Source of the DNA: Candidatus Aldehydirespiratoraceae bacterium
Lineage (GTDB): Bacteria > Actinomycetota > Acidimicrobiia > Acidimicrobiales > Aldehydirespiratoraceae
Direction: 5' to 3'
Assembly: GCA_965214565.1 (NCBI GenBank)
Contig: OZ243951.1
Location: 1,281,017 to 1,345,016, forward strand
DNA: 64,000 nt
In this document: positions 1-64,000 of the stretch, one piece after another
How positions within the stretch are numbered: position 1 is the first letter of the stretch
Layout of the letters: every line of letters starts with the position of its first letter
The notes under the pieces: model-generated
Databases searched by the model: none
What the model saw: only the letters and a program-made list of their open reading frames with translations
What the model was told of the DNA's origin: nothing
Position numbers and translations under genes: made by a program

Positions 1-1516
1 CGGTCGCAGCGAGGCGGCTGAGGTACTCGGCGCTCAGGCGTTGATGGCAGAGGACCCGATGTTGGCCGATTCCGTCGCGGCGGGCGTTGAGGCCGGTGCG
101 ACTCTCGAGGAGGCGGTGACCAACACTTCTGCGGAGATCGCGGCCATGTTCGCCGCTATCGACGATCCTTACATCGCGGCCCGGGCGACCGATGTGGTGG
201 AGGTCACCGACCGGGTGCGGCGTCACCTTGCCGGGGTCGAGAGCACGGATCTGGGTGCTATCGAGGTTCCGTCGATCCTTGTGGCCACGGCGATCACCGC
301 GGCTGAGACCGCTCTGCTCGACCCGAAGGTGGTTCTCGGTTTCATCACTGAGGCCGGCGGCCCGACGAGCCATGTGGCGATCATCGCCCGGTCCTTGGGT
401 GTCGCCGCGGTGGTGGGTGCGACCGGTGTTGTCGAGATGGTGACCTCGGGCGATGTGGTGGCCCTCGACGGCACCAGCGGCGATGTGGCGATCCGCCCGA
501 ACGACGAGACCACAGCCGCTTTCACCGCTCGAAGGGACGCGTTCGCAGCCTCCCGGCAGGCCGCGGCCCGGTTCAGGGGGGTGCGGGTCAGTCTGGGGGA
601 TCGCCCGGTCGCCGTTCCGGCCAATGTCGGCTCGCGCGAGGACATCGAGTTGGCGATCGCCGAGGGTGCCGACGGCATCGGTCTGTTGCGCACCGAGTTC
701 CTGTTCCTTGACCGCGCGGCCGCACCGAGCGAAGAGGAGCAGTTCGAGTTCTATTCGCTGGCGGCTCAGGGGTTCGAGGACACCGTGGTCATTCGGACCT
801 TCGACATCGGCGGTGACAAGCCCGCCTCCTATCTCGACATCGACCCGGAGGAGAACCCGTTTCTCGGGGTGCGCGGCGCCCGTCTCTACTCCCAAGAGTC
901 GGACCTTTTCGACACCCAGGTGCGGGCGATTCTGCGGGCTGCGGTTCACGGTGACGTGTCGTTGATGCTGCCGATGATCTCCCATGTGGCTGAGATTCGC
1001 AGCGTGCGTGCCCAGATCAACGATGTGGCCCAGCAGCTCGCCGACGAGGGCGTCGCCCACGAGGTGCCGCCGATCGGCGTGATGGTCGAGGTGCCTGCGG
1101 TGGCTCTGGTGGCCGATGCGGTCGCTGCTGAGGTCGACTTCTTCTCGATCGGCACCAACGACCTCACTCAGTACACGATGGCCGCGGACCGCACCAACGG
1201 CGTTCTCGACGGCTTCCAGGATCCCCTGCACCCGGCTGTTCTGGCTCTGTGCAAGCTGACTGCCGACGCCGCTCATCGCAACGGGATCACTGTTTCTGTC
1301 TGTGGGCTGGCCGCCGCTGACCCCGCGGGTGCGGTGGTGCTCGCAGCTATGGGTATCGACAAGTTGTCGGTCAGCGCCCGGTCCGTCAACCCGACCAAGT
1401 CCGTCATCGATTCTCTCGAAGCCGCAACCGCTGAGCGTCTGGTTCAGCCGGTGCTCGCCGCGGCGAGTGCGCAGGAGGTGCGGGAAGTCGTTCGTTCCGA
1501 GAGCTCGGTGGCGTGA
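1..1516 (+). CDS. ptsI: PEP-protein phosphotransferase (PTS enzyme I), 5' end outside window
   Basis: The frame is open from nt 2 with no stop before the listed TTG at 41. It has the phospho-His motif 'GGPTSHVAIIARSLG' and the PEP-utilising C-terminal region 'FFSIGTNDLTQY'. Its stop overlaps the next start (GTGA at 1513-1516). Confidence 0.9.
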   Translation, partial: GRSEAAEVLGAQALMAEDPMLADSVAAGVEAGATLEEAVTNTSAEIAAMFAAIDDPYIAARATDVVEVTDRVRRHLAGVESTDLGAIEVPSILVATAITAAETALLDPKVVLGFITEAGGPTSHVAIIARSLGVAAVVGATGVVEMVTSGDVVALDGTSGDVAIRPNDETTAAFTARRDAFAASRQAAARFRGVRVSLGDRPVAVPANVGSREDIELAIAEGADGIGLLRTEFLFLDRAAAPSEEEQFEFYSLAAQGFEDTVVIRTFDIGGDKPASYLDIDPEENPFLGVRGARLYSQESDLFDTQVRAILRAAVHGDVSLMLPMISHVAEIRSVRAQINDVAQQLADEGVAHEVPPIGVMVEVPAVALVADAVAAEVDFFSIGTNDLTQYTMAADRTNGVLDGFQDPLHPAVLALCKLTADAAHRNGITVSVCGLAAADPAGAVVLAAMGIDKLSVSARSVNPTKSVIDSLEAATAERLVQPVLAAASAQEVREVVRSESSVA

Positions 1517-3021
1517 GCGTCGACATCGACACGAGGGTCATCCGGATCACACGCTGGCTCGTCGACCAGGACCGACCGAGAAGTACCGCGGATCTCGCTG
1601 CTGAACTCGGCTTGAGCCAGCGGGTGGTTCGTTATCGGCTCGACCAGGTTCAGCACTACCTCCGCGACAAGGGTGCCGAGCTGATTCGCCGACAGGGTCT
1701 CGGGCTGGCGATCGAGGCGACCGAAGACCTGCGCCGACAGATCCGCGATGATCTGTTGTCGCGTCCGCAGGCCCCTCGGGTATATGCCCCCGAGGAGCGG
1801 GCTCGGCTGCTGTTGGCAGCTTTGCTGTGGGCAGCGCCGGGGTTGACTTCTCTCGAGGAGTTGCACGACGAGTTGGAGGTGTCGAAGACTTCGGCTCGTC
1901 GGGATCTGCATGCATGCGAGTCCTGGCTCGAGCGCAACAGCCTGCCGCTTGTCCGACGGGCCGGCAGGGGGATCTCGGTGGTCGGTTCTGAACGCCGGAT
2001 TCGCCGGGTGATGGTGCAGTTCACACTTGAGTCGGTCCCTGAGGACGTCCTGCGGGCACAGATGGCTGACGACCTCCAAGCTCGTGAGCAGTCTTCGTTT
2101 CGTGTGCCGGTGGGGCTTCGGGAGCGGTTGTTTGTTCTGCCGCTGGCAGAGACTTCGGCGATCGTGCGGCGCAGCACACTTGGCAAGACTCTCACGTCCG
2201 GCCGAAGCGATGTTGTGTTTGCCCTGTTCCTGGCTGTGTCGATCAGCCGTCTGTGGGACGGTCATCGGGTTGTGATGGAGACCGGGCTGCACCGTTCGGT
2301 CATGGACCACCCGGTGGCATCCAGCGTCTTGGGCATGGTTCCCGATATTGAGCAGATCCTCGGGTTTGAACTGCCGACGGAGGAGGTCGCGGCCATCACG
2401 GAGTACCTGCTCGGTCTCGACGCCCTCGATGCGGTCTCCACCGAGTCGCTGCCGATCACCAAGCATCTGCTTGACAAGGTGATCGAAACCGCAGGTGAAC
2501 GGTTGCATGTTGCCTTGGGTGAGGATCGGGAACTGAGGCGGAGCCTGGCTCTGCATCTTGGCCGGTTGAGCGTCCGGCTCCGTCACGGCCTGCCGATTCA
2601 CAACCCGTTGCGGGGAGAGGTGTCAAGCCGCTATCCGGACGTGCATTCGGTTGCCGCCGACATCGCCACGCTGGTCGAAACGGAGATGGGCGTGTCGATC
2701 AATGACGATGAGGTCTGTTTCATCACCATGTACCTCGCCGGGGCGATGGAGCGTGCCCAGTTGCGCCCGCGTCGCAAGGCTCTGGTGGTGTGCCCGAGCG
2801 GTATGGCGACGGTCTGGGTTCTGGTCTCTCGGATCAAAGCGGAGTTCCCGGAGCTCGAACTTGTGGAGGTGCTCTCAGAACGGGGTTACGAGGCGTTGAG
2901 TCACGATCAGTTCGACCTGGTAATCAGCACGATCACACTTCCGGAGATCAACGCTCCCGTGGTTGTTGTGAGCCCTCTGCTGTCCGCATCAGACGTGGCC
3001 CGAGTCGCCCGCTATACCTAA
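1513..3021 (+). CDS. PRD-domain PTS-operon transcriptional regulator (BglG/MtlR-like)
   Basis: 502 aa with an N-terminal wHTH-like 'TADLAAELGLSQRVVRYRLDQV' and a central PRD-like region. The C-terminal EIIB-like segment is 'KALVVCPSGMATVWVL'. It is translationally coupled to ptsI and lies in a PTS context. Confidence 0.7.
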   Translation: MSVDIDTRVIRITRWLVDQDRPRSTADLAAELGLSQRVVRYRLDQVQHYLRDKGAELIRRQGLGLAIEATEDLRRQIRDDLLSRPQAPRVYAPEERARLLLAALLWAAPGLTSLEELHDELEVSKTSARRDLHACESWLERNSLPLVRRAGRGISVVGSERRIRRVMVQFTLESVPEDVLRAQMADDLQAREQSSFRVPVGLRERLFVLPLAETSAIVRRSTLGKTLTSGRSDVVFALFLAVSISRLWDGHRVVMETGLHRSVMDHPVASSVLGMVPDIEQILGFELPTEEVAAITEYLLGLDALDAVSTESLPITKHLLDKVIETAGERLHVALGEDRELRRSLALHLGRLSVRLRHGLPIHNPLRGEVSSRYPDVHSVAADIATLVETEMGVSINDDEVCFITMYLAGAMERAQLRPRRKALVVCPSGMATVWVLVSRIKAEFPELELVEVLSERGYEALSHDQFDLVISTITLPEINAPVVVVSPLLSASDVARVARYT

Positions 3022-3100
3022 TGCTGCACCCACCGTCAGCGGTCGCCACCATAGTCGACCCGGAGCGCCCGTTGATACCGAATGCCAGTCTGGCCGGCCC

Positions 3101-4606
3101 TCAGGCACCCTCATAGAGACGCTGAAGGTCGACGAGTTCCACATCAGGCCGGACAGCAGCGGCGGCGGTCAATTCTGGGGTGAAGCCTTCGGCGGAGAAC
3201 AGCAAGCGCTTCGCAGTGGGAGACAAGGTGACCCCCGAGCGGCCTGCCAGAAGATCTCCCAGACGGTCCAGGCGGGTCAGGGCGTCACCGCCGATCCGGT
3301 AGGACTTGGCCTCCCCGATCAGCTGGACGGTCTTGGTCTTCCCTTCAATACGGCCGCGCCGCAGCGCCGCCACGTCCAGCTCGAATGCCTGGCGTCGACG
3401 ACGGTCGTTCACCTGCAACGAAGCCGCTGTGTCGGCGGGGCCGCCCAGGGTCTCCTCTTGTGCATAGTGGTCTACCCAATAGCGACACATCGACTCGAAA
3501 TGGGGGCCGACGATCTGGGAGCGGTAGGTAGCTTCTGCGTCGGCCCACACCTCAAGGGCACGGCGGTCTTCCAGCCGGGCACGATGCCGTCGGTTGATCA
3601 GGTGATGAAAGCGCACAATCGGGTCGGCGATCCGGTAGACCGGTCGCCGGTCGGCCAGCAGGTCCTCGTGGCGGACGACGAATCCAGCGGTTGTCATCAC
3701 CCCTAGGTGGTGGCTGATCTCATTGGAAGTCCTGCCCACCGCCTCGGCAATTTTCGCCGGTGATGTCCGCCCGTGGGCCACCGCCTGAAGCATGGAGTAG
3801 TAGGCAGCCTCGTCGGTGACCCGGGGATCTTCTCGGAGAAGATAGTCGTCCTCCCGAAACAAGACATGCGACGGGTTCAACACCGTGGCAGCCAGCCATT
3901 GCGGCAGGTGCTCACAACGAGATGGAATCCCAGCGTCGGCAGTCAGGTCTTTGTAGCCGGCAACCCCGCCCACAACGGTGTCTACCGCAAATGCCGCGTC
4001 TAGTTCTCCGATTCCCCAATAGCCCCGCGCCTGCCGGTAGTCGAAGGCCGTCAGCGGCATATCCAGCGTCGCTCGGCCTCGCAGGGGCGATGTCCCACTC
4101 AAGATCTGGGCCATCACCGACATGGCCGAACCGCACAAGACAACACTCACCGGCGCTGTCCACATCTCATCGAGGCCTCCGGCCCCGGCTTCGTCCATTA
4201 CGGCCTGTAGCGCAGAATCCAACTCTGGGCTGTTCTGCCGGAGGTAGGGGTATTCATCGATTACCAATACCTGCGGTTGTGTTCCCCGCGTGCCCAGCAC
4301 GCTCACTGCCTGCGCCATGGCATCACGCCAGTCCCGGAACGGCTGAGATGGCGCCCATTGAAGCTGCCGACTGAGGCTCTCGGCGAACCGGCCCAGAGAA
4401 GGCCGGCGCTCCTCCCGCAGTGACAAGTGGTATACCCCGCCTGTGGCTTCTACCAGGCGGCGCAGAAGATAGCTCTTACCATAGCGGCGTCGGCCGTACA
4501 CGATCCCCAACCGAAGGCCCGGCCTTGGCGAAAGGACGAAACGCGACAAGTCTGCCCACTCGTTCTCGCGGTCGTAGAGGCTCTCCGGTCTCGTTGGCAT
4601 GTGCAC
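3101..4606 (-). CDS. ATP-binding protein, archaeal-type AAA ATPase with DUF234-like C-terminal region
   Basis: 501 aa with Walker A 'GRRRYGKSYLLRRL' and Walker B-like 'VLVIDEYPYL'. The C-terminal region is wHTH-like. The family call is by recollection of domain architecture only. Confidence 0.65.
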   Translation of the reverse strand: MHMPTRPESLYDRENEWADLSRFVLSPRPGLRLGIVYGRRRYGKSYLLRRLVEATGGVYHLSLREERRPSLGRFAESLSRQLQWAPSQPFRDWRDAMAQAVSVLGTRGTQPQVLVIDEYPYLRQNSPELDSALQAVMDEAGAGGLDEMWTAPVSVVLCGSAMSVMAQILSGTSPLRGRATLDMPLTAFDYRQARGYWGIGELDAAFAVDTVVGGVAGYKDLTADAGIPSRCEHLPQWLAATVLNPSHVLFREDDYLLREDPRVTDEAAYYSMLQAVAHGRTSPAKIAEAVGRTSNEISHHLGVMTTAGFVVRHEDLLADRRPVYRIADPIVRFHHLINRRHRARLEDRRALEVWADAEATYRSQIVGPHFESMCRYWVDHYAQEETLGGPADTAASLQVNDRRRRQAFELDVAALRRGRIEGKTKTVQLIGEAKSYRIGGDALTRLDRLGDLLAGRSGVTLSPTAKRLLFSAEGFTPELTAAAAVRPDVELVDLQRLYEGA

Positions 4607-4728
4607 TCACCGGCTCCATTCATATAAGTATAGTTATTAGAACTCTACTTACTATTATCAGGGTAACCCTAGATGTCAAGTTCCCTGCTGTCCGAATCCG
4701 ACAGTTGCCTGAGTCGGACCACACCTGA

Positions 4729-4767
4729 TCCTTGAAAATAATGTATGACATGGTGGATTTTCAAGGA
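4729..4767. promoter_or_regulatory. Perfect 10-bp inverted repeat (TCCTTGAAAA-N19-TTTTCAAGGA) 12 nt upstream of the 4780 start
   Basis: Read directly: 4729-4738 'tccttgaaaa' and 4758-4767 'ttttcaagga', inside a strongly AT-rich spacer (4607-4779) in otherwise GC-rich DNA. Confidence 0.35.
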
Positions 4768-4779
4768 TAAACTAAGCGG

Positions 4780-5943
4780 ATGCAGTTGATTGACCGTACT
4801 GTCGACGCCCAGAACCTGCGCGAGGCGATGGCTCACGCACCAGTGACCTTGTTGACTGGCCCTCGCCAAGCAGGGAAGTCCACACTGGCCCGTGAGACCA
4901 TCACCTCGTCGGCGGCAGCGTTCTTCGACCTTGAGGACCATCGCGACCTCGCTCGTTTAGCCGAGCCTACGCTGGCACTGCGCGACACCGGCGAGACGAT
5001 CGTGATCGACGAGGCCCAGCGGATGCCCGAACTGTTTCCGACGCTTCGGGTCCTCGTCGACGAGGACCGTCGCCCAGGCCGCTTCGTTGTGCTTGGCAGC
5101 GCATCGCCCGATCTCATCGGCCTGGGTTCGGAGTCGTTGGCCGGTCGAGTCTCCTTCGTCGAGTTGGGGGGGTTGCGGCTGTCCGATGTGGGAGCGCACC
5201 GACTCGATGATCTCTGGTTGCGCGGCGGCCTGCCCGAGTCGTTCCTGGCTCCGGTTAACGAGGTGTCGAACCGTTGGCGCGACGACTACATCTCTACGTT
5301 CCTCGAGCGCGACCTGGCCAATCTCGGCTTCCGTTTCCCCGCCACGACGATGCGGAGGTTCTGGACGATGTTGGCCCACTACCACGGGCAGACCTGGAAC
5401 AGCGCCCGAATCGCCCGATCAATCGACGTGTCGGAGTCCACTGTGAGGCGTTACATCGACGCCCTCACCGACGCTCTGGTCGTTCGCCAACTGCCCCCGT
5501 GGTTCGCCAACATCTCCAAGCGTCAGGTCAAGTCGCCGCGGGTCTACATTCGCGATTCGGGTCTGCTGCACCGGCTGCTGGGCATCGCCTCCATGGTCGA
5601 CCTGGAACGCTCACCGATGCTGGGCGCCAGTTGGGAGGGCATGATCCTCGAACAGCTCCTGACAAGGTTCACCCCCGCCGACCCCGCCTACTGGTCGACT
5701 CACGGAGGCGCCGAACTCGACCTGCGCCTGGAGATCGACGGACGAATCCTCGGCTTCGAGATCAAGCGTACCACCCGCCCGGCGGCCTCAAAGTCGATGC
5801 ACAGCGCCTTGGCCGACCTCCGCTTAGACCACCTATTCCTAGTCCACGCCGGCCCCCACAGCTTCCCCCTCACCGACCACATCACCGCCAGCACCGCCAC
5901 CGACCTCCTCACCGGAGACGCACCTCTCGCCGAACTGTTCTGA
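4780..5943 (+). CDS. AAA ATPase with DUF4143-like C-terminal domain
   Basis: 387 aa with Walker A '[13 protein letters not shown]' and Walker B '[11 protein letters not shown]'. The C-terminal 'GGAELDL...EIKRT' resembles the nuclease-like DUF4143 region. Confidence 0.7.
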
Positions 5944-6339
5944 AGTGGTCAGGCCGATCGGTCCTGAAGTTGTCGGGGGGTGTTCTTGGAACACCGCGAT
6001 ATCGCGCTCCGTCACAATGTGTGGCCTGTTATCAGCGCAGACAGGCTGCCTGAGCCCAAAGCTCCAGAGGTTGAGGTCAGCCCCTCTTCTTGTTCGCATC
6101 TGACATGGCCGGACTTGCACGCGACATCCAACCTCGTCCAATAGAGGCAGTCCGAGGTCTGGGAAGCTCAAGTGTCGACTCCGAGCAGGCCTTCGGCACA
6201 GAAGTTCAGAGCCGCGCCATCGGCGGGCAGAAGCGCCGATTTGTCATATCCTCCTATTGCCGTATTGGCAGTAGCGAAGCATGACGGCCATGTGACATGT
6301 TTACGTCAGCATTACGAAAAATAGGGGGAGGACCCGCGC

Positions 6340-7485
6340 ATGCAACGTATTCAACGTATCGGCGGTTTTCTGTCCAGCATGGTCATTCCGAACATCGGAG
6401 CGTTCATTGCTTGGGGCTTGATTACCGCTCTGTTCATTCCACCCGGGTGGCTTGAGAAGACCGGGCTTGACTGGGATTGGGATACCATCACAGGCAACAC
6501 GGTCGGCCCGATGATCAAGTATCTGTTGCCGCTGCTTGTGGCCTATACGGGCGGCAAGTTGATTCATGGGCACCGGGGTGGTGTGCTCGGAGCTGTCGCC
6601 GTCATGGGTGTTATCGGTGGCGCAAACTTCGAGATCACCGTCGGTGGCGATGTGATCGGTGGTGATCCCCCGCAGTTCCTCGGAGCCATGCTGGTCGGAC
6701 CCCTCGCCGGTTGGGTGATGCGAGAAGTCGACAAGATGCTCGAACCTCGCACTCCAGCGGGATTCGAGATGCTGGTCAACAACTTCTCACAAGGCATCTC
6801 CGGGCTCTTCTTGGCCATGTTGGGATATCGAATCATCGGCCCGATCATGAGCAACATCGCTGAGGCGTTCGGCGACATGGTGGAGAGCATCGACGATTCC
6901 GGTCTGCTGCCGCTGGTCGACTTGCCCATCGAGGTTGCCAAGGTGTTGTTCTTGAACAATGCCATCAACCACGGTGTGTTGACGCCGCTCGGTACGACCG
7001 ACGTGGGCGAGACAGGGCGTTCGGTGTACTACATGCTTGAGTCCAACCCAGGGCCGGGCCTTGGTCTACTGCTCGCCTACTGGTTCGCTGGCAAGGGGCT
7101 TGCCAAGCTCTCCGCACCCGGCTCGATCATCATCCACTTCTTCGGTGGCATCCATGAGGTGTACTTCCCGTACGTGCTCATGAACCCGGTGATGATCGTG
7201 GCAATGTGGGCGGGAGGCATCAGCGCCGACATCATCTTCACGATCTTCGATGCCGGATTGACGGGGCCACCTTCTCCAGGAAGTATCTTCGCCTACTTCA
7301 CGTTCACGCCGTCTGACGGGGCTGCGGCATTCGGTGTATATGCCGGGATCGCAGTCGGAGCAGCCGCCGCATTCTTTGTGGGCAGTATCTTGCTACGACT
7401 GTTCCCCGTGAGGGACATGACTGACGCCGACGACGAGAGCGACGACATGGCCGACGCCATGGCCGGCGTGCCAGGCATCTCATAG
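6340..7485 (+). CDS. PTS mannitol-family EIIC membrane component
   Basis: 381 aa, polytopic. The N-terminus 'QRIGGFLSSMVIPNIGAFIAWGLITALFIP' is typical of MtlA EIIC. SD 'gggggag' sits at 6324-6330. Confidence 0.8.
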   Translation: MQRIQRIGGFLSSMVIPNIGAFIAWGLITALFIPPGWLEKTGLDWDWDTITGNTVGPMIKYLLPLLVAYTGGKLIHGHRGGVLGAVAVMGVIGGANFEITVGGDVIGGDPPQFLGAMLVGPLAGWVMREVDKMLEPRTPAGFEMLVNNFSQGISGLFLAMLGYRIIGPIMSNIAEAFGDMVESIDDSGLLPLVDLPIEVAKVLFLNNAINHGVLTPLGTTDVGETGRSVYYMLESNPGPGLGLLLAYWFAGKGLAKLSAPGSIIIHFFGGIHEVYFPYVLMNPVMIVAMWAGGISADIIFTIFDAGLTGPPSPGSIFAYFTFTPSDGAAAFGVYAGIAVGAAAAFFVGSILLRLFPVRDMTDADDESDDMADAMAGVPGIS

Positions 7486-7581
7486 CGGGGCCTGAAGTCT
7501 GACATTTGTTGTGGGGTGGTCCGGCCGAAACTGGACCGCCCCACAACATGAGTACGACCACAAGACACTGGAGGGACCGAC

Positions 7582-7911
7582 GTGACAGAACGCGTGACCA
7601 AGCAGGCCGACGAGATCAAACTCATCGTCTACGCCTGCGAGGCTGGTATGGGCAGCAGCTTGATGGGCGCCAACCAGCTCAAAAAGATGGTGAAGAAGGC
7701 GAAGCTCGACATCAACGTCGTGCATTCACCTGTGGGCCAGTTGACAGACGCAGCCGATGTGGTGGTCGTCCACAAGGGTCTGGCCAAACAAGCCAAGGCC
7801 AAAGTTCCGGGGGCAGCGATCATCCCGTTCACGCTGTTCATGAACGACCCGGCCGTGAAGGCACTGGTCTCGAACCTGACCTCGGGCGAGCCAGTCGTTT
7901 CCGCAATGTGA
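7582..7911 (+). CDS. PTS EIIB component (mannitol type)
   Basis: 109 aa with a GTG start and SD 'ggaggg'. The active-site Cys context is 'IVYACEAGMGSSLMG'. Confidence 0.75.
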   Translation: MTERVTKQADEIKLIVYACEAGMGSSLMGANQLKKMVKKAKLDINVVHSPVGQLTDAADVVVVHKGLAKQAKAKVPGAAIIPFTLFMNDPAVKALVSNLTSGEPVVSAM

Positions 7912-7919
7912 GTTGACTG

Positions 7920-8375
7920 ATGGACGACTCGCTCTCCGCCGTTCTCACTCCCGATGACATTGTTCTCGGTCATCATTCCGATTCGATGAACGAGGCCATT
8001 GAGCACGCTGGCGGACTGCTGGTGGCGCGAGGGTCGATCTCCGACGAGTACATCGACGGGATGAAGCAGCGCGAGACCAAGGTTTCGACCTATCTGGGCA
8101 ACGGTGTCGCTCTGCCTCATGGAGTGCTTGAGAGCAAGGAATACATCCGTTCCACGGGGATCGTGGTGGTTCAGCACCCTGCCGGGGTCGACTGGCAGGC
8201 GGGAACCGCCCATCTGGTTGTGGGCCTGGCCGCGGTCGGCGACGACCATGTGCGGGTGCTCTCCCAGCTTGCCGAGGTCCTCCAGGACGAGGACCTGTGC
8301 GAGACGCTCTGGCGCACCACCGACGCCCAGTTCCTGTACGACTGCCTCACCGCTGACCCTGACGACGACGACTAG
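7920..8375 (+). CDS. PTS EIIA component (mannitol/fructose type)
   Basis: 151 aa with the phosphorylatable His context 'GNGVALPHG'. Confidence 0.8.
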   Translation: MDDSLSAVLTPDDIVLGHHSDSMNEAIEHAGGLLVARGSISDEYIDGMKQRETKVSTYLGNGVALPHGVLESKEYIRSTGIVVVQHPAGVDWQAGTAHLVVGLAAVGDDHVRVLSQLAEVLQDEDLCETLWRTTDAQFLYDCLTADPDDDD

Positions 8376-8402
8376 ACAACCTTTGACCTCTGGGGGGACC
8401 GA

Positions 8403-8660
8403 ATGGACCGTGAGATCATCATTACCAATCCGCAGGGTCTCCATGCACGCCCTGCATCTGCTCTTGTTGAGCAGATGAAATCCTTCGACGCGAAAGTGAG
8501 CGTCGAGGTTGGTGCAAAGTCCGCAAATGCAGCGAGCATCATGAGCGTGCTTGCCCTCGGTGCAACGACCGGCGACACCGCCCGGGTGACCGCTGAAGGC
8601 GCCGATGCGCAAGCCGCTCTCGATGCCGTTGAACTGATCCTGACTTCGGAGGACGACTGA
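8403..8660 (+). CDS. ptsH: Phosphocarrier protein HPr
   Basis: 85 aa with the His-15 motif 'NPQGLHARPAS' and the Ser-46 region 'KSANAASIMSVLALG'. Confidence 0.9.
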   Translation: MDREIIITNPQGLHARPASALVEQMKSFDAKVSVEVGAKSANAASIMSVLALGATTGDTARVTAEGADAQAALDAVELILTSEDD

Positions 8661-8661
8661 A

Positions 8662-8976
8662 ATGGCTCGATTGAATCACGATGCTCTCAGTGAGGCTGTA
8701 AGTACCGCCGTGGGCGCAACACCAGACCCGAGCGGCGAGGCTGACCTTGTGTTCGACAAGGGTTCGATCAAGGGTTCCATCATTGTGGCCTCTGAGACAG
8801 GGGATCTGAAGGGCGCCTTCAAGCGGGCCAAGAAGATCAACGGCTACCGCTGGGTTGCGATCAACCGCGAGGATCTGTTCGGTGCCAATCCCTTGTCTCT
8901 GGGTTCCAAAGCAGGGATTCTCGACGCTGCTGGCAAGGTCCTAAAGAACGCCGACACCCCTCGCCGCAAGGTCTGA
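8662..8976 (+). CDS. Hypothetical protein (2 nt after ptsH stop)
   Basis: 104-aa ORF tightly following HPr. I recognise no family. Confidence 0.35.
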   Translation: MARLNHDALSEAVSTAVGATPDPSGEADLVFDKGSIKGSIIVASETGDLKGAFKRAKKINGYRWVAINREDLFGANPLSLGSKAGILDAAGKVLKNADTPRRKV

Positions 8977-9011
8977 GCCTCCTAGTCGTTCAGGGAGAGC
9001 GTACGGATACC

Positions 9012-9058
9012 AGTAGCGCTCACGCTACTGAGAGGAAATATTCGCTACTCTCAGTAGA
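9012..9058 (+). promoter_or_regulatory. Two overlapping (mutually exclusive) hairpins between the PTS operon end and gmaS
   Basis: Hairpin 1 is 9012-9019 'cagtagcg' with 9024-9031 'cgctactg'. Hairpin 2 is 9026-9035 'ctactgagag' with 9049-9058 'ctctcagtag'. The two share nt 9026-9031. Confidence 0.3.
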
Positions 9059-9179
9059 CGCGCCCTGATTGATAGTGCTACGGTCGCCCCACGCCTGCAG
9101 AAGCTGACACCGCGGCGCTCGCCAACGCACCCCGGCCACGCCCACGCAGGTCGTACATTCATTTTCAATTGGGGGAGAC

Positions 9180-10580
9180 ATGGCCACTGATCTTGAGATG
9201 TTCGTAGGGGCCGATGGCCGCGAAGAGCAGGTAAGGGAGGTGGAAGCCCGTATCGAAGCCGACAACATCCAGTACTTGTACTGCCAGTTCCTTTCCGTCA
9301 CAGGACGGATCATGGGCAAAGGCATACCGGCTAAGCATTTCGGCATGATCGCCCGGAAAGGCTTCCAACTCGTCTACGGCTCGACAGCAAACCTGTTCAT
9401 CGACCGTCACGGTGACTACATCGGTTACGGGCCCGAGGCCCGCGAGTTGGTCGGCCTCGCCGAACCGGAGACTTTCATGCCTCTGCCGTGGGACAGTCGC
9501 ACGGCACGGGTCTGGTGCACGCTGTTTCGCGGTCGTGAAGAGGAAGTCGACGGCGGCGCCTTCCTGACCTCGGACTGCCGGGGCAACCTCAAGCGCATCC
9601 ACGCCGAGTTCGAGGCCAAGCACGGGCTGCATCTCCGTGCGGGCTGCGAGCCCGAGATGATGTGGCTGCGAGCCGACGAACACGGCAAACCCACCGTCGA
9701 GGGCTTGACCAAGCCCAACTGCTACCACATCGACCAGTTCGCGGAGCTGCAACCGCTGATCCACAGGGTCGTCGAGTACTGCGAGGCGATGGGTCTCGAC
9801 ATGATCCAGGGCGACCACGAGGACGCACCCGGGCAGCTGGAGCTCAACTTCAACTTCGACCGGGCCGAACTCACCGCCGACCGGCTGAGCACCTACCGAC
9901 AGGTGTGCAAGCAGGTGGGCCGGGAGTTGGGCGCGTTTCCGTGCTTCATGCCCAAGCCCTTCATGGGCGTGTCTGCCAACGGATGCCACCACAACATCTC
10001 GCTGTGGGACGCGGACGGAAACAACAAGTTCATGCCCGAGGGGGACAACCCGCAATTGCCGGGCCCGGTCGGCATGAAGGCCATCGGGGGGATCCTCGAG
10101 CATGTCCGTGCGCTCACCTGCTTGACGTCACCGACCGTCAACTCCTACCGCAGGCTGTGGGACACCGGCTTCTGGGCGCCTGTGTTCGCCGACTGGGGAT
10201 TCCAGAACCGCACCACTGCGCTGCGGGTCAGCGCACCGGGGCGCTTCGAATACCGCTCCGTGGACAGTGCGGTCAACCCAGCCCTGTCGTTCGCCGGTCT
10301 GCTGAAGGCCATGGACGATGGTCTGGACCGCAGTCTCGACCCGGGCGAGCCCGAGGAGCGCAACATCTACGAAGCCCTGAAGGAGGGCAAGCAGGTCAAG
10401 AAGATCCCGCTCACCTTGGGCGAGGCGCTCGAGGCGCTCGACAACGACGAGGTCGTCAAGTCGGCGCTTCCCGGCGAGATGTACAAGGTGTTCACGCACT
10501 ACAAGACCGACGAGTGGGAGCGGTTCCTGCACACCGTCTCAGACTGGGATGTTGAGGAGTACCTCGACGTCCTGCCCTGA
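9180..10580 (+). CDS. gmaS: Type III glutamine-synthetase-like enzyme, probable gamma-glutamylmethylamide synthetase
   Basis: 466-aa GS-family ORF directly upstream of mgsABC-type genes. This is the known gene order of the N-methylglutamate pathway. SD 'gggggag'. Confidence 0.7.
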   Translation: MATDLEMFVGADGREEQVREVEARIEADNIQYLYCQFLSVTGRIMGKGIPAKHFGMIARKGFQLVYGSTANLFIDRHGDYIGYGPEARELVGLAEPETFMPLPWDSRTARVWCTLFRGREEEVDGGAFLTSDCRGNLKRIHAEFEAKHGLHLRAGCEPEMMWLRADEHGKPTVEGLTKPNCYHIDQFAELQPLIHRVVEYCEAMGLDMIQGDHEDAPGQLELNFNFDRAELTADRLSTYRQVCKQVGRELGAFPCFMPKPFMGVSANGCHHNISLWDADGNNKFMPEGDNPQLPGPVGMKAIGGILEHVRALTCLTSPTVNSYRRLWDTGFWAPVFADWGFQNRTTALRVSAPGRFEYRSVDSAVNPALSFAGLLKAMDDGLDRSLDPGEPEERNIYEALKEGKQVKKIPLTLGEALEALDNDEVVKSALPGEMYKVFTHYKTDEWERFLHTVSDWDVEEYLDVLP

Positions 10581-10666
10581 TCCGCACTGCTCAACGGGCC
10601 CGCCTGTTGGGCTGCTTCAACGTCAACAACAATTCACAACATCAGAACAATTAGGGAGGTAGCACC

Positions 10667-11596
10667 ATGTGCGGCATCGCAGGAGTGATCCACCGCGACG
10701 GCACGGCCGATATAGGCGCCGAATTGACAGCCATGCTGCAGGCAATGAAGCACCGCGGGCCGGATTCCACCGGCTACGCGGTGTACGGACCGGCCGACGA
10801 TCTTGTCGTTATCCGCTTCGTGCTCGCCGAGCCGAACCGCAGCACCGGTTTCGGCATGGAGGAACGACTGGCTCGCAACCGGATGGAGGTGGAAGCTCGG
10901 CTCGCCAAGATCGGTGCCAAGGTGGCGACAGTCACCAGCGACACCGGATATGCGTTCCGGGCTACGGTCCGCTACAGCGGTGAACTCAAGCCACTGGCCG
11001 ACTACCTCGAAGATGTTCCAGGTTGTGAGGTGCTGTCGCTGGGCAATTCGCTGGAGATCATCAAGGACATGGGAGACGCCGACACCGTGAGTGACCAGTA
11101 CGGCCTGGGCTCGTTTAGGGGGACTCACGGAGTTGGGCATGTGCGCATGGCCACCGAGTCCGAGGTCGACCTGGCAAGTGCACATCCCTACTGGGCCTAC
11201 CCGTTCGCCGATGTGGCAGTGGTCCACAACGGGCAGTTGACCAACTATCACCAATGGCGCCGCCGGCTCGAGCAGGCGGGACATCGGTTCCAGAGCGAGT
11301 GCGACTCCGAGATCATCGCGGTGTATCTCGCTGAGAAGATGTCGGGCGGGTTGTCACTGGAGACGTCCATGAAGGACAGCCTCGACGACCTCGACGGTGT
11401 TTTCACCTACGTCTGTGTCACGGGCAACGAGTTGGGGATCGCCAAAGATGAGATGGCCGCCAAACCGCTGGTGCTGTTCGAGTCTGACGATCTGGTGGCG
11501 GTGGCCACCGAGGAAGTGTCGATCCGGACCCTGGTCAAGCGCGAGGTCGAGACCCGCGACCCGTATGAGCGGGAGGTGTTGGTATGGCAAGTGTAG
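10667..11596 (+). CDS. mgsA: N-methylglutamate synthase subunit A (class II glutamine amidotransferase-like)
   Basis: 309 aa with the N-terminal nucleophile 'MCGIAGV', followed by a GXGXG subunit and an FMN subunit. Confidence 0.75.
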   Translation: MCGIAGVIHRDGTADIGAELTAMLQAMKHRGPDSTGYAVYGPADDLVVIRFVLAEPNRSTGFGMEERLARNRMEVEARLAKIGAKVATVTSDTGYAFRATVRYSGELKPLADYLEDVPGCEVLSLGNSLEIIKDMGDADTVSDQYGLGSFRGTHGVGHVRMATESEVDLASAHPYWAYPFADVAVVHNGQLTNYHQWRRRLEQAGHRFQSECDSEIIAVYLAEKMSGGLSLETSMKDSLDDLDGVFTYVCVTGNELGIAKDEMAAKPLVLFESDDLVAVATEEVSIRTLVKREVETRDPYEREVLVWQV

Positions 11597-12375
11597 GTTC
11601 ACGCAGCGGCGTCTCTTACGACGCTCGGGGCCTTGTCGAACCCCAGGCCGAGATGCCCGACAACATCGAGGTCGACGGCGGCAAGGCGCGCTTCGACGCC
11701 ACCGACCTGACCATCCGCCAGATCAACATGGCCTTTCGGAAACTGATCTACAACGACGGCATAGTCGATGTGACGGTGCTCAACCCGTCCTCCAAGCATT
11801 CGCTTGCGGTTGGGATCTTGAAGCGCTGTCGGATCCATTTTGAGGGAAGCCCCGGCTGGTTCGCCTGCGGCCTGATCGACGGGCCCGAGGTGACGATCAA
11901 CGGTCGGGTCGGCTGGTCGCTCGCAGAGAACATGATGTCGGGCGTGGTCGTGGTCGAGCGCGGCGCAGGCTCGCTCACCGGAGCCGCGATCCGCGGCGGT
12001 GACCTGATCGTGAAGGGCGATGTGGGCGCTCGCACCGGCATCGACCAGAAGGGCGGCACGATCATCGTGATGGGCAACGTCGGGATCAACACCGGGTTCA
12101 TGATGCAGCGCGGCCGTCAGATCATCTGCGGCAACGCCGGCGAGAACCTCGGCGACTCGATGTATGACGGTCAGATCTACGTCGGAGGGAAGGTGAGTTC
12201 CCTGGGAGTCGACTGCGTGCCCGGTGAATGGACAGATGCCGACACCGAGTTGATCGAACGCAAGTTCCGGATCCACGGGCTGGGAGACCCGCCGCCGTTC
12301 GAGAAGTTCGTCTGCGGCAAGCAGCTGCACAACTACGACGCACTCGAACCGTCAGAGCGCAAGCTCGTGATCTGA
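11584..12375 (+). CDS. mgsB: N-methylglutamate synthase subunit B (GXGXG / GltB domain-3-like)
   Basis: 263 aa with repeated beta-helix G-rich motifs ('VVERGAGSLTGAAIRGGDLIVKGDVGARTGIDQKGGTIIVMGNVG'). It overlaps the mgsA stop by 13 nt. Confidence 0.75.
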   Translation: MASVGSRSGVSYDARGLVEPQAEMPDNIEVDGGKARFDATDLTIRQINMAFRKLIYNDGIVDVTVLNPSSKHSLAVGILKRCRIHFEGSPGWFACGLIDGPEVTINGRVGWSLAENMMSGVVVVERGAGSLTGAAIRGGDLIVKGDVGARTGIDQKGGTIIVMGNVGINTGFMMQRGRQIICGNAGENLGDSMYDGQIYVGGKVSSLGVDCVPGEWTDADTELIERKFRIHGLGDPPPFEKFVCGKQLHNYDALEPSERKLVI

Positions 12376-12426
12376 ACCCGGACACAACACCGAGAGAAGA
12401 CAGCGAGAGAACATAAGGAGACGACG

Positions 12427-13821
12427 ATGAGCGAAGTGAACAAGAGTACAGATGTGTTGGGGCAGAGCCGGATATTCACCCGCGAGGTGATCAACGACAT
12501 CCACGTGAAGTCCGAACTGGGCCGTTACCGGATGCGAGGCTTCTCGATCTTCAAGAAGATCCCGCACTGGGACGAGCTGGTGTTCCTGCCGGGAACCCTC
12601 ACCCGATTCGTGATCGAGGGTTACCGCGAGAAGTGCGAGACGAAGACCGTGCTCGGGTCGCGTTTCGCGGCCAAGCCGCTGGAACTCGACATTCCGGTCT
12701 ACATCACCGGCATGAGCTTCGGTGCTCTGTCGCTGGAGGCCAAAATGGCGCTGGCGAAGGGCGCCTCAATGGCCGGGACCGCCACCTGCTCGGGCGAGGG
12801 CGGCATGATCCCGCCCGAACGGGACCTGTCGACCAAGTGGTACTACCAGATCATTCAGAGCCGCTACGGTTTCAACCCTCATCACCTGATGTTGGCCGAC
12901 GCGGTGGAGTTCTTCATCGGCCAGGGATGCAAGGTCGGCCTCGGCGGCCACCTGATGGGCCAGAAAGTCACCGAGCAGGTGGCTGAGATGCGGTCGCTGC
13001 CCGCGGGTATCGATCAGCGTTCACCGGCTCGGCATCCCGACTGGCTCGGTCCCGACGATCTCTCGTTGAAGATCCAGGAGGTACGTGAGGCCACCGACTA
13101 CCAGATCCCGATCCAGCTGAAGCTGGGGTCGGCCCGGGTCTATGACGATGTGCGCATGGCCGCCAAGTGCGGTCCTGACGTGATCTATCTCGACGGCGCC
13201 GAGGGCGGTACCGGTGCCGGGCCGCACCTGGCCACCGAGGAAACCGGAATCCCGTTGATGGCGGCTATCCCGGAGGCTCGTCGAGCGCTCGAGGACGTGG
13301 GCCTCGCCGACGACATCGACCTGGTGGTAGCCGGCGGTATTCGCAACGGCGGCGATGTGGCCAAGTGCCTGGCGCTGGGTGCCGACGCCATCGCTATCGG
13401 CAGCGCGGCCCTGATGGCTCTCAACTGCAACAAGGAGATCCCGGGTGTCACCGACTATGAGGGCACCATCGGTGTACCCGCCGGCGAGTGCTACCACTGC
13501 CATACTGGTCGCTGCCCGGTGGGTGTGGCCACCCAGGATGTGGAGCTACGCAAACGCCTCGACGTCGACGAGGCGGCCCTGCGGGTCTACAACTTCTTGA
13601 TCACCCTCACGATGGAGGTGCAGATGTTGGCCCGGGCCTGCGGAAAGACCGACATTCATTCGCTGGAGCCCGAGGACCTCGCCGCTCTGACCTATGAGGC
13701 GGCGGCCATGGCCAAGGTGCCGTTGGCCGGCACCACCTACATTCCCGGTGTCACCGAGGAGAACACTCTGGCCGAGATACGCGAACTGTTCGACAAGCAC
13801 GTGATCGATGGAGGCAACTGA
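12427..13821 (+). CDS. mgsC: N-methylglutamate synthase subunit C (FMN-binding glutamate-synthase family)
   Basis: 464 aa with GltS FMN-domain motifs 'ITGMSFGALS', 'SGEGG' and 'LDGAEGGTGA'. Confidence 0.8.
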   Translation: MSEVNKSTDVLGQSRIFTREVINDIHVKSELGRYRMRGFSIFKKIPHWDELVFLPGTLTRFVIEGYREKCETKTVLGSRFAAKPLELDIPVYITGMSFGALSLEAKMALAKGASMAGTATCSGEGGMIPPERDLSTKWYYQIIQSRYGFNPHHLMLADAVEFFIGQGCKVGLGGHLMGQKVTEQVAEMRSLPAGIDQRSPARHPDWLGPDDLSLKIQEVREATDYQIPIQLKLGSARVYDDVRMAAKCGPDVIYLDGAEGGTGAGPHLATEETGIPLMAAIPEARRALEDVGLADDIDLVVAGGIRNGGDVAKCLALGADAIAIGSAALMALNCNKEIPGVTDYEGTIGVPAGECYHCHTGRCPVGVATQDVELRKRLDVDEAALRVYNFLITLTMEVQMLARACGKTDIHSLEPEDLAALTYEAAAMAKVPLAGTTYIPGVTEENTLAEIRELFDKHVIDGGN

Positions 13822-14278
13822 GATGGCCGGATCGGCAAGCACGGGCGAGAGCCCATCGGAAGTCCGCACTGTGGCGATCGACGCAGAGGTGTTGGCCGGC
13901 AAGCGTTTCCCCTATCAGGAGGACATAACGCTCGTGGCCGACATCGATCTGCTCGCCAACACGCCCGGGCCCGACATCAACTGGCTCGAAGACATCACCC
14001 TGTTGGAGGAGGACGGCGTGCCGGCGGTGTTCGACCGTTACTCGAACTCGTTCCTGAAGATCTATTTCGACATCCCCGAGGGCCAAGAGGACGACATCGC
14101 CCGCAAGGTTCTGATCAGGCATCTCGTGGACGGGAACTCCTATGGCATCGCCTTGAAGGACATCCACTGCAAGTTCCCGCAGGTTGAACTGGGGCCGTGG
14201 GTGGAGGAGTCGCGCATTGTGGGAGAGAACTGGAAACCGACCGAGCTTGAGGGCTGGTCTGCGCCTCAGGCGCATTGA
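13808..14278 (+). CDS. Hypothetical acidic protein translationally coupled to mgsC
   Basis: 156-aa ORF whose start overlaps the mgsC stop by 14 nt. It is followed by a SoxB-like flavoprotein. I recognise no family. Confidence 0.45.
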   Translation: MEATEMAGSASTGESPSEVRTVAIDAEVLAGKRFPYQEDITLVADIDLLANTPGPDINWLEDITLLEEDGVPAVFDRYSNSFLKIYFDIPEGQEDDIARKVLIRHLVDGNSYGIALKDIHCKFPQVELGPWVEESRIVGENWKPTELEGWSAPQAH

Positions 14279-14314
14279 GGCCCGGGTCAGGCCAGGAACA
14301 AACAAGGAGCAGTA

Positions 14315-15646
14315 GTGAGTCTTCCCCGAAGTTCCCGTTATGTGATCATCGGTGCCGGCATCCACGGTTTGTCGACTGCTTGGAACCTGGCCCGTGATCT
14401 GCGTTCATCGGGCCGCGGCTCCGGCGCCGACGTGATCGTCATCGACAAGGCCGGTGTCGGTGCGGGGGCTTCGGGCATTGCCTGTGGCGTGATCCGCAAC
14501 AACTATTTCCAGCCCGCGATGCGCGAGTTGATGGCGCATTCGGTGGATGTCTGGGAGAGCGATCCGGAGGCATTCTCGTATCATCCGGTGGGGTACTTGC
14601 AGATCAGCCATGAGGCGATGCATGAAGATGTCGCCTCGATTCATGCTCAACAGCAGGCCATCGGTTACGCGTCGACTTTCGTGGAGGGGGCTGAGGATTC
14701 CCGCCGCCACATGTTGGGTATTTTTGACGACTGGCAAGCGCAGGGCATCACCAGCGTTCTTCAGGAGCATCGCGGGGGTTACGCCAACAATATGGCCTCG
14801 CTCAAGGGCCTGTTGGGCAAGGCGGAGGCTGAGGGCGTGGCGGTGGTTGGGGGCGTGTCCGTGATGGGTTTTGAGCGTGACGCCACCGGGGCGGTGACCG
14901 GCGTGGTCACCGATCAGGGAAGCGTGGAGTGTGATCAGGTGGTGGTGGCGGTGGGGCCGTGGGTGCAGAAGATCTGGGCGATGCTCGACCTTCCGGTGGT
15001 CACCGACGTGCTCGGGCCCGACGGTGCGGTGTATCGGCGTCCGACCTGGACCTACATGTGTCTGCAGGAGGGCACGCTGGAGGTCGATCCAGGCTATCTC
15101 GTCGACAATGCCAACAATATGCCGCCGGTGGTGCATATCGATACCGACGCGCCGCTCTATGACGCAGACGGCCTGGTCACCGAGGGGCCGTGGGGTGTGT
15201 ACTACAAGCCCGATTTCAATTTCGGTGGCGTGCAGGGCGGGTATATGCCCTATGTGGTGGACAAGCCCGGCGAGGAGGTGGCGGTCGATCCCTACGGGCC
15301 GGAGTCACCGGATTTCGTGGTGGGTGAGGACTTCTATCGCACCTGGTCTGCGGCGCTGGCTCATTGTCAGAAGCGTTTCGAGGGCAAGGGTCATCTGATG
15401 AGCCGTGAGCCCTCTGGTGGTATCGGCAGTTTCTCGCCGGACAACTTTCCGGTGTTCGACATGTTCTGTGACAACGTGTACTTCATCGCCGATTCGAACC
15501 ACGGCTACAAGATGATCGGTGTGGGCGCGCTTGTGGCCCGGGAGTTGTTGGGTGAGCCTCAGGATCTGCTGGCTCCGTTCTGTTGGTCCCGTTATGCCAC
15601 CGGAGATCTGCATCCAGTGAGCAACTCGCCGTATCCGTGGAGCTGA
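14315..15646 (+). CDS. FAD-dependent oxidoreductase (sarcosine oxidase beta / DAO family)
   Basis: 443 aa with the dinucleotide fold 'YVIIGAGIHGLSTAWNLA'. GTG start with SD 'aaggag'. Confidence 0.75.
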   Translation: MSLPRSSRYVIIGAGIHGLSTAWNLARDLRSSGRGSGADVIVIDKAGVGAGASGIACGVIRNNYFQPAMRELMAHSVDVWESDPEAFSYHPVGYLQISHEAMHEDVASIHAQQQAIGYASTFVEGAEDSRRHMLGIFDDWQAQGITSVLQEHRGGYANNMASLKGLLGKAEAEGVAVVGGVSVMGFERDATGAVTGVVTDQGSVECDQVVVAVGPWVQKIWAMLDLPVVTDVLGPDGAVYRRPTWTYMCLQEGTLEVDPGYLVDNANNMPPVVHIDTDAPLYDADGLVTEGPWGVYYKPDFNFGGVQGGYMPYVVDKPGEEVAVDPYGPESPDFVVGEDFYRTWSAALAHCQKRFEGKGHLMSREPSGGIGSFSPDNFPVFDMFCDNVYFIADSNHGYKMIGVGALVARELLGEPQDLLAPFCWSRYATGDLHPVSNSPYPWS

Positions 15647-15658
15647 GATGGCTTGCAG

Positions 15659-16093
15659 ATGAATGTCACTGGTAGTTGTGCGTGCGGTGCGGTGCGGTTC
15701 ACGTTGAACGGGCCGCTGCGGCCTGTGATCAACTGTCACTGTTCGCGCTGTCGGCATTGGACGGGCCATTTCATGGCCGCCACGAACACACACCGGGACG
15801 ATCTCTCGTTCAAGCGGGGTGTCGACTCGGTGAGGTGGTGGACTCCCGACGAGGAGCCGACCGTGTCCTATGGATTCTGCGCTCTCTGCGGGGGCAGCCT
15901 GTTCTGGCGCTCGAGTGCCAAGCCCGGGAGGTATTCGATAACTGCCGGGGCGCTCGACCCGCCGACTGGTCTTGACACTGTGCATGCCCTGTTCACGGCC
16001 GAGGCGAGCGACTACCACCGCCTCGATTCCGATCTCCCCCACCATCCCTACGATTCTGGTGGCGGCGTCCAATTCGAGGGCGGCTGGACATAG
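15659..16093 (+). CDS. GFA-family (glutathione-dependent formaldehyde-activating / CENP-V-like) protein
   Basis: Cys-rich Zn motifs 'CACGAVRF', 'CHCSRCR' and 'CALCG'. I prefer the ATG at 15659 over the TTG at 15653. Confidence 0.75.
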   Translation: MNVTGSCACGAVRFTLNGPLRPVINCHCSRCRHWTGHFMAATNTHRDDLSFKRGVDSVRWWTPDEEPTVSYGFCALCGGSLFWRSSAKPGRYSITAGALDPPTGLDTVHALFTAEASDYHRLDSDLPHHPYDSGGGVQFEGGWT

Positions 16094-16106
16094 CCGTTCG
16101 GCGGGG

Positions 16107-17294
16107 TCAGGCGCGGGCGCCGGGGCCGTAGGCGCAGAACATGTGCTCGTTCTCGGCGTAGCGGGTGGGGCGCAATTGGTGAGGGTCGAAGGGCGGTTCG
16201 TGGCCGAGGACTATCGCCGCTACGACTTCGCCGATGGCGGGTGACAGTTTCAGTCCGTGGCCTGAGAATCCCAGGGCGAGGCACAGCCCGGCTATCTCGG
16301 GAGTCCAGCCGATGAGGGGGTGGTAGTCGGGGGTGACGTCGTAGGCACCGCTGGTGTGGCTGAGCGGGGTTGCGCCTCTCAGCGCGGGCATGCGGTCGCC
16401 CAGAGCCCGGTCGATTCGTTCCATGTGGTCCTGCTGTTCCGCTTCGTCGCCCAGCAGCAGCGGGTCGTCCACGAGCGGCATCTCCGAGGGGTAGGCGGCG
16501 GCGAGGAAGCGGCGGCCCATGTCGGGCCGCAACACGATGTTGGAGTTCCCGTCGGTGACGCAGGAGTGCATCTGGGGTTGACCTGGTTGGGTTTGCAGCA
16601 TGGTCATTTCGAGCCGACGCCGTTGCACGGGTACGCGAACACCGATCGGGTCGAGGAGTTCGGTCGCCCAGGCTCCGGTTGCTGTCACGACCACACCGGC
16701 GTCTATTTCGCCTGCGGTGGTGGTCACGCCAGTGAGCCGACCGCCGCCGGTTCGCAACGCTGTCACTCTGACACCGCTGATGATCTCTGCGCCGTGCGCC
16801 TGAGCAGCGGTGAGCCAGCTCAGCACCATTTTGGTGACGTCGATGTAGCCGCCGTCCGGCTCGTATGCTCCGCCTGCGAGGTCGTCGGTGATCAACAGGG
16901 GTTCGAGCGCGGCGATCTCGGCGGCGTTCACGAAGCGGGTGTCCACACCGCAGGACTTTCCCAGGTCGATGTTGCGGTGCAGGGCGTCGAGTTGGTCCTC
17001 CACGACCAGCAGCATGTAGCCGAGCTGGACGTATCCGGGGTCGCCGACTCCCACCTCGGTGTTCCAGTTCCGGATCACGTTGAAACCGTGCCGTGCCATC
17101 TGAACGAGCAGTTCGTTGGAGTAGTGCTGACGGATCTGGCCGAATGTTCTTCCGGAGATCCCCCCTACTGGTGGTCGTTCGTCGACCACCACGACCCGGG
17201 CGTCGGATCGGGACGCGAGCTGGTAGGCGATGCTGGCTCCCATGATGCCCGCGCCGACGACAACGATGTCTGCTGTCGCCGGGGGCGGCCTCAT
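16107..17294 (-). CDS. FAD-dependent oxidoreductase (DAO family)
   Basis: 395 aa with 'IVVVGAGIMGASIAYQLA'. It is the last gene of the minus-strand amt-tdm-tmm string. Confidence 0.75.
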   Translation of the reverse strand: MRPPPATADIVVVGAGIMGASIAYQLASRSDARVVVVDERPPVGGISGRTFGQIRQHYSNELLVQMARHGFNVIRNWNTEVGVGDPGYVQLGYMLLVVEDQLDALHRNIDLGKSCGVDTRFVNAAEIAALEPLLITDDLAGGAYEPDGGYIDVTKMVLSWLTAAQAHGAEIISGVRVTALRTGGGRLTGVTTTAGEIDAGVVVTATGAWATELLDPIGVRVPVQRRRLEMTMLQTQPGQPQMHSCVTDGNSNIVLRPDMGRRFLAAAYPSEMPLVDDPLLLGDEAEQQDHMERIDRALGDRMPALRGATPLSHTSGAYDVTPDYHPLIGWTPEIAGLCLALGFSGHGLKLSPAIGEVVAAIVLGHEPPFDPHQLRPTRYAENEHMFCAYGPGARA

Positions 17295-17313
17295 GGGCTT
17301 GGCGGTGAGCCAG

Positions 17314-18660
17314 TCAGGCTTCGGTGGCCAGGAACGATTCGAGCGAGTCGTCCAGGGCCTCGACCCAGTCGGTGTGGTGTGTCGGCGCGACCGTGCCGGT
17401 CATCGGTGAGGTGTGGCCGTTGTCGCGGTAACCGATGATCGACTGTTTCTTGTGCCCCTTCCAGTCTTTGAACATCTGGGAGACCAGCGGTGTGTTGAAG
17501 TCCGGGTAGTCGCTCTGTTCAAGCAGGTCCTGGGTGTAGGCGCCCTGGTAGTCGATGAGGCCGTAGTCGTCCTCGACGGCGTCCTCGATCGCTTGTTCCT
17601 CGGCGATGCTGCGGGCCTGCTCGTCGGCCGACGGCAGTTCGATACGTCCGAGGATGACGTCGCGGGCGTACCAGGCCTGCACGTCGAACATGTTGAACGT
17701 GTACCACTGGTCCTGCATGCCCAAATACATCACCCCGTTGTCGGGCTGGAAGACCACACCGCGGTAGAGCATCGAGGAGGCCAACCGGTTGGTGGTGGCT
17801 AGGCGCAGGTTGTCGTCCATGTACGGGAAGTGGTGCAGATATCCGGTGCAGGAGATGATGGCGTCGATCTCCGTTGAGGTGCCGTCGACGAAATGCACGG
17901 TGCGGCTGTCGACGTGGCTGAGGATCGGCTTCTCGGTGATGCCGTCGGGCCAGTTGAAACCCATGGGTCCGCTGCGTGATGAGCATACGACTGAGCGTGC
18001 GCCGTACTTCCAGCACTGCGAGGCGATGTCCTCTGCTGAGTAGCTCGATCCGATGATCATCACGTTCTGGCCGGCGAACTGCACTGCGTCGCGGAAGTCG
18101 TGGGCGTGCAGGAGTGTGCCGCCGAAGGTGTCGTAGCCGGGGTATTGCGGCATGTTGGGCGTGGAGAAGTGCCCGCTGGCCACCACCACGTAGTCGAACT
18201 CCTCGGTGTTGGTCGTGTCGCTCTCGTGGTCGTGTGCCCGCACGACGAACCGGCCCGTCTCAGGTGAGCGGCTCACGCTGCGCACTGCCTGGTTGAAACG
18301 GATGTACTTGCGGATTCCGCTGCGCGTGGCGCGGCCGACGATGTAGTCGTAGAGGACTTCTCGTGGCGGGAACGAGCCGATAGGCCTGCCGAAGTGCTCT
18401 TCGAAGGTGTAGTCGGCAAATTCCAGGCATTCCTTGGGGCCGTTGGACCACAGGTAGCGGTACATGCTCCCGTGGCACGGCTCGCCGTGTTCGTCGAGGC
18501 CGGTACGCCAGGTGTAGTTCCAGAGACCTCCCCAGTCGTCTTGTTTCTCGTAGCAGACCAGGTCGGGCATTTCTGCTCCGTCGGTTGCCTTGTCGCTCGC
18601 GAAGGCGTGTAGTTGTGCGAGCCCGCATGGTCCAGCACCAATGATGGCGACGCGTGTCAT
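17314..18660 (-). CDS. tmm: Flavin-containing monooxygenase, probable trimethylamine monooxygenase
   Basis: 448 aa with FAD 'GAGPCG', the FMO motif 'FGGTLLHAHDF' (FxGxxxHxxxF) and NADPH 'GSSYSAED'. It lies adjacent to a Tdm-type gene. Confidence 0.8.
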   Translation of the reverse strand: MTRVAIIGAGPCGLAQLHAFASDKATDGAEMPDLVCYEKQDDWGGLWNYTWRTGLDEHGEPCHGSMYRYLWSNGPKECLEFADYTFEEHFGRPIGSFPPREVLYDYIVGRATRSGIRKYIRFNQAVRSVSRSPETGRFVVRAHDHESDTTNTEEFDYVVVASGHFSTPNMPQYPGYDTFGGTLLHAHDFRDAVQFAGQNVMIIGSSYSAEDIASQCWKYGARSVVCSSRSGPMGFNWPDGITEKPILSHVDSRTVHFVDGTSTEIDAIISCTGYLHHFPYMDDNLRLATTNRLASSMLYRGVVFQPDNGVMYLGMQDQWYTFNMFDVQAWYARDVILGRIELPSADEQARSIAEEQAIEDAVEDDYGLIDYQGAYTQDLLEQSDYPDFNTPLVSQMFKDWKGHKKQSIIGYRDNGHTSPMTGTVAPTHHTDWVEALDDSLESFLATEA

Positions 18661-18756
18661 GGTCCAAATCCCCCCTGTGATTGGTTGTACCTCTAACGAG
18701 AGGAAACTTAGCGCACTCTGAGCTCTGTTGTCGTCCCCAAGATGCTTAGTGCTGAG

Positions 18757-21132
18757 TCAGGGGGCGGGGACGTCGCGGACTCGGGACTTCGTGGGGTCGT
18801 AGAAGGGGAAGGGAACGACGGTCGCGGGGATCCGTTTCTGGTGGCCGTCAATCTTGCCGACTTCGACTTGGGTGCCGGTCTCTGCGTATTCGACTGCCAT
18901 GCGGCACAGGGCGATGTTCTTGCGCAGGGTCGGCGAGATGGTGCCGCTGGTGACCGTTCCCACCTGAAACCGGCCGACGTACACCCCGTCTCCAAGGGCT
19001 CCTGGTTCTCCGCCCTGCAGTTCGAGGCCGACCAACCGGCGCTGCGGGTTGTCTCGGCGTTTGAGCAGCGCTTCGCGTCCGATGAAGTCGTCTTCTTTAG
19101 TCTTGAGGGGGACGGTGAAGCCGATGCCCGCCTCGTAGGGGTCGGTCTGGTCGCAGAACTCGTAGCCGGCGAAGATCAGGCCTGCTTCGATGCGGAGGAG
19201 GTCGAGCGCTTCGAGTCCCATCGGCACCAGCCCGTGCTCGGCGCCGGCCTCGAATATCGCGTCCCAGAGGTCCGGCGCGTTCGACGGGTGGCAGAAGATC
19301 TCGAATCCGAGTTCGCCGGTGTAGCCGGTGCGCGAGACGATCAACGGGACGCCGCTGTGGCCACCGATCCGGGCGATGGCGAAGCGGAACCATCCGAGCT
19401 CGCTGACGTTGGGCTGGTCGGGACGGGTCCAGATGATCTGTTCGAGGATCCTCCGGCTGTTGGGGCCTTGGACCTGCAGGTTGTGGAGCTGGTCGGTGGA
19501 GTCCTTCACCCAGGCCCGCAGGCCGCGTTCAGTTGCCTGTTGGCGGATCCACAGGCCGCTGACGTCGCTACCTCCGATCCAGCGGAAGTTCTCGCGGCTG
19601 AGGCGGAAGACCGTGCCGTCGTCGACCATTCCGCCGGTGTCGTAGCACATGGCTGTGTAGACGACCTGGCCGTCGGAGAGCTTGCGGATGTTGCGGGTGA
19701 CGCAGGTCTGCATCAGCAGTTCTGCGTCGGGGCCTGCGACTTCGTATTTCCGCAACGGTGAGAGGTCTATTGCGGCGGCTGCTTGTCGGCAGGCCCAGTA
19801 CTCCTCGGTGACGCCGTGGTCACGGTAGGAGTTGGCGAGCCAGTAACCGTTGTATTCGGTGAAGTTGCGGGTGAGGGCGGAGCTGCGGGGGTGAAAGCCT
19901 GTGTCTTCGGTGAGTTCGGCTTCAGAGTCGGCTGTCATGCGGAATGCGGTCCCTTTCTTGAACATGTTGTTGGCGGGGTAGACGCGGACCTGGATGTCGG
20001 TGGGGTTCCAGCCGTTGGCGGCGTCGATGTCGCAGGGGCAGGCGGTCGATACGCACACGAGGTCTTCGAGTGCCCGCATCAGCACATAGTCGCCGGGCCT
20101 CGACCAGGGTTCGTCGAAGTAGATCTGGTTTTTGTCGTCGACGTGGGTGTTGTAGAAGAAGTTGATGGCCTCCCAGCCGCGGCGGGCGGCCACTCCGTAG
20201 GGGGACCAGACGCGGTTGATATTGTCTGTGCAGTTGGCGTGGCCGGGGAATCCCATCTCTTCGTAGTAGCGGGAGTTGCAGGCGGTGTTGAAGGTGTCGT
20301 GCCGTCCGACAGTGTCCTGCACGACTTCGACGAGCGGCTGCATCTCGGCGTTGTAGAACTTGGAAAACAGCCCGGGCTCGGGGCAGGTGGCGCCCATCAG
20401 GGTCCGGGTGATGGTGCCGTCGAGGCAGTTCGCTCTGCCCTGCTCCAGGTCGCTGACGGCGAAGCACTGGAAGTCTGAGCATTCCCGGCCCTCGATGTCG
20501 ACCACCTGGAAGTAGTCGCCCTTGGCGACTTCGTAGGCTTGCGCGGTCGCGGCCGGGATTGTGAAGTCGTTGGCAGGGTCGGCGAGCGGGGCGGGGAGGT
20601 GGACTTCTCCGGGCTCTGGCAGCGCGGCCCGGTGGACGTAGACGATGAGGTCGGTGGGCGGGTTGTGGTCCTGTGGTTCCATCGGCCCGCCGGGGGCTGC
20701 CACGATCACCGCGATCGGCGCTGACGCAGTGTAGGTGGCCGTGCTGCCCGGCGGTGAGTCCGGTTCGAACACCAGCGCGGGGCGGGCCCCGCTCAGGTCG
20801 ATGCCCTGTCGCTCCAGTCCTGCTCGGACTCTTCGGGCGTCGCTGAGCGGAGAGGACAGGATCGTGTGGGTGGCATTGGTTGAGCCTCGATCAGCGGCGG
20901 TGGCGCCGAGCAGTCCCGGGTCGCTCACGCCCTGGGCGTCGAAGGCGCTCAGCTCGCACTGCTGGCGGCCTTCGGGGTCGATGATCTCGATGCGGTCTCC
21001 AGGGTCGAGCGCCAACGCGGTGGCGCCGCCTCCGGTGACCCGGTACCGTTCGGTGCCCGGGTCGAGCAGCCACAGACCGGGTTCGAGCACCCTCGGCAGC
21101 ACTTTGTCGATACTGATCGTGCTAATGCTCAT
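18757..21132 (-). CDS. tdm: DUF1989 + GcvT-domain fusion, probable TMAO demethylase
   Basis: 791 aa with an N-terminal DUF1989-like half ('KGDYFQVVDIEGRECSDFQCF'). The C-terminal aminomethyltransferase half has 'TGYTGELGFEIF'. This is the architecture described for Tdm. Confidence 0.8.
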   Translation of the reverse strand: MSISTISIDKVLPRVLEPGLWLLDPGTERYRVTGGGATALALDPGDRIEIIDPEGRQQCELSAFDAQGVSDPGLLGATAADRGSTNATHTILSSPLSDARRVRAGLERQGIDLSGARPALVFEPDSPPGSTATYTASAPIAVIVAAPGGPMEPQDHNPPTDLIVYVHRAALPEPGEVHLPAPLADPANDFTIPAATAQAYEVAKGDYFQVVDIEGRECSDFQCFAVSDLEQGRANCLDGTITRTLMGATCPEPGLFSKFYNAEMQPLVEVVQDTVGRHDTFNTACNSRYYEEMGFPGHANCTDNINRVWSPYGVAARRGWEAINFFYNTHVDDKNQIYFDEPWSRPGDYVLMRALEDLVCVSTACPCDIDAANGWNPTDIQVRVYPANNMFKKGTAFRMTADSEAELTEDTGFHPRSSALTRNFTEYNGYWLANSYRDHGVTEEYWACRQAAAAIDLSPLRKYEVAGPDAELLMQTCVTRNIRKLSDGQVVYTAMCYDTGGMVDDGTVFRLSRENFRWIGGSDVSGLWIRQQATERGLRAWVKDSTDQLHNLQVQGPNSRRILEQIIWTRPDQPNVSELGWFRFAIARIGGHSGVPLIVSRTGYTGELGFEIFCHPSNAPDLWDAIFEAGAEHGLVPMGLEALDLLRIEAGLIFAGYEFCDQTDPYEAGIGFTVPLKTKEDDFIGREALLKRRDNPQRRLVGLELQGGEPGALGDGVYVGRFQVGTVTSGTISPTLRKNIALCRMAVEYAETGTQVEVGKIDGHQKRIPATVVPFPFYDPTKSRVRDVPAP

Positions 21133-21493
21133 CGTCGGTTGCCTCGGAAGGCGCGGAGACCGAGGCGAACAGGTCCCAAAGCAGAAGCACCGCTGTCGCC
21201 AGTGCGGCGACAGTCACGATGATCACGCCGATGCCGAGATCGGGGGGACCGCTGCTGGAGAGGTTCAGCATGGCTCGCCCGGCGACGGCTGCGACGAATC
21301 CCGCGCCGCACCATGCCGGTCGAAACTTGACTCGGATCAGCACGAAGGTGACGAGTAGTGCGAGGAAGGCCACTTGGCCGTCGTTGGCACCGAAGCCGTT
21401 CGTGTCGGTATCGCCGGTCTCCCAGGGAAGGAGAAGGGAGGCGACGGCGATAACCAAGCAGAGCTGAGCCAGATGCGCACGCGTGAGCCTCAT
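21122..21493 (-). CDS. Membrane protein (4 predicted TM), start of tdm overlaps its stop
   Basis: 123-aa hydrophobic ORF overlapping the tdm start by 11 nt. Confidence 0.45.
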   Translation of the reverse strand: MRLTRAHLAQLCLVIAVASLLLPWETGDTDTNGFGANDGQVAFLALLVTFVLIRVKFRPAWCGAGFVAAVAGRAMLNLSSSGPPDLGIGVIIVTVAALATAVLLLWDLFASVSAPSEATDDEH

Positions 21494-21566
21494 GATCGGC
21501 TCAGCGTTGATGGCGGGAGTGTAGGGGGCACATCAACGTGAACTGTACCCCCTACCCCGCTGGGCG

Positions 21567-21698
21567 TCAGGCGCCCGCGACGACTTGAATGCAAATGACG
21601 GCGAAGATGATGCAGACGATGGAGAAGATCACCACCGCCCTCTCCACGCCTTTGTCGTGGCCTTGCATTTCGTCGAATTCAACTTGTTTTCCAGCCAT
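21567..21698 (-). CDS. Very small membrane protein (43 aa)
   Basis: 'MAGKQVEFDEMQGHDKGVERAVVIFSIVCIIFAVICIQVVAGA'. Its ATG lies 2 nt after the stop of the 79-aa ORF. It has one TM. Confidence 0.3.
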   Translation of the reverse strand: MAGKQVEFDEMQGHDKGVERAVVIFSIVCIIFAVICIQVVAGA

Positions 21699-21700
21699 GT

Positions 21701-21940
21701 TCAGCCCTCCATGCCCGCGTCTTGCGAGTTGTACTTGCCAGCGAGACGCTCGGCGGATTCGTTGAGCAGGGCATTCTCGCGCCTGGTCACCGCGACTCCG
21801 GAATACACCGAGATGACGATGGCTATGAGCGTGATGAGTACCGTGGCGAAGTTTCCGCCTGGTCCCCATGTGAAGTACCCCGTTGTTCCGTCAGCGGCTT
21901 CCAGCGCCGCTTCCCAACTATCGTAGGGAAATGTGTTCAT
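21701..21940 (-). CDS. Small membrane protein (79 aa)
   Basis: One central TM ('FATVLITLIAIVISVYSGVAV'). It lies between amt and tdm. Confidence 0.4.
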   Translation of the reverse strand: MNTFPYDSWEAALEAADGTTGYFTWGPGGNFATVLITLIAIVISVYSGVAVTRRENALLNESAERLAGKYNSQDAGMEG

Positions 21941-22109
21941 TTAGTTCTCCTTAATGAGTGAACGTTTGTTCAGGTCGTGTTGTCTCAGGTGGGGCGGTCC
22001 GGCTTCTTTCGTCGGCGCTTGCGCATCCCCCAGTACCCGGCGGACGCGACCACGAGGTACATGAGTGCGATTGCTGCGATGAACTGAAGCCATGAACCGG
22101 ACACCCTCG

Positions 22110-23495
22110 CTATTTGAGGTCGGCGTAGGCCGCTCGTAGAACAGCTTCAGCCGGCTCTTCGGAACCGTCGGCGTTGACGATCGGCTCAGTGGCACGACCG
22201 AACTCCGGATAGAAGTCCGTCTCGAACTCTGCCATGTCGAGGCCCTCGATCTCCACTTCGGGCGGGACCCGCAGCAGGTTCATCTTCTTGAGGATTCCAG
22301 ATCCGATGTAGCCGGAGAGGAATGCCAATGGGAACAGAGCTGCAACACCCACGAGCTGGCCGAGGAACGAGGTTTCGATTCCTGCGGCGCCGGTCGGGTA
22401 GCCCCCGGCGACGATGCCAACCAGCAGTACGCCCCAGAACCCCATGACTCCGTGGACTGCGACCGCTCCGACTGCGTCGTCGATCCGGGCTTTCTGCTCA
22501 ATCCAGTTGCCTACGTGGTAGGCGAGGCCAGCGGAGAAGAACGCAAGTATCAAGACCAGCGACGGGTTGTAGATGTCGGCGCCTGCCGACACCGCCACTA
22601 CCCCGGCGAGGCCTCCGGACAATGTCCAGAACGGGTCACCCTTGGCGAAGATGTATCCGCCGGCGAAGCCGCCCGCGAAGCCCATCGTGATCGTGAAGGT
22701 GATCGCTGACAGTGTTGCCGGGTTGAAGTAGATGTTGGCCCAACCGGGTGTGGTATCGGCGGTGATCGCCAGACAAGCTGCGTAGAAGGCGTAGAACGCG
22801 GTGAAGATGATCATCAGCCCCATCAACGTGAGATGAAGGTTGTGGGGCTTGAACACTCGGGTGCCTCCGTTGCGGTCGTATCTGCCGATTCTCGGACCCA
22901 GGTTGAACAACACCCCCAGGGCAAAGATTCCGGCGATGCCGTGGACCACGCCTGATGCAGCGAAGTCGTGGTAGCCGAAGTGGATTGGCAACCAACCTCC
23001 GTAGCTCCACCCCCAGGCTGCGGCGATCACCCAGATCAGACCACCCATGAGGGCGGTCAACCACAGGTATGCCGAGATGCGGATGCGCTCGAGCACAGCA
23101 CCGGACATGATCGAACCGGTCGTCCAGGAGAACAGTACGAATGCGGCCCAGAAGACACCGCTGATGTTGTCACCGAGGTTGGGGCCCATTGAGCCGTCCC
23201 ATGGGACGCCGTAGCCGTCACCGCAGAAATACGCTCCTTCCCCTGCGTTCCCTGCCCCGTCGGCTGTGGTCGTCGGTATGAAACCTTCCTCCATACAGAA
23301 GTAGACCCACCACCCGAGGTAGTAGAACGTCGGTGTGACCACCGCGATAGTCATAATGTTCTTCATCGCCGTGGACATGATGTTCTTGCGTCGGCTTACG
23401 CCAGCTTCGTAGGTCATGAAACCTACGTGCAGTAACCACATGATCGCGACGGTGAAGAAGTAATAGGCCTCTGTGAACACTACTGATGTGTCCAT
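22110..23495 (-). CDS. amt: Ammonium/methylammonium transporter (Amt family)
   Basis: 461 aa, polytopic, with Amt signatures 'DFAASGVVHGIAGIFALG' and 'AVAVHGVMGFWGVLLVG'. Confidence 0.9.
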   Translation of the reverse strand: MDTSVVFTEAYYFFTVAIMWLLHVGFMTYEAGVSRRKNIMSTAMKNIMTIAVVTPTFYYLGWWVYFCMEEGFIPTTTADGAGNAGEGAYFCGDGYGVPWDGSMGPNLGDNISGVFWAAFVLFSWTTGSIMSGAVLERIRISAYLWLTALMGGLIWVIAAAWGWSYGGWLPIHFGYHDFAASGVVHGIAGIFALGVLFNLGPRIGRYDRNGGTRVFKPHNLHLTLMGLMIIFTAFYAFYAACLAITADTTPGWANIYFNPATLSAITFTITMGFAGGFAGGYIFAKGDPFWTLSGGLAGVVAVSAGADIYNPSLVLILAFFSAGLAYHVGNWIEQKARIDDAVGAVAVHGVMGFWGVLLVGIVAGGYPTGAAGIETSFLGQLVGVAALFPLAFLSGYIGSGILKKMNLLRVPPEVEIEGLDMAEFETDFYPEFGRATEPIVNADGSEEPAEAVLRAAYADLK

Positions 23496-23618
23496 AGGCG
23501 CACCCCCAATTCTTCGTGCTAATTCCGACCTTGTGGCCGGACATCGGCGACACTAGCACACCGGCGGCAAAGTGTCGAATGTCACTTTTGCCCTTTGTGG
23601 CGTACGTGGCTGAAGTGG

Positions 23619-23981
23619 CTAACCGTCGGGGGCGGTGATCTCGATGTCGAGGACGTCGCCGGTGCTGGCGTCTACCCTCACGGTTGCGTGGTGGAGGAAA
23701 TCGTTGCGGCCTCCGTCCGGGTCGTGCACGGTGAACACGACGATCCAGACGGCGCTGGTCGGGATCCCCTGGCGCAGCACTCTGGCTTCGGTGTTCTCTG
23801 GCTCGAAATAGCCTTCGTGTACCTCGAATGCGGCTGTGGCGTTGGACACCGCTTCTTCTCGGTCTATATCAACTCCTGAGCATCCGCGCATCAAGAATAC
23901 GACGACCAACAGCCCGGCAGCTACGAACAGCAGCCTGCGCGAGTTCATCCGACCCTTGATTCTGTCGCTCCAGTTGCTCAC
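23619..23981 (-). CDS. Hypothetical exported/anchored protein
   Basis: 120 aa with an N-terminal hydrophobic anchor 'LLFVAAGLLVVVFLMRGC'. The family is unknown. Confidence 0.4.
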   Translation of the reverse strand: MSNWSDRIKGRMNSRRLLFVAAGLLVVVFLMRGCSGVDIDREEAVSNATAAFEVHEGYFEPENTEARVLRQGIPTSAVWIVVFTVHDPDGGRNDFLHHATVRVDASTGDVLDIEITAPDG

Positions 23982-23997
23982 GGGCCAGTCACCTCGG

Positions 23998-24267
23998 TTA
24001 GTTGGGGGGCCTGCGCACCAGACGCAGGATCACGTATCCGAACACATGGGTGATCGCCACGAAGCTCATCCACCACAGGGTCGTCTTCCGGTTGTAGGCG
24101 CGCTCCCGGCATTCCCAGAGCGTCAACAGCAGAGCTCCGACGAGGAACAGCCACAGCATGATGCTCTCGGCGGCATCATCGCCTATCAAGATCATCAGAC
24201 CCATGCGGTTGGAGCCTAAACCACATGGTGGCGCGTAACCAGACAAACACGTTGTTGAGCCAAACAT
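23998..24267 (-). CDS. Small membrane protein
   Basis: 89-aa ORF with 2-3 hydrophobic segments. Confidence 0.35.
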   Translation of the reverse strand: MFGSTTCLSGYAPPCGLGSNRMGLMILIGDDAAESIMLWLFLVGALLLTLWECRERAYNRKTTLWWMSFVAITHVFGYVILRLVRRPPN

Positions 24268-24332
24268 GTGGCCACCCGAAACTAACGGCTCGGCGCTTAG
24301 CCCTTGGGCAACAGTTGCTTCTATGCTTCGGG

Positions 24333-25484
24333 ATGCCTGAGATCATGTTCGGGCCTCGGGTCCGGAAATCCCCGTACTACGAGGCGACGGTGGCTGCGGG
24401 TGTCAGCGCCTTCACCGTCTACAACCACATGTACATGCCGATCTCTTACGGTGACCCGGCCGAAGAGTATCGCCGTCTGACTGAGCGGGTGGCGCTGTGG
24501 GACGTGGCCGCCCAACGCCAGATCGAGATTGTCGGCAGTGACGCCGCGGCATTCACCCAGTACCTGTCTGCGCGCGACCTCGGGGGAATGAAACCTGGTC
24601 GGGCTCGTTACGCGCCGATCTGTGATCACGACGGCAACCTGATCAACGATCCTGTGGCGCTGTGTCTCGAAGACGACCGGTTCTGGCTCTCGATCGCCGA
24701 CAGCGACTTGGGCTATCTGGCCAAAGCGGTCGCCGCGGAACGGCGTGCCGATGTGAGGGTTTTCGAGCCGGACGTTTCGCCGTTGGCGATTCAGGGGCCC
24801 TGCGCTGAAGAGCTTGCCGTCGACCTGTTCGGCGCTGATGTGGTGGGTTCGCTGGGGTTCTTCCACCATGTCGGGGTGGAGCTCGACGGGATCGAGTTGG
24901 TGCTGTGCCGGTCCGGATGGAGCAAGCAGGGCGGCTTTGAGCTGTTCTTGACCGACGGGTCTCGGGGTGTGGAGCTCTGGAACAGGGTGATGGCGGCCGG
25001 GGCTCGTTTCGGGATCGGGCCGGGTGCGCCCAATCCGGTTGAGCGGATCGAGAGCGGGCTGCTGTCGTACGGGTCGGACAACGATTCGAGGACGAATCCG
25101 TTCGAGGCCGGGCTCGGGAGGTGGGTGAACCTTGACGGTGAGCACGACTTCGTCGGTAAGGCGGCTCTGCTCGCGCGGGCTGAGCGCGGGATCGAGCGCA
25201 GTCTCATCAACGTCTCGTTCGTCGGTGTCGACGGCTCGAGTTTGGCCGGTGTGCTGCCCCTGGAGCATCCCCGTACGCTGCGGTTGGACGGGCGGGTCGT
25301 GGGCGAGCTTCGCAATGCTGTCTGGTCTCCGCGGCTGGGGCACGGCATAGGTATCGCCCTGGTGGCCACCTCCGCGGCGGTTCCCGGTACGTGCCTGGTG
25401 GTCGAGATCGACGGCACCGTATTCTCGGTGCTGGTATCGCCCGAACCGTTCGGCGCTCCCCGCCGCCCGATAATTCAAAGCTGA
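24333..25484 (+). CDS. Aminomethyltransferase-family (GcvT-like, folate-binding) protein
   Basis: I prefer the ATG at 24333 ('MPEIMFGPRVRKSPYYE'). It has GcvT-like features 'LWDVAAQRQIEIVGSDA', 'SGWSKQGGFELF' and 'ERIESGLLSYGSD'. Confidence 0.75.
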   Translation: MPEIMFGPRVRKSPYYEATVAAGVSAFTVYNHMYMPISYGDPAEEYRRLTERVALWDVAAQRQIEIVGSDAAAFTQYLSARDLGGMKPGRARYAPICDHDGNLINDPVALCLEDDRFWLSIADSDLGYLAKAVAAERRADVRVFEPDVSPLAIQGPCAEELAVDLFGADVVGSLGFFHHVGVELDGIELVLCRSGWSKQGGFELFLTDGSRGVELWNRVMAAGARFGIGPGAPNPVERIESGLLSYGSDNDSRTNPFEAGLGRWVNLDGEHDFVGKAALLARAERGIERSLINVSFVGVDGSSLAGVLPLEHPRTLRLDGRVVGELRNAVWSPRLGHGIGIALVATSAAVPGTCLVVEIDGTVFSVLVSPEPFGAPRRPIIQS

Positions 25485-25530
25485 GGTTCGACGGTGGAAA
25501 TCGGGGGGGTTTTGGGGTAGAAACAATGGT

Positions 25531-26313
25531 GTGTTGATCGTTGTTTCCCCGGCGAAGTCGCTGGATTACGAGTCGAAGTTGGCCACGAAGAAATGCAGTG
25601 AGCCGCGGCTTCTGGACCACAGCCGTGAGCTGGTCGAGGTGATGGCGCAGAAGTCGCCGTCAGAGCTCAGTGAGTTGATGTCGATCTCGCCGGCGCTGGC
25701 CGAGCTCAACCATGAGCGTTTCGGGGATTTCCAGATCCCGTTCACTCCCGAGAATGCTCGGCCAGCGGTGTTGGCCTTCAACGGCGACGTCTACATGGGG
25801 ATGGAACCGCAGACGTTCAGCGAGCGGGACTTCACGCATGCGCAGAAGACGTTGAGGATCCTGTCGGGTCTTTATGGTGTGCTTCGGCCGCTGGATCTGA
25901 TGCAGCCGTACCGGTTGGAGATGGGGAGCCGGGTGGCTACTGCTCGTGGCAGGGACCTGTACGGGTTCTGGGGCGATTCGATCACTGATCTGCTGAATGC
26001 CGATATCGAGGCGAGTCCCGGTGCGAGTGCGCTGATCAATCTGGCCTCGAACGAGTATTTCGGTGCGGTCAACCCCGGCCGACTCGAGGCGCGGTTGGTG
26101 AGCCCGGTGTTTTTGGACTCCAAGAACGGTGCTGAGCCGAGGATCGTGAGTTTCTTCGCCAAGCGGGCCCGTGGGTCGATGGCCGGCTGGATCATCCGCA
26201 ATCGGGTTCGGGCACCGAGGGCTCTGATGGAGTTCGCCGAGGACGGTTACGAATACGATCCCGACCGCTCCGACGCCGACCGCCCCGTCTTCGTCCGCTA
26301 CAACCGTCCGTAG
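25531..26313 (+). CDS. yaaA: Peroxide stress protein YaaA (DUF328)
   Basis: 260 aa with the N-terminus 'MLIVVSPAKSLDYES' and 'RILSGLYGVLRPLDLMQPYRLEM'. Confidence 0.85.
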   Translation: MLIVVSPAKSLDYESKLATKKCSEPRLLDHSRELVEVMAQKSPSELSELMSISPALAELNHERFGDFQIPFTPENARPAVLAFNGDVYMGMEPQTFSERDFTHAQKTLRILSGLYGVLRPLDLMQPYRLEMGSRVATARGRDLYGFWGDSITDLLNADIEASPGASALINLASNEYFGAVNPGRLEARLVSPVFLDSKNGAEPRIVSFFAKRARGSMAGWIIRNRVRAPRALMEFAEDGYEYDPDRSDADRPVFVRYNRP

Positions 26314-26376
26314 CCCAGCTCCACATTGAAGACACTGTAATTACATGGGGTCGTCAGTTCGGCGAACCCCTCAGTA

Positions 26377-26431
26377 ATGTACTTTATGTATAATTTTCAA
26401 AGTTTGTAGTCCTGATTTCAAATAGTACATA
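26377..26431 (+). repeat. 55-bp AT-rich direct repeat, copy 1 (upstream of the AlbA_2-type gene)
   Basis: 'atgtactttatgtataattttcaaagtttgtagtcctgatttcaaatagtacata'. It matches 28148-28202 with 3 mismatches. Confidence 0.85.
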
Positions 26432-26452
26432 ATCTATGTATATAATTCGTGG

Positions 26453-28114
26453 GTGGATCCTGACGAAGTAGCCGAACTTGCTAGCGCTGGCGAAACACTC
26501 ACCGTCGAGTTCAAGGGAGGCGGGATCGGCCAAGACGATCTCGCTGAAGCCGTTGCGTGCCTGGCCAACGCCGAAGGAGGGCTATTGCTGCTCGGCGTGA
26601 CCGACAGGGGTACGATCAAGGGGGTCAACCCAGACAAGGAGGATTGCGCCGATCCTCAGCGGCTCTCCGCAACGATATCAACCCGTACAGAGCCACCGAT
26701 CGTGGTAGCTGTTGAGATCGTCATGGTCGAGAACAAGCTGGTTGCCGTCATTGAGGTGCCCGCATCAGATTCGGTTCACGCCACGGTCAAAGGCCGTTAC
26801 GTTCGCCGAGTTCTCGATGTCAAGGGCAGACCGCAATGCCTACCAATGCGTCCGCATGAAGTGTTGGCGTCGGCAGCAGGCGAGACGGATTTTTCTCGGC
26901 GCGTGCTCGATCGGCTTTCGTTCCAGGACCTCGACGGGAACGAGCTGACCCGAATGCGCGAACTCGCCCGTCAAGGTGATGGTGACAGCGCACTCAGTTC
27001 ATTGTCGGACACCGAACTCTTGCGAGCACTCAACCTGGTTGATGTTGACGACCGGCTGACGGTCGGTGCCGTTCTACTGTTCGGGACTGCCGAATCCATC
27101 AACCGGTTCATACCAGCCTACGAGATGGGATTTCAAGAACTTAACGGCACTGAGATCCGAGCAAATGAAATCAACCGCAACCCTTTGCTGCGCGCGATGA
27201 CTCAGTTGGTCGAGCGAGTGGAGGCTCGAAACACAGAGGAAGATGTCGAGATCGGGCTGTTCCGTATTCCCCTGCCCCAATATGCGGAGTCCACGATTCG
27301 GGAGTTGATCGCTAATTCTCTGGTGCACCGCGACTACACCAAGATGGGGCTGACACTGGTTCAAATGAACGGGGATTCGCTGACGATCTCAAACCCGGGA
27401 GGGTTCCCACCTGGGGTCAACACGAGCAACTTGATGTCGGTAATGCCTCGCCCTCGCAACCCCGCTCTGGCCGACGCCTTCAAACGGGCCGGTCTCGTCG
27501 ACCGGATCGGACGCGGGATCAGTCGGGTCTTCGAGCAACAGTTGGCACTCGGCAGACCACCACCGGACTACAGCGGCAGTACGACCGACTCGGTGATTGT
27601 TCGCGTTCGATCTGGACCCGCTGATTCTGATCTCGCAGGCTATATCGCCCAATTCCGCCGCTCGGGAGAGGAGTTGAACCTGCGGGATCTGCTCACACTG
27701 CACGAGGTTCGGGCTGAACGCAGAATCACCACCGCTCGGGCCGCCGAGTTGTTCCAAATCGATACGTCTTCAGCTCGGGCCGAACTCAATGCACTGGTTG
27801 AACGGGGGTTGCTCGAGTCCCGCGGTGAGAGCAGAGCACGTACCTATCACATGTCCGCGGCCTTGTATCGGCAACTCGGCGAGCTGGCACAGTATGTTCG
27901 CACGAAGGGATTCGATCAGATTCAACAGCGGGAGATGGTGCTCACCTTTGTTGGACAGCACGGTTCCATCAGCCGAGCCGAAGCCGCTGAGTTGTGCCAG
28001 ATAGCTCCACTCCAGGCTGGACATCTCTTGCGCCGGTTACGCGACCGAGGCGAACTCGTGATGACCGGGGAACGGCGTACAGCCAGATACACAGCACGCC
28101 CGAAGCACTCCTGA
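26453..28114 (+). CDS. Schlafen/AlbA_2-domain protein with RecG-C-terminal-like (HATPase_c_4) and wHTH regions
   Basis: 553 aa with a GTG start. The N-terminus 'ETLTVEFKGGG...LANAEGGLLLLGV' is typical of AlbA_2. The middle 'LIANSLVHRDY' and 'NPGGFPPG' are typical of the RecG-like ATPase-fold region. Confidence 0.6.
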   Translation: MDPDEVAELASAGETLTVEFKGGGIGQDDLAEAVACLANAEGGLLLLGVTDRGTIKGVNPDKEDCADPQRLSATISTRTEPPIVVAVEIVMVENKLVAVIEVPASDSVHATVKGRYVRRVLDVKGRPQCLPMRPHEVLASAAGETDFSRRVLDRLSFQDLDGNELTRMRELARQGDGDSALSSLSDTELLRALNLVDVDDRLTVGAVLLFGTAESINRFIPAYEMGFQELNGTEIRANEINRNPLLRAMTQLVERVEARNTEEDVEIGLFRIPLPQYAESTIRELIANSLVHRDYTKMGLTLVQMNGDSLTISNPGGFPPGVNTSNLMSVMPRPRNPALADAFKRAGLVDRIGRGISRVFEQQLALGRPPPDYSGSTTDSVIVRVRSGPADSDLAGYIAQFRRSGEELNLRDLLTLHEVRAERRITTARAAELFQIDTSSARAELNALVERGLLESRGESRARTYHMSAALYRQLGELAQYVRTKGFDQIQQREMVLTFVGQHGSISRAEAAELCQIAPLQAGHLLRRLRDRGELVMTGERRTARYTARPKHS

Positions 28115-28147
28115 CACCCTGAGCCGCCGAGATTCGATCACTAAGTT

Positions 28148-28202
28148 ATGTACTTTATGTATAATTTTCAAAGTTTGTGGTACCGATTTCAAATAGTACA
28201 TA
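28148..28202 (+). repeat. 55-bp AT-rich direct repeat, copy 2 (downstream of the AlbA_2-type gene)
   Basis: 'atgtactttatgtataattttcaaagtttgtggtaccgatttcaaatagtacata'. Confidence 0.85.
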
Positions 28203-28220
28203 GCATGTGCACTAAAGCCG

Positions 28221-29426
28221 CTACTGGGAGGGGTGGGTTTGGGGTTCCAGGTGCAGGTGGGGGTCTTCGTAAGGGTTGGCGCGGGCCAGGTCTTCGTTGA
28301 GGCTGGCGCCGAGGCCTGCACCGGTTGGCGGGATGACGTAGCCGTCCTGCCAGTTGATGGGTGTGGTGAGGAGGTCGGCGTAAAAGTTGTCGAAGGTTTG
28401 GATCGATTCGAGGATCAGGAAGTTGGGGGTGCAGGTGGCCAGCGCGATGTTGGCGAGTGCTTCGATCGGGCCGCAGTAGAGGTGCGGGGCGATCTGCACA
28501 TGATGGGTTTCGGCTATCGCTGCGATCTTCTTGGTCTCCAGGATCCCCCCGGACCGGCCGAGGGCGGGTTGGAGGATGGCGGCGGCTTGGGCTTCGACCA
28601 CTCGAGCGAATTCGTATTTGGTGGTGAGGCGTTCGCCGGTGGCGATCGGGATCGAGGTTTGGCGGGCGACTCTGGCCATCTCTTCGATGTTGTCTGGCGG
28701 TACGGGTTCTTCGAACCACATCGGGTCGTAGGGTTCGAGGGCTTGGGCGAGGCGGATGGCTCCTGCTGCTGTGAACTGGCCGTGGGTGCCGAAGAGCAGG
28801 TCGGCTCTGCTCCCTACCGCTTCTCGGATCGCGGCGACGAAGGCTCGGCTGCGTTCGATGTCTTCGAGGCTGGGCATGTGGCCGTCGTAGACGGTGTAGG
28901 GCCCGGCGGGGTCGAATTTAACTGCGGTGAACCCTCGTCCGACTTCTTCTGAGGCTCGTTGGGCCGCGAGTTCGGGGTCGTTGTAGACGCGGTTCTCGGT
29001 GTAGGGGTCGGTGCCGTCGGACGCGGAGGGGTAGAGGTACGTGTAGCTGCGGAGCCTCTGGTGGACCTGGCCGCCGAGCAGTTCGTAGACGGGTTTGTCG
29101 ACTGCTTTGCCGATGAGGTCCCAGCAGGCGATCTCGATACCGCTGAGGACGCCGATGAGCGAGATGTCGGGCCGGGCCGTGTAGCCCCGTCCGTAGACGT
29201 TGCGCCACAGGGCCTCGATATGGAAGGGGTCGTGGCCGATGAGATGGCGTTCGCAGACGTCTTCGATCATGGCGGCTACGACATGCGGATGGAAGGTGGC
29301 GGTGTAGACCTCTCCGTAGCCGATGGTTCCGTCGTCGGCGACAAGTTTCACGAAGATGAAGTACCGGCCACCGAACGAGGGCGGCGGGTTTGCGACCACA
29401 AACGTTTCAAACGCGTCAACCTTCAC
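28221..29426 (-). CDS. Enolase-superfamily enzyme (mandelate racemase / muconate lactonizing, sugar-acid dehydratase-like)
   Basis: 401 aa with 'FVKLVADDGTIGYGEVY', 'FTAVKFDP', 'WFEEP' and 'PIATGERL'. Confidence 0.85.
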   Translation of the reverse strand: MKVDAFETFVVANPPPSFGGRYFIFVKLVADDGTIGYGEVYTATFHPHVVAAMIEDVCERHLIGHDPFHIEALWRNVYGRGYTARPDISLIGVLSGIEIACWDLIGKAVDKPVYELLGGQVHQRLRSYTYLYPSASDGTDPYTENRVYNDPELAAQRASEEVGRGFTAVKFDPAGPYTVYDGHMPSLEDIERSRAFVAAIREAVGSRADLLFGTHGQFTAAGAIRLAQALEPYDPMWFEEPVPPDNIEEMARVARQTSIPIATGERLTTKYEFARVVEAQAAAILQPALGRSGGILETKKIAAIAETHHVQIAPHLYCGPIEALANIALATCTPNFLILESIQTFDNFYADLLTTPINWQDGYVIPPTGAGLGASLNEDLARANPYEDPHLHLEPQTHPSQ

Positions 29427-29566
29427 CCGGCCCTCCTCGTATGTCTTCGATCAAAGACTAGTTGGAGAGTCTGTCCAAGGCGTCCTGAGCGATTTCTGGG
29501 CTACGCCACAGGCGAGTGCGCTTATCCGTCCTCAGGGTTCACGCGTAACATGAACGCCGTTGTGCA

Positions 29567-32500
29567 TCAGCCCCAGCAGACAACGGTGCCGTCAGCACGC
29601 AACCCGCAGGTATGGTCCGAGCCGGCAGCGACTGATTTGAACGAGTGGAGCTCGTCCGTCGGCGTTTCGTCGACGGCGGGGTCGACTAGCAAGTCGACTG
29701 GTACGTCGAATGGCACGTTGATTGCACCGTCTGCGTTTGAACCCCAGCAGACGACCCTGTTGTCGAGGCGCAGTCCGCACGAATGTTCATCACCAGAGGT
29801 GACAGCTTGGAACAAACCGCTGGGTGCGTTGATCTGGCCATCGGAATTCCATCCCCAGCAGGTGATTGTGCCATCGGTGCGCAAGCCGCACCAATAAGCC
29901 GAACCGGCCGAGACAGCTTGGAACGAACCTTCCGGCGCAGCGACCATCCACCTGCCAATATCGAAATAGTCGTTGACTCCCCAGCAGGTGATTGTGCCAT
30001 CGGTGCGCAACCCACACGAAAAAAAGTCGCCGACGGCGACGGCTTGGAACGAGCCCTCCGGCGCATCGTTCACCTCAGCGTCCATGACATCGGCGAGCAC
30101 GTCGTTGCCTCCCCAACAGGTGATTGTGCTATCGGTGCGAAGCCCGCACGAATGAACCAGACCGGCGGCGACGGCGGTGAACAGATCGGGCGGGTGCCGG
30201 GTCTCACCGAAATCGTCGCTGCCCCAGCAGAAAACGGTACCGTCCGTGCGCAGCCCGCAGGAATGGGCCGCACCAGTGACGACGGCTTGAAATGTGCCTG
30301 CCGGTGCGTTCGTCTCGCCGTTGAAGTCAGAGCCCCAGCAGGTGATTGTGCCATCGGTGCGCAAGCCGCACGAAAAAAAATCGCCGGTGGCAACCGTTTG
30401 GAACGAGCCTTCAGGCGCATCGCTCTGCCCTGATTCGTTGTTACCCCAGCAGGTGATCGTGCTGTCGCTGCGAATCGCGCAGGTGTTGCCGTATCCGGCA
30501 GCGACGGCTCGGAATTCGACGGGCGATATGTCGCGTTCTCGGGAGTAGTTGTTGCCCCAGCAGATGATGGTGGCGTCGTCGCGGATGGCGCAGGTGTGGT
30601 GCCCGCCTGCGGCGATCGCTCTGAACGTGCCGGTGGGTGCGCTGGTCTGTCCGTTCCAGTTGGAGCCCCAACAGTGGACCGTGCCGTTGAGACGCAGGCC
30701 GCACGAATGGTCATGACCAGCGGTCACGGCTTTGAAGAGTCCTCTGGGGTCGTCACTCTGCCCGTTGTTGTTGGAACCCCAGCAGCTGATCACCCCGTTC
30801 GTTCGCAGTCCACACGAATGAGCCAGGCCGGCATCAACAGCCTGGTACGCGCCCCCGCGAGCGTTAGTTTGGCCGTTCGGGGAGGCTCCCCAACAGCTGA
30901 GCGTTCCATCGGTTCGTATCCCACAGGTGTGGTTCCGGCCGGTGGTGATGGAATGGAACAAGAAAGCTGGCGCATTGGTCTGGTTGCTGATGTGTTCGCC
31001 CCAACAGATGACGATGCCGTCTATGCGCAGCCCACACGAAAAGTTCGCTCCGGTGGAGACGCTATGGAACGAGCCCGCAGGAGCATCACCCTGGCCGAAC
31101 CCGTTGCCGCCCCAACAGGTGATGCTGTTGTCGACGCGGACCCCGCAGGAGTGTCGGTCGTTAACACTCGCGGATTTGAACGAGCCCGTGGGGGCGGTTG
31201 TCCGCCCGTAGTCGCTATTGCCCCAGCAGGTGACGGTGTCGTCTGTGCGTATCGCGCACGTATGGTGTGCATCTGCGGCAAGCGTTTTGAACGAGCCTGC
31301 GGGTGCATCAGTTGTTCTGGTGAAACCGTAACCCCAGCAGGTGACGGTGCCATCGGTCCGTACCCCGCACGTTTGGTTTGCTCCGGCGGAGACCGCTTGG
31401 AACGAACCCGGCGGCGCATTGATCTGGCCGTGTTCGTTGCTGCCCCAACAGGTGACGGTGCCATCTATGCGCAACCCGCACGAGTGGCCCCAGCCCGAGC
31501 CGGCAGCGACGGCCTTGAACGAACCCGGCGGCGCGGAGGATTGCCCGACGGCATTGTTGCCCCAGCAGGTGACGGTGTCATCGGTGCGCAGGCCGCACGA
31601 ATGCAGTCCACCGGCGGAGACCGCTTGGAACGAACCCGGCGGCGCATCGATCTGGCCGTGTTCGTTGCTGCCCCAACAGGTGACGGTGCCATCTATGCGC
31701 AATCCGCACGAGTGGTTTCCGTTGCCACCGTAGTATCCGCCACCGGCCGACACCGCTTCGAATCTACCGGTGGGTGAGGTGGTCTGCCCGCGTGAGTTGT
31801 TGCCCCAACACTTGATCGTGCCGTCGGTGCGCAGTCCGCAGTTGTGATCGAGACCGGCATCGACCGCATCGAATCTACCGGTGGGTGAGGTGGCTTGCCA
31901 GTGCCAGTTGCCGCCCCAGCAGGTGACCGAATTGTCGGTGCGGAGTCCACACATGTGGCTCCCGCCAGCGGTGATGCCCTGGAAGGTACCCGTCGGTGGT
32001 TCTGCTTGCAGAACGTTGTTGTGGCCCCAGCAGGTGAGGGTGTCATCGGTGAGTATCCCGCACGCGTGGTGTGTGCCGGCCGCGACTGATTTGAACGAGT
32101 AGATCTCGGTTGTCGGGGTGTCGTCGAGGGTGGGGTGACATGTCGGGGTTTGGGGGTCGATCGTCACCTCCGGTTCGCCCTGGTAGCGGTACAGGAAGGT
32201 GATCAGGTGCGAACGAGTCAGGGTGGTGTCGGGCGAGAACGTTGTGGCTGAGGTCCCGTTTGTGATCCCGTTTGCGAACATCCACGAGACGGGTGCCTGC
32301 CGCCAGTCTCTGACCACGTCGGTGAACTGATGTGGGCCTGCTTCGGGTTCGCCTGCCAGGCGGTAAAGGAAGGCCGCCAGTTCGGCGCGGTTGAGCGTCT
32401 TCTCGGGAGAGAACTTCGTGGCTGAGGTGCCGGTCGTGATACCGGCCTCGAGCATCCACGAGACAGCGGGGTTCTGGGGCTCGACGGTCACGTCGGTGAA

Positions 32501-32770
32501 CGAATGGGGCTCAGCTGAGGGCTGGGCCTGCATGTTCCAGAGGATCTGTGCGGTCTCGCCCCGTGACACCGGCGCGTCCGGCGAGAAGCATGCACCGTCG
32601 AGGCCTGTGATCCCTTGGTCCACGGACCACTGGACCGCATTCGTGTAGTAGGTGTCTTCGCCCACATCGCCGTACCCGGCCACACCAGCCGCCGGCGAGC
32701 CCGAGACCATCAACGAGGCAGCTGCCAGGCTCAGCACCAACCCGCACAAACCAAGCAGTCGGAGCTTCAT
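29567..32770 (-). CDS. Secreted SLH-domain protein with 22 RCC1-like beta-propeller blades
   Basis: Signal peptide 'MKLRLLGLCGLVLSLAAASLMV' and three SLH-like segments ('FSPD..V.R.E.A.FLY'). I counted 22 repeats ending in 'CWG' ('HSCGLRTDGT(V/I)TCWG.N..GQ'). Confidence 0.85.
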   Translation of the reverse strand: MKLRLLGLCGLVLSLAAASLMVSGSPAAGVAGYGDVGEDTYYTNAVQWSVDQGITGLDGACFSPDAPVSRGETAQILWNMQAQPSAEPHSFTDVTVEPQNPAVSWMLEAGITTGTSATKFSPEKTLNRAELAAFLYRLAGEPEAGPHQFTDVVRDWRQAPVSWMFANGITNGTSATTFSPDTTLTRSHLITFLYRYQGEPEVTIDPQTPTCHPTLDDTPTTEIYSFKSVAAGTHHACGILTDDTLTCWGHNNVLQAEPPTGTFQGITAGGSHMCGLRTDNSVTCWGGNWHWQATSPTGRFDAVDAGLDHNCGLRTDGTIKCWGNNSRGQTTSPTGRFEAVSAGGGYYGGNGNHSCGLRIDGTVTCWGSNEHGQIDAPPGSFQAVSAGGLHSCGLRTDDTVTCWGNNAVGQSSAPPGSFKAVAAGSGWGHSCGLRIDGTVTCWGSNEHGQINAPPGSFQAVSAGANQTCGVRTDGTVTCWGYGFTRTTDAPAGSFKTLAADAHHTCAIRTDDTVTCWGNSDYGRTTAPTGSFKSASVNDRHSCGVRVDNSITCWGGNGFGQGDAPAGSFHSVSTGANFSCGLRIDGIVICWGEHISNQTNAPAFLFHSITTGRNHTCGIRTDGTLSCWGASPNGQTNARGGAYQAVDAGLAHSCGLRTNGVISCWGSNNNGQSDDPRGLFKAVTAGHDHSCGLRLNGTVHCWGSNWNGQTSAPTGTFRAIAAGGHHTCAIRDDATIICWGNNYSRERDISPVEFRAVAAGYGNTCAIRSDSTITCWGNNESGQSDAPEGSFQTVATGDFFSCGLRTDGTITCWGSDFNGETNAPAGTFQAVVTGAAHSCGLRTDGTVFCWGSDDFGETRHPPDLFTAVAAGLVHSCGLRTDSTITCWGGNDVLADVMDAEVNDAPEGSFQAVAVGDFFSCGLRTDGTITCWGVNDYFDIGRWMVAAPEGSFQAVSAGSAYWCGLRTDGTITCWGWNSDGQINAPSGLFQAVTSGDEHSCGLRLDNRVVCWGSNADGAINVPFDVPVDLLVDPAVDETPTDELHSFKSVAAGSDHTCGLRADGTVVCWG

Positions 32771-32867
32771 GACTGGCGTCCTCTTCCTCGGGCTCGGCGT
32801 AGGGCTACTGTACTGCCCGGTTGCGCCGTACCGCCAGAGCGCCGCCGAGCGCTGCAGTCGGCGGGGG

Positions 32868-35800
32868 CTACGGGACGGTTACCTGGTCGCCGGATTGGGT
32901 GTTGGTGTCGTAGGTGGAGAGCACTTCGCCGGTGCAGCCGATGGAGTTGCAGGCGCTGACCTTGGCGACATAGGTGCCCGGGGCTAGGCCGGTGACGGTG
33001 TAGGTCTGGGTGCCGATCGCGACTGTCGTCTCGCCGCTGGAGCCTCGAGCCCCGGCTTGGGAGGGGAACCACCGCACCTTGTAGGTGGTGACGCCGTCGA
33101 GCCCCTGTCCGCCGGCTTCCCAGGTGATGACTTTGGTGTTGTCGGGTTCGCTGGCGGTTGCGTCGTTGATCCGCACGGCGACGATCGACACGTTGGTCGG
33201 GATGCCTGCCGTCTTGAGGATGGCGGCATACCCGGAGGTGCCCACGGACCCCGAGCGTGTCACGGCCCTGACCCTCACTTCGTAGCTCGCGCCGACTTCG
33301 AGGTCCTGGATCTGTGCGGTCAGCGCGCCGAGCGGGAAGTCGGTTCCTGCTGTTTCGCTGTCGCCGTCGACGGTCTGCCAGACGTGTGCAGGGTAGCGGA
33401 CGTCGGGTACTGGTCTGTCGGGGTCGGCGAGGCGACGGTACTGCACTTCGTATCCGGTGATCGGGGGTCCACCGTTGGTTTGGGTGACGGCGGACCAGCT
33501 GACCGTGAGTTGTGTGCCGTCTCCGGGTGTTCCGTCGCTGTTGACGGTCGCGGCGGCGGCGGTGACCGTTGCCGGCGCGGGCGGCACCGACGAGGTGAAT
33601 CCGCTGATCTCGTGGCTGTACCCGCTGCTGCCGACGGCGTTGACCGCGCGGATTATCACGAAGTAGTTGATGCCGTCTTTGAGTCCGGTGATGGTGTGGC
33701 GGTTGGCGGGTGCGTCGATCCGGATCTCGGATCCGAACTGGCCGCTGTCACCTTCTGCGTATCTGAGCAGGTAGTGGGTGATGGGTGTGCCGCCGTCGTC
33801 TGGCGGGTTCCAGGTCACGGTCAGCAGCCGGAATCCCGTCTCGATGTCGATGTTGGTTTTGGATTCGGTTTCGTCGGCACCGATGCTGGCGGGTTGTGTG
33901 GCCGGGGTTGCCGAGGTCTGGGCCCAGGGTCCGCCTTCGTTCGGGCTCGGGTCGGCCGTGGCGGCGTCGCCGTCGTGGTCGTTGGTTGCTCGGACTCGTA
34001 TGTCGAAGGAGACGCCTCGTCCGGTTGCGGAGCCGCTGCGACGGTCTTTGAGCCCGGTGATGGTGAAGCTTCGGGTGGCGATGTCGTTGGCTGCGAGGGT
34101 GACTTCGGTCCAGTCCCCTGCGCGTATTTCGTCGTTGGTGTCCAGTGAGGTTCGGGGCACGAAGGACTCTCGGTATTCGAGGACGTAGCCGAGCACTGGG
34201 CTGGTGCCGTTGGCGGCGGGCGGGTCCCAGGTGACGAGCAGCGATTCGGGGTCGACGACTGCTGACGTGTCGCCGGTTTCGACTGCTGGGGGCGGGCCTG
34301 CGGTGAGGTTGCGCGGGGCGTCGGGCACGGCCTTGGGTATCGCGGTCACTTCGGCTGAGGGTTGGCTCTTGCCGGAGGCGGATACTGCTTTGACCGACAC
34401 GGTGTAGCCGAAGCCGTTGGTGAGCCCGGTGATGGTTGTTGAGGTGACTGTGCCGGCGACGTTGATCTGTTCGGGTGCTCCGCCTGATGCGTAGGTGATT
34501 TCGTAACCGGCGATTGTGCTTCCGCCGGTGCTGGTGGGTGGGGCCCAGGTGACTTGCAGGGCTTGATGGGCGGACACGACTCCGTTTGCGTCCAGGGTCG
34601 GGGGTCCCGGTGGCTGTACGGGGGTGGCGGTGGCCGAGGCCCAGAGCCAGGGGGCCGTGGGGCTGGTCTTGATATTGACTGAGCGGACTCTCACCTCGCA
34701 GGGCTGTCCGTTCTCGAGTCCGGTGATGGTGATCGTGTAGGTCTCGGTCGGGACGTTGGGGACATCGACTCGGCCGGCCGGGTTGCCGGGGATTCCGCTG
34801 GTGACCCAGCCGGTGCTGCCGCTGCTGGTGGTGCAGTTGCGTTCGACTCTGTAGCTTTCGACGGGTTCGCCGCCGTCGTCTTGCGGGGCTCCCCATTTGA
34901 CGACGAGTTCTGTGCCTGAGGTTTCTGAGACGGTGACTGCGAGGTTCGTGGGCAGTCCGGGGGCGACCGTGTCGGGGCTGATCGGGTCGCCGTTGGGCGC
35001 GGGGGTACGGGGGCCTGCGCCGGCGGCGTTGATGGCGGTGATCCATACGTAGTACGCCGAGGGGTTGGCGGTGGTGGTGTTGCGCAGTCCGGTGATGGTG
35101 TGGGTGCGCGCGGCCGGGTCTGCGATTTCGTGTTGGGACGGCTCGACTCGGCGGTCGGCGGTCCATTGGACGAGGTATCCGGTGATGTCGCTGCCGCCGT
35201 CGTCGGTGGGTGCTTCCCAGGTGAGGGTCAGTTCGGTGTTGCCGGGTTGGGCGTTGAAGTTGCCGACCAGTCCTGGTGTGGTTGACGGGGTGCCTGTCGT
35301 GTCTGCCGACCATGGTCCGGTGCCTGTGGCGTTTATGGAGGCGACTCTGAGCGTGTATTCGGTGCCTTTGGTGAGGCCGGTGATTGTGGTTGTTGCGGTT
35401 GTGGTGCTCTGTTGTCGGGTTGTGGCGTAGTCTTGGTCGCCTGATTTCCACTGTACGACGTAACTCGTCACCGCGGTTCCTCCGCTGATGGCGGGCGGGG
35501 TCCAGGTCACGGTCAGTTCGGTGCCGTCTCCAGTCGGTTGGGCTGCGACGTCTGTCGGGGCTTGGGCTTTGGTGTTGACCAGTGCGCGGTAGAGGCGGGC
35601 GACGAACGATCCCATTTGTTCGCGTGTCACTCCGGCTCTCGGGGCGAAGGTTGTCGGTGTGGTTCCGGTGGTGACTTCTAGGCCGTAGATCTGGGCGATT
35701 GCTTTGCGCTGTTCGGATGAGCGCCGTCCGATGTCGATGAAGTTGGTGCTGACGACCGGAGGTTCGAAGCCTCTGATCGCTTTGTAGAGGCGCACTAGGA

Positions 35801-36338
35801 ACAGGGCCATGTGGGATCGCAGCACCGGGTCCTTTGGCGAGTATGTGGTGGTGGTGGTGCCGGTGGTGATCTTGAGTCCGTAGATGCGGGCTATGTCGTC
35901 GACGGCGAAGGAGTCTTCTGGTATGTCGGTGAAGGGTGTCTCGACTATTTCTGCTTCTGCGCCGGTGACTGCCCGATAGGTGCGGGCCATGAAGGCAGCC
36001 ATTTCTTCGCGGGTTACTTCTTCTTTGGGCCGATAGCGGTTACTCGACGGATTGGTGATGCCGAGCTCGACGAGGCAGCGGATGTCTTCGTAGGCGAAGC
36101 TGTTGGGGTCGACGTCGGCGAATTCCAGCGTGCCTTCGTCGGATGGGCAGGTGATCTCGCCGCTGTCGTCGGAGGAGTTGTCGGTGGTTTGCGCGGTGGC
36201 TGTGGTTGTGGCCAGCCCGAGCGAACCGGCGAGCATGATGGGGGCGACCGCTGCTCGCATGAGCCGTTGCAGGTTTGCCCGAGTCGTGCGTTTTGACATC
36301 GGTGCTCGCGGTGTCCTGTCGCTGGCTGCTGATCTCAT
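32868..36338 (-). CDS. SLH-Fn3 cell-surface protein, paralog D (full length, signal peptide)
   Basis: 1156 aa with signal peptide 'AAVAPIMLAGSLGLATTTATAQ' and three SLH segments. A long array of Fn3-like repeats follows ('L.V.W..P...GG..I.GY...'). Confidence 0.85.
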   Translation of the reverse strand: MRSAASDRTPRAPMSKRTTRANLQRLMRAAVAPIMLAGSLGLATTTATAQTTDNSSDDSGEITCPSDEGTLEFADVDPNSFAYEDIRCLVELGITNPSSNRYRPKEEVTREEMAAFMARTYRAVTGAEAEIVETPFTDIPEDSFAVDDIARIYGLKITTGTTTTTYSPKDPVLRSHMALFLVRLYKAIRGFEPPVVSTNFIDIGRRSSEQRKAIAQIYGLEVTTGTTPTTFAPRAGVTREQMGSFVARLYRALVNTKAQAPTDVAAQPTGDGTELTVTWTPPAISGGTAVTSYVVQWKSGDQDYATTRQQSTTTATTTITGLTKGTEYTLRVASINATGTGPWSADTTGTPSTTPGLVGNFNAQPGNTELTLTWEAPTDDGGSDITGYLVQWTADRRVEPSQHEIADPAARTHTITGLRNTTTANPSAYYVWITAINAAGAGPRTPAPNGDPISPDTVAPGLPTNLAVTVSETSGTELVVKWGAPQDDGGEPVESYRVERNCTTSSGSTGWVTSGIPGNPAGRVDVPNVPTETYTITITGLENGQPCEVRVRSVNIKTSPTAPWLWASATATPVQPPGPPTLDANGVVSAHQALQVTWAPPTSTGGSTIAGYEITYASGGAPEQINVAGTVTSTTITGLTNGFGYTVSVKAVSASGKSQPSAEVTAIPKAVPDAPRNLTAGPPPAVETGDTSAVVDPESLLVTWDPPAANGTSPVLGYVLEYRESFVPRTSLDTNDEIRAGDWTEVTLAANDIATRSFTITGLKDRRSGSATGRGVSFDIRVRATNDHDGDAATADPSPNEGGPWAQTSATPATQPASIGADETESKTNIDIETGFRLLTVTWNPPDDGGTPITHYLLRYAEGDSGQFGSEIRIDAPANRHTITGLKDGINYFVIIRAVNAVGSSGYSHEISGFTSSVPPAPATVTAAAATVNSDGTPGDGTQLTVSWSAVTQTNGGPPITGYEVQYRRLADPDRPVPDVRYPAHVWQTVDGDSETAGTDFPLGALTAQIQDLEVGASYEVRVRAVTRSGSVGTSGYAAILKTAGIPTNVSIVAVRINDATASEPDNTKVITWEAGGQGLDGVTTYKVRWFPSQAGARGSSGETTVAIGTQTYTVTGLAPGTYVAKVSACNSIGCTGEVLSTYDTNTQSGDQVTVP

Positions 36339-36506
36339 CGCTGCTCCGTTCCGGTGTCGGCTTCTCGCGTTTCGCCGACTGTTGTCGAATCTACCGCTTA
36401 TGCGCTCAACATTCAGAACTATGGGCGCTTGATGCCCTCGATTCTGGGTTGTCCGACGGGATGCACCGGTTCAGGCTGTGGCGAGCCGCTCCCTGCTGAC
36501 CGATCG

Positions 36507-36570
36507 GTGACTTACGTGCGCCACCGTAACACCAAAACCATTCAGAGACTATCGAATCAGACCAACAGCG
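36507..36570 (+). repeat. Partial copy of the conserved leader element found upstream of the small coiled-coil genes
   Basis: 'gtgacttacgtgcgccaccgtaacaccaaaaccattcagagactatcgaatcagaccaacagcg' closely matches the reverse complement of about 47950-48020 and also 43085-43150. It ends 1 nt before the recombinase stop codon. Confidence 0.6.
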
Positions 36571-36571
36571 A

Positions 36572-37633
36572 TTAGGAAGGAGGGAGTACGAAGTCTGCCC
36601 ATCGCTGCATCACTTCGCGCCTGCGCTCGATCAGGTCTGAGCGTTGGTAGCTTCTCTCGGTGCTGTTGCCGACGACGTGACCCAGACACGCTTCTGCGAG
36701 GTCACGTTCGAGGCCTTGGTCTGCGCAGTAGGTGCGGAATGTCGATCTGAGACCATGGGTGGTGCCTTCGCCGAGTATCTGCTTGCGGACTGTCCTCAAC
36801 GAGTCGCTGTTGATTGCCTGATGAGGGTTGCGTGAAGCAGGGAACACAAACTCAGAGTCTCCGAGCGACGCATGGAACCTGGCCCCGCTTGTCCCGTGTC
36901 CCTTCCCGTAGAGAAGTTCCATGGCTTGGTTGCTCAGCGGTACTCTGTGCTCTGTTCTCGTCTTCGTGCGCTCTGCGGGTACGGTCCAGGTCCTCTCTTC
37001 GCGATCGATCTCCTCCCAACGCGCTCCGCTGGCTTCTTTCGCCCTGGTGGCAGTCAGGAGAATGAACAGCAGGGCTCGCCCTGACCCTCCTTTGTCTCGC
37101 AGACGTGCCGAGAGTTGTTCAGCAACCTCTCGGGCCTCGGGCCAGGGTGTATAGGGATGATGAGTGGGCCTGTAGATCAAGTCTCGTCTCTTCATGCCGC
37201 GCATCACAGCAGAGCCGGCAGCAGGATTGGCTTCTATGGCTCCTGCGAGCATTGCTTCATCGAGGACTTCTCTAATGTTCGACAGAATCTTCTTCGGAAC
37301 GCTGATTCCACCGTTTTTCGAGGCCGCGAGGGCATCGAGGACGTGACCCAGCGTTATGGTCTCGATGGGCATTGACCACAACGTTCCGGCATAGGTCCGC
37401 ATCCTTACTTCCCATTCTGTCCGCGTCTTCTCGGCACATACCTTGACGGCGAGGGTGTGAGTCGCCCACGATCCGAAGGTGCCTGACTCAGGAGCGGACT
37501 CAGGGACTTCTTGATTGTCGGTTGGGGCCGTATCGCGCTCCGTCATTGCGCCCGATGGGGGTCGCTGGCCTTCACTGAAGGCATGCCTTCCATTTGGCAG
37601 ATTCTCAATATCTGTCCATTGTTTTGCTACCAT
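36572..37633 (-). CDS. Tyrosine site-specific recombinase (phage-integrase family)
   Basis: 353 aa. Catalytic signature residues are present: R in 'LLTATRAKEAS', K in 'TKTRTEHRVPL', HxxR in 'HGLRSTFRT', H in 'CLGHVVG' and Y in 'ERSYQRSD'. SD 'aaggag' lies 7 nt before the ATG. Confidence 0.85.
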   Translation of the reverse strand: MVAKQWTDIENLPNGRHAFSEGQRPPSGAMTERDTAPTDNQEVPESAPESGTFGSWATHTLAVKVCAEKTRTEWEVRMRTYAGTLWSMPIETITLGHVLDALAASKNGGISVPKKILSNIREVLDEAMLAGAIEANPAAGSAVMRGMKRRDLIYRPTHHPYTPWPEAREVAEQLSARLRDKGGSGRALLFILLTATRAKEASGARWEEIDREERTWTVPAERTKTRTEHRVPLSNQAMELLYGKGHGTSGARFHASLGDSEFVFPASRNPHQAINSDSLRTVRKQILGEGTTHGLRSTFRTYCADQGLERDLAEACLGHVVGNSTERSYQRSDLIERRREVMQRWADFVLPPS

Positions 37634-37690
37634 ATTGTGCTCCTTCTGGGAGGTATCCGGTAATCAACACCAATACCTAAAGCAGCGTTC

Positions 37691-40600
37691 ATGGCGAACG
37701 CCTACGCGGCGCTCACTGGGATGGAGGCACCGGTCGAGGAGCACATGTTCGAAGATGTTGAGGGTGACCCCAACGCTGATGACATTGCTCGTATCAGCCC
37801 GAACGGGCTTGAGATCACGACGGGCACGTCGGCTACGACGTATTCGCCGGGTGACCCTGTGCTTCGCGGGCACATGGCTCTGTTCTTGACACGTCTGTAC
37901 AAGGCGGTGACGGGTGAGGACGCTCCGGCGGGCGACACTCCGTTCACCGACATCGGCGACCGTCCCGACTCGGAGCAGGCCGCGATCGGTTCGCTGTTCG
38001 AGTTGGAGGTCACGCGGGGCACTTCGACTACGACGTATTCGCCGCACAGCAATGTGACACGCGAGCAGATGGCTTCGTTTGTTGCTCGTATGTATCGGGC
38101 GATTGATGAGATGCCTGATCCAACTGAGGCACCGGGAGCTCCGACCGGTGTCATGGCAACACCGCACGGCACCGCAGGTACAGCGCTCGAGGTCACTTGG
38201 TCCGCCCCCGAAGACTCGGGCACCAGTGATGTCACTGGTTATGTCGTGCAGTGGGGTGCCGACTACAACAGCCAGCAGACCACCTCGGAAACCTCAGCCG
38301 CGATCTTCGGCCTCACCAAGGGCATGGACTACAGCGTCCGTGTAGCGGCGGTGAGCGACGACGGCCAGGGCGAGTGGGCGATGGCTACCGGCACGCCGGG
38401 CACCACGCCAGGGATGGTCTCCGATCTCAGGGCAGAACCTGGTGCGAGTCCCGGGACTATCAATGTCATGTGGACCGCACCCGCGGACGATGGTGGCACT
38501 CCGCTTACCGGATACATGATTCTGTGGGCTCAAGGCAACAACGAGCAGCAGTCCATGACGATCAGCAATCCAGGCGCTACCAGTTACACCCTCAGTGGAC
38601 TGAACAGCGCGGGGCTCTACTACGTGTGGGTCAAAGCAGTCAACGGTGCTGGCGACGGCGAAGCCTCCGCTGCCGCCTCAGCCACCCCGACCGGGAACGT
38701 TCCAAGCGGAACCGTCAAGGTCAACCCAACCAGCGGCAACGACGCCGGAAAGCGCTTCGCGTCGATGAGTTGGCCAACCGTGACAGCCAAAGCCGGTCAG
38801 GGTCTGGACAACTACACAATCCAACGCAAGTGCGGAAGCCAACTGTGGCCAGACGCAATCATCCCCAATGACGTTTCTCGTATTGTCATGCAGGATGCTG
38901 TCACCACCGCTGCCAACCAGGTACTCCCTGTAGACCATGCCTTGCTCGGCGGACCAGTCGGATCGGGCACGCTGATCAACGGGGTTGAGTGCACCTACCG
39001 AGTCCGAGCCAACGTCTACACTAATACAAACGGCAATGATCGCCAGGATTCCGGCGAGCCGAACGTAGGTGTGTGGGTTGAAGGCAAAGCCACACCAGCG
39101 GCCTCCACAGCGGCACCCGCTCCAGGGGTCGATGTGGTTCCAGCGGCCCCAGAGGGTGTAGGCGTTATCGCAGGTAACCGGACCATGCAGGTCAACTGGA
39201 CCCTCGTACCCGCCACGAGCCAGGGTACCGGTGGTTCGATCAGCGGATACAGGGTTACCTTGTTCTCGCCGTTCCCAGTGCCCGTGGCTTCCGTAACTGT
39301 CAGTGCTATCACCGAATCACACATGTTCACGGGCCTGACCAACGGTTGGACATACACCGCTAACGTCGTCGCTCTTAACCCCAAGGGCGCTGGCGCTTCG
39401 AACGATGTCACCGCGCAGGCTGCCATGGGGATCCCCGGGGCCGCGCAAGGCGCGCCGACCAACGTGCGTGTCACGCAAGGCACGACACGGGGCACAACGT
39501 TGAAGGTCGCCTGGAACGCTCCAGCGGCTAACAGCCTCGCAACAGTGACCGGCTACACCTTGCAGTGGCGTATCTCAGCCACCGCGAGAGCCGCCGCCGG
39601 TGGTTGGGCAGACACCTCGACCACGCCACCGGGTGGGGAATTGATGCCAACATCGGCCATGGTTGAAGTTGCAGGGCTCACCGCAGGTACGTCCTACGAC
39701 TTCCGGGTCCGGGCCACAGGCACCAGGCCTAATCCGGACTCGCCTGGAAGTACCCTCGATGCGACCGGTCCTTGGAGCGCCGTTGCTTCAGGAGCAGCCA
39801 CAGGTTTGCCCGCAGCAGCCACCAACGTTGCGGTGACCGGAAACGACGGCTCGTTGACTCTGGCGTGGACTCCCGCCGACGGTAACGGTTCGGATGTCAC
39901 CAGCTACTCGCTGGTGTACCGCCGTAACGCAGGTGAAGGTTACAACCCGCCGAACACCGTTAGCGTGCCTGCGTCATTGTTGCCGACCAAGACCATCACG
40001 GGACTGACGAACGGTGTCGAATACGAGATCCTTATTACGTCACGCAACGCAAATGGTTCTTCACAGCAACCGGCGAAAACAACAGGCACGCCTGAGGGCG
40101 GAGGCGGTAGCCTCGCAGCTCCGTCCTCGGTAAAGGCGACGGTGGTGCCCGTTGTGAACGCTGACGGCACGATTGGTAGCAACGCGCAGATCAACGTCAG
40201 TTGGAACGCGGTCTCACGAGCTACTGGCTACACCGTCCAATTCCTGCCGGTGCTTAGTAATGCTACTCCACCAGTCCCTGGTAATCCCGCCGACGACAAT
40301 TGGTCATCTGATGGCGTGATGATCGTGCCCAGGACGACCACTGCCGTCATCACCGGTTTGGCATATGACGCCACCTATGTGGTGCGGGTGCGAGCAGCAA
40401 CGCCGCAAGGTCGATGGGGATTCTCGGCGGCGGCTAGAACCGAAAGCGCGCCATCGACAGCACCAAGTGTGAGTGTTGTAAATATTGCTGGAACAACAAC
40501 GCTGCGAGTCAACTGGACTTCGCTCAACGCAATGGATTCCCGGACCCAAGGGGTCACCGGTTACAAGGTGTCTTGGGGACCAACCGAACCAACGGTTCCC

Positions 40601-40774
40601 GGTAACCGCGGTACTGCAACGGTTGCGGCGCCGGCCAATGCCGGAAGCGGGATGCCGATGAGCTACGACATAACCGGGCTCACCGCTATCGGCCAGCCAA
40701 TCCGGGTGACTGTCGCAGCAGTCAACAAGATCGGTGCAGGTGCCCAAGGCATGGGCACCTACCCGTCGTCATAA
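37691..40774 (+). CDS. SLH-Fn3 cassette A: 5'-truncated copy (no promoter-proximal region, signal peptide or first SLH domain)
   Basis: The ORF begins at the internal Met of 'FMANAYA' of paralog C, with no SD upstream. The first 156 aa differ from cassette B at only 4 positions, then a divergent Fn3 array follows. It is probably a silent cassette. Confidence 0.75.
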   Translation: MANAYAALTGMEAPVEEHMFEDVEGDPNADDIARISPNGLEITTGTSATTYSPGDPVLRGHMALFLTRLYKAVTGEDAPAGDTPFTDIGDRPDSEQAAIGSLFELEVTRGTSTTTYSPHSNVTREQMASFVARMYRAIDEMPDPTEAPGAPTGVMATPHGTAGTALEVTWSAPEDSGTSDVTGYVVQWGADYNSQQTTSETSAAIFGLTKGMDYSVRVAAVSDDGQGEWAMATGTPGTTPGMVSDLRAEPGASPGTINVMWTAPADDGGTPLTGYMILWAQGNNEQQSMTISNPGATSYTLSGLNSAGLYYVWVKAVNGAGDGEASAAASATPTGNVPSGTVKVNPTSGNDAGKRFASMSWPTVTAKAGQGLDNYTIQRKCGSQLWPDAIIPNDVSRIVMQDAVTTAANQVLPVDHALLGGPVGSGTLINGVECTYRVRANVYTNTNGNDRQDSGEPNVGVWVEGKATPAASTAAPAPGVDVVPAAPEGVGVIAGNRTMQVNWTLVPATSQGTGGSISGYRVTLFSPFPVPVASVTVSAITESHMFTGLTNGWTYTANVVALNPKGAGASNDVTAQAAMGIPGAAQGAPTNVRVTQGTTRGTTLKVAWNAPAANSLATVTGYTLQWRISATARAAAGGWADTSTTPPGGELMPTSAMVEVAGLTAGTSYDFRVRATGTRPNPDSPGSTLDATGPWSAVASGAATGLPAAATNVAVTGNDGSLTLAWTPADGNGSDVTSYSLVYRRNAGEGYNPPNTVSVPASLLPTKTITGLTNGVEYEILITSRNANGSSQQPAKTTGTPEGGGGSLAAPSSVKATVVPVVNADGTIGSNAQINVSWNAVSRATGYTVQFLPVLSNATPPVPGNPADDNWSSDGVMIVPRTTTAVITGLAYDATYVVRVRAATPQGRWGFSAAARTESAPSTAPSVSVVNIAGTTTLRVNWTSLNAMDSRTQGVTGYKVSWGPTEPTVPGNRGTATVAAPANAGSGMPMSYDITGLTAIGQPIRVTVAAVNKIGAGAQGMGTYPSS

Positions 40775-40909
40775 GTAATACCAAGATGTAGTCGGCTGGC
40801 TCCTGGGCTCTCCGCCGGGCCCAGAGAGCCGCTGGCTACTTAGCTGCAATTGCAACTAAGCATTAGTTCAGAGCCCGAGGTCTTGGCCTCGGGCTCTAAC
40901 TATTTTTCC
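40775..40909 (+). repeat. Conserved ~135-bp 3' element shared by cassettes A, B and C
   Basis: It starts right at the stop codon: 'gtaataccaagatgtagtcggctgg...cttagctgcaattgcaactaag...agagcccgaggtcttggcctcgggctct...ttttt'. Near-identical reverse-complement copies lie at 44099-44236 and 49684-49816. Confidence 0.8.
40870..40907 (+). terminator. Putative intrinsic terminator of cassette A
   Basis: 11-bp stem 'agagcccgagg'/'cctcgggctct' with a 6-nt loop, then 'aacta' and 'ttttt'. Confidence 0.45.
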
Positions 40910-41133
40910 CACGCTCCAACCCTCCACCATGTATTGGAGACCGACCCGGCAGGCCACAAGAACCCACCGGCAAGCGCAGACTTCCAACTCAGCGAAGCGG
41001 ATGCTGGTTTGGCAACAGAAAGTGCGGTCAGGTTCGATCGTCGGCTCGACGGCAAGGAAGACCCCGCCCGCTGCCCCTCACCCGAGTTCGACGGGGCCAG
41101 CCACGACAAGTTCTCCGCGCACAGCTCCTTGAG

Positions 41134-41206
41134 CGCTCCAGGCTGTCCGATCGTGTCGGTGAGGCTGCTGTGGATATCGGTTCGCTGCTGTTCTGTCAGG
41201 ACCAGG
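41134..41206 (-). pseudogene. 5' remnant of a type-2 small coiled-coil gene
   Basis: It encodes 'LVLTEQQRTDIHSSLTDTIGQPGA', matching the N-termini of the 42621-43040 and 48073-48513 products. Homology then stops and the GTG start is replaced. Confidence 0.45.
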
Positions 41207-41212
41207 TTGGTT

Positions 41213-41405
41213 CCCCCGTCCAATCCACCTGGTCGATTCAGGGGGCAAGTGGTGTACGAGCCTCACCGTAGCACCAAAACTATTCAGAGGCACTCGAATC
41301 AAATAAGAGCAGCCGACGCGCCGTCTGGGGTGGTACGGTGGAGGCACTCGCTGGGCAATGGCGACAACTTCCCTTCACAAGCAGCGACAACGAAGGGAAC
41401 TTGCC
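41213..41405 (+). promoter_or_regulatory. Conserved ~190-bp leader/promoter element, copy 1
   Basis: 'ccgtccaatccacctggtcgattcaggggg...caccgtagcaccaaaactattcagagg...aatggcgacaacttccc...acgaagggaacttgcc' directly precedes the ATG at 41406. Confidence 0.55.
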
Positions 41406-41813
41406 ATGGCGGCAGGCGAGCAGGAGCGTTTTGAGCTCCTCAACAGTTTGATCGAAGCGCTCGGGGAGGATGTGGCCTACAAACTCATGAACTCACTACC
41501 CCCATTCTCCTGGGACCAGGTCGCTACCAAAGAAGACCTCAACACACTGGCCACAGCGATCACCGCGAAGTTCGACCAAGTCGACGCACAATTCAAGTCC
41601 GTCAACGCACAGTTCGAGATGGTTGCGGCGGAGTTCGTGAACCTGCGCGGAGAGATCGCCAAAGAGGTCGCAGGTCTATCGACCAAGATCGGCGTGCTCG
41701 ACAGCAGCTTCTCCAAGAAGATCACCGACCAGACCCGAATCATGGTGACGATGATCGCCGGGTTCTCGTTATCCGTGTGCGCAGCCATGGCCGGCGGCAT
41801 CCTCTTCGCCTGA
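41406..41813 (+). CDS. Type-1 small tail-anchored coiled-coil protein (DUF1640/CCDC90-like by resemblance)
   Basis: 'MAAGEQERFELLNSLIEALGED...WDQVATKEDLNTLA...AQFKSVNAQFEMVAAEF...' with a C-terminal TM 'MVTMIAGFSLSVCAAMAGGILFA'. SD-like 'gaaggg' lies upstream. Confidence 0.65.
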   Translation: MAAGEQERFELLNSLIEALGEDVAYKLMNSLPPFSWDQVATKEDLNTLATAITAKFDQVDAQFKSVNAQFEMVAAEFVNLRGEIAKEVAGLSTKIGVLDSSFSKKITDQTRIMVTMIAGFSLSVCAAMAGGILFA

Positions 41814-41838
41814 CACCCGACCGGAGGGCCGGGGACTG

Positions 41839-42029
41839 CCCATCCAATCCGTCTGGTCGATTCAGGGGAAAGTGGATTACAGGCATCACCGTGACACCAA
41901 AGCCATTCAGAGGCCCCCGAATCAAATTACAGCTGCCAACACACTTTCTTGGTGATACGGTACGGGGTACTCGCTGCGCAATGGCGACAACTTCCCTCCA
42001 CAAGCAGCTACAACGAAGGGAACCTTGCC
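41839..42029 (+). promoter_or_regulatory. Conserved leader/promoter element, copy 2
   Basis: 'cccatccaatccgtctggtcgattcaggggaaagtgg...caccgtgacaccaaagccattcagagg...' precedes the ATG at 42030. Confidence 0.55.
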
Positions 42030-42500
42030 ATGACGGCAGGCGAGCAGGAGCGATTCGGGCTCCTCAACAGTTTCATCGAAGCGCTCGGAGAGGAAGCGGC
42101 CCACAAATTCATGGATGTCCTACCCCCATTCTCCTGGGACCAGGTCGCAACCAAAGACGACCTCAACGCCCTAGCCACGTCGATCACCGCGAAGTTCGAC
42201 CAAGTCGACGCACAATTCAAGTCCGTCAACGCACAGTTCGAGTCGGTCAACGCACAGTTCGAGATGGTCAACGCACAGTTCGAGATGGTTGCGGCGGAGT
42301 TCGTGAACCTGCGCGGAGAGATCGCCAAGGTCGAGGGCAACCTCGCCAAAGAGATCGCAGGGCTCTCGACCAAGATCGGTGAACTCGACAGCAGCTTCTC
42401 CAAGAAGATCACCGATCAGACTCGAATCATGGTGACGATGATCGCCGGGTTCTCGTTGTCCGTGTGCGCAGCCATGGCCGGCGGCATCCTCTTCGCCTGA
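42030..42500 (+). CDS. Type-1 small tail-anchored coiled-coil protein (longest heptad array)
   Basis: 'MTAGEQERFGLLNSFIEALGEE...' with four tandem 21-bp units at 42210-42293 (FKSVNAQ/FESVNAQ/FEMVNAQ/FEMVAAE). The C-terminal TM is identical to the 41406 copy. Confidence 0.65.
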   Translation: MTAGEQERFGLLNSFIEALGEEAAHKFMDVLPPFSWDQVATKDDLNALATSITAKFDQVDAQFKSVNAQFESVNAQFEMVNAQFEMVAAEFVNLRGEIAKVEGNLAKEIAGLSTKIGELDSSFSKKITDQTRIMVTMIAGFSLSVCAAMAGGILFA

Positions 42501-42620
42501 TACCCGACCGGAGGCCAGTGGACTGCTAATGGTCCCAGACATCGGGATCAGGGCCCCTCTTGGGTGGCGTAGATGCGCCAGCCGAGGAAATGGGGCTCTT
42601 CGGTGCGGGGAGACGAAGCC

Positions 42621-43040
42621 TCAGACGGCTAGGAAGATCGAGCCGCAGATGGAGACGGTCATCACCGCGATTGCCACGGCGAACCCCCAAACCTCTCTGC
42701 TGCGTCTTTCGGACAATTCGGCGAATCGCGTGTCGACCTTCGCGAATCGGGTGTCGATCGCCGCGAATCGGGTGTCGATCGCCGCGAACTGCTTCTGGAT
42801 CTCCGCGAACTGCTCTGCGAGTTGTTCGCGGAGCTGCGCGAACTGGACATCCATCTTGGCGTTGAGTGCGACGAATCCAGCCTGGGTCTTGGTCTCGAGG
42901 TCTGCGAGGTCGCGTTTGGTGGCGAACTGTTCCCATCCTCCTGGTGGTTGCTGTGCCATTAGGAATTCCGCTTCCGGCTGCCCGATCGTGTCGGCAAGGC
43001 TGCTGTAGATGTCGGTTCGCTGCTGTTCTGTCAGGGCCAC
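42621..43040 (-). CDS. Type-2 small tail-anchored coiled-coil protein
   Basis: GTG start, 'MALTEQQRTDIYSSLADTIGQPEAEF...ATKRDLADLETK...FAAIDTRFAAIDTRFAKVDTRFAELSER' and a C-terminal TM 'AVAIAVMTVSICGSIFLAV'. Confidence 0.65.
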   Translation of the reverse strand: MALTEQQRTDIYSSLADTIGQPEAEFLMAQQPPGGWEQFATKRDLADLETKTQAGFVALNAKMDVQFAQLREQLAEQFAEIQKQFAAIDTRFAAIDTRFAKVDTRFAELSERRSREVWGFAVAIAVMTVSICGSIFLAV

Positions 43041-43241
43041 TTCGGTCCCCCATCCAATCCGTCTGGTTGATTCTGGGGGAAGTGGCTAACGGGGGCCACC
43101 GTAACACCAAAGCCATTCAGAGACAACCGAATCAGACCAACAGCGCTCAACGCACCGTACGGATGATACGGTACGGGGGTACTCGCTGCGCAATGGCGAC
43201 AACTTCCCTCCACAAGCAGCTACAACGAAGGGAACCTTGCC
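43041..43241. promoter_or_regulatory. Conserved leader element, copy 3 (divergent intergenic region type-2 <-> type-1)
   Basis: A 201-bp spacer between divergent starts at 43040 and 43242. It is near-identical to the reverse complement of 47873-48072. Confidence 0.6.
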
Positions 43242-43635
43242 ATGACGGCAGGCGAGCAGGAGCGATTCGGGCTCCTCAACAGTTTGATCGAAGCGCTCGG
43301 AGAGGATGCGGCCCACAAACTCATGGATGCCCTACCTCCAGTATCTTGGGATCAGGTCGCAACTAAAGACGACCTCAACGCCCTGGCCACAGCGATCACC
43401 GCGAAGTTCGACCAAGTCGACGCACAATTCAAGTCCGTCAACGCACAGTTCGAGTCGGTCAACGCACAGTTCGAGATGGTTGCGGCGGGGTTCGTGAACC
43501 TGCGCGGAGAGATCGCCAAAGAGGTTGCGGGGATATCCAAGAAGATCACCGACCAGACTCGAATCATGGTGACGATGATCGCCGGGTTCTCGTTATCCGT
43601 GCGCAGCCATGGCCGGCGGCATCCTCTTCGCCTGA
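43242..43635 (+). pseudogene. Type-1 small coiled-coil gene with 2-bp deletion frameshift in the TM-coding end
   Basis: '...ttatccgtgcgcagccatgg...' here versus 'ttatccgtgtgcgcagccatgg' in the 41406 copy. The frame therefore runs on to 43982 and the ancestral stop lies at 43633-43635. Confidence 0.6.
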
Positions 43636-43688
43636 CCAACACCGGCTTGCGGTTCTTTGAGAGGCGATATGCTCCGCGGGCACCGCGT

Positions 43689-43832
43689 TGCCTCGACGCC
43701 CCAAAGAACCACGGATCGTTTGTGCACATCACGCTCCATCGGCAAAGTCTCGTTCTCCCGCAACCGCACCAACTCAGCGCGCTCATCGGTGCTCAACCCA
43801 CCAGCACGTTCGGCGACATCGCGGCGCATCCA
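43689..43832 (-). mobile_element. Remnant of an IS3-family transposase OrfA
   Basis: The minus-strand translation 'WMRRDVAERAGGLSTDERAELVRLRENETLPMERDVHKRSVVLWGVEA' resembles the leucine-zipper/frameshift region of IS3 OrfA (...ELxRLRxENxxLxxERDILKKAxAFF). No intact transposase or terminal repeats are seen. Confidence 0.45.
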
Positions 43833-43842
43833 ATTCCCCACG

Positions 43843-44091
43843 TCGATCACTGCGAAGTTCGACCAAGTCGCCGTCCAGTTCACCGCGGTGGCGGCAGAGC
43901 TCGTGAGCGAGCGCGGAGAATTCGCCAAAGTCGAGGGCAACCTCACCAAAGAGATCGCAGGGCTATCGACCAAGATCGGTGAACTCGACAGCAGCTTCTT
44001 CGAAAGGACCCCCGAACAGACCCGAACCTTGATACTGATGTTGGCGGGCTTCTCGGTGGCCGTGTGCGCCACCATGGTGCTTTCTGGTTGA
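43843..44091 (+). pseudogene. 3' fragment of a divergent type-1 small coiled-coil gene
   Basis: 'ITAKFDQVAVQFTAVAAELVSERGEFAKVEGNLTKEIAGLSTKIGELDSSF...LAGFSVAVCATMVLSG'. The 5' part is replaced by the IS3 scrap. Confidence 0.45.
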
Positions 44092-44098
44092 GGGGGTC

Positions 44099-44236
44099 AG
44101 GAAAAATAGTTAGAGCCCGAGGCCAAGACCTCGGGCTCTGAACTAATGCTTAGTTGCAATTGCAGCTAAGTAGCCGGCGGCTCGCTGGGCCCGGCGGAGA
44201 GCCCAGGAACCAGCCGACTACATCTTGGTATTTTCC
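44099..44236 (-). repeat. Conserved 3' element of cassette B
   Basis: Reverse complement of the 40775-40909 element with few mismatches. Confidence 0.8.
44102..44139 (-). terminator. Putative intrinsic terminator of cassette B
   Basis: Stem 44112-44122/44129-44139 ('agagcccgagg'/'cctcgggctct') and a T-tract on the minus strand (44102-44106). Confidence 0.45.
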
Positions 44237-47200
44237 TTACGAGGCTGGGATCGCTTCGGCCGTGGCCACAATTCCCCCGCTCGCACCGACAGAGTTCAGT
44301 GCATGCAAGCGCACTGAGTATATATTCCCCGGCGTAAACGAGATACCAGTGATTACGTACGAACCGGACGTTCCATCGGGGATAGTTGCCACGCCTGTAT
44401 CACCTGGCGCTCCGGCCACACTCGGGAACCAATGGAGCCTGTAGCCGCCGGTCAACGCCTTAGCAGCGTCACCCGACAGTGCAGTCCAAGTGACCTTCAG
44501 TCCCTTAGCGGTTGCGTCGTAGGCAACTTCGAGCCCGGAGGGCGAAGCCGGAACAGCAGTGGCTGTCACCTTAGCCGAATACCCGTAACTACCAACGACG
44601 TTTGCCATAGCGGCAACTCGCACGTAGTAATCGGAGCCTGCCGTCAAATCACTGATTTCGCCCTTCGTGACATTGTTGGAGCAAGTCTCGGTCGCTTCGG
44701 TGGTAGCTAAGTCGCAGTTGAGAGTGGCGGCACCCCATGTGAATCCGTCTGATGATGTCTCCGCAACATAAACCATCAGTGGTCCACCACCGTTGCTGGC
44801 AGTGACCCTCGACCAAGTGACGGTCAGAGCTGATCCATCACCGTCCTTCTTGGACACGGCCGTCACATTTGAAGGTGCGGACGGAACGCCACCGGTGGCG
44901 GCACTTGGATCCTGAATGCCCTCTGCGGAGCCATCGGCGTCATGGTACGGACCGGTACCAATTCCGTTCACGGCACGAACCTGCACAACATAGTTCGTGT
45001 CTGCTCTAAGGCCCGTCAAGACATGCACGAGAGGCGACTTGGAAGCATCGACACGGATGTCTGAACTCCAACGCCCTTGGTTAGTCGTGGCATCTGCGTA
45101 CCGCAGGAGATAGTGGGTTACCTTTGACCCGTTGTTCTCCGCAGGGCTCCAGTTCACGGTCAGAGATCTGTAACCGGTAGCAAGGTTGATCGTTGCCACT
45201 GCGGACGGAACAGTCGCAGGAGTAGCGCTAACCGTCGCATATGGTCCACCAGGATCAAGCTGTACCCCATCCGTATCCGGGTCAGAATCGTTCACCGCTT
45301 GAACCCGTACGTCGTGTGGTACGCCTTTGGGTAAACCGGTGATTGTCACTTTCGTTGTGCTCGCAGTGATCGGACTCGCTGCAGGTTCCGTCGTAGCAGA
45401 AGCCCAGTCACCAGCAGGTGTATCCGCGGCACCGTTCATGCCGGGTATAAACGATGTCCGCTGCTGCACCCTATAGCCCGTGACTGCCGAGGTGCCATTG
45501 TTCGGAGGAGCGCTCCACGAGACATCAAGGCTCGTAGCTCGGTCAGCGTTTGGAGTGGTCCCGTCGGCCTCAAATGCTGGAGGTACAACCACACGCAAAT
45601 TGGTTGGAGCAGCAGGAACCTGAGCGGGCGAACCCGATGCCGCGTCCGAAGCCGGGCTGTCACCGTTCGCGTTGACTGCTTTGACCGTAACGCTGTACGT
45701 GAAACGCTTGTCTAGACCAGTCAATGTGCGAGTCGTGGTATCAGCACCAACTGAGACCGTGGTTGAAGGCCCACCAGAGCTGTAGCTCACCTTATAACCC
45801 GTGACAGCGCTGCCTCCGTCGTTGGCCTTGCTCGATGCGGTCCACGAGACCTGTAGCGAGTTATTGGCCACACCTATCATTGGCGTAGCTGGCTTGTCGG
45901 GGACGGTACTCGGAACAATTGAAGCTTTGGCTGCATCGCTCAAGCCGGTGTCGGACGAGGTGTTAGATGCCAAGTTGTCGGCTCGAACCTCTACCTCGAG
46001 GGTGTCGCCGTAATTCGCTGCCGGCACTGGTATAGGTGACGATGAAATCACTGCTGTAAGCGGATCTGGCAAAATCACATTAGTCCACGTATCGCCAGTA
46101 GGAACCCAATCACCGGCACTGCCAGTCTCGCGGTCTTTGAACCTGTGGCGGATCTCGTAGTTCTCAATGTCACGACCGCCGGTATCGGATGGTTCGGACC
46201 AGCTAGCTGTCACACTTACAGCACCATCCGCCGCGACCATCTGAGCCAGCTTGAGGCCGCTCGGTGCAGTCGATTTCCCGGTGGTGGGTGTTGTGTTTGC
46301 TCCAGGGTTCACCGAAGCTGGATCACCAGCACCAACTGCGTTCATTGGTGTGACTGTGACCAAGTATTGACCTTCGTTCTTCTTCAACGTGATGGTGTAA
46401 CCCAAGGCATCGCCTTCAGCTTCAGCCATTTCTCCGCCCTCACGGCCAGAACGCCACTCAACGGTGTAACCGGTAACCGTGCTGCCGCCGTCATCGGGGG
46501 CATCCCAGGTGACCGAAAGCGTCTTGTTGCCAGCAGTTACCTTGAGGTTGCTCACCGCGCCTGGCACCGTCGCTGGTGTGCCGGAGGCTTCGTCGGACCA
46601 GTCGCTTTGGCCGTCGTCGCTCATTGCGGCGACACGGAACATGTACGTCATGCCCTTGGTGAGACCATCGAACATCGACATCATGCCGTCCACTGAACGC
46701 TGATTGTCCTCAGAGTAGTCATCATCGCCGGACTTCCACTGAACGACATAACCAGTCACATCCGAAGTGCCGCTGTCCTCAGGAGCCATCCAAGACACAT
46801 CAAGCGCGTCACCATCGTCGCCGCTGACCGCAGCCATGACACCGGTCGGAGCTCCCGGTGCCTCAGTTGGATCAGGCATCTCATCAATCGCCCGATACAT
46901 ACGAGCAACAAACGAAGCCATCTGCTCGCGTGTCACATTGCTGTGCGGCGAATACGTCGTAGCCGAAGTACCCCGCGTGACCTCCAACTCGAACAGCGAA
47001 CCGATCGCGGCCTGCTCCGCGTCGGGACGGTCGCCGATGTCGGTGAACGGAGTGTCGCCCGCCGGAGCGTCCTCACCCGTCGCCGCCTTGTACAAGCGTG
47101 TCAAGAACAGAGCCATGTGCCCGCGAAGCACAGGGTCACCCGGCGAATACGTCGTAGCCGAGGTGCCCGTCGTGATCTCAAGACCGTTCGGGCTGATTCG

Positions 47201-47455
47201 TGCAATGTCGTCAGCGTTGGGGTCACCCTCAACATCTTCGAACATGTGCTCCTCGACCGGCGCCTCCATCCCAGTGAGCACCGCGTAGGCGTTCGCCATG
47301 AACCCGCTGAGATGGCACTCAACGCTTTCCTGCTGGCCGTGCACCAACGTTTCGCGACGTGTCCGACGGTTACAGGTCCCTCGGACCATTCTCTCGGCTG
47401 GCGAATCTACGCGACCCAAGCGGGTCTCGATCCCGAAGTCTGGGGCCTTCAGCAC
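44237..47455 (-). CDS. SLH-Fn3 cassette B: 5'-truncated copy; homology to C starts at 47302, upstream 51 codons are unrelated
   Basis: The ORF N-terminus 'MLKAPDFGIETRL...ECHLSGF' has no signal peptide and no paralog match. From 'MANAYAVLTG' onward it is near-identical to C for about 250 aa (46548-47302 versus 52199-52960), then diverges. Confidence 0.75.
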   Translation of the reverse strand: MLKAPDFGIETRLGRVDSPAERMVRGTCNRRTRRETLVHGQQESVECHLSGFMANAYAVLTGMEAPVEEHMFEDVEGDPNADDIARISPNGLEITTGTSATTYSPGDPVLRGHMALFLTRLYKAATGEDAPAGDTPFTDIGDRPDAEQAAIGSLFELEVTRGTSATTYSPHSNVTREQMASFVARMYRAIDEMPDPTEAPGAPTGVMAAVSGDDGDALDVSWMAPEDSGTSDVTGYVVQWKSGDDDYSEDNQRSVDGMMSMFDGLTKGMTYMFRVAAMSDDGQSDWSDEASGTPATVPGAVSNLKVTAGNKTLSVTWDAPDDGGSTVTGYTVEWRSGREGGEMAEAEGDALGYTITLKKNEGQYLVTVTPMNAVGAGDPASVNPGANTTPTTGKSTAPSGLKLAQMVAADGAVSVTASWSEPSDTGGRDIENYEIRHRFKDRETGSAGDWVPTGDTWTNVILPDPLTAVISSSPIPVPAANYGDTLEVEVRADNLASNTSSDTGLSDAAKASIVPSTVPDKPATPMIGVANNSLQVSWTASSKANDGGSAVTGYKVSYSSGGPSTTVSVGADTTTRTLTGLDKRFTYSVTVKAVNANGDSPASDAASGSPAQVPAAPTNLRVVVPPAFEADGTTPNADRATSLDVSWSAPPNNGTSAVTGYRVQQRTSFIPGMNGAADTPAGDWASATTEPAASPITASTTKVTITGLPKGVPHDVRVQAVNDSDPDTDGVQLDPGGPYATVSATPATVPSAVATINLATGYRSLTVNWSPAENNGSKVTHYLLRYADATTNQGRWSSDIRVDASKSPLVHVLTGLRADTNYVVQVRAVNGIGTGPYHDADGSAEGIQDPSAATGGVPSAPSNVTAVSKKDGDGSALTVTWSRVTASNGGGPLMVYVAETSSDGFTWGAATLNCDLATTEATETCSNNVTKGEISDLTAGSDYYVRVAAMANVVGSYGYSAKVTATAVPASPSGLEVAYDATAKGLKVTWTALSGDAAKALTGGYRLHWFPSVAGAPGDTGVATIPDGTSGSYVITGISFTPGNIYSVRLHALNSVGASGGIVATAEAIPAS

Positions 47456-47476
47456 TCCCCAGTCTTGGTTCGGGTG

Positions 47477-47872
47477 TCAGGCGAAGAGGATCCCGCCGGC
47501 CATGGCTGCGCAGACGGCTAGCGAGAACCCGCCGATCATTGTCACCATGATCCGAGTCTGGTCGGTGATTTTCTTGGATATGCCCGCGATCTCTTTGGCG
47601 ATCTCTCCGCGCAGACTCACAAACTCCGCAGCCACCATCTCGAACTTCGCGTTGACCGACTCGAATTGTGCGTTGACGGACTTGAATTGTGCGTCGACTT
47701 GGTCGAATTTCGCGGTGATCGCTGTGGCCAGCGTGTTTAGGTCGTCTTTAGTTGCGACCTGATCCCAAGATACTGGAGGTAGCGAGTCCATGAGTTTGTG
47801 GGCCACATCCTCTCCGAGCGCTTCGATCAAACCGTTGAGGAGCTCAAAACGCTCCTGCTCGCCTACCGCCAT
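47477..47872 (-). CDS. Type-1 small tail-anchored coiled-coil protein
   Basis: 'MAVGEQERFELLNGLIEALGED...FKSVNAQFESVNAKFEMVAAEF...MVTMIGGFSLAVCAAMAGGILFA'. I prefer the ATG at 47872, which sits behind the same leader as the other copies. Confidence 0.65.
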   Translation of the reverse strand: MAVGEQERFELLNGLIEALGEDVAHKLMDSLPPVSWDQVATKDDLNTLATAITAKFDQVDAQFKSVNAQFESVNAKFEMVAAEFVSLRGEIAKEIAGISKKITDQTRIMVTMIGGFSLAVCAAMAGGILFA

Positions 47873-48072
47873 GGCAAGTTCCCTTTCGTTGTAGTAGCTG
47901 GTGGAGGGAAAGTTGTCGCCATCGCGCAGCGAGTACACGCACAATATCATCCGCACGCCGACTTGGGCGCTATTGGTCTGATTCAATCGTCTCTGAATGG
48001 TTTTGGTGTTACGGTGACGCCGGTAAGTCACTTCCCCCCGAATCGACCAGACGGATTGGATGGGGTACCGAA
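47873..48072. promoter_or_regulatory. Conserved leader element, copy 4 (inverted relative to copy 3)
   Basis: A 200-bp divergent spacer between starts at 47872 (-) and 48073 (+). Confidence 0.6.
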
Positions 48073-48513
48073 GTGACCCTTACAGAACAGCAGAGAACCG
48101 ATATCTACAACAGCCTCGCCGACACGACCAGACAGCCGGGAGCGGAGTTCCTAATGGCACAGCAACCACCAGGAGGATGGGAACAGCTTGCCACCAAACG
48201 CGACCTCGCAGACCTCGAGACCAAGACCCAGGCCGCATTCGTCGAACACCGAGCCGCGCTAGTCGCGTTCAACGCCAAGATGGACCTCCAGTTCGCGCAG
48301 CTCCGCGAACAACTCGCTGAGCAGTTCGCGGAGATCCAGAAGCAGTTCGCGACGATCGACACCCGATTCGCTGCGATCGACACTCGGTTCGCGAAGGTCG
48401 ACACACGATTCGCCGAGTTGTCTGAGAGGCGCAGCAAAGAAGTTTGGGCGATCGCCGTAGCGATCGCAGTGATGACCGTTTCCATCTGCGGCTCAATCTT
48501 CCTGGCCGTCTGA
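48073..48513 (+). CDS. Type-2 small tail-anchored coiled-coil protein
   Basis: GTG start, 'MTLTEQQRTDIYNSLADTTRQPGAEF...FATIDTRFAAIDTRFAKVDTRFAELSER...AIAVAIAVMTVSICGSIFLAV'. Confidence 0.65.
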   Translation: MTLTEQQRTDIYNSLADTTRQPGAEFLMAQQPPGGWEQLATKRDLADLETKTQAAFVEHRAALVAFNAKMDLQFAQLREQLAEQFAEIQKQFATIDTRFAAIDTRFAKVDTRFAELSERRSKEVWAIAVAIAVMTVSICGSIFLAV

Positions 48514-48641
48514 GGTCCCCGCAACCGCAGCCAGAGCTTTCGGTTACAGGCGGAATGTCTAGGCGGAGGCTACTGACACAATGCCGACGTATAGTATGTC
48601 ATTAGACCGACGTAAACCTAGACGAGGAAGGACGATTACAG

Positions 48642-48977
48642 ATGGCCACGGTCGCAACTCTGTTGGATCACCTCTACGAGGGGGATGTGCTTGATGCCGT
48701 TGATCTGGCTCGGATCACAAAGACCAATCCTCGAAGTGTGTCCAGGTGGCGGTCTGAGGCGACAACTCCTAGGCGGGCCGCGGAGGACCTTCTGCTTGAA
48801 CTGCGAGCCGTCGTTGATCTGGCCCGTACCGTGATGAACGATGATGCAGCGAGATTCTGGCTGCGTTCGCCCAACCGCGACCTCGGATACAAGAAGCCAC
48901 TGGAACTCATAGCGGAGGGTGAGTACCGGCGGGTTGTCGACCTCCTGCTGGCACTGGCGGAGGGCGTCACTGCATAA
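48642..48977 (+). CDS. Xre/MbcA/ParS-type antitoxin (DUF2384)
   Basis: 111 aa with 'ARFWLRSPNRDLGYKKPLELIAEGEYRRVVDLLLALAEG', typical of the antitoxin partner of RES toxins. Its stop lies 1 nt before the RES ORF start. Confidence 0.75.
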   Translation: MATVATLLDHLYEGDVLDAVDLARITKTNPRSVSRWRSEATTPRRAAEDLLLELRAVVDLARTVMNDDAARFWLRSPNRDLGYKKPLELIAEGEYRRVVDLLLALAEGVTA

Positions 48978-48978
48978 G

Positions 48979-49516
48979 ATGTTCGACATTGAAGCAAACG
49001 TGGCGGGGAGCGTGGCCGCGCGTCCGTTGTCAGTTGTTGGGTTCCGGAACCAAGCGATGGGTTTCGGCAATCCTCTGAGCGGTGAGGGCGCACGGCGGTT
49101 TGGTGGGCGCTTCAACCCACCGCAGAGCTACGCCGTCGTCTAACTCTGCACGACACTGGAGTGCTCGGCCGCTGAACTCCTTCGGCAGTCGAAAGGACAA
49201 GGCATTGCGCTGGAGGCGCTTCTTCCCCGCGTGCTTTGGCGGATCGAAGGCCAACTGAGCAGGGTTCTCGACCTCCTAGACGAGGCAACGCTCGAGATGC
49301 CCGGTGTAGGACGAGATTGACCTGATTCGAGATGACCTGACTCTTACCCGCCAAATCGGCGAATCCGCGTATGAGCATCAGTTCCAAGCTGTCTTGGCCC
49401 CGTCAGCAACAGGGGTCGATCAAGTGATTGCCGTCTTCACCGACAACCTCGCTGGAGCGGTTCTCGACCCAACACTGATCGGAGAATGGAAAGATCCGCG
49501 GAAACTTCCCTCCTGA
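48979..49516 (+). pseudogene. RES-domain toxin gene inactivated by an in-frame stop and a frameshift
   Basis: '...GGRFNPPQSYAVV*LCTTLECSAAELLRQ...': a TAA at 49141-49143 interrupts the typical 'GGRxNPPG...YL' region. The C-terminal part ('LTRQIGESAYEHQFQAVLAPSATGVDQVIAVF') continues in another frame to 49516. Confidence 0.65.
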
Positions 49517-49683
49517 AGCGTTTGGTTCATCTACGAGCGGAGCTGCCCGCATACCAGACGCGCCGCCTCGATATGCTGTTCGACCGTTGATCAGCGGTGT
49601 CGTCGGTGGGTGTCAGAGCTAGATCTCAAGACGCAACCAGCTTGGACCCATGGTGACCGGTCAACGGGGCAGTCACCCATGCG

Positions 49684-49816
49684 GAAAAATAGTTAGAGCC
49701 CGAGGCCAAGACCTCGGGCTCTGAACTAATGCTTAGTTGCAATTGCAGCTAAGTAGCCGGCGGCTCGCTGGGCCCGGCGGAGAGCCCAGGAGCCAGCCAA
49801 CTACATCTTGTATTAC
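49684..49816 (-). repeat. Conserved 3' element of paralog C
   Basis: Near-identical to 44099-44236. Confidence 0.8.
49685..49722 (-). terminator. Putative intrinsic terminator of paralog C
   Basis: Stem 49695-49705/49712-49722 plus a T-tract on the minus strand (49685-49689). Confidence 0.45.
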
Positions 49817-52800
49817 TTATGACGACGCTGGTGTCAGCGTAACGGCGTCGCTCCCGTCAGTAGCCATACCAACACCGATCTTGTTGACCGGGGCTACCGT
49901 CACCGTGATGCTCTGGCCGAATGCGGTCAGGCCGGTGATGTCGTAGCTCGTGGCGTCAGCCGCAACAGTCGCACTGCCACGGTTACCCACCACCTGTGTC
50001 GCCGTCGGGTACCAGGTCACCAGGTAACCGGTCACACCTTCGGTGCGGGCATTTGTCGGTGCGGTCCAGGCCACCCTCAGCGTTGTTGTCTTATCGACTT
50101 GGCTGAAGCTGGTGATGACTGGTGCCGTTGCCGGAGTGCTCTCCGCCTTGACTGGAGCAGAGAACCCTGGAGTGCCTAGCAGTGCGCGACCAGCGGATTT
50201 TCCACCCACCGTTCCTTGCGTCACGGCTTGGACCCGCACCACATAAGTGGTTCCCTCATCCAAACCACCGATGGTTACCTTCCTAGCCTTGGCGGCATCG
50301 AACGTAGCAAGATCATCGGTACCGACCTGCTTGACGGCCGCTCCTGTAATGCTCGTTGGATCCACAGTCATCCAACCGCCCTTGGGGTTACTTGTAGTGG
50401 AAATGTACTGAACTTGGTAACCAACTGCGTTGGCTACTGCCGACCAAGTGACGTCAATCATCCTTCCATCGGTGTTCATGGTCGCCGATGGCACGGCTGT
50501 CACGGAACGAGGTGCGGCCATGGCGTGCGTGGGCCTGTCGATGCCGTCCGTTTCAACCTCACCAGAGGAGCCGACCGCGTTGACCGCAGTGATCCCGACT
50601 ACGTAAGGCACACCATTTGACAAGCCAGTGATTGTCTTGGTCGGCAAAGCTGAGGCGTTAACGCGTCCCGCGGACATCCAGCGTTCGATGCCCTGTACGT
50701 TGCGGGCGTACCGCACGTTGTAATGGGTGACATCGTTGCCCTTGCCTACCGCTGGGGTCCAAGTCAGTGTAAGTGACCCGCTGCCTGGAATAATCTCGAT
50801 GTTGGCAACGTTGACCTTTCCTGGCAGAGCTGCGGCAGCAATCCCCGACGCCCATGCGCTCCACGGGCCATTACCGGAAGCGTTAATCGCCCTAACTCGG
50901 TAGTCGAACGATGTGCCCCTCTCCTCCTCAAGAATAGGGGCGTTATACATCGTGCCGGTGCCTGCGTGATCGGTGATCACCGGACCCGGGACACCAGGTG
51001 TGGGGTCGGTTGGGCTTGTCACGGTGGCCCGACGTTGCAGCGCATAACCGGTCACGGTGCCGGTGCCGTTGTTTGCGGGGGCGCTCCAAGTGACGATCAA
51101 CACATTTCCTCGGTTGTCAGCTTGGCCTGGCGCAGGTGCTGGCGGCTGCGACACTCGTATGGTGCTTGGTGCCGCGGGTACTGCGGCTGGAGTCCTCCCA
51201 GCAGGAGTGGTTCCTGCGGCTTCACTTGCACCCCTAGCGTTGATCGCTTCGATCGTGACGGTGTACTGCAACCCGTTGGTCAAACCCGTGATCGTGTACG
51301 AACTTGAGGTGGCGGGAACCGTGGTATCGCCGATCGGTGCCGTTGCCGGAGAAGCCCACGCAATCTTGTATCCGGTGATCGCAGTGCCCCCGTCGTTCAC
51401 CTTGGGAGGTGTGTCGGTTGTCATGGGTGCAGTCCATGTGACATTCAGCGACCCGTTGGCAACTTCGGCATCGACGGTTGCCGGCATCCCTGGAGCACCC
51501 AGCGGAGTACCCGTTCCCGTGACCCAAGCACCTTCGAGTGTAGGTTCATCGGCGTCTTGCTGCTTAGCGGTGTTGCCGTCTGTGGCCCGGTCGAAATAGG
51601 TGTTGGCCCGAACGCGGTAGGTGCACTCTTCCCCGTTAGCAAGCGAGCCACCGAGCAGTTCACTACGTTCTGCAAACTGAACAGCGACAGCGATCTCAGG
51701 TGGGAGTTGTGTGTCAGTACGGTCACCGTCATCCGTATGGGTTGCAGGCCATGTCTGCTTTCCGCACTTGCGTTGGATGTCGTAGTTAAGAACGTTCTGT
51801 CCTCTTCCGAGTGTGGGGGTCGGCCACGAAACGGCCTTAAACACACCGCCTGTGGCGAAAGCGGTATCCGCTGGTCCAGGCAACACAACCCTGACAGTTC
51901 CAGAACTAACCGACGTGGTAGGCGCAACAGCAGCCTGACCGGAATCGGCCGGGGCGGTGATCGCACCATCACCGGCACCATTTACTGCCTGGATGTGCAC
52001 GCGATATGAAACACCGGTCTTCAAGCCAGTGATGGTGTACGACGTGGCAGAACCGTCATTGATCATCGCCGTGTCTGGGGCATTACGGCCTGTAGCCCAC
52101 TGGACCACATAACCGGTGATCGGCGTGCCGCCGTCATCGGCGGGGGCTGCCCAAGACAGGTTCAAGGTGCCCGACGCCGCACCAACAGCCACGGCGAAGT
52201 TGCTCACCGCACCCGGCACGGTGCCAGGTGTGCCGGAGGCTTCGTCGGACCAGTCGCTTTGGCCGTCGTCGCTCATTGCGGCGACACGGAACATGTAGGC
52301 GGTGCCCTTGGTGAGACCATCGAACATCGACATCATGCCGTCGACTGACCGCTGATTGTCCTCAGAATAGTCGCCGCCGCCGGACTTCCATTGAACGACA
52401 TAACCAGACACATCTGAAGTGCCGCTGTCCTCAGGAGCCATCCAAGACACGTCGAGCGCGTCTCCGTCGTCGCCGCTGACCGCCACTTCAACACCGGTCG
52501 GAGCTCCCGGAGCCTCAGCTGGATCAGGCATCTCATCAATCGCCCGATACATACGAGCAACAAACGAAGCCATCTGCTCGCGTGTCACGTTGCCGTGCGG
52601 CGCGTAGGTGGTATCTGAAGTACCCCGCGTCACACCCAGCGCAAACAGCGAACCGATCGCGGCCTGCTCTGCGTCGGGACGGTCACCAATATCGGTGAAC
52701 GGAGTGTCGCCCGCCGGAGCGTCCTCACCCGTCGCCGCCTTGTACAGACGCGTCAAGAACAGAGCCATGTGCCCGCGACGCACAGGATCACCAGGCGAAT

Positions 52801-53269
52801 ACGTCGTAACCGACGTGCCCTGCGTGATCATCAACCCGTTAGGACTGATCCGCGCAATGTCATCAGCGTTGGGGTCACCCTCAACATCTTCGAACATGTG
52901 CTCCTCGACCGGCGCCTCCATCCCAGTGAGCACCGCGTAGGCATTCGCCATGAACGCCGCCATCTCAGAACGGGTCATGTCGTCGCCAGGACGGTACATG
53001 TCACCAGCATCGGAGATGCCCAGCTGTCGCAGGCATCGACTGTCGTCATAGGCAAAGCTGGATTCGGGTACATCCGAATAGGCCATCTCGCCGTCCGATG
53101 GGCACGATCCGCCGCTGGACTGCGCGGTCGCTGCGACCGTGGCCAAACCGAGACTGCCCGCGACGACGACAAAGGCCACCGCCATGCGCACTAGGCGAAG
53201 GACGCTCAACCGACTCGATCGGCTGGGCACCTTCACCGGCACTCCCTTTCCCGTTACTGCTGAACTCAT
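49817..53269 (-). CDS. SLH-Fn3 cell-surface protein, paralog C (full length; candidate expression locus)
   Basis: 1150 aa with signal peptide 'LVRMAVAFVVVAGSLGLATVAATAQ', three SLH segments and an Fn3 array. RBS 'ggag' lies before the ATG. Only this copy joins the shared 5' block to a secretion signal. Confidence 0.85.
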   Translation of the reverse strand: MSSAVTGKGVPVKVPSRSSRLSVLRLVRMAVAFVVVAGSLGLATVAATAQSSGGSCPSDGEMAYSDVPESSFAYDDSRCLRQLGISDAGDMYRPGDDMTRSEMAAFMANAYAVLTGMEAPVEEHMFEDVEGDPNADDIARISPNGLMITQGTSVTTYSPGDPVRRGHMALFLTRLYKAATGEDAPAGDTPFTDIGDRPDAEQAAIGSLFALGVTRGTSDTTYAPHGNVTREQMASFVARMYRAIDEMPDPAEAPGAPTGVEVAVSGDDGDALDVSWMAPEDSGTSDVSGYVVQWKSGGGDYSEDNQRSVDGMMSMFDGLTKGTAYMFRVAAMSDDGQSDWSDEASGTPGTVPGAVSNFAVAVGAASGTLNLSWAAPADDGGTPITGYVVQWATGRNAPDTAMINDGSATSYTITGLKTGVSYRVHIQAVNGAGDGAITAPADSGQAAVAPTTSVSSGTVRVVLPGPADTAFATGGVFKAVSWPTPTLGRGQNVLNYDIQRKCGKQTWPATHTDDGDRTDTQLPPEIAVAVQFAERSELLGGSLANGEECTYRVRANTYFDRATDGNTAKQQDADEPTLEGAWVTGTGTPLGAPGMPATVDAEVANGSLNVTWTAPMTTDTPPKVNDGGTAITGYKIAWASPATAPIGDTTVPATSSSYTITGLTNGLQYTVTIEAINARGASEAAGTTPAGRTPAAVPAAPSTIRVSQPPAPAPGQADNRGNVLIVTWSAPANNGTGTVTGYALQRRATVTSPTDPTPGVPGPVITDHAGTGTMYNAPILEEERGTSFDYRVRAINASGNGPWSAWASGIAAAALPGKVNVANIEIIPGSGSLTLTWTPAVGKGNDVTHYNVRYARNVQGIERWMSAGRVNASALPTKTITGLSNGVPYVVGITAVNAVGSSGEVETDGIDRPTHAMAAPRSVTAVPSATMNTDGRMIDVTWSAVANAVGYQVQYISTTSNPKGGWMTVDPTSITGAAVKQVGTDDLATFDAAKARKVTIGGLDEGTTYVVRVQAVTQGTVGGKSAGRALLGTPGFSAPVKAESTPATAPVITSFSQVDKTTTLRVAWTAPTNARTEGVTGYLVTWYPTATQVVGNRGSATVAADATSYDITGLTAFGQSITVTVAPVNKIGVGMATDGSDAVTLTPASS

Positions 53270-53713
53270 TGCTGCTCCATTCTTGGTTGGATTGTCTGGC
53301 TCTTCGCAGACGCCAGTCGAAATCTAGCGGTTATCCGCACCCGGCACCTTGCTGGGACACAGAAAACACCAATCGCGATCGGCATGCAAAGGTTAGCGCA
53401 GGCCGTTTTCTAACACAACCCACCCCCCGAGTCAACGACACAGGGGTTGGAAGAGGCGTCAGAAACGAATGGTGTCGGTCTAAAACCGCACATGTATTCA
53501 AGGCCCTCAGCATAACGCCACAATCAATAGCGCGCCATGCTTTCCCGGACTACTTGATGCACTGGGCCTCTTGTGGGGTTGCACAGAGCGGGGCGGGGGC
53601 TCGACTGAGGGGCGTTACGCTCGGTAGCGGCGGCCCGCCAGCCGCCACGGGGCCCACGGTTTCGGGCCCTGTGTCCCGTACGTTTGGCTGTCCCCCGACC
53701 CCATGGAAGCACC

Positions 53714-54322
53714 GTGATCGAACTCCCAGCACTCCCCTATCCCCAAGACGCCCTCGCCCCGCACATCAGCGAACGGACCATCGGTTACCACTACGGCAAA
53801 CACCACGCCAGCTACGTCGCCAACCTCAACAAGCTCCTTGCCGAGGATGGGAGTGCTGGTGCGGGCTCGGCCGGCGTGCTCAAGAGGCTCATCACCAGTT
53901 CAGGGCCCGGGGCCGTGTTCAACAACGCTGCCCAGATCTGGAACCACACCTTCTACTGGCAGTCGATGAGCCCCGACGGCGGGGGGGATCCCAGCGGCGA
54001 CTTCGCCGCAGCCATCGTCGACAGCTTCGGGTCGGTCGACGCGTTGCGTGCCGAGCTGACCGCCAAGGCGACCGGCAACTTCGGGTCCGGCTGGACCTGG
54101 CTCGTGCGCCCGGGCGGCGGGGCTGGGGGCGATGTGTTGGCTGTCGTCAACACCGACGACGCCGACAATCCGCTCGTGACCGGACACCAGCCGCTGCTCA
54201 CGATCGACGTCTGGGAACACGCCTACTACCTCGACTACCAGAACGCCCGGCCCGCCTACATCGCCACGTTCCTCGAGCACCTCATCAATTGGGACTTCGC
54301 CGCAGCCAACTACGCCGCCTGA
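53714..54322 (+). CDS. sodA: Fe/Mn superoxide dismutase
   Basis: 'IELPALPYPQDALAPHISERTIGYHYGKHH' and 'DVWEHAYYLDYQN'. I prefer the GTG at 53714 over the listed TTG at 53684. Confidence 0.9.
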   Translation: MIELPALPYPQDALAPHISERTIGYHYGKHHASYVANLNKLLAEDGSAGAGSAGVLKRLITSSGPGAVFNNAAQIWNHTFYWQSMSPDGGGDPSGDFAAAIVDSFGSVDALRAELTAKATGNFGSGWTWLVRPGGGAGGDVLAVVNTDDADNPLVTGHQPLLTIDVWEHAYYLDYQNARPAYIATFLEHLINWDFAAANYAA

Positions 54323-54407
54323 GCCGGAGTTGAGCCGATCCGGCTGGACGGGGGCGACAACTTCCGTGGATCGACAAGGTGTAATGGTTGCAACTGCTGT
54401 CAGCGCA

Positions 54408-54498
54408 GCCAGTCCTCCGCGACGCACGGGTGGCGGCCAGGTGGTCAGGGTCGTGTCACTAACGCTCAGGCCAGTCCTCCGCGACGCACGGGTGGCGG
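54408..54498 (+). repeat. Two perfect 29-bp direct repeats separated by 33 bp
   Basis: 'gccagtcctccgcgacgcacgggtggcgg' occurs at 54408-54436 and 54470-54498. Confidence 0.7.
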
Positions 54499-54658
54499 GC
54501 GGGCATGGCGGGCGGCGGGGCGGAGTCTGGGGCGGGGTGTGTCACGGAACGTGCTGTTGTAGTGCCACAAGGTATGTGATAACTTAATAAACAACAGCAA
54601 TCGGTCCTAATCGTGCCGCCTTGGCGGAGGGCGTGTTAGGGTTCACGAAAGGACAACA

Positions 54659-54943
54659 ATGGAGCCATCCGTGATCGCAACGATCATCAGCGTTACTGCA
54701 ACAATCGTGGTCAGCCTGTGCGGCTACTTCATGTGGGATATGCGCACGAAGATCGACAAGCTTGACAAGAAGTTCGACACGAAGATCGACCAACTCGACG
54801 AGAAGGTCAACACGTTGACGGCAACCGTCGCGGCGATAGCGGCGACCCAGGCCGAGCACGGCAAGAAACTCGACCACATGATGGGGCACGGGGAGCGCAT
54901 CAGCGCACTCGAAGGTGTCACCTTCGGCACCGCCGCTACCTAG
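54659..54943 (+). CDS. Small N-terminally anchored coiled-coil protein
   Basis: 94 aa with an N-terminal TM 'VIATIISVTATIVVSLCGYFMW', then the heptad-like 'KIDKLDKKFDTKIDQLDEKVNTL'. Confidence 0.45.
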   Translation: MEPSVIATIISVTATIVVSLCGYFMWDMRTKIDKLDKKFDTKIDQLDEKVNTLTATVAAIAATQAEHGKKLDHMMGHGERISALEGVTFGTAAT

Positions 54944-54972
54944 TTCACCCAGTTAGCTCAGCGCTCACCCAG

Positions 54973-56010
54973 TTAGCTCAGCCAGGACTTGACCTTACTT
55001 ATTAGGGGCAGCGGATCGCCGCCGACCGGTGTGACCTGCAGACGGGTCACGCCGGCGTTGGCATACGCCTCCACACGCTCCCGCACCCGACCCTCGTCGC
55101 CGACCATCGCCGTGGCATCGAGGAAGTCCTGGGGGACCGCAGCCATCGCCTCGTCCTTACGACCCGCAAGGTACAGGTCCTGAATCCGCTGGGCCTCCTG
55201 CTCATAGCCGTACTGGCAGAAAAGGTTGTTGTAGAAGTTCTGGTCCCTTGAGCCCATGCCTCCCACATACAACGCCACCATGAAACGGGCGCCGTCACGA
55301 ATCTTCCGCGCCTGCGGTTCATCGCAGATCGCAATCGTTCCGCCGGCCACCACCTCCAACGGCCCAAGAGACGGATCACGCTTGGCAGTGCCCTTCGCCA
55401 GGACGTCTCCCCAAACCGAGTTCGCCTTGTCGGGATGGAAGAACACCGGGATCCAGCCGCTGGCGACCTCGGCGGTCACCGCAACATTGGTCGGGCCGAG
55501 CGACGCAATGTAAATGGGTATGTCCGCACGCTTCGGATGGTTGATCAGCTTGAGGGGCTTGCCCAGGCCCGTACCCTGGTCTGGCGGAAGCGGCAACTGG
55601 TAGCTCGGGCCGTCGTGCACCACCACCTCACGGCGCCACACCTTGCGACAGATCTCGATCAGCTCACGCTGGCGGCCGACCGGGCGGTCATAGGGAACGC
55701 CATGCCAACCCTCAATCACCTGCGGGCCCGAGGCACCGATGCCGAGGATGAAACGGCCGTCGGAGACCGCGTCGAGACCGGCGGCGGTCATGGCGGTGAG
55801 CGTCGGCGTGCGCGAGTAGATGGGCAGGATGGCCGACCCGAGCTCCATGGTCTCGGTCTTGGCGGCCAGATAGCCCAGGATGCTGACCGCGTCGAAGCTG
55901 TAGAGCTCCGCCACCCAGCCGACATCGATCCCGGCCCGCTCCAGATCGGCGGCCTGCGCGGCCGCAGCCTTCGGATCGCCGGTGTAGTTGAGTGTCATCG
56001 ACAGCTTCAT
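54973..56010 (-). CDS. LLM-class (luciferase-like) F420-dependent oxidoreductase
   Basis: 345 aa with 'GIDVGWVAELYSFDAVSILGYLAA' and 'RFILGIGASGPQVIEGWHG'. Confidence 0.8.
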   Translation of the reverse strand: MKLSMTLNYTGDPKAAAAQAADLERAGIDVGWVAELYSFDAVSILGYLAAKTETMELGSAILPIYSRTPTLTAMTAAGLDAVSDGRFILGIGASGPQVIEGWHGVPYDRPVGRQRELIEICRKVWRREVVVHDGPSYQLPLPPDQGTGLGKPLKLINHPKRADIPIYIASLGPTNVAVTAEVASGWIPVFFHPDKANSVWGDVLAKGTAKRDPSLGPLEVVAGGTIAICDEPQARKIRDGARFMVALYVGGMGSRDQNFYNNLFCQYGYEQEAQRIQDLYLAGRKDEAMAAVPQDFLDATAMVGDEGRVRERVEAYANAGVTRLQVTPVGGDPLPLISKVKSWLS

Positions 56011-56107
56011 GGGACGTACCTCTATCTCGGTTGGCCTTCTGGGCGGTGGGCGGCGGGCGGTGGGCGGTTGGGGCGGCGGACGGTTGGGAGGGCGGTTCGG
56101 GGAGGAT

Positions 56108-56137
56108 AACTATTGTCAGTGTTGGCGACAATAGGTT
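56108..56137. promoter_or_regulatory. Palindrome in the divergent LLM/sulfatase intergenic region
   Basis: 'ctattgtc' at 56110-56117 and 'gacaatag' at 56127-56134. Confidence 0.25.
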
Positions 56138-56237
56138 ACGGGGTCGTAGTGTCACACCATCGGGCAAGGCTGGCAACCCCTGACCAACCAAACCCTGTCA
56201 ACCGACTCGACCAACCGACAACTCAGGAGAGCGACTC

Positions 56238-58658
56238 GTGCAGCAATACGGCGAATGGCAAGGCAGCATCGGCAGTACCCTCGCCGATTCGGAACCCTGG
56301 TTCCCCGAGCCGCCCCACCCCGGCGAAGACGCCCCCAACGTCGTCATCGTCCTCCTCGACGACCTCGGCTTCGCACAACTCGGCTGCTACGGGTCCGACA
56401 TAGACACCCCCAACATCGATGCGCTCGCCAGCAACGGCCTCCGCTACACCAACTTCCACGTCACCCCCCTTTGCTCACCGACCCGGGCCGCCCTGCTCAC
56501 CGGACGCAACCACCACACCGTCGGGATGCGGGCCGTGTCAAACTTCAACACCGGCTTCCCCAACATGACCGGACACATATCCAACCACGCCGCAACCCTC
56601 GCCGAAGTGCTCCACGACGAAGGCTACGCAACCTTCGCCGTCGGCAAATGGCATCTCGCGCCGATGGAGCAGACCAGCGCGGCCGGGCCCTTCGACCAGT
56701 GGCCGCTGCAGCGGGGATTCGACCGCTACTACGGATTCCTCGAGGGCGAGACCGACCAGTTCAGCCCCGCCCTCACCTACGACAACCACCACATCGACCC
56801 TCCGGGGCGGCCCGACGACGGCTACCACGTGAGCGAGGACCTCATCAACCACGCAATCGGGTTCGTGCACGACACCAAGAGCGTGCGGCCCGACAGGCCC
56901 TTCTTCTTGTATGTGGCCTTCGGGGCCACCCATGCCCCTCACCAGGCCCCCGCCGAATACCTCTCGAAATATCGGGGCCGTTACGACGAGGGTTGGGATG
57001 TCGTGCGGGAGCGGTGGTTCGCCAACCAGCTCGCCATGGGGGTGGTGCCTCCGGGGACCGTTCTGGCACCGCGCAACCCTGGGGTGGAGGCCTGGGACGA
57101 CCTGTCGACGAACCAGCAGCTGCTGGCCTCCCGGTTGCAGGAGGCCTTCGCCGCTTTCCTAGACCACACCGACGTGCAGATCGGGCGGTTGGTCGACGAC
57201 CTGGCCGCGCTCGGCGAGCTCGACAACACGATCATCATGGTGTTGGGCGACAACGGTGCTTCTCAAGAGGGCGGGCCGTTCGGGGTGCTCCACGAGATGA
57301 AGTTCTTCAACGGTGTGCTGGAGACGCCCGACGAGGCGGTGGCGCACCTCGACGAGATCGGCGGACCGCACTCCCACAGCAACTACCCGTGGGGATGGGC
57401 GCAGGTCGGCAACACGCCGTTCAAGTGGTACAAGCAGAACACCCATGAGGGTGGAGTGCACGTCCCGCTGGTGGTGCACTGGCCGAGCGGCCTTGGCGGC
57501 GGTGGCGGCGGTGGCGGCGGTGGCGGCGGTGCTGAGGCTGCGGCGGGCGGCGGTGCCGGGGACCGCGGGATTCGCCGGCAGTTCCACCATGTCAACGATC
57601 TCGCCGCAACGATCTATGATCTTGTTGATATACAACAGCCCGCTGTGCGGCTTGGGCTCGAGCAGATTCCGGTCAGCGGGACATCGCTGGCCTACACGTT
57701 CGACAACCCGGAGGCCCTCACCCGCAAGGAGATCCAGTACTTCGAGATGACGGGGCACCGGGGGCTCTGGCACGACGGTTGGAAAGCGGTGACCCGCCAC
57801 CAGCCGGGGGTCCCGTTCGAGGACGACACCTGGGAGCTGTACCACACCGACGTCGACCCCTCCGAATGCAACGACCTCGCCGCCTCGATGCCCGAGAAGC
57901 TTGAGGAGATGATCGCCCTGTGGTGGCAGGAGGCTGAGACGCACGGTGTGCTGCCCCTCGACGAGCGGCTGATCGAGCTGTTCGCCTCACGGTTCCGTGA
58001 TCGCTCGCCGCACCCCTCCAACAAGACCTATCGCTATTATCCGCCGATCTCGCCGATGGGCAGCCAGTCCGGCGTGCCCCTCGGCGGACAAAGCTGGCAC
58101 TTCACCGCCTCAGTCACCTGCGGAGGTGGTGCGGGTGTGGTCGCTGGGGCTGGAACGGGAGCTGGGGCTGGAACGGGAGCTGGGGCTGGAACGGGAGCTG
58201 GTGCGGGTCCCGCCGCGGAGGCTGGTGCTGGGCTGGACGGTGTGCTCTTCGCCACCGGGACCGAGAACGCCGGCATCTCGATCTACTTGGACGACGGACA
58301 CCTCGTGTTCGACTACAACGCTTTCGACGACCACACTGTCGTGCGCTCCGACGCCGTTGTCGGCCACGGCGTCCACAAGCTGAGCGTCGAGTTTCACCGC
58401 GGACCGTCACGTACGGCCCAGGTCCGGCTGTTGATCGACGGAGAAGCCGTCGGCGAAGGGCACGTCCCGTGGGTCATGTCGATGATCTCCTCGGTCGGGC
58501 CCAGCGTCGGTTACGACGCCGGCTCACCGGTCAGCCGCGACTACACCGACTCCAACCCCTACACCGGCACGCTTCACGATGTTGAGATCCGACTCCTGTC
58601 CCGAGAAGACGTCGAAACCCTCCAAGCCACCGCCCGCGCCGAACTGAGCCGCCAGTAA
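56238..58658 (+). CDS. Arylsulfatase-family protein (formylglycine-dependent)
   Basis: 806 aa with a GTG start after SD 'aggaga'. It has 'VVIVLLDDLGFAQLGCYG' and the 'CSPTRAALLTGR' (CxPxR) motif. Confidence 0.85.
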   Translation: MQQYGEWQGSIGSTLADSEPWFPEPPHPGEDAPNVVIVLLDDLGFAQLGCYGSDIDTPNIDALASNGLRYTNFHVTPLCSPTRAALLTGRNHHTVGMRAVSNFNTGFPNMTGHISNHAATLAEVLHDEGYATFAVGKWHLAPMEQTSAAGPFDQWPLQRGFDRYYGFLEGETDQFSPALTYDNHHIDPPGRPDDGYHVSEDLINHAIGFVHDTKSVRPDRPFFLYVAFGATHAPHQAPAEYLSKYRGRYDEGWDVVRERWFANQLAMGVVPPGTVLAPRNPGVEAWDDLSTNQQLLASRLQEAFAAFLDHTDVQIGRLVDDLAALGELDNTIIMVLGDNGASQEGGPFGVLHEMKFFNGVLETPDEAVAHLDEIGGPHSHSNYPWGWAQVGNTPFKWYKQNTHEGGVHVPLVVHWPSGLGGGGGGGGGGGGAEAAAGGGAGDRGIRRQFHHVNDLAATIYDLVDIQQPAVRLGLEQIPVSGTSLAYTFDNPEALTRKEIQYFEMTGHRGLWHDGWKAVTRHQPGVPFEDDTWELYHTDVDPSECNDLAASMPEKLEEMIALWWQEAETHGVLPLDERLIELFASRFRDRSPHPSNKTYRYYPPISPMGSQSGVPLGGQSWHFTASVTCGGGAGVVAGAGTGAGAGTGAGAGTGAGAGPAAEAGAGLDGVLFATGTENAGISIYLDDGHLVFDYNAFDDHTVVRSDAVVGHGVHKLSVEFHRGPSRTAQVRLLIDGEAVGEGHVPWVMSMISSVGPSVGYDAGSPVSRDYTDSNPYTGTLHDVEIRLLSREDVETLQATARAELSRQ
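57495..57530 (+). repeat. In-frame 9-bp tandem repeat x4 (GGCGGCGGT) inside the sulfatase gene
   Basis: Read directly. It encodes a poly-Gly tract. Confidence 0.85.
58143..58196 (+). repeat. In-frame 18-bp tandem repeat x3 (GCTGGGGCTGGAACGGGA) inside the sulfatase gene
   Basis: Read directly. It encodes (AGAGTG)x3. Confidence 0.85.
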
Positions 58659-58778
58659 CCCCACCCCGGGCATCAAGCCTCACACAGATCCGGTGACGGG
58701 CATTGCTTGAGAGCCGTCTACGGCGTGTTGTGATGTTTCCTGTGATGCAGTGTCACACCCCGGAATTAGGTTGTGATC

Positions 58779-58892
58779 ATGTTCGATTCGATGATCCAGC
58801 ATTCGGAAACGTTCACGAATCCAGAATGCACCCCGGGGGTGGCTGACGTCCGATGCCAATTCGACGGGGACAGCACACGGTCCCGAACTTGA
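58779..58892 (+). pseudogene. Orphan 5' end of a DUF222-HNH (REP13E12-like) gene
   Basis: The leader plus first codons, 'agtgtcacaccccggaattaggttgtgatcATGTTCGATTCGATGATCCAG', parallel 60481-60533 upstream of and into the intact gene. This ORF stops after 37 codons. Confidence 0.45.
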
Positions 58893-59100
58893 TTGATCGA
58901 AGACTTGGCGAGGAGCAGCCGCTCCAGGGAGGAGTACGCCGGTACTGTCGGAGAATCCATCGGACGTTTGCTGCAGGGTTCGGGGCGCCACATCACGGGA
59001 CCGGCCGGGTGGGCACCGGGATCCCCATTCACTCCCTCGTCACGTTTACGACAGGCTGATCCTCGCGCTCGACATCGCAGCGGGACTGACGCCGACGGCG

Positions 59101-60422
59101 TTGACCCGTCGCTCCTTGAGGGAGCTGAAGCCACCAACTCACCTGGGGGAGACGTCATCTCGGATGATCTTGCGTGGGCCGAGGCGCTCTCGATCGCGGA
59201 GTTCTGCATCGAGTCATGCTTCCGAAGCGATGCCATCCATTTCCAACTCACACACGGTCGTCGAGATCTCTAATCTGTACGAAGTCGACGTTAAGCACTC
59301 GGACGATCCGACCGACGTGGACATGAAGGCGTACCGCAACACCCGATCGGCGCACATGTTGCCTGTAGGCGTGCCTATCTCGACCGAGCAGCACGTCGAG
59401 GACGAGGCTGAGGACCCTGAGCCCCGACCGGTGACCGAGTTGATGCCCGAACTCGCTGCGATCGACGCGGCGCTGCGATCCAGTCTCGGTTTTGGCATCG
59501 ATGCCATCACGGGCGTGTTAAATGTGGAGACCCAGCACGACGCCACCCGTGACAGGCCTGCGACGGTCACAACTCCTTATCTATTCGTCCAGCAGTGCGA
59601 CATCTATTCGTCCAGCAGTGCGACAACCTGGCAGTCGGTGCGACCACCGACGAATACAGGGCGGCCCTCGACTGGCTGACCTTGCGTGGACCAGATCTCG
59701 CCGCGGACTTAATCCCGCACTGGGAGATCGAGCGGCGGGCGAAGCGGATCACCACGAACCCCTTCGTCCTCACCCGTGAAGGCATCTGGGTGTTGCCGTG
59801 GACCGCCGAGTCCACTCTGAGGATCCTTGCCAACTACCTCAGTGACGGCCGACTTCCGTGGCCGCCCACGGTCCTTCCTATGGAGGTGAGAAAGGCGCTA
59901 GATCAGTATCGACAACGTCGGAACCGTGAAGTAGAGAAGGACTGTGTAGCGCTGCTTTCAGACCGCGGCCTGATTGTCCGAGGTGCCGTCAAACCTGAGA
60001 AGGCCCACCACTACGGAATCGACAACCTTGCGGGAGAGATCGACGCTTTGTGCATCGACCCGGTTCGATCTCGGATCTGGGTCATCGAGGCCAAAGACCC
60101 CTACACCCCGTACTCTGCTCGGCAGATCCGGCGCCTCGTGAACGACTTCCTGGCAACCGGCAAGTACGTCGATCAACTGCTCCGCAAGGTTGATGACATC
60201 GAGGCGAGCGCTGCATCCGTCGCCGCCGCGCTTGATGCGCACGACCCAGACCGATCGTGGGAGGTGCAAGGATTGATCGTTACTCGACACCTTGAGCCAG
60301 CAGCGTTCGCAGCCGAGCCAAAAGTGGCCTTCTGCGTCCTGGACGACATCGCCGACGTTATTGACCAAGACGACCTCGCTGGCCCCAGAATACACCTAAG
60401 CAGCTACCCGCACGTAGGCTGA
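59101..60422 (+). pseudogene. Nuclease-like gene (C-terminal PD-(D/E)xK-type motif) disrupted by a 23-bp tandem duplication
   Basis: The ORFs 59101-59679 and 59595-60422 join in frame if one 23-bp copy is removed. The C-terminal motif is 'GEIDALCID...RIWVIEAKD'. The true 5' start is uncertain and may lie further upstream in another frame. Confidence 0.55.
59579..59624 (+). repeat. Perfect 23-bp tandem duplication (ATCTATTCGTCCAGCAGTGCGAC x2)
   Basis: Read directly: 59579-59601 equals 59602-59624. Confidence 0.9.
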
Positions 60423-60510
60423 CTCCCCCGCCTTAGCGGTCCCGCCCAGTGCTCTCCACTCGGGATATCTATTATCATGTAGTGTCATACCCTGTTGTTA
60501 GGTTGTGGTC

Positions 60511-61668
60511 ATGTTCGATTCGGTTATCCAACAGGCTCGGGGAGTGGCGGTTTCTGGGCTGTGCCGCGGTGAACTGGAAGGGTTGGTTGCGGGTGCTGGG
60601 CGGGCGATCGCGGCGTTGAACGCTTTGCAGACACGTTGCGCGATCGAGATCGAGGCGTTGGATGATGGTGGGGTGGGTTCTAAGGTGGTGTTGCGTGAGG
60701 CGGGTCGCATGTCGACTCGTGCGGCGAACAAGGTCGCCAAGACTGCTGCTGGGCTCGTGGAGATGCCCAGACTCGCGGAGTCGTTGGCCAGCGGCGCGAT
60801 CACTGCTGAGCATGCTGAGGTGGCTGTGGGGGCGGCGGCGAAAACTTCGCCTCAACAAGTCGAGGATCAACTGTCGGGTCTTGCTGAGGATTGTTCTGTT
60901 GATGCGTTCGCTGAGGCGTCGCGGCGGTGGGTGAACCGCAACCAGCCCGACGACGGAGCCGAACTGTATGAACAACAACGCAAGAACCGGTCGTTGAAGC
61001 ACTGGGTCAACGAAGAGGGCATGGGGGTGCTGTTAGCTGAGCTGGACCCGGTCAGCTATCAGCAGGTACGCAAAGCCATCGACGTCGAATACGACCGGTT
61101 GTGGCGCGACGACGGAGGCCGCGACGGCTCCCCTGATGATCTGCGCACAACACCACAACGCATGGCCGACGCGTTCGTCGCTTTGTTGACCAACCCGGCA
61201 CGCCGCGGACCTGGCAGCACACGCACCCAACTAATTGCAGTTGCCGACATTGAACGCTTACGAGCCGACAACCCGACCGGGGTGGCCGAGATCGTCGGTG
61301 GTGAAGCCTTGCCGCAGACCGTGCTCGAACGGCTCATCTGCACCGCCGCTGTTACCGGCGTGGTGTTTGACGGTGAGGGACAGCCCATCTGGGTGGGACG
61401 CACCCACCGGCACGCCACCGAAGCCCAAATCAAAGCCATCATCGCCCGAGACCGGCACTGCAGAGGCAAAGGCTGCGCGGCCGGTCCCGAACGCTGCGAA
61501 ATACATCACATCAAGCCATGGGAACAAGGCGGACGCACAGACATTGACGAGATGTGTCTCGCCTGTCCGCTGTGCCACCACAACATCCACGACCGCGGCT
61601 ACATCGTCATCAAAACCAAAACCGGTTACCAAATCATCAACCCCAACAACCCACCAAACGGGCCCTAG
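60511..61668 (+). CDS. DUF222 + HNH endonuclease protein (REP13E12-like family)
   Basis: 'MFDSVIQQARG...' with the C-terminal HNH 'RDRHCRGKGC...CEIHHIKPWEQGGRTDIDEMCLACPLCHHNIH'. Confidence 0.8.
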   Translation: MFDSVIQQARGVAVSGLCRGELEGLVAGAGRAIAALNALQTRCAIEIEALDDGGVGSKVVLREAGRMSTRAANKVAKTAAGLVEMPRLAESLASGAITAEHAEVAVGAAAKTSPQQVEDQLSGLAEDCSVDAFAEASRRWVNRNQPDDGAELYEQQRKNRSLKHWVNEEGMGVLLAELDPVSYQQVRKAIDVEYDRLWRDDGGRDGSPDDLRTTPQRMADAFVALLTNPARRGPGSTRTQLIAVADIERLRADNPTGVAEIVGGEALPQTVLERLICTAAVTGVVFDGEGQPIWVGRTHRHATEAQIKAIIARDRHCRGKGCAAGPERCEIHHIKPWEQGGRTDIDEMCLACPLCHHNIHDRGYIVIKTKTGYQIINPNNPPNGP

Positions 61669-61789
61669 AGCGAGCGCCGGCCGGTCCCGACTTGCCCGAA
61701 CGGCCCGGGCGCATCAAGTGGTCGTTCGATGGATCACTCCTTGTGCGGTCCGCAGACGCATGGCCAACATTCCGGCTCCTGGCAATAGG

Positions 61790-62086
61790 ATGCGATCGGT
61801 AACCACACGCGATCAGGGCCTTCCTGAATACGAGAGCCCGCCGGTGGTTGAGGTCTCCTTGGCTGCCCAACTTGACAGGGCTCTCGGTTACAAGGCACAC
61901 GATTTGGCCGAGATCGCACGCCGATGGGAGGACGATCACCCAAACGTGGAGGAGAGGAAGCCGCTTCCGACAATGCGATTCGGGTCGGGCAGGCCCGATC
62001 TGACGTTGGATGCCAAGAGCGCCCAACGCAAACTGAGGGAGGCATCCCGGTTCGTATCAAAGAATGAAATACGGTTGCCGAACTGA
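61790..62086 (+). pseudogene. Possible N-terminal fragment of a TIGR04255-like protein
   Basis: 'LPEYESPPVVEVSLAAQLD' resembles the N-terminus of that family, but the ORF is only 98 aa. This call is weak. Confidence 0.3.
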
Positions 62087-62155
62087 TAGTTGCAGCACGC
62101 TGGCACCATTGCTCGTCAGGGAGCACGATCCCTACGGCCGCGAGGCATCAGTAGG

Positions 62156-62521
62156 TCACATGGGCTCCATGAGCTCGAGGCGGTTGCCGAGAGGGTCGAA
62201 CACATGAGCTCGGAGATAGCCGTCGACGGCCCTGACCTCGGTCGTCTCCAAGTTCTCGGACCGGCAGAGATCGACCAGTTCTGCAACATCGTCGACAACA
62301 AACCCCACATGGGCCTTGCGGGCAGGGCGAAACTCCTGTTCCACACCCAAGTGAAGCTTGATGCTGGGTCCCTCGAACCAAGCCCCACCACGCTTGGCCA
62401 ACTCCGGAGGTTTCGGAACCTCGGTCAATCCGAGCACCCCCGCGTAGAACCCACTCACCAGCCCCTCTGCACCAGCAGGCATCGCCAGCTGAACATGATC
62501 AATCGAATTGACTCTGGCCAT
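62156..62521 (-). CDS. VOC-family (glyoxalase/bleomycin-resistance fold) protein
   Basis: 'IDHVQLAMPAGAEGLVSGFYAGVLGL...HVGFVVDD...DPLGNRLELME'. I prefer the ATG at 62521. Confidence 0.75.
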   Translation of the reverse strand: MARVNSIDHVQLAMPAGAEGLVSGFYAGVLGLTEVPKPPELAKRGGAWFEGPSIKLHLGVEQEFRPARKAHVGFVVDDVAELVDLCRSENLETTEVRAVDGYLRAHVFDPLGNRLELMEPM

Positions 62522-62555
62522 GGTTCCCTCCAGGGGTGCTGGATCACTTGCTGAA

Positions 62556-63341
62556 CTATCGGGTGTAGGCGAGGTTGCGGGCTGCGGTCTCGCCCCAATG
62601 AGCATCACCGGACCAGGAGATCTTGCCGGCGTCGATCTGCGACTGAGGGTCGATACGGCCCGCTGCGAGCATCACAAACGTGGAGACATCGGCGAACACC
62701 TCGACATCGGGGTCGTCAAGCTCGAAAACCCGGCCGGCTCGGCCATCCACACGCACCAAGATGTCGCGGTCAACCGCGCCGCGAATCCGAAAGGCAATAC
62801 TCATCTGATCCGGCAGACCAATCTTCTTGCCCACGATGTAGCCGATCGAGTCATCGACCTCCCGCAGCGAGTTCTCGGCGGTGAAACCCGAATCGTCGAG
62901 AGACTCACCCAGCGGAATTGAAATGTCACGCGCATGAACCCACATGTCGAACACTCGAACCTGCAGGAAACGGCCGTAGCTGGCAATACCAGCAGGCGTG
63001 AACGACGGGCGCTCCAGCACCGCCGGCCCCATCGCGGTGAGATCATCGAGTCGTGAAGCGGTCGTCTCGGCCACAACCTGGGCGAACCCCGACCTGCTCG
63101 AACCCCCCACACGGGCCGCAAAGTCGGCCATCCGCTCAAAGGGCGGCGGGGCCGTATCCGACGGCTCCCATCCAGTCAGCCAATACTCAGCCCCGACGAC
63201 GTGGGTGATAACCCCGCGCACATCCCAGTCGGGACACAGCGACTGCACAGCCATCTGCTCGTCACTCAGGCGACCGACAAGATCGTTGTAGTGGGCGAAC
63301 ATCTCTTGGTGGGCGGCAAAATACTCGTCAAAGGTGCTCAT
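62556..63341 (-). CDS. DinB/MDMPI-family (mycothiol-dependent maleylpyruvate isomerase-like, TIGR03083-type) protein
   Basis: 'MSTFDEYFAAHQEMFAHYNDLVGRLSDEQMAVQSLCPDWDVRGVITHVVG'. I prefer the ATG at 63341. Confidence 0.7.
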   Translation of the reverse strand: MSTFDEYFAAHQEMFAHYNDLVGRLSDEQMAVQSLCPDWDVRGVITHVVGAEYWLTGWEPSDTAPPPFERMADFAARVGGSSRSGFAQVVAETTASRLDDLTAMGPAVLERPSFTPAGIASYGRFLQVRVFDMWVHARDISIPLGESLDDSGFTAENSLREVDDSIGYIVGKKIGLPDQMSIAFRIRGAVDRDILVRVDGRAGRVFELDDPDVEVFADVSTFVMLAAGRIDPQSQIDAGKISWSGDAHWGETAARNLAYTR

Positions 63342-63399
63342 GGCATCGCAACTTACCAGCGGGGTGGCGACAAGAGAATCTGTCAGGCAAACTGACAGT

Positions 63400-64000
63400 A
63401 TGAGCGATAGCGAAATCACCGCAGTCAACAAAGCCCTCGATGCGCTGCTGGCAGAACACGACCCGACACAGGAGTCGTACCACGAATTTCGGGGTCACCA
63501 GTTCGACGCCGGACTCGCCTGGGTCCAATTCCCCAAGGGCCACGGCGGCCTCGAAGTGCGGCCCCAACTGCAACGTCAAGTCAACCGCCGGTTGGCTGAA
63601 GCCGGTGCCGACCCAATGGACACCAGCCAGTTCTTCATGGCACTGGCAGCACCCACGATCCTCGCCCACGGCACCGAAGAACAGAAGCGCCGCTTCCTCC
63701 GGCCCATGTTCACCGGCGAACAACGGTGGTGTCAGCTCTTCTCGGAACCCGGCGCCGGGTCAGACTTCGCCGGCCTCGCCACCAAAGCAGAACTCGACGG
63801 CGACGAATGGACCGTCAACGGACAGAAAGTCTGGAACACGATCGCCCACATCGCCGACTGGGGAATGCTCGTCACCCGCACCGACCCACAACTCCCCAAA
63901 CACAAGGGCATGACCTACTTCGCGCTCGATATGCACGCCGAGGGAGTCGAGGTCCGGCCGCTGCGACAGATCACCGGCGAAGCCGAGTTCAACGAGGTCT
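63400..64000 (+). CDS. Acyl-CoA dehydrogenase, N-terminal part (runs off window end)
   Basis: It is absent from the ORF track because there is no stop. My translation from the ATG at 63400 is 'MSDSEITAVNKALDALL...EEQKRRFLRPMFTGEQRWCQLFSEPGAGSDFAGLATKAELDGDEWTVNGQKVW', the typical ACAD N-terminal and middle domains. Confidence 0.85.
   Translation, partial: MSDSEITAVNKALDALLAEHDPTQESYHEFRGHQFDAGLAWVQFPKGHGGLEVRPQLQRQVNRRLAEAGADPMDTSQFFMALAAPTILAHGTEEQKRRFLRPMFTGEQRWCQLFSEPGAGSDFAGLATKAELDGDEWTVNGQKVWNTIAHIADWGMLVTRTDPQLPKHKGMTYFALDMHAEGVEVRPLRQITGEAEFNEV

Follow-up and report, generated by a model that had tools for sequence, protein, structure and literature searches.

A probable methylated-amine gene cluster with tmm, tdm and a paralogous N-methylglutamate-type module, apparently long established in Acidimicrobiales

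Described systems to which the locus analysed here can be compared are the methylated-amine genes of Rhizobium etli, whose p42e gave the canonical dmm/mgd layout for our comparisons, and those of SAR11 and other marine carriers of tmm, tdm and gmaS, which have the same dmm gap as our locus (PMC5520151). The locus lies in a window of 64 kb, the whole stretch of DNA analysed, from a MAG lineage of the Acidimicrobiales, 'Ca. Aldehydirespiratoraceae', which has the sponge symbiont 'Ca. Poriferisodalis' as a near relative. An actinobacterial-type host had been predicted, and the placement in the order Acidimicrobiales agrees with it; the host genome is probably marine, actinobacterial and sponge-associated. 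The genomic background described in the original prediction is likewise real: the window encodes giant proteins with SLH and FN3/RCC1 domains, a luciferase-like monooxygenase (LLM) and an MDMPI_N protein. It also holds an integrase gene elsewhere, at 36572-37633. For comparison we used 10 kb on either side of tdm in relatives: Tdm relatives are encoded by 555 pattern-matched stretches of the GTDB genome set, and the best 80 of these 555 are almost all from Acidimicrobiales, including the closest, at 87-95% identity, which are Acidimicrobiales MAGs.

Every gene predicted for positions 9180-25484 is present at or near its expected place. The genes of the region are:

9180-10580, plus strand: GS-like candidate gamma-glutamyl-amine ligase, a 'type A' GmaS paralogue, 466 aa (Pfam Gln-synt_C)
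10667-11596, plus strand: MgsA-like class-II glutamine amidotransferase subunit, 309 aa (Pfam GATase_6, GATase_7)
11584-12375, plus strand: MgsB-like GXGXG subunit, 263 aa (Pfam GXGXG)
12427-13821, plus strand: MgsC-like FMN glutamate-synthase-domain subunit, 464 aa (Pfam Glu_synthase, 313 bits)
13823-14278, plus strand: conserved protein without known family, 151 aa (the ORF from 13808 encodes 156 aa)
14315-15646, plus strand: DAO443, DAO-family flavoprotein, 443 aa (Pfam DAO)
15653-16093, plus strand: GFA-family protein with the formaldehyde-activating-enzyme fold, 146 aa (Pfam GFA, 74.6 bits)
16107-17294, minus strand: DAO395, DAO-family flavoprotein, 395 aa (Pfam DAO over its full length, 226 bits)
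17314-18660, minus strand: Tmm, trimethylamine monooxygenase, 448 aa (NF058570 and motifs)
18757-21132, minus strand: Tdm, TMAO demethylase, a DUF1989, GCV_T and GCV_T_C fusion of 791 aa (NF053776)
21122-21493, minus strand: small predicted membrane protein without family, 123 aa, upstream of tdm (tblastn)
21567-21698, minus strand: very small membrane peptide, about 43 aa
21701-21940, minus strand: small membrane protein, 79 aa, directly downstream of amt
22110-23495, minus strand: Amt-family transporter, 461 aa (Pfam Ammonium_transp, 202 bits)
23619-23981, minus strand: small protein with an N-terminal membrane anchor, 120 aa, upstream of amt
23998-24204, minus strand: small membrane peptide, about 68 aa
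24333-25484, plus strand: DmdA-like GcvT-family protein, about 383 aa (419 aa if read from 24225)

The genes form two convergent strings. The plus-strand string runs from the GS-like gene through the MgsABC-like genes, the 151-aa protein and DAO443 to GFA; the minus-strand string comprises small membrane proteins, amt, further small membrane proteins, tdm, tmm and DAO395.

Judged by sequence, Tmm and Tdm are genuine orthologues, as both exceed curated equivalog cut-offs and keep their catalytic motifs. Tmm scores 749.4 against NCBIfam NF058570 (cut-off 675) and carries the FAD motif GAGPCG at residue 8, the predicted FMO motif, FGGTLLHAHDF, at residue 179 and the NADPH motif GSSYSA at residue 204. 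Among solved structures, bacterial FMO/Tmm enzymes come closest to it (610-653 bits), and it shares about 59% identity with the Tmm homologue of R. etli, which is encoded beside dmm genes. Tdm, expected to be a DUF1989 and GcvT fusion and found to be one, scores 1193 against NF053776 (cut-off 1100). It is about 57% identical to its R. etli homologue and best matches the TDM of Paracoccus, the closest solved structure (PDB 9q59, 903 bits). Eight of the ten published functional residues are identical here: D220, the zinc ligands C285, C301 and C365, and the THF-binding residues R480, F582, F672 and K782 are kept, and the differences are F327 to Tyr and D367 to Cys.

The Amt transporter, also correctly predicted, is a member of the conserved cluster and stands beside tdm in about 55 loci at 79-98% identity. 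It is presumed to be a (methyl)ammonium carrier; its score against TIGR00836 (220 bits) is below the cut-off. Around amt are five small conserved membrane ORFs that had not been listed before. By tblastn the 123-aa protein is kept in 26-28 loci (36-87% identity), the C-terminal part of the 43-aa frame is conserved in about 60, the 79-aa protein, which has no Pfam match, is kept in 60 (36-96%), the 120-aa protein in 57-58 and the 68-aa peptide in 61. The 120-aa protein matches PepSY weakly (E=8e-4), short of the cut-off. In an Actinomycetia MAG locus, L088, Amt has a similar series of small ORFs beside it.

The genes of the plus-strand string had been read as gmaS and mgsABC. GS-like and Mgs-like genes are indeed there with catalytic residues kept, but they belong to a paralogous family. 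The best NCBIfam model for the GS-like protein is TIGR03105, at 318 bits against a cut-off of 469.6. Its identity is 32% with a canonical GmaS scoring above this cut-off and 30% with GlnT of R. etli. It lies equally near true glutamine synthetases (209 bits) and solved GmaS structures (184-209 bits). In alignments read against the RhGmaS study (PMC7948447), the catalytic residues D177, E186 and R312 are retained, and with them the DHED motif (which includes D177), N188, W300 and R317. The flap Glu is replaced by Trp, and a loop of the Asp50' type, lost in canonical GmaS, is present. As the protein fails the GmaS cut-off, its substrate can be given only as a candidate, most likely monomethylamine.

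The Mgs-like subunits are likewise paralogues. MgsA-like matches its counterpart in a canonical cluster at 33% identity and the type-A copy in L088 at 80%, and its gene overlaps the next by 13 bp; MgsB-like is 33-40% identical to its canonical counterpart. MgsC-like is 52-54% identical to canonical MgsC and 88-99% identical across Acidimicrobiales. L088 carries the same six type-A genes together with Amt and fhs/folD, with tdm and tmm not nearby. Its contig has both the type-A and the canonical gmaS-mgsCBA sets, and this coexistence suggests that the two are non-redundant. In another lineage tdm stands beside a canonical gmaS-mgs set and a DAO443 homologue.

SoxB/DAO-like flavoproteins and a GFA formaldehyde-handling protein had been predicted; two DAO-family flavoproteins and the GFA protein are encoded. 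DAO443 resembles SoxB in its N-terminal half only. Its gene follows the Mgs genes in Acidimicrobiales and L088, and homologues at 70-77% identity occur in several phyla, some labelled 'methylglutamate dehydrogenase subunit A' by JGI. DAO443 is a candidate N-methylglutamate-oxidising enzyme; however, some homologues (75-77% identity) have no Mgs genes nearby and stand beside Peptidase_M24 and ETF, an ABC transporter or another flavoprotein, so its substrate may not be N-methylglutamate. DAO395, the last gene of the tdm-tmm string, lies 19 bp downstream of tmm and is probably co-transcribed with tdm and tmm. Among models it comes nearest to N-methyltryptophan oxidase and monomeric sarcosine oxidase, without reaching either cut-off, and its best PDB match is 1y56_B. 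It is kept next to tmm (56-96%) in sponge-type clades; planktonic Acidimicrobiales clusters are without it, and there an unrelated DAO protein adjoins tdm. We rejected both flavoproteins as canonical MgdA, as DAO443 shares only 24% identity with the canonical MgdA of R. etli and DAO395 only 25% with canonical MgdA. The GFA gene is found only in the closest relatives and L059. The gene for the 151-aa protein has mgsC on one side and the DAO443 gene on the other in every case, with synteny across about 30 loci plus L088. The protein has 6755 homologues, all unnamed, and no Pfam or NCBIfam match even at E=10; its AlphaFold model (pLDDT 64) has no PDB fold match.

The original prediction joined these genes in a route from TMA through TMAO, DMA and MMA to N-methylglutamate. 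Its beginning, with tmm and tdm, stands, as does the presence of a GS-like/Mgs-like module; the DMA to MMA arrow is an assumption, not an observation, as this step has no known enzyme here, and mgdABCD is absent. The window contains neither dmmDABC nor mgdABCD, nor a SoxA-, SoxD- or SoxG-like gene; with DmmA, DmmB and DmmC of R. etli as queries, tblastn gave no match at E<=1e-5 in the 64-kb window or in 88 related loci. Other parts of the genome could still hold dmm, mgd, folD or a canonical gmaS.

By orthology, Tmm would oxidise TMA to TMAO with NADPH and O2. Orthology and conserved residues indicate that the zinc site of Tdm would then split TMAO into DMA and formaldehyde and that its own GcvT domain would pass the formaldehyde to tetrahydrofolate. 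Amt most likely imports methylammonium or ammonium. The plus-strand string appears to encode a paralogous form of the N-methylglutamate route. Context and catalytic residues suggest that the GS-like ligase would use ATP to couple glutamate with a small amine, monomethylamine being the most likely, that the Mgs-like complex would turn the gamma-glutamyl amide into an N-methyl amino acid, and that DAO443, perhaps with the 151-aa protein, would oxidise the N-methyl group and regenerate glutamate. DAO443, DAO395 and the 151-aa protein are candidates for the missing N-demethylation steps. The sarcosine-oxidase-like DAO395 is our preferred, if tentative, candidate for DMA to MMA; alternatively, DMA may be released, as proposed for SAR11. 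As the DAO flavoproteins are single-subunit enzymes lacking a folate-binding SoxA/MgdC partner, they would release free formaldehyde, which would fit the GFA gene between DAO443 and DAO395. Close relatives have serine-cycle genes between tdm and tmm that are missing from the host locus; the host genome has lost them, and the amines are therefore probably used for nitrogen and energy rather than carbon.

The stand-alone GcvT-like protein of the original prediction is present, but it is DmdA-like (DMSP demethylase) and lies outside the conserved amine cluster. Its best PDB match is the DmdA entry 3tfh (284 bits), it scores 367.5 against NF009133 (cut-off 410), and it is only 29% identical to canonical DmmD. 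The gene is conserved only in loci L001-L010 and L063. Its true start is likely at 24333, later than that of the long ORF, because the conserved gene for the 68-aa peptide overlaps the 5' end of that ORF.

It is possible, though we think it rather unlikely, that TMA and TMAO are oxidised only to DMA, yielding methylene-THF and reducing power, that DMA is excreted, and that the GS-like, Mgs-like and DAO443 proteins serve only external monomethylamine entering via Amt. The lack of dmm genes in the window and, in 80 relatives, over the 10 kb on either side of tdm, the SAR11 precedent noted above and the type-A module with Amt in L088, away from tdm and tmm, all fit such a division. Across the order, the tdm-tmm string and the Mgs-type module instead stay tightly and persistently linked, which suggests one connected pathway, and the cluster contains two extra flavoproteins of the secondary-amine-oxidase type without an assigned role. 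Another conceivable route would dispense with Dmm: the type-A ligase and Mgs-like complex would take dimethylamine through gamma-glutamyl-dimethylamide to N,N-dimethylglutamate, and the two DAO flavoproteins would strip the methyls one after the other, in the manner of dimethylglycine and sarcosine dehydrogenases, with no need for free monomethylamine. A type-A paralogue beside canonical gmaS-mgsCBA on one contig implies a different job, the type-A module is linked to DMA-producing Tdm throughout Acidimicrobiales, and there are two orphan N-methyl-oxidase-type flavoproteins where the classical pathway needs one oxidation. The proposal is nonetheless purely inferential, and we consider it very improbable: no enzyme of the families concerned is known to handle a secondary amine as it requires, DAO395 is not universal in the cluster, and the lineage with tdm, canonical gmaS-mgs and a DAO443 homologue indicates that both module types may do the same monomethylamine job. 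Very improbable, finally, is an osmolyte or organosulfur function in place of amine-nitrogen supply, with Tmm chiefly making TMAO or oxidising DMS to DMSO alongside a DmdA-like DMSP demethylase. Tmm has been treated as a DMS-oxidising enzyme (PMC13280387; PMC8520302), dmdA is reported from Acidimicrobiia (PMC13280387), and 0.8 kb separates the DmdA-like gene from the end of the cluster; but that gene, below the DmdA cut-off, is confined to the nearest relatives, and tmm adjoins and is co-oriented with TMAO-consuming tdm, which points to catabolic flux rather than TMAO accumulation.

The locus is probably best explained as an amine-catabolic cluster that marine and sponge-associated Acidimicrobiales have had for a long time and did not acquire recently. 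The original prediction had raised horizontal transfer of an island, and a recently acquired 16-kb block from marine Alphaproteobacteria (of the SAR11, Roseobacter or Methylocella type) could account for the unusual likeness of Tmm and Tdm across phyla (57-59% to R. etli; 610-653 bits between Tmm and solved FMO/Tmm) and for an integrase gene in the window. The proposed comparison of codon usage and GC with the flanks gave no contrast with other metabolic genes of the window: GC3 of the cluster genes is 0.75-0.85, like that of PtsI, LLM and sulfatase, and the low-GC3 genes are those for the SLH/FN3 proteins and the integrase. The cluster borders have no integrase, tRNA or repeat. The order gmaS-like, mgsABC, orf151, DAO443, (GFA), DAO395, tmm, tdm, amt is repeated across Acidimicrobiales at 60-97% identity, in dozens of syntenic genomes spanning 62-95% Tdm identity. 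In a neighbour-joining tree of Tdm, Acidimicrobiales form a deep, structured clade with proteobacterial MAG sequences basal and outside it, and the proteobacterial counterpart of the Mgs/GS-like half is another paralogue. Recent transfer, which we regard as extremely improbable, is largely refuted by these data, leaving room for inter-phylum transfer only as an ancient event.

The region consists of two convergent gene strings, in which the tmm-tdm part is ordinary and the value lies in a paralogous N-methylglutamate-type module and in orphan flavoproteins, which are candidates for missing steps. The original prediction had read it as a compact catabolic island, possibly horizontally transferred, leading from TMA via TMAO, DMA and MMA to N-methylglutamate. 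Of this, catabolism through tmm and tdm in an actinobacterial genome stands; the downstream steps are non-canonical and have candidate genes only, and the cluster does not look recently acquired. The genes are as follows:

9180-10580, plus strand: ligase of the glutamine-synthetase family (GS-like ligase)
10667-11596, plus strand: class-II amidotransferase (MgsA-like)
11584-12375, plus strand: GXGXG protein (MgsB-like)
12427-13821, plus strand: FMN glutamate-synthase-domain protein (MgsC-like)
13808/13823-14278, plus strand: 151/156-aa protein of no known family
14315-15646, plus strand: DAO-family flavoprotein of 443 aa (DAO443)
15653-16093, plus strand: GFA-family protein
16107-17294, minus strand: DAO-family flavoprotein of 395 aa (DAO395), last gene of the tdm-tmm string
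17314-18660, minus strand: Tmm, an FMO
18757-21132, minus strand: Tdm, a DUF1989+GcvT fusion of 791 aa
22110-23495, minus strand: Amt transporter, with two small membrane proteins before it and three after it in transcription order

The minus-strand genes are thus transcribed in the order small membrane proteins, amt, small membrane proteins, tdm, tmm and DAO395. Gaps within the strings are short or negative (mgsA and mgsB overlap by 13 bp, DAO443 and the GFA gene are 6 bp apart, tmm and DAO395 19 bp), so that each string looks co-transcribed. Promoter- and terminator-like sites are no more frequent than in shuffled sequence, and there are no Rfam matches in the window. The five predicted small membrane proteins flanking amt (~43-123 aa; 21122-21940 and 23619-24204, minus strand) are kept in 26-61 related loci and belong to no family, one weak PepSY match aside; in the Actinomycetia MAG GCA_024227975.1 (locus L088), Amt likewise has a row of small ORFs next to it.

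Tmm scores 749.4 bits against the NF058570 equivalog model (cut-off 675), covering profile positions 1-442 of 443. It retains all motifs searched for: the FAD motif GxGxxG (GAGPCG at residue 8), the FMO motif FxGxxxHxxx[FY] (FGGTLLHAHDF at residue 179) and the NADPH-binding motif (GSSYSA at residue 204). The nearest solved structures are bacterial FMO/Tmm enzymes (PDB codes 8b2d, 2vq7, 5ipy, 6kbw and 7d4k; 558-653 bits), whereas other FMOs reach at most 185 bits, which places the protein with Tmm rather than in a Baeyer-Villiger or eukaryotic FMO clade. It is predicted to oxidise TMA to TMAO in an NADPH-dependent manner. Some of the Acidimicrobiales homologues have already been named “trimethylamine monooxygenase” by public pipelines. 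The copepod Tigriopus californicus has a 666-aa protein on record (P0082) which matches the window Tmm with 717 bits; contamination of its assembly, or gene transfer, could be the reason.

Tdm scores 1193 bits against the NF053776 equivalog model (cut-off 1100) and displays the expected fusion of the Pfam domains DUF1989, GCV_T and GCV_T_C (residues 191-359, 414-672 and 698-779). Residues 25-786 align with the Paracoccus enzyme solved by cryo-EM (PDB code 9q59; 903 bits), with which it shares a three-part architecture. We mapped the residues named in the Paracoccus study (PMC13619132; eLife RP109964), using Paracoccus numbering. The cysteines of the three-Cys zinc site (C285, C301 and C365), D220 and all four residues of the THF site (R480, F582, F672 and K782) are identical at the aligned positions, and the 791-aa protein thus has the Tdm-specific residues of these two sites. 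Of the substrate pocket, to which D220 belongs, two positions differ: F327 is replaced by Tyr, and D367 by Cys in a CPCD motif. D367 is a residue mutated in the published substrate-trapping double mutant of Paracoccus Tdm (PMC13619132). Position 367 is a natural dimorphism, with Cys in 56 and Asp in 24 of 80 related loci, the best of 555 Tdm-encoding stretches; being the majority state among these natural homologues, Cys is likely tolerated.

The nearest relatives of Tdm among one-genome-per-species GTDB genomes are Acidimicrobiales MAGs labelled “Candidatus Aldehydirespiratoraceae” (95%, 94% and 92% identity), with “Ca. Poriferisodalis” at ~73%. The close matches include the bin names RHO3, COS4, SB06xx and APA, which we take to be sponge metagenome bins. 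The rest of the window agrees with the actinobacterial background of the prediction: it encodes five giant SLH-anchored FN3/RCC1-repeat proteins, a sulfatase, a luciferase-like monooxygenase (LLM), an MDMPI_N protein and a DUF222-HNH protein.

Recent horizontal transfer finds no support in composition or gene order. GC content is flat across the cluster borders, and the GC3 of the cluster genes (0.75-0.85) is that of metabolic genes in the same window (PtsI, enolase-family dehydratase, LLM and sulfatase); lower GC3 is seen in the surface-protein, integrase and Schlafen-like genes of the window. No mobility genes, tRNA or structured RNA occur at the cluster borders. Dozens of Acidimicrobiales genomes share this gene order, with 60-97% protein identity. 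A neighbour-joining tree of Tdm groups the Acidimicrobiales in a deep, structured clade, which includes one Verrucomicrobiales-labelled sequence and has the proteobacterial MAG sequences outside it. The cluster is long established in the order, and nothing points to recent exchange; the 57-59% identity to Rhizobium proteins would make an ancient inter-phylum exchange possible.

Relatives differ from the window in what lies between tdm and tmm. In 27 of the best 80 loci (of 555), including almost all of the closest relatives, this interval contains some or all of mtkAB (malate thiokinase), malyl-CoA lyase and a class-V aminotransferase of the serine-glyoxylate type. These genes are found at about 12.4-16.7 kb in L002-L010, L063 and other loci, and at 13130-15939 in L001, the closest genome, where only the aminotransferase is left together with an inserted DNA methylase/HNH gene. 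In the window, the interval is a 97-bp spacer (18661-18756) and the whole 64 kb contains none of these serine-cycle genes. Since its relatives have them, this sublineage has probably lost a linked C1-assimilation module. Such a module tied to amine oxidation is unusual in itself for an actinobacterial lineage, and relatives with and without it would allow carbon assimilation to be compared with nitrogen and energy use only.

The canonical alphaproteobacterial cluster for aerobic TMA oxidation and the N-methylglutamate pathway is known from work on Methylocella silvestris and Ruegeria pomeroyi (PMC5520151). We compared the window with plasmid p42e of Rhizobium etli CFN42, which has the order tdm ... 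tmm-dmmB-dmmC-dmmA-dmmD-folD-purU-glnT(gmaS)-mgsCBA-regulators-mgdABCD, where dmmB is a DUF3445 gene, dmmC a PDR reductase gene and mgdABCD soxBDAG-like. Its Tmm and Tdm are 59% and 57% identical to the window orthologues. In both clusters, a GS-family ligase is followed by a three-gene GATase/GXGXG/Glu_synthase set, and both follow a logic of stepwise N-demethylation with C1 units going to folate. However, the window cluster has no dmmDABC, mgdABCD, folD or purU, its GS-like and Mgs proteins are paralogues with 30-54% identity, and it has the 151-aa orphan, DAO443, DAO395, GFA and Amt with its small membrane proteins as extras.

The absence of the dmm genes extends to related loci: R. etli DmmA, DmmB and DmmC have zero matches in the window and in 88 fetched loci, and the matches of DmmD are confined to the GcvT domain of Tdm (31%) and a DmdA-like protein (29%). 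There are no SoxA-, SoxD- or SoxG-like genes in the window; of the MgdABCD kind it has only the two DAO-family proteins, which are 24-25% identical to R. etli MgdA. No Dmm enzyme for the predicted conversion of DMA to MMA and no classical MgdABCD step can be assigned to this locus.

The GS-like ligase had been called gmaS. It scores 318 bits against TIGR03105, below the cut-off of 469.6, whereas canonical GmaS copies in L085, a high-GC metagenome contig, and in L088 score 594 and 575 bits. It is ~30% identical to canonical GmaS (30% to R. etli GlnT and 32% to the copy which passes TIGR03105 at 594 bits), and its score against solved GmaS structures is no better than that against true glutamine synthetases. 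Its residues, however, point to an amine ligase and away from a glutamine synthetase. Alignment of the motifs GDHEDAPGQLELNF and GFWAPVFADWGFQNRTTALRV to canonical GmaS and archaeal GS shows that the catalytic D177, E186 and R312 of Rhodovulum GmaS (RhGmaS, PDB code 7cql; PMC7948447) are retained, as are N188 and R317. The sequence DHED stands where GS has HHEV, providing the counterpart of D177, and Trp300 occupies the position of the flap glutamate of glutamine synthetase, a Glu to Trp change shared with RhGmaS. RhGmaS Y174, W189 and Y191 correspond to Ile, Phe and Phe. Compared with canonical GmaS, which carries a deletion and Ala48' at this place, the ammonium-binding Asp50' loop is 9 residues longer and, in an N-terminal alignment of low confidence, has an Asp aligned to that of GS. 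Because of the missed cut-off, the low identity and the retained Asp loop, we do not file the ligase as a member of the GmaS family; in our judgement it acts as GmaS does, with monomethylamine as the most probable substrate.

The Mgs-like genes adjoin one another beside this ligase (class-II GATase, GXGXG and FMN Glu_synthase domain), and their products are 33%, 33-40% and 52-54% identical to the canonical subunits. L088 has two such sets on one contig, one of the window type and a canonical gmaS-mgsCBA (4761-11338 and 15425-19845). The window-type set, which is 87, 80, 77, 90, 66 and 73% identical to that of the window, lies with Amt, small ORFs and fhs/folD. The presence of both on one contig indicates distinct paralogous families, and the two modules are probably not redundant. 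Judged by homology, the second half of the cluster is a putative paralogous version of the N-methylglutamate pathway; what holds of the predicted gmaS and mgsABC is the gene set and the catalytic residues of GmaS, and what does not is membership of the canonical families.

DAO443 belongs to a very large family with 70-77% identity across MAGs of Acidimicrobiia, Gemmatimonadota, Verrucomicrobiota and Gammaproteobacteria. Throughout the Acidimicrobiales and in L088, its gene comes after those for the Mgs proteins and the 151-aa protein, and a homologue adjoins tdm and a canonical gmaS-mgs set in L085. This placement supports a role in the oxidation of N-methylglutamate. However, equally close homologues occur in unrelated contexts, with Peptidase_M24 and ETF, an ABC transporter or another flavoprotein (L084, L086 and L087), and the mixed contexts in other phyla do not fix a substrate, so that DAO443 is a candidate for this step. 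We rejected it as a canonical MgdA orthologue: its identity to R. etli MgdA is 24%, and in plasmids with canonical clusters its best matches do not exceed 32% identity, over half of the protein. With identity this low, the name “methylglutamate dehydrogenase subunit A” given by JGI to its homologues is annotation rather than orthology. The family, found in at least four phyla, shows far higher conservation than the proteins encoded next to it. In L085, the DAO443 homologue and tdm are separated by an acyl-CoA-dehydrogenase-fold protein (2686-4122), beside folD and the canonical gmaS-mgs set; this is another flavoenzyme of no assigned role in a dmm-less cluster.

DAO395 is nearest to monomeric sarcosine and N-methyltryptophan oxidases, with scores below the cut-offs. 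In sponge-type clades its gene closes the tdm-tmm string, and it is absent from planktonic relatives; a second DAO gene beside tdm in the latter (L070) was compared with it and rejected as an orthologue. If DAO443 and DAO395 act as single-subunit oxidases with no folate-binding partner, they would release free formaldehyde, which would give the GFA protein encoded between them a plausible role in handling it. The 151-aa protein has no Pfam or NCBIfam match even at E=10; its AlphaFold model (20 homologues) has a pLDDT of only 64, and Foldseek against the PDB returned no match with E<0.5.

SAR11 and other marine carriers of tmm, tdm and gmaS which have no dmm genes are a recognised puzzle (PMC5520151), and the enzyme converting DMA to MMA in dmm-less tmm/tdm carriers has been missing since 2017. 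SAR11 (Pelagibacter) resembles the window in this gap, having tmm, tdm and gmaS but no dmmDABC (PMC5520151); it differs in belonging to another phylum, and the window ligase is not a canonical GmaS and is accompanied by orphan DAO flavoproteins inside the cluster. Three fates of DMA are possible in the window organism: its release, conversion by dmm genes elsewhere in the genome, or conversion by a non-canonical enzyme of the cluster. We weakly favour the non-canonical enzyme, for which DAO395 is the first candidate; the main rival is a truncated pathway from which DMA is released. A broader version, in which DAO395, DAO443 with the 151-aa protein, both of these, or the GS-like/Mgs proteins acting on dimethylamine make MMA from DMA, and later N-demethylation is independent of Dmm and Mgd in marine Acidimicrobiales and the phyla with DAO443-family proteins, strikes us as rather unlikely.

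A plus-strand GcvT-family gene beyond the cluster had also been counted in it. Its ORF runs from 24225; 24333 is the more probable start, given that a conserved peptide on the minus strand covers the initial 100 bases and that homology sets in near residue 38. Its best full-length match in both the structural database and NCBIfam is DmdA (Pelagibacter DmdA, PDB code 3tfh, 284 bits; NF009133, 367.5 bits, under the curated DmdA cut-off of 410), GcvT models reach at most 163 bits, and the gene is kept, together with yaaA, in the nearest relatives only. The predicted product is DmdA-like, a DMSP-related neighbour rather than part of the amine pathway. We rejected its assignment as DmmD or as a SoxA-like folate subunit, as DmdA models match best and identity to DmmD is 29%. 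The occurrence of dmdA in Acidimicrobiia has been reported (PMC13280387).

In the sea, methylated amines and TMAO make up major pools of nitrogen and osmolytes and give rise to climate-active aerosols, and Tmm, Tdm and GmaS serve as marker genes for estimating which organisms consume these compounds. A sponge study found FMO transcripts from Actinobacteria, with tdm and dmm from Alphaproteobacteria only (PMC9999580). The present comparison places genuine tmm and tdm in a large Acidimicrobiales radiation, sponge symbionts included; our literature search found no dedicated description of this cluster in Acidimicrobiia or “Poriferisodalis”, or of its non-canonical second half. The second-half paralogues fall short of the NCBIfam GmaS cut-off and so would probably escape strict GmaS marker models, and screens based on mgd or dmm would come back empty here. 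For DMA handling in dmm-less bacteria, an acknowledged gap, the cluster offers a few concrete genes as candidates.

The left flank of the cluster (41-7485) encodes a PTS set (enzyme I, a PRD-type regulator and a mannitol-type EIIC) and a DUF4143 AAA ATPase, all unrelated to the amine cluster, and is followed by a 327-aa ORF (7629-8612, minus strand) with no family and no counterpart in related loci. On the other side, a 553-aa Schlafen/AlbA_2 + HATPase_c_4 + wHTH protein (26453-28114), found in only some close relatives (L003 and L005), has the lowest GC3 among nearby genes. The SLH-anchored surface proteins, all very large, span 29567-53269, with FN3 repeats in four of them and ~19 RCC1 repeats in one, and a tyrosine integrase gene lies in their midst (36572-37633). 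The GC3 of these genes is below that of the others, and they look like a variable eukaryote-like-repeat region of the type reported for sponge symbionts.

Follow-up and report, generated by a model that had tools for sequence, protein, structure and literature searches.

Three SLH-Fn3 genes (A, B and C) of an uncultured marine Acidimicrobiales bacterium (Candidatus Aldehydirespiratoraceae; GCA_965214565.1, contig OZ243951.1, positions 1,281,017-1,345,016) probably constitute an inversion-based cassette-switching system for a wall-anchored (SLH) Fn3 surface protein, with an adjacent integrase as the most likely catalyst. The whole 64,000-nt stretch is referred to here as the window, and positions follow its numbering. 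Sequence comparison indicates that the outer coat of the cell is changed by DNA inversion: the anatomy of the locus, its conserved synteny, arrangements in sister genomes with breakpoints at the repeats and purifying selection on now-silent arrays were all observed. Cassette exchange of the inversion type appears very probable from these comparisons, while the attribution of catalysis to the integrase is evenly balanced. We further infer that switching takes place within one population and that the integrase of the window, which is devoid of its arm-binding domain, still works.

As the earlier note had proposed, the three genes, each of which features seven fn3 stretches in addition to SLH according to Pfam, share a 5' block (471 nt; the A copy is 97% and 91% identical to those of B and C, respectively) and a 3' element (133 nt, 97-98% identity among the three copies), between which the Fn3 arrays exhibit protein identities of merely 34-45%. 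The block encodes SLH2 and SLH3, and one common nucleotide marks the start of homology in all three genes. The boundary motif GTTCATGGCGAAYGC occurs three times in 64 kb, once per cassette, at a chance expectation of 0.44. With this identical start nucleotide, at GTTCATGGCGAAC, A and B indeed begin at one internal codon and lack a secretion signal. A tblastn search with the first 103 aa of C, comprising the signal peptide and SLH1, matched C itself and weakly D, a separate and always complete paralogue, and yielded no match in A or B; together with a GGAG at 53278-53275, five nt ahead of the ATG, this bears out the claim that RBS, signal peptide and SLH1 belong to C alone. Because the 5' part is missing from both A and B, these two copies are regarded as silent. 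A sigma-70 scan found no promoter in the fixed upstream region of C, where a promoter is nevertheless presumed to lie; this region is conserved in relatives at their expression sites (L005 9148-10464 at 90%, L004 1716-2738 at 88.6%), and the N-terminus of C is 95% identical in L004 and nearly the same in protein P0255 of L085.

The orientation of A opposite to B and C, likewise part of the earlier claims, is reflected in two inverted repeats, I1 (37687-38157 versus 46833-47303; 471 nt, 97% complementary, arms 8,675 nt apart) and I2 (37682-38151 versus 52491-52960; 470 nt, 91%, arms 14,339 nt apart). B and C are connected by a longer direct repeat (46544-47307 versus 52196-52960, 91%), and B is a mosaic, its block resembling that of A and its first Fn3 domain that of C.

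Features of the candidate switching locus, in window positions
Feature	Position	Strand	Remarks
Paralogue D	32868-36338		
P4-like tyrosine integrase	36572-37633	-	divergent from A; Phage_integrase and Phage_int_M domains
Integrase-to-cassette spacer	37634-37686		53 nt; contains integrase RBS; partly conserved in relatives
Gene A	37691-40774	+	
5' block, A copy	37685-38157	+	homology from GTTCATGGCGAAC (37687), within last helix of would-be SLH1
A-type Fn3 array	38158-40774	+	silent cassette, ORF intact, no signal peptide
3' element of A	40777-40909	+	
Segment between convergent A and B 3' elements	40910-44099		five small coiled-coil genes with C-terminal membrane anchor
3' element of B	44100-44232	-	
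Gene B	44237-47302	-	
B-type Fn3 array	44237-46832	-	silent cassette, same direction as C (direct)
5' block, B copy	46833-47303	-	97% to A copy; likeness to C extends to 46544
Segment between B boundary and C 3' element	47304-49682		small-gene pair inside
3' element of C	49683-49814	-	three hairpins, of which the final one is an intrinsic terminator; folding z-score -6.4
Gene C	49817-53269	-	
C-type Fn3 array	49817-52490	-	currently expressed array; Pfam
5' block, C copy	52491-52960	-	arm of inverted repeat I2 (14 kb), opposite A copy
Unique 5' coding part of C (signal peptide and first SLH domain, aa 1-103)	52961-53269	-	expression site only; tblastn, translation
Fixed upstream region of expression site	53270-53700	-	between Fe/Mn superoxide dismutase (SOD) gene and C; presumed promoter and 5'UTR

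In the mechanism proposed here, the SOD-adjacent expression site (53700-52961) would be the fixed part that provides promoter, RBS, signal peptide and SLH1, while the mobile part would be the cassette from codon 'FMANAY' onwards, that is SLH2-3, about seven Fn3 domains and the structured terminator, present in three copies. Reciprocal recombination between inverted 5' blocks would invert the DNA in between (14.3 kb for A x C, 8.7 kb for A x B), and the inversion would set another array behind the expression site. Since B is direct with respect to C, it could be reached by inversion only via a prior A x B inversion; the geometry thus suggests a two-step route, in which this inversion would be followed by one between the A site and C. 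The inverted 3' elements would serve as a second set of recombination joints. The putative catalyst is the divergent P4-type tyrosine integrase, always separated from the boundary of one silent cassette by 53-62 nt (53 nt between its start and the boundary motif in the window), and its site of action would lie at or near the conserved boundary, in the palindrome GCGTTC-ATGGC-GAACGC and the next ~50 nt.

Such inversions would also carry along the segment between the convergent 3' elements of A and B, the small genes of which fall into two families and contain 21-nt repeats; the small-gene pair at 47476-48515 is an inverted copy, at 88%, of 42619-43636. Regarding the 3' element, its presence in A, B and C stands as claimed, but it represents a structured terminator module that is conserved family-wide across species and is not specific to the switch.

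The arrangement was compared with seven further assemblies of the lineage (L002/L085, L003, L004, L081/L086, L082, L083 and L084), in all seven of which an integrase 65-94% identical to that of the window resides 57-62 nt from a truncated cassette (the spacer range in L002, L004 and L081-L084), the truncation being situated at one identical nucleotide throughout. Where their ORF is intact, the truncated cassettes comprise 974-1073 aa; the ORF is broken in L082, on a 4x contig. In every genome examined, the truncated copy beside the integrase faces the opposite way to the expression site, and the segment between the two does not include the integrase. L004 constitutes a minimal version, consisting of SOD, full gene, small gene, truncated gene and integrase, with an inverted repeat of 567 nt at 95%, the first 420 nt of which are 100% identical.

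Alternative states became apparent between genomes from different samples. An array X and its downstream neighbour Y, at 6621-13424 in L086, correspond to 10314-17126 in L085 at 98.3% nt identity, starting exactly at the boundary, while the integrase flank of this segment has the opposite relative orientation in the two genomes. In L085, X occupies the SOD-flanked expression site as part of a full-length 1180-aa gene (P0255, complete with signal peptide and SLH1); L081/L086 carry it in inverted orientation, beside the integrase and truncated at M107 'MANAY', and P0255 and the 1071-aa P0135 are 96% identical from M107 on. The breakpoints of X between these sister genomes coincide with the block boundary and the 3' element, and in L086 the 3' element that follows Y is recombinant, being Y-like upstream and Z-like downstream. 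Moreover, L086 and L082, whose integrases are identical in protein, carry a 6.4-kb segment in opposite orientations with respect to the integrase gene. The 5' joints map to two positions, namely the boundary (L086 versus L082) and ~45 nt further in (L085 versus L086); the X and Z blocks of L085 are 77-92% alike, and the X joint maps to their first ~50 nt, the sole near-identical stretch. Array types A and C of the window likewise occur at the respective other site in further genomes: the silent A array shares 65-71% protein identity with expressed arrays of L004, L005 and L010, and the expressed C array shares 66% protein and 75% nt identity with the silent integrase-adjacent array of L002. 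Since sister genomes do not have the same set of cassettes (the L081 region lacks Z; E and Q are ~70-74% alike), more than one event separates them. The occurrence of X at both sites and the recurrence of the layout down to 65% integrase identity agree with what the inversion model predicts, and the shufflon-like variation suggested by the earlier note is supported by the same array at both sites and the conserved architecture.

It is highly improbable that A and B are decaying leftovers of duplication or rearrangement in a fast-evolving surface-protein cluster devoid of programmed switching. IS elements and rearrangements do abound in this region of the relatives, and many related species possess tandem full-length paralogues with the same 3' element and small genes in the absence of an integrase. 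Against a static arrangement, however, silent cassettes at adequate assembly depth are all open from boundary to stop codon over ~3 kb, the truncation affects the identical nucleotide in all genomes, and one array occupies either the expression or the silent site depending on the genome. Likewise, pairs of silent and expressed arrays show dN/dS values of 0.35-0.40 at dS of 0.42-0.64 (0.40 for the A array versus L005_a), not far from the 0.27-0.33 obtained for paralogue D, and blocks show concerted evolution, being 91-100% identical within one genome but on average ~75-80% between genomes (63-95% per 60-nt window). Very unlikely, too, is an origin of the integrase from a mobile element that delivers promoter-less cassettes, inserts at the boundary in a resident gene, replaces the expressed array and displaces the old one, whereby diversity would arise mainly by horizontal transfer and not by reversible inversion. 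Compatible with this idea are the P4 genomic-island type of the enzyme, the arm-binding domain of its orthologues and its ~30% identity to phage integrases, as well as its position abutting the boundary as integrases abut att sites; the differing cassette repertoires of sister genomes fit as well, and the 5' block and 3' element, conserved across species, could be universal adaptors. An integrated element is at odds with the geometry, though, because after integration the full and the displaced copy would form direct repeats on either side of the integrase, whereas the copies found here are inverted with the integrase outside. In addition, the boundary motif is confined to the three cassettes, and all genomes compared have the integrase at an orthologous position, flanked by cassette and paralogue D. 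A tRNA gene search of the 64-kb window found none; given this and the inverted repeats, descent of the recombinase from an unrelated integrated element, considered in the earlier note, is not borne out.

Returning to the proposed inversion-based switching system, the description of its recombinase as intact holds insofar as the ORF is open, the catalytic region is kept and the gene adjoins A; the arm-binding domain (Arm-DNA-bind_3), however, has been lost by an in-frame loss of 177 nt (59 aa) in comparison to orthologues. The dN/dS of the integrase between L085 and L086 amounts to 1.26, derived from only 30 changes, and to our knowledge no P4-type integrase acts as a dedicated invertase. Alternatively, cassettes may be exchanged by RecA-type homologous recombination or gene conversion between 5' blocks and 3' elements, as in Campylobacter fetus sap, the integrase being a bystander or a relic of the first truncation event, which we consider rather unlikely. 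Repeats of 470-770 nt far exceed the need of a tyrosine recombinase, and joints lie in the 3' element as well as at two 5' positions, a pattern that also fits homologous recombination or gene conversion. The homogenisation of blocks over hundreds of nt within genomes, such as the identical 420 nt of L004, and the mosaic nature of B point in the same direction, as do the arm-less integrase of the window and the integrase of the close relative OZ242337, which is cut to 226 aa and lies beside an ISL3 fragment. Yet a full-length integrase ORF has been kept at 57-62 nt from the boundary in lineages down to 65% identity, and OZ242337, the sole close relative without silent cassettes, is precisely the one with the broken integrase, which runs counter to the arrangement persisting independently of the recombinase. 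Furthermore, the L085 blocks, at 77-92% identity, are a poor RecA substrate, and still the joint lies in a short near-identical stretch at the boundary.

Judged by analogy, this locus is a further instance of a kind of system already known from Mycoplasma vsa/vpma and Campylobacter fetus sap. A literature search found nothing specific on such an SLH-Fn3 inversion system, and the table entry on predicted gene-altering programmed inversions (Milman et al. 2023, PMC9881135) does not describe an SLH-Fn3 system, Acidimicrobiia or this architecture. The window locus resembles C. fetus sap and Lactobacillus acidophilus slpA/slpB in the proposed inversion between homologues with a common 5' region, one copy of which is expressed. 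In both of these systems, chromosomal inversion among homologues with a conserved 5' region varies a protein of the surface or S-layer, one homologue being expressed at a time; in sap, the promoter resides on the invertible segment between opposed cassettes, inversion is mainly RecA-dependent and we know of no adjacent dedicated recombinase gene. Here, in contrast to sap, the presumed promoter is fixed outside the invertible DNA by the SOD gene, the silent copies are 5'-truncated and the integrase is always adjacent. With the R64 (Rci) and type I restriction hsdS shufflons, the locus shares a tyrosine recombinase gene at its edge and multiple inverted repeats, by which several inversions would swap the variable C-terminal part of one protein while its N-terminal part stays constant. 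As differences, the locus has no Rci-type enzyme, a 19-bp sfx-like repeat was not identified, and the units exchanged would be entire domain arrays of 2.6 kb that bring along their own terminators. The Mycoplasma pulmonis vsa locus (HvsR) comprises one expression site that provides promoter, 5' end and signal sequence, silent genes lacking the 5' end, site-specific inversions and an adjacent tyrosine recombinase gene. In the Mycoplasma agalactiae vpma locus (Xer1), a single expression site with promoter and 5' end including the signal sequence is joined by site-specific inversions to the bodies of silent genes without a 5' end, and the tyrosine recombinase gene is adjacent (PMC5634654, PMC2268961). 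The window locus is like these two in its single expression site, 5'-truncated silent copies and adjacent tyrosine recombinase gene. It differs in that the recombinase, putative as a catalyst, is of the P4 type with an arm domain in orthologues instead of small and Xer-like, that the repeat is ~470 nt of coding sequence (SLH2-3) as opposed to a site of about 30 nt, and that the target is an actinobacterial wall-anchored SLH-Fn3 protein and not a lipoprotein.

The three SLH-Fn3 genes of the locus, designated A, B and C, are built as cassettes whose coordinates are listed in the table together with those of the neighbouring features. As the earlier note had described, they share a near-identical 5' block (91-97% identity) and a 3' element put there at ~135 bp (133 nt, 97-98%), which enclose Fn3 arrays with a protein identity of only 34-45% among A, B and C. 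Of the SLH domains, SLH2 and SLH3 are encoded within the shared block. Based on N-terminal sequence, Pfam assignments and block content, C consists of a signal peptide, three SLH repeats and, behind these, an exposed array of domains. Its residues 1-103 comprise a charged n-region, the hydrophobic stretch MAVAFVVVAGSLGLATVAATA and SLH1, and the RBS, GGAG, is located five nt ahead of the ATG. The claim that C alone is equipped with RBS, signal peptide and first SLH domain was upheld by tblastn, in which these 103 residues had no counterpart upstream of A or B and, among the three genes, matched only C. Likewise, the common internal starting point proposed for A and B was traced to one nucleotide, at which the homology of all three genes begins and which is internal in A and B. 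The inverted orientation of A relative to B and C is manifested in inverted repeats at the cassette 5' ends, with arms 8,675 and 14,339 nt apart, and their placement is such that inversion swaps the gene bodies, as is also the case in a relative, L004 (567 nt, 95%). The 15-mer GTTCATGGCGAAYGC occurs at only three sites in the 64 kb, one per cassette. Given the shared repeats, the common start nucleotide and the three-site 15-mer, the observation is real and far beyond chance. Besides the long blocks, repeat finding yielded no short-repeat family in the window. A search with the N-terminal 146 aa of C retrieved only fragments of 88-247 aa and zero full-length proteins, and a scan for sigma-70 promoters, which is uninformative for an actinobacterium, returned 0 sites.

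Features of the SLH-Fn3 cassette locus and its surroundings (window coordinates)
Feature	Position	Strand	Place or extent	Content or basis
SLH-RCC1-repeat protein	29567-32770		integrase 3' side, adjoins D	1067 aa, two SLH domains, ~22 RCC1 repeats
D	32868-36338		integrase 3' side	complete SLH x3-Fn3 paralogue, own N-terminus, no nucleotide similarity to block
Tyrosine recombinase ORF	36572-37633	-		Phage_integrase 6e-16, Phage_int_M (Pfam)
A	37691-40774	+		SLH + seven fn3 stretches (Pfam)
B	44237-47302	-		SLH + seven fn3 stretches (Pfam)
C	49817-53269	-		SLH + seven fn3 stretches (Pfam)
Inverted repeat A/B (I1)	37687-38157 vs 46833-47303		471 nt, 97%, arms 8,675 nt apart	repeat finding + self-BLAST
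Inverted repeat A/C (I2)	37682-38151 vs 52491-52960		470 nt, 91%, arms 14,339 nt apart	repeat finding + self-BLAST
Direct repeat B/C	46544-47307 vs 52196-52960		91%, extends through first Fn3 domain	repeat finding + self-BLAST
133-nt 3' elements	40777-40909, 44100-44232, 49683-49814		97-98% identity, just 3' of each stop codon	repeat finding + self-BLAST
Small coiled-coil genes	41358-41813, 41949-42500, 42621-43040, 43242-43620, 43657-44091, 47477-48031, 48073-48513		~140-180 aa	two families

Evidence for exchange between the sites comes from comparing the arrangement in related genomes, a check suggested in the earlier note: one and the same array, X, is present as a full-length gene at the expression site of L085 (ERZ25069191), and truncated and inverted beside the integrase in L081/L086 (ERZ25070985). 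These are sister genomes, and the separate paralogue D is 97.4% identical between them (L002, of the same assembly as L085, versus L081). The order in L085 is SOD (-), X (1180 aa, +), Y (1137 aa, +), a small gene (-), the truncated cassette Z (1039 aa, -) and the integrase (+), and in L081/L086 X adjoins the integrase and is followed by Y, both being inverted relative to the integrase. Positions 6621-13424 of L086 match 10314-17126 of L085 at 98.3%, and the match begins exactly at the boundary, i.e. the nucleotide at which cassette homology starts. At the protein level, P0135 (X in L081/L086, 1071 aa) corresponds to P0255 (X in L085) from M107 'MANAY' onwards with 96% identity, and the first 106 residues of P0255, which contain the signal peptide and SLH1, are almost identical to those of window C. 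The same state as in L081 is found in L083 and L084. Moreover, the 3' element following Y in L086 is Y-like in its upstream part and Z-like in its downstream part, which is the product expected from recombination between the two convergent 3' elements.

Between L086 and L082, which originate from different samples and encode an identical integrase protein, the integrase-adjacent arrays differ, and a 6.4-kb segment of small genes (98.6% identical) is oppositely oriented relative to the integrase flank. Cassette Q of L082 was considered as the reciprocal partner of cassette E of L086 and rejected, the two being only ~70-74% alike. Owing to this low similarity and to the quality of L082, a 4x contig with broken reading frames, the comparison supports inversion without constituting a clean reciprocal pair. 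Alternative arrangements with breakpoints at the repeats are found between sister genomes only (L085 versus L086 and L084; L086 versus L082). Types of array also occupy opposite sites in different genomes: the silent array of window A shares 65-71% protein identity with the expressed arrays of L004, L005 and L010, that of L005 (L005_a) lying at the orthologous expression site with flanks 90-94% identical to window 53851-58129, and that of window C, which is expressed, reaches 66% with the silent array located beside the integrase in L002. Two further observations concern these assemblies. Just downstream of the integrase stop codon, L002 11309-11805 (L085 22702-23198) carries a copy of the last ~400 nt of Y with a degenerate 3' element, 89% identical to L002 5352-5853, which appears to have been left behind by an earlier rearrangement that broke within an array. 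In ERZ25071132 (L083 and L084), the locus is present on both a 40-kb contig (ctg788844, 15x) and the 2.26-Mb chromosome (47x), which show 99.6% identity and full collinearity across the 21 kb compared; the 40-kb contig may stem from a coexisting strain or represent a structural haplotype outside the compared stretch.

The architecture surrounding the cassettes is conserved among relatives. In all contigs carrying a homologue of the integrase (L002/L085, L003, L004, L081/L086, L082, L083/L084), a truncated SLH-Fn3 gene is divergently oriented to the integrase gene at a distance of 57-62 nt. Its product measures 974-1073 aa wherever the reading frame is intact, and its first nucleotide is precisely that of A and B. 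The distance from integrase to boundary amounts to 53-62 nt across the window and seven other assemblies. The expression site is fixed beside the SOD gene in the window, L004, L005 and L085. A minimal form is represented by L004, whose integrase is only 65% identical to that of the window and whose order is SOD, full gene (+), small gene, truncated gene (-), integrase (+), small genes and D; the first 420 nt of its inverted repeat are 100% identical and its two 3' elements 98.6%. The genome closest to the window, OZ242337 (L001 and L005; flanking genes at 93-95% nucleotide identity), lacks truncated cassettes altogether and retains an integrase of only 226 aa, shortened next to an ISL3 fragment. 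The place of the silent cassettes of the window is taken in OZ242337 by a stretch of ~17 kb (L001 1-10000, L005 13270-20510) with small coiled-coil genes, an rve-type transposase, the ISL3 fragment and a remnant of an SLH-Fn3 N-terminus at L001 6104-6265; a second complete A-type gene (L005_b) is inserted elsewhere. Many more distant species feature tandem complete paralogues and no integrase.

The integrase of the window belongs to the P4 genomic-island type (PRK09692, phrog_1), shows ~30% identity to proteobacterial phage integrases and has no PDB relative. Its closest homologues, P0001, P0002 and P0003 (85%, 83% and 65% identity; 412-422 aa), were all sourced from ENA or NCBI. The earlier note had called the enzyme beside A intact, which is correct with respect to its adjacency and its catalytic region: the latter reads as complete in translation, with the motifs TATRAKE, ERTKTR, HGLRSTFR, LGHVV and RSYQRSD and with the R..K..HxxR..H..Y residues assigned by eye. 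It is not correct for the N-terminus, where the first ~22 residues are kept and the subsequent 59 (177 nt) are deleted in frame, a loss that corresponds to the Arm-DNA-bind_3 domain (PF13356) present in P0001, P0002 and P0003. The integrase genes of L085 (21394-22632) and L086 (5321-6559) differ by 24 non-synonymous and 6 synonymous changes, yielding a dN/dS of 1.26, which is odd for a constrained enzyme, though the numbers are small; the neighbouring paralogue D gives 0.33. In L018 (244-2977), a contig of a distant Acidimicrobiaceae member that ends at the integrase, a different integrase (28% identical to P0002) has as its neighbours a small coiled-coil gene and an SLH-Fn3 gene that is complete and D-like. 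Right after the integrase stop codon of the window, a 64-nt element (36507-36570) resembles the region upstream of small coiled-coil genes (89% to 43082-43145; 91% to 47968-48031, inverted), and looks like a deletion scar, since in relatives small coiled-coil genes are situated between integrase and D.

Every silent cassette of adequate assembly depth keeps an open frame from boundary to stop codon. Comparison of silent arrays with an expressed counterpart in another genome gave dN/dS values of 0.40 for the A type (dS 0.42) and 0.35 for the C type (dS 0.64), and paralogue D, which is always complete, ranges from 0.27 to 0.33. Hence, selection has acted on the arrays at the protein level through most of their history, in keeping with periodic expression. 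In addition, the blocks are 91-100% identical within genomes versus a mean of ~75-80% between genomes, indicating that exchange within genomes is ongoing. Inversion-type cassette exchange as such is regarded as highly probable, and the reading of the locus as a candidate shufflon-like variation system holds up in view of the exchange of cassettes between sites in sister genomes.

With regard to the underlying process, the positions of the joints are informative. The blocks of X and Z in L085 are only 77-92% alike except for their first ~45-60 nt, and it is inside this stretch that the joint separating X of L085 from X of L086 is located, while the divergence of L086 and L082 begins at the boundary motif itself. 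The homology boundary is straddled by the palindrome GCGTTC-ATGGC-GAACGC. Joints map both to the boundary and ~45 nt downstream. Taken together with the constant placement of the integrase, the near-boundary joints and the palindrome speak for a process directed to a site close to the boundary. Homologous recombination or gene conversion would account equally well for three observations, namely that joints occur at two different positions, that they are also found in the 3' element and that the repeats are very long. Catalysis of the exchange by the integrase is given even chances. An origin of the locus as an integrated element was rejected: the window contains no tRNA gene and no extra copy of the boundary motif, and the geometry does not suit integration.

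The 3' element was also considered as a switch-specific site; since it is likewise found behind tandem complete genes of species devoid of the integrase, this idea was rejected. The element forms three predicted hairpins (folding z-score -6.4), the last one having a GC-rich stem of 12 bp with a T run behind it. Across 21 loci of at least 15 assemblies, some of them from species that lack the integrase, most copies retain 93-99% identity. The coding flanks in the same comparisons are ~75% identical, so that the element is too conserved for a plain terminator. Among 46 predicted pairs in the alignment, 5 show compensatory changes and almost none is broken. Rfam contains no family matching the element or anything else in 36.3-53.8 kb. 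The element is a conserved terminator and structured module of the SLH-Fn3 gene family that also serves as a homology arm and is not specific to the switch. Loci carrying it comprise the window sites as well as L004, L006, L012, L013 and others.

Among known systems, the logic of the locus matches that of Mycoplasma vsa (HvsR) and vpma (Xer1): one copy possesses an RBS and a signal-peptide 5' end, with a predicted promoter, and the other copies lack them, and a site-specific recombinase gene is adjacent to and conserved with the locus and degraded where silent cassettes are absent. The biology matches S-layer switching in Campylobacter fetus and Lactobacillus acidophilus. The present system differs in four respects: its enzyme is a P4-like integrase, its predicted promoter stays in place outside the DNA that inverts, its repeat is long and coding, and its host lineage is another one. 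In sap of C. fetus, the promoter resides on an invertible segment between oppositely oriented complete homologues, and there is no dedicated recombinase. Here, on the contrary, the expression site is fixed by SOD, the silent copies lack their 5' part and an integrase gene lies alongside. As to the analogy to hsdS/Rci shufflons drawn in the earlier note, the locus is not an R64-type shufflon, since both an Rci-type enzyme and the 19-bp sfx repeats on which the Rci family acts are missing. A survey of predicted programmed inversions reports a 2.3-fold enrichment of SLH-domain proteins (PMC9881135). A literature search found no description of such an SLH-Fn3 switching system, in accordance with the earlier note, which knew of none for SLH-Fn3 proteins of an actinobacterium. 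What is new here is a system of known kind in an uncultured actinobacterial lineage.

The organism is known solely from metagenome-assembled genomes, as are its relatives, Acidimicrobiales that are mostly labelled Candidatus Aldehydirespiratoraceae. Aldehydirespiratoraceae comprise sponge-associated and free-living marine lineages, and Fn3-rich 'eukaryote-like' proteins are reported to be enriched in sponge-associated Actinobacteriota including UBA11606 / Aldehydirespiratoraceae (PMC11706023). A combined reading, which we consider rather unlikely as a whole, is that marine and sponge-associated Acidimicrobiales have recruited a genomic-island (P4-type) integrase to serve as invertase in a shufflon for their surface coat. 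The role of universal cassette adaptors would then fall to the SLH2-3 block and the almost invariant 133-nt 3' element, and whole Fn3 arrays could both change orientation inside a genome and pass from one strain or species to another as a lineage-wide pool, which would explain the differing repertoires of sister genomes; the enzyme of the window would have shed its arm-binding domain to become a simple recombinase. A switchable outer Fn3 coat would constitute a bet-hedging device as in Mycoplasma and Campylobacter pathogens. Switching is directly testable on existing long-read metagenomes, and the full-length, arm-less and broken integrases provide a natural series for a possible transition from integrase to invertase. 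For annotation, A and B are silent cassettes and not pseudogenes, and a new, strongly conserved structured 3' element is defined.

The locus lies within a cluster of genes for wall-anchored proteins, with the Fe/Mn superoxide dismutase gene (SOD) beyond C on the side away from the cassettes. The SLH-RCC1-repeat gene contains internal nucleotide repeats at 29768-31715. The small coiled-coil proteins, whose genes occupy the spaces between the cassettes, bear a C-terminal hydrophobic segment; gene copies differ by 21-nt (heptad) tandem repeats, and one of them (43242-43982) has lost its stop codon. Such genes are found between SLH-Fn3 genes in many Acidimicrobiia genomes, and the matches of both families to PHROGs are weak and to PHROGs of unknown function. 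Further away, a gene combining Schlafen/AlbA_2, HATPase_c_4 and HTH domains (26453-28114, within 26320-28229) is flanked by 62-nt direct repeats (26370-26431 and 28141-28202, 92%) and is probably an insertion, as it is missing in L001 between the same neighbours, MR_MLE and YaaD.

Follow-up and report, generated by a model that had tools for sequence, protein, structure and literature searches.

The locus lies in a 64,000-nucleotide stretch of an Acidimicrobiales (Ca. Aldehydirespiratoraceae) genome, hereafter the window, and consists of one complete gene (C) for a surface protein with SLH repeats and fibronectin-III (FN3) domains, two partial copies of it (cassettes A and B) and a gene for a tyrosine integrase (Table 1). 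Cassettes A and B are promoterless copies which begin inside SLH domain 1 and end at a common terminator block. Neither has the upstream region or the initial ~103 codons, with the 5′ 310 nt, the signal peptide and the promoter-proximal part being found in gene C only. Their open reading frames are intact (about 1027 and 1022 codons, respectively) and keep all of the domains. The 5′ homology block, or arm, of cassette A is inverted relative to the other two, sharing 470 nt with gene C at 91% identity and 471 nt with cassette B at 97%. An expressed gene accompanied by promoterless partial copies with an inverted shared repeat is the arrangement of a shufflon-type locus.

The cassettes also have in common a 3′ block with sharp boundaries, about 135 nt long, whose hairpins in cassette A gave z = −6.5 on folding, and a fourth full-length paralog, D, is located at 32868–36338; both had been overlooked in an earlier reading of the window made from its letters alone (the sequence-only reading). 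The surroundings of the locus are rich in repeats and IS elements. A search for Rfam families at 36–54 kb gave no match.

Table 1. Coordinates of the cassette locus and its integrase in the window.
Feature	Position	Strand	Basis
Tyrosine integrase, 353 aa, P4-like, in-frame loss of about 59 aa	36572..37633	-	Pfam, homolog alignment
Spacer from integrase start to cassette edge: integrase ribosome-binding site CCTTCTGG (+ strand), conserved block ACCTAAAGC flush with the edge	37634..37684	.	Five-genome alignment
Cassette A edge motif GCGTTCATGGCGAACGCC, imperfect palindrome GCGTTC-ATGGC-GAACGC / GCGTT-CATGGCG-AACGC	37685..37702	+	
Silent cassette A 5′ homology block (arm): remainder of SLH1 through SLH3	37687..38157	+	Inverted repeats I1 and I2, identity profile, SLH match
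A variable body, seven FN3 domains; 30–60% nt identity to B, C	38158..40774	+	Domain search, identity profile
A 3′ block: stop codon, three hairpins, terminator; 98% identical to B, C blocks	40775..40909	+	
Cassette B 3′ block	44100..44236	-	Repeat search, identity profile
Silent cassette B body; first ~300 nt C-like (83–95%), remainder unique	44237..46832	-	Repeat D8, identity profile
Cassette B 5′ homology block, 97% identical to A arm	46833..47303	-	Inverted repeat I1
Inverted scrap at B junction CATGAACCCGCTGAGATGGC; matches codons DMTRSEMA preceding the edge in full-length genes, opposite orientation	47298..47319	+	
Unique flank of B	47320..47385	.	
C 3′ block	49683..49816	-	Repeat search, identity profile
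Gene C, full-length, 1150 aa: signal peptide, SLH1–3, seven FN3 domains	49817..53269	-	ORF and domain search
C 5′ homology block; inverted relative to A (91%), direct relative to B	52491..52960	-	Inverted repeat I2, identity profile
C edge motif GCGTTCATGGCGAATGCC, codons A-F-M-A-N-A	52940..52957	-	
C-only part: start codon, signal peptide, first half of SLH1; missing in A, B	52961..53269	-	

Cassettes A and B and gene C begin to match at GTTCATGGCGAA. The edge of cassette A reads ...aaagcagcGTTCATGGCGAACGCC and places the G of GTTCATGG at 37687; on the minus strand, the edge of cassette B reads ...ctcagcggGTTCATGGCGAACGCC (G at 47303) and that of gene C reads ...atggcggcGTTCATGGCGAATGCC (G at 52955). 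The junction sequences quoted in the sequence-only reading are all present in the window, and the abrupt start of homology which it described was confirmed in 60-nt windows, where identity leaps from background to 96–100% for A–B and to about 91% for A–C and B–C. The two bases before the edge (GC) are common to A and C. At one mismatch or fewer, the 18-mer GCGTTCATGGCGAACGCC is found in the window only at the A, B and C edges, and with three mismatches allowed there are five matches against 0.16 expected. In the reading favored here, GTTCATGGCGAA marks the outer boundary of the 5′ inverted repeat in a locus for cassette switching.

The edge falls within codons AAFMANAY of SLH domain 1, a point missed in the earlier reading, and a search for inverted core sites placed an imperfect palindrome exactly at it. 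This motif, contained in the sequences GATGGCGGCGTTCATGGCGAACGCC and ACCTAAAGCAGCGTTCATGGCGAACGCC, is coded by the conserved codons A-F-M-A-N-A and also occurs in full-length paralogs of genomes with no integrase seen nearby, so its presence is not specific. The palindrome GCGTT-CATGGCG-AACGC is plausible as a candidate integrase core, although crossovers also occur elsewhere. A metagenome scan for the edge motif returned no new junctions, yielding one contig with a full-length gene and one chance match. A second palindrome, CGGTGT-CATGGCA-ACACCG, at the inner end of the A arm (38146), found no support as a second core site; neither gene C nor other genomes have it. The CATGGC within it is a local variant belonging to another FN3 type, and the 7-nt patch of B at this place may therefore just mark the end of a conversion tract.

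The integrase gene starts with an ATG at 37633 on the minus strand, preceded by GAAGGAG, and its product matches Phage_integrase (PF00589, E-value 6e-16) and Phage_int_M (PF22022, E-value 5e-9). Homologs at 83–85% identity are 412 aa long and carry Arm-DNA-bind_3. This arm-type DNA-binding domain (PF13356), present in orthologs of 412–422 aa, gave no Pfam match in the window integrase, where the alignment has a 59-aa in-frame gap beginning after a shared N-terminus of 22 aa. The catalytic residues are visible in the homolog alignment; with its arm-binding domain lost, the window integrase may be impaired. No exact match to its protein is on record. Compared with orthologs, dN/dS is 0.11–0.28 at dS 0.3–0.66 and the reading frames are intact; a relative with 42% identity occupies an ordinary mobile island without SLH genes. 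Intact reading frames under purifying selection, together with this island relative, point to a domesticated integrase.

P4-type integrases ordinarily integrate and excise islands, and to our knowledge none acts as an invertase. No tRNA gene was found in the 64 kb window, nor was a direct-repeat att partner for the integrase, the partners of the edge motif being inverted (C) or in another cassette (B). In relatives, the integrase is flanked by collinear chromosomal genes. An integrated element, in which the integrase and an attR displace the 3′ part of a target gene, was rejected as the present state of the locus on the grounds that the partners are inverted in all seven genomes that carry it and that tRNA and cargo are lacking. 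An integron, where intI and an attI site precede complete promoterless genes that each end in an attC site, was also rejected: the cassettes are fragments starting mid-domain, the 3′ block is a terminator-type triple hairpin and the integrase is P4-like by Pfam.

In the spacer between integrase and cassette, the block ACCTAAAGC is non-coding and the remainder has diverged among five aligned genomes; tandem ACCTAN hexamers occur in the spacers of relatives. The boundary is indeed close to the integrase start, but the 57 bp given in the sequence-only reading reaches the ATG inside TTCATGG, with the distance to the first shared base being 51–53 bp. Its proposal that the integrase promoter is located in or beyond the junction still stands, since only about 53 bp are available and these hold a conserved ribosome-binding site. 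A scan of the spacer with the sigma-70 consensus, which is uninformative for the host phylum, gave no match.

The junction of integrase and cassette (…ACCTAAAGCnnC / GTTCATGGCGAAC) is identical in seven genomes, namely the window, L082 (= L001), L002 (= L007), L004, L078, L084 (= L080) and L083. L082, L083 and L084 derive from samples ERZ25069191, ERZ25070985 and ERZ25068966, respectively. In each of the seven, the integrase is 51–70 bp from a 5′-truncated cassette whose first base is the same throughout and whose orientation is opposite to that of the full-length gene, and the invertible region has a site-specific recombinase gene beside it every time. As the same junction is present in six genomes besides the window, the A edge is, on this comparison, a single ancestral junction that was vertically inherited and not a product of independent decay, and it needs no special explanation. 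The earlier suggestion of a recombination-related junction adjoining the recombinase, with A and B not arising by two independent decay events, was right.

The truncation point had also been described as identical in A and B. Their edges do coincide, but B carries in addition about 21 nt of pre-edge gene sequence in inverted form, and by this comparison it is the only independent junction. The 9-mer reported to lie inverted outside the boundary is real and extends to a 10-mer, CTGAGATGGC (47307–47316 on the plus strand and 52959–52968 on the minus strand), belonging to a longer inverted match of CATGAACCCG--CTGAGATGGC against CATG-ACCCGTTCTGAGATGGC. This match is equalled by 3e-4 of random 60-mers from the window (p≈3e-4). 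The 10-mer occurs five times in the window against 0.2 expected; three of these occurrences have nothing to do with the cassettes, being ribosome-site or stop-start overlaps. Past 47386, the flank of B matches the spacer downstream of another small-gene copy (42497–42593). A single inversion between the CATGA and TCATG motifs was discarded as the origin of the B junction: it accounts for the scrap and for how this joins the arm, but what lies 5′ of the scrap is not reproduced. The B arm could be a recent copy of the A arm, to which a new flank would have been joined by a secondary rearrangement at the short palindrome TCATG/CATGA.

Three close strains (G1, G6, which is L084, and G7; integrase dS 0.01–0.03) provide a natural comparison. 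The flanks of G6 and G1 are collinear and their central 7 kb is inverted. One cassette body forms part of the expressed, full-length gene of 1180 aa in G1, whereas G6 and G7 have it in the silent slot (96–98% identity). Related genomes are therefore found in opposite flip states, and from their alignment the switch is real; both orientations were seen among the relatives, with the window being a single sequence. Other comparisons were less informative: the small ORFs between cassettes, compared across genomes as a guide to orientation, are not orthologous, and a protein search with the arm alone returned short fragments only. P0126 and other apparently truncated proteins were set aside, being full-length genes with a stop or frameshift.

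Taken as a whole, the locus is best read as an inversion switch for a surface protein that is anchored by SLH repeats and carries fibronectin-III domains. In such a switch, the ~470-bp block of the expressed gene would recombine with the oppositely oriented block of a silent cassette, and the intervening DNA would invert, so that another FN3 body comes to follow the constant 5′ part. The P4-derived tyrosine integrase next door would act on GCGTT-CATGGCG-AACGC at the edge, and ordinary homologous recombination and gene conversion would also act along the entire block. The sequences themselves show how the locus is built, its conserved linkage to the integrase, the natural inversion isomers, the scatter of exchange points and the concerted evolution of the arms. 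We infer catalysis by the integrase, with the palindrome as its core site, and hold this combined model, of an integrase at the edge plus homologous exchange along the block, at about half of full confidence.

Exchange points could be mapped in three cases. The silent copy of G7 has the other arm type right up to GTTCATGGCGAACGC, which places the exchange within 16 nt of the edge; it was read from the silent copy, and no partner at the expression site was seen within positions 1801171–1824386 of contig_8 of ERZ25070985. In G6, the silent-site arm type persists for about 375 nt, the change to the swapped body comes at 375–393 nt and more patches follow as far as about 750 nt, although part of this mosaic could be a polishing artefact of its 14x long-read assembly, which contains frameshifts. 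Cassette B of the window changes from A-like to C-like at about 470 nt. Two of the three points are thus far from the edge. The sequence-only reading had named junctions elsewhere in the block as the result that would speak against site-specific exchange; those of G6 and of B are of this kind, and that of G7 is not. With exchange at the edge and a palindrome there, yet exchanges inside the block as well, a site-specific event at the edge is plausible but would not be the only recombination route of the locus.

The internal exchange points are also what would be expected if switching were purely homologous (RecA-type), as in Campylobacter fetus sap, and went through the ~470-bp inverted repeats wherever identity allowed it, with the edge being only the end of a truncated copy and the integrase a neighbor with another role or none. 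Arm identity is 91–100% within a genome against 70–85% between genomes, from which the arms are seen to evolve in concert within genomes; L002 has a run of 434 nt without mismatch, and the arms of the L006 paralogs are 97% identical with no integrase in view there. Given this homogenization and the distant exchange points, homologous recombination alone could drive switching. The homogenized 3′ blocks fit a double crossover or a conversion-type replacement of cassettes, and the missing domain of the window integrase leans the same way. Purely homologous switching would, however, leave unexplained why an intact integrase under purifying selection stays 51–70 bp from a silent cassette in seven genomes, and why the edges of B and A coincide. 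A homology-dependent crossover needs a minimal pairing length, for which the flanking homology at the G7 exchange is too little, and the arms of G1, only about 87% identical, are a poor RecA substrate in strains that differ by inversion. We therefore regard switching by RecA-type recombination alone as rather unlikely.

The runs of identity that begin exactly at the edge and reach variable depths (434 nt without mismatch in L002, about 50 nt in G1) could also be accommodated if the integrase nicked or cut the edge palindrome and homology-directed repair followed, with tracts starting at the edge. The directly repeated edges of B and C could then let a circle of cassette excise and re-insert. 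Consistent with this, exchange has taken place at the edge as well as farther in, the long arms and the recombinase are both conserved, and B and C lie in direct orientation. We know of no precedent for a tyrosine integrase that starts homologous repair by such a route, no circular or excised forms were seen, and the evidence is indirect and would also fit a mix of the combined model and purely homologous switching, so cutting with homologous repair seems distinctly improbable. The same low probability is given to the wider proposal that a domesticated P4-family integrase controls surface-protein variation in Acidimicrobiales, cutting the SLH1 palindrome, inverting cassettes, seeding conversion from the edge and perhaps also excising or inserting cassettes between directly repeated edges.

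The absence of any programmed switch, with A and B as decaying pseudogene fragments, the integrase as the remnant of a defunct island once inserted in an SLH gene and the inversions as sporadic events, would suit the island-type integrase family, the deletion in the window integrase, the closest relative (whose integrase is interrupted by an ISL3 element and near which no truncated cassette was found in the two loci examined) and a region full of repeats and IS elements, but it is very unlikely, as A and B are full-length ORFs with all domains, unexpected for pseudogenes with bodies 40–70% different in nucleotides, the inverted orientation, edge, shared 3′ block and selected integrase are kept in seven genomes, strains as close as G1 and G6 already differ in inversion state, and neither a tRNA gene nor a direct-repeat partner marks an island.

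An inversion switch at this locus would have parallels elsewhere. In a survey of programmed inversions, SLH-domain proteins are listed as enriched near predicted inversions, and gene-altering inversions by tyrosine recombinases include the R64 Rci shufflon, Type I hsdS, Mycoplasma pulmonis vsa/HvsR and Bacteroides SusC/D (PMC9881135). As in shufflon-type systems, one expressed gene is accompanied by promoterless, 5′-truncated inverted copies with a recombinase gene alongside, inversion would swap the 3′ coding part, and homology among the copies starts abruptly at a fixed point. The recombinase, in contrast, is P4-like, with relatives that carry an arm-type DNA-binding domain, and is not a small dedicated invertase; its action is inferred; the repeats are long (~470 bp) and concerted, with exchange points spread along them; and the host is an uncultured Acidimicrobiales lineage.

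In Lactobacillus acidophilus, the S-layer genes slpA and slpB trade places when the slp segment inverts (Boot et al., 1996, reviewed in PMC3666127). Both cases involve a surface-layer protein of Gram-positive type and active and silent genes which lie in opposite orientation a few kb apart, with inversion moving a silent gene behind the sole expression site. Here, however, there are three cassettes and not two, the break falls within coding sequence (SLH1), a silent cassette adjoins an integrase gene and anchoring is by N-terminal SLH repeats. At the sap locus of Campylobacter fetus, several S-layer cassettes have a common conserved 5′ block of several hundred bp, and inversion, which turns the promoter itself around, places different cassettes under that one promoter; every homolog is complete, and exchange is homology-dependent and RecA-dependent with no linked recombinase. 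The present locus is not of the sap type, as its promoter-proximal 310 nt occur once only, in gene C, and the silent copies are truncated. By sequence, the integrase belongs to the same domain family as island integrases of the P4 family (Arm-DNA-bind_3, Phage_int_M and Phage_integrase), but a tRNA gene, a direct-repeat att pair and island cargo are all missing, seven genomes have the gene in a fixed place next to a chromosomal gene cassette, and the window copy is without the arm-binding domain.

Cassette loci of this type are prone to mis-assembly and mis-annotation in MAGs, and silent cassettes are annotated as proteins of ~1030–1070 aa which start at the internal Met of FMANAY. Between genomes with flanks about 90% identical at the nucleotide level, the protein identity of the hypervariable FN3 bodies is only ~50%, which suggests that these bodies may be under strong pressure to diversify, with phages or grazers as examples of its source. 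The related genomes show the switch in a natural "before" and "after" state, evidence that is seldom available for uncultured organisms. If the combined model is true, inversion-based switching of envelope-protein cassettes would reach the Acidimicrobiales, a widespread uncultured environmental lineage of actinobacteria, and the linked recombinase, a domesticated integrase of island type and not a classic invertase, would be unusual. If the hybrid mechanism is true, its joining of site-specific with homologous recombination would be one not described for S-layer-type proteins.

Cassettes A and B, both promoterless and truncated at the 5' end, share with the full-length expressed gene C a 5' block (the arm) of ~470 nt which reaches the end of SLH3. 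This is followed in each by an FN3 body with just 30–60% nucleotide identity to the other bodies, and by a 3' block of ~135 nt extending from the stop codon to a sharp end past a terminator. A lies in the opposite orientation to B and C. The 3' block was predicted to fold into three hairpins including the terminator (z = -6.5), and an Rfam search with it matched no family; it could provide an anchor for double-crossover cassette replacement. The features of the region are listed in the table.

Features of the cassette region (window positions unless a related locus is named)
Feature	Position	Strand	Remarks
Tyrosine integrase	36572-37633	-	ATG at 37633
Cassette A	37691-40774	+	architecture as in C, minus first ~103 codons
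Cassette B	homology 47303 down to 44237	-	architecture as in C, minus first ~103 codons
Gene C	49817-53269	-	1150 aa: signal peptide, three SLH repeats, seven FN3 domains
Paralog D	32868-36338	-	fourth, full-length, more distant; beyond integrase
G of GTTCATGG, A	37687		
G of GTTCATGG, B	47303	-	
G of GTTCATGG, C	52955	-	
3' blocks	40775-40909 (A), 44100-44236 (B), 49683-49816 (C)		98-100% identical, non-coding
ACCTAN at edge, window	37669-37680		
ACCTAN tandems at edge, relatives	L084 6076-6097; L083 9972-9992; L082 17641-17652; L004 9942-9953		
Second palindrome CGGTGT-CATGGCA-ACACCG	38146-38164		inner end of A's arm; central CATGGC as in edge palindrome
CATGGCT patch (7 nt) in B	46833-46845		amid C-like sequence; matches place of A's second palindrome
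CTGAGATGGC outside cassettes	4343, 13818, 15643		
Small-gene families	40900-44100 (+), 47470-48515 (inverted)		remnant at 36507-36570
SLH-RCC1 protein	29567-32770	-	1067 aa, three SLH and 22 RCC1_2 repeats; adjoins D
Small ORF	48642-48977	+	Xre/MbcA/ParS antitoxin C-terminal domain; between B and C
AT-rich 62-nt direct repeat	26370-26431 / 28141-28202		92% identical
70-nt direct repeat	58732-58801 / 60464-60533		77% identical

All three junction sequences quoted in the sequence-only reading were recovered at their positions, and the abrupt start of homology it described was borne out by a three-way alignment, in which nothing upstream is similar and near-identity runs from GTTCATGGCGAA onwards. 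The two bases before the G of GTTCATGG are also common to A and C. In 60-nt windows, identity rises at this edge from background to 96–100% between A and B and to ~91% for A–C and B–C. With up to one mismatch, the 18-mer GCGTTCATGGCGAACGCC was confined to the three sites, and the edge itself lies within the codons A-A-F-M-A-N-A-Y of SLH1. The close adjacency of integrase and edge also stood, with the first shared base 51–53 bp from the ATG rather than the 57 bp claimed. The 9-mer reported as inverted just outside the edge is present, and belongs to a 10-mer and to an inverted match of ~21 nt (19 identities, two small gaps); among random 60-mers drawn from the window, a fraction of just 3e-4 reached its score. 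The 10-mer CTGAGATGGC has five copies in the window against 0.2 expected; of the three not within cassettes, two coincide with a ribosome site followed by overlapping stop and start codons (GGAG..TGAGATG).

The same arrangement was identified in six further genomes (L001 = L082, L002 = L007, L004, L078, L080 = L084, and L083), where the integrase is divergent from a 5'-truncated cassette 51–70 bp away. In each, this cassette has the same starting base and is oriented opposite to a full-length gene. On this basis, the truncation point of A is a single old junction, vertically inherited, and not a coincidence. In the loci examined, truncated cassettes were only found adjacent to the integrase, the sole exception being cassette B. 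The common truncation of A and B had been interpreted as a recombination junction; a boundary beside a conserved integrase was upheld, but the start of A is inherited and that of B is a complex joint. In the closest relative, OZ242337.1, an ISL3 element interrupts the integrase, and the two loci retrieved around it yielded no silent cassette. In this genome an extra inverted full-length SLH-FN3 gene (L005 1170-4860) replaces ~4.4 kb of the window (58139-62533).

The arm of B is 97% identical to that of A, and the next ~300 nt are C-like (83–95%), the switch occurring ~470 nt from the edge; B is thus a chimera. Its flank is unrelated to that of A and holds, inverted, a scrap of ~21 nt which full-length genes have ahead of the edge, bracketed there by CATGA and TCATG. 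The flank is unique for only ~82 nt; farther out, its sequence is that of the spacer found downstream of one of the repeated small genes. A single inversion between the two CATG motifs was considered, and gives the scrap and its joint with the arm but fails for the sequence 5' of the scrap. The edge of B is therefore a genuine rearrangement joint, which falls at TCATGG or no more than a few bases from it.

The repeated small genes fall into two families that contain variable tandem repeats of 21 nt; their coiled-coil products have a membrane helix at the C-terminus and gave no Pfam family match. Many copies occur as divergent pairs, and together they form an inverted repeat bracketing cassette B. 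A fragment (64 nt) of the intergenic region of these pairs adjoins the integrase stop codon, where OZ242337.1 has an entire small-gene pair. The SLH-RCC1 gene, whose 22 RCC1_2 repeats account for the 111-nt periodic DNA repeats, encodes another cell-envelope protein, and the small ORF between B and C is probably part of a toxin–antitoxin pair.

The integrase, preceded by a GAAGGAG ribosome site, has its nearest homologs at 83–85% identity (412 aa). Their domains (Arm-DNA-bind_3, Phage_int_M, and Phage_integrase) indicate a P4-like island integrase. The window copy keeps the 22-residue N-terminus, but an in-frame gap of ~59 residues takes out the arm-type DNA-binding domain, which every 412–422-aa ortholog has. 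Among orthologs dN/dS was 0.11–0.28 (at dS 0.3–0.66), so selection maintains the gene. A relative with 42% identity is part of an ordinary island that includes a primase-polymerase gene but lacks SLH genes, which suggests that the SLH-linked clade has been domesticated. No tRNA gene was found in the window. Within the spacer, conservation is limited to the ribosome site and the block ACCTAAAGC that directly abuts the edge, the remainder having diverged. This block is part of tandem ACCTAN hexamers in four relatives (three copies in two genomes, two in two others); the window, with its arm-domain-less integrase, has one good and one degenerate copy. These hexamers may be protein-binding repeats.

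Comparison of the close strains G1 (L082), G6 (L084), and G7 (L083), whose integrases differ by dS of only 0.01–0.03, revealed a natural inversion. G6 and G1 are collinear in the luciferase-like gene, superoxide dismutase gene, 5' part of the expression site (the full-length-gene locus), and integrase side, with the central 7 kb, containing full-length paralog F1 and a cassette body, X, inverted between them. In G1, X lies inside a 1180-aa full-length gene, and in G6 and G7 it occupies the silent slot adjacent to the integrase (P0152, 1071 aa, 96% identity; G7 98% over 6.8 kb). This pattern is that expected of an inversion switch, and the locus has changed state within very little sequence divergence.

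As the expressed and silent arms of G1 differ at ~13% of sites, arm types could be distinguished. The silent copy of G6 carries the silent-site arm type for ~375 nt and the X type from between 375 and 393 nt, with more patches out to ~750 nt, while its expression site is of the other arm type over ~445 nt; this exchange lay deep inside the 5' block. In G7 the first site that tells the arm types apart lies 16 nt from the edge, and from there on the silent copy is of the other type, consistent with exchange at the edge itself or with a conversion tract that reached the very end of homology. Cassette B gives a third exchange point (~470 nt). Junctions elsewhere in the block had been named as evidence against site-specific exchange, and recombinants were found both at the edge (G7) and well inside (G6 and B). 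Arms are 91–100% identical within genomes vs 70–85% between genomes. L002 has a perfect run of 434 nt beginning exactly at GCGTTCATGG, and two full-length paralogs in L006, with no integrase in view, have 97% identical arms. It is clear from this concerted evolution and the scattered exchange points that the block undergoes both homologous recombination and gene conversion.

The edge reads GCGTTC-ATGGC-GAACGC, alternatively GCGTT-CATGGCG-AACGC, and no other perfect inverted repeat with 6-bp arms in A is situated at the junction. With one such repeat per ~325 nt of the window, the chance that one lands within a few bases of a given point is a few percent. The palindrome consists of the conserved codons A-F-M-A-N-A and recurs in full-length paralogs elsewhere, so as evidence of a core site it is unspecific. 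The adjacent conserved non-coding half-site, conserved integrase, edge exchange of G7, and joint of B argue for a candidate core site; the distal exchange points, the domain loss of the window integrase, and the fact that we know of no P4-type invertase weaken it.

The sap system of Campylobacter fetus has a partial operational likeness to this locus. Similar in operation are shufflon-type gene-altering programmed inversions and the slpA/slpB inversion of Lactobacillus acidophilus (PMC3666127), although the recombinase family, long homogenised repeats, spread exchange points, and host lineage all differ. SLH-domain proteins are among the families enriched near predicted programmed inversions in a systematic survey (PMC9881135). 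For the conserved integrase a role in switching is inferred; the boundary beside it is genuine and related to recombination.
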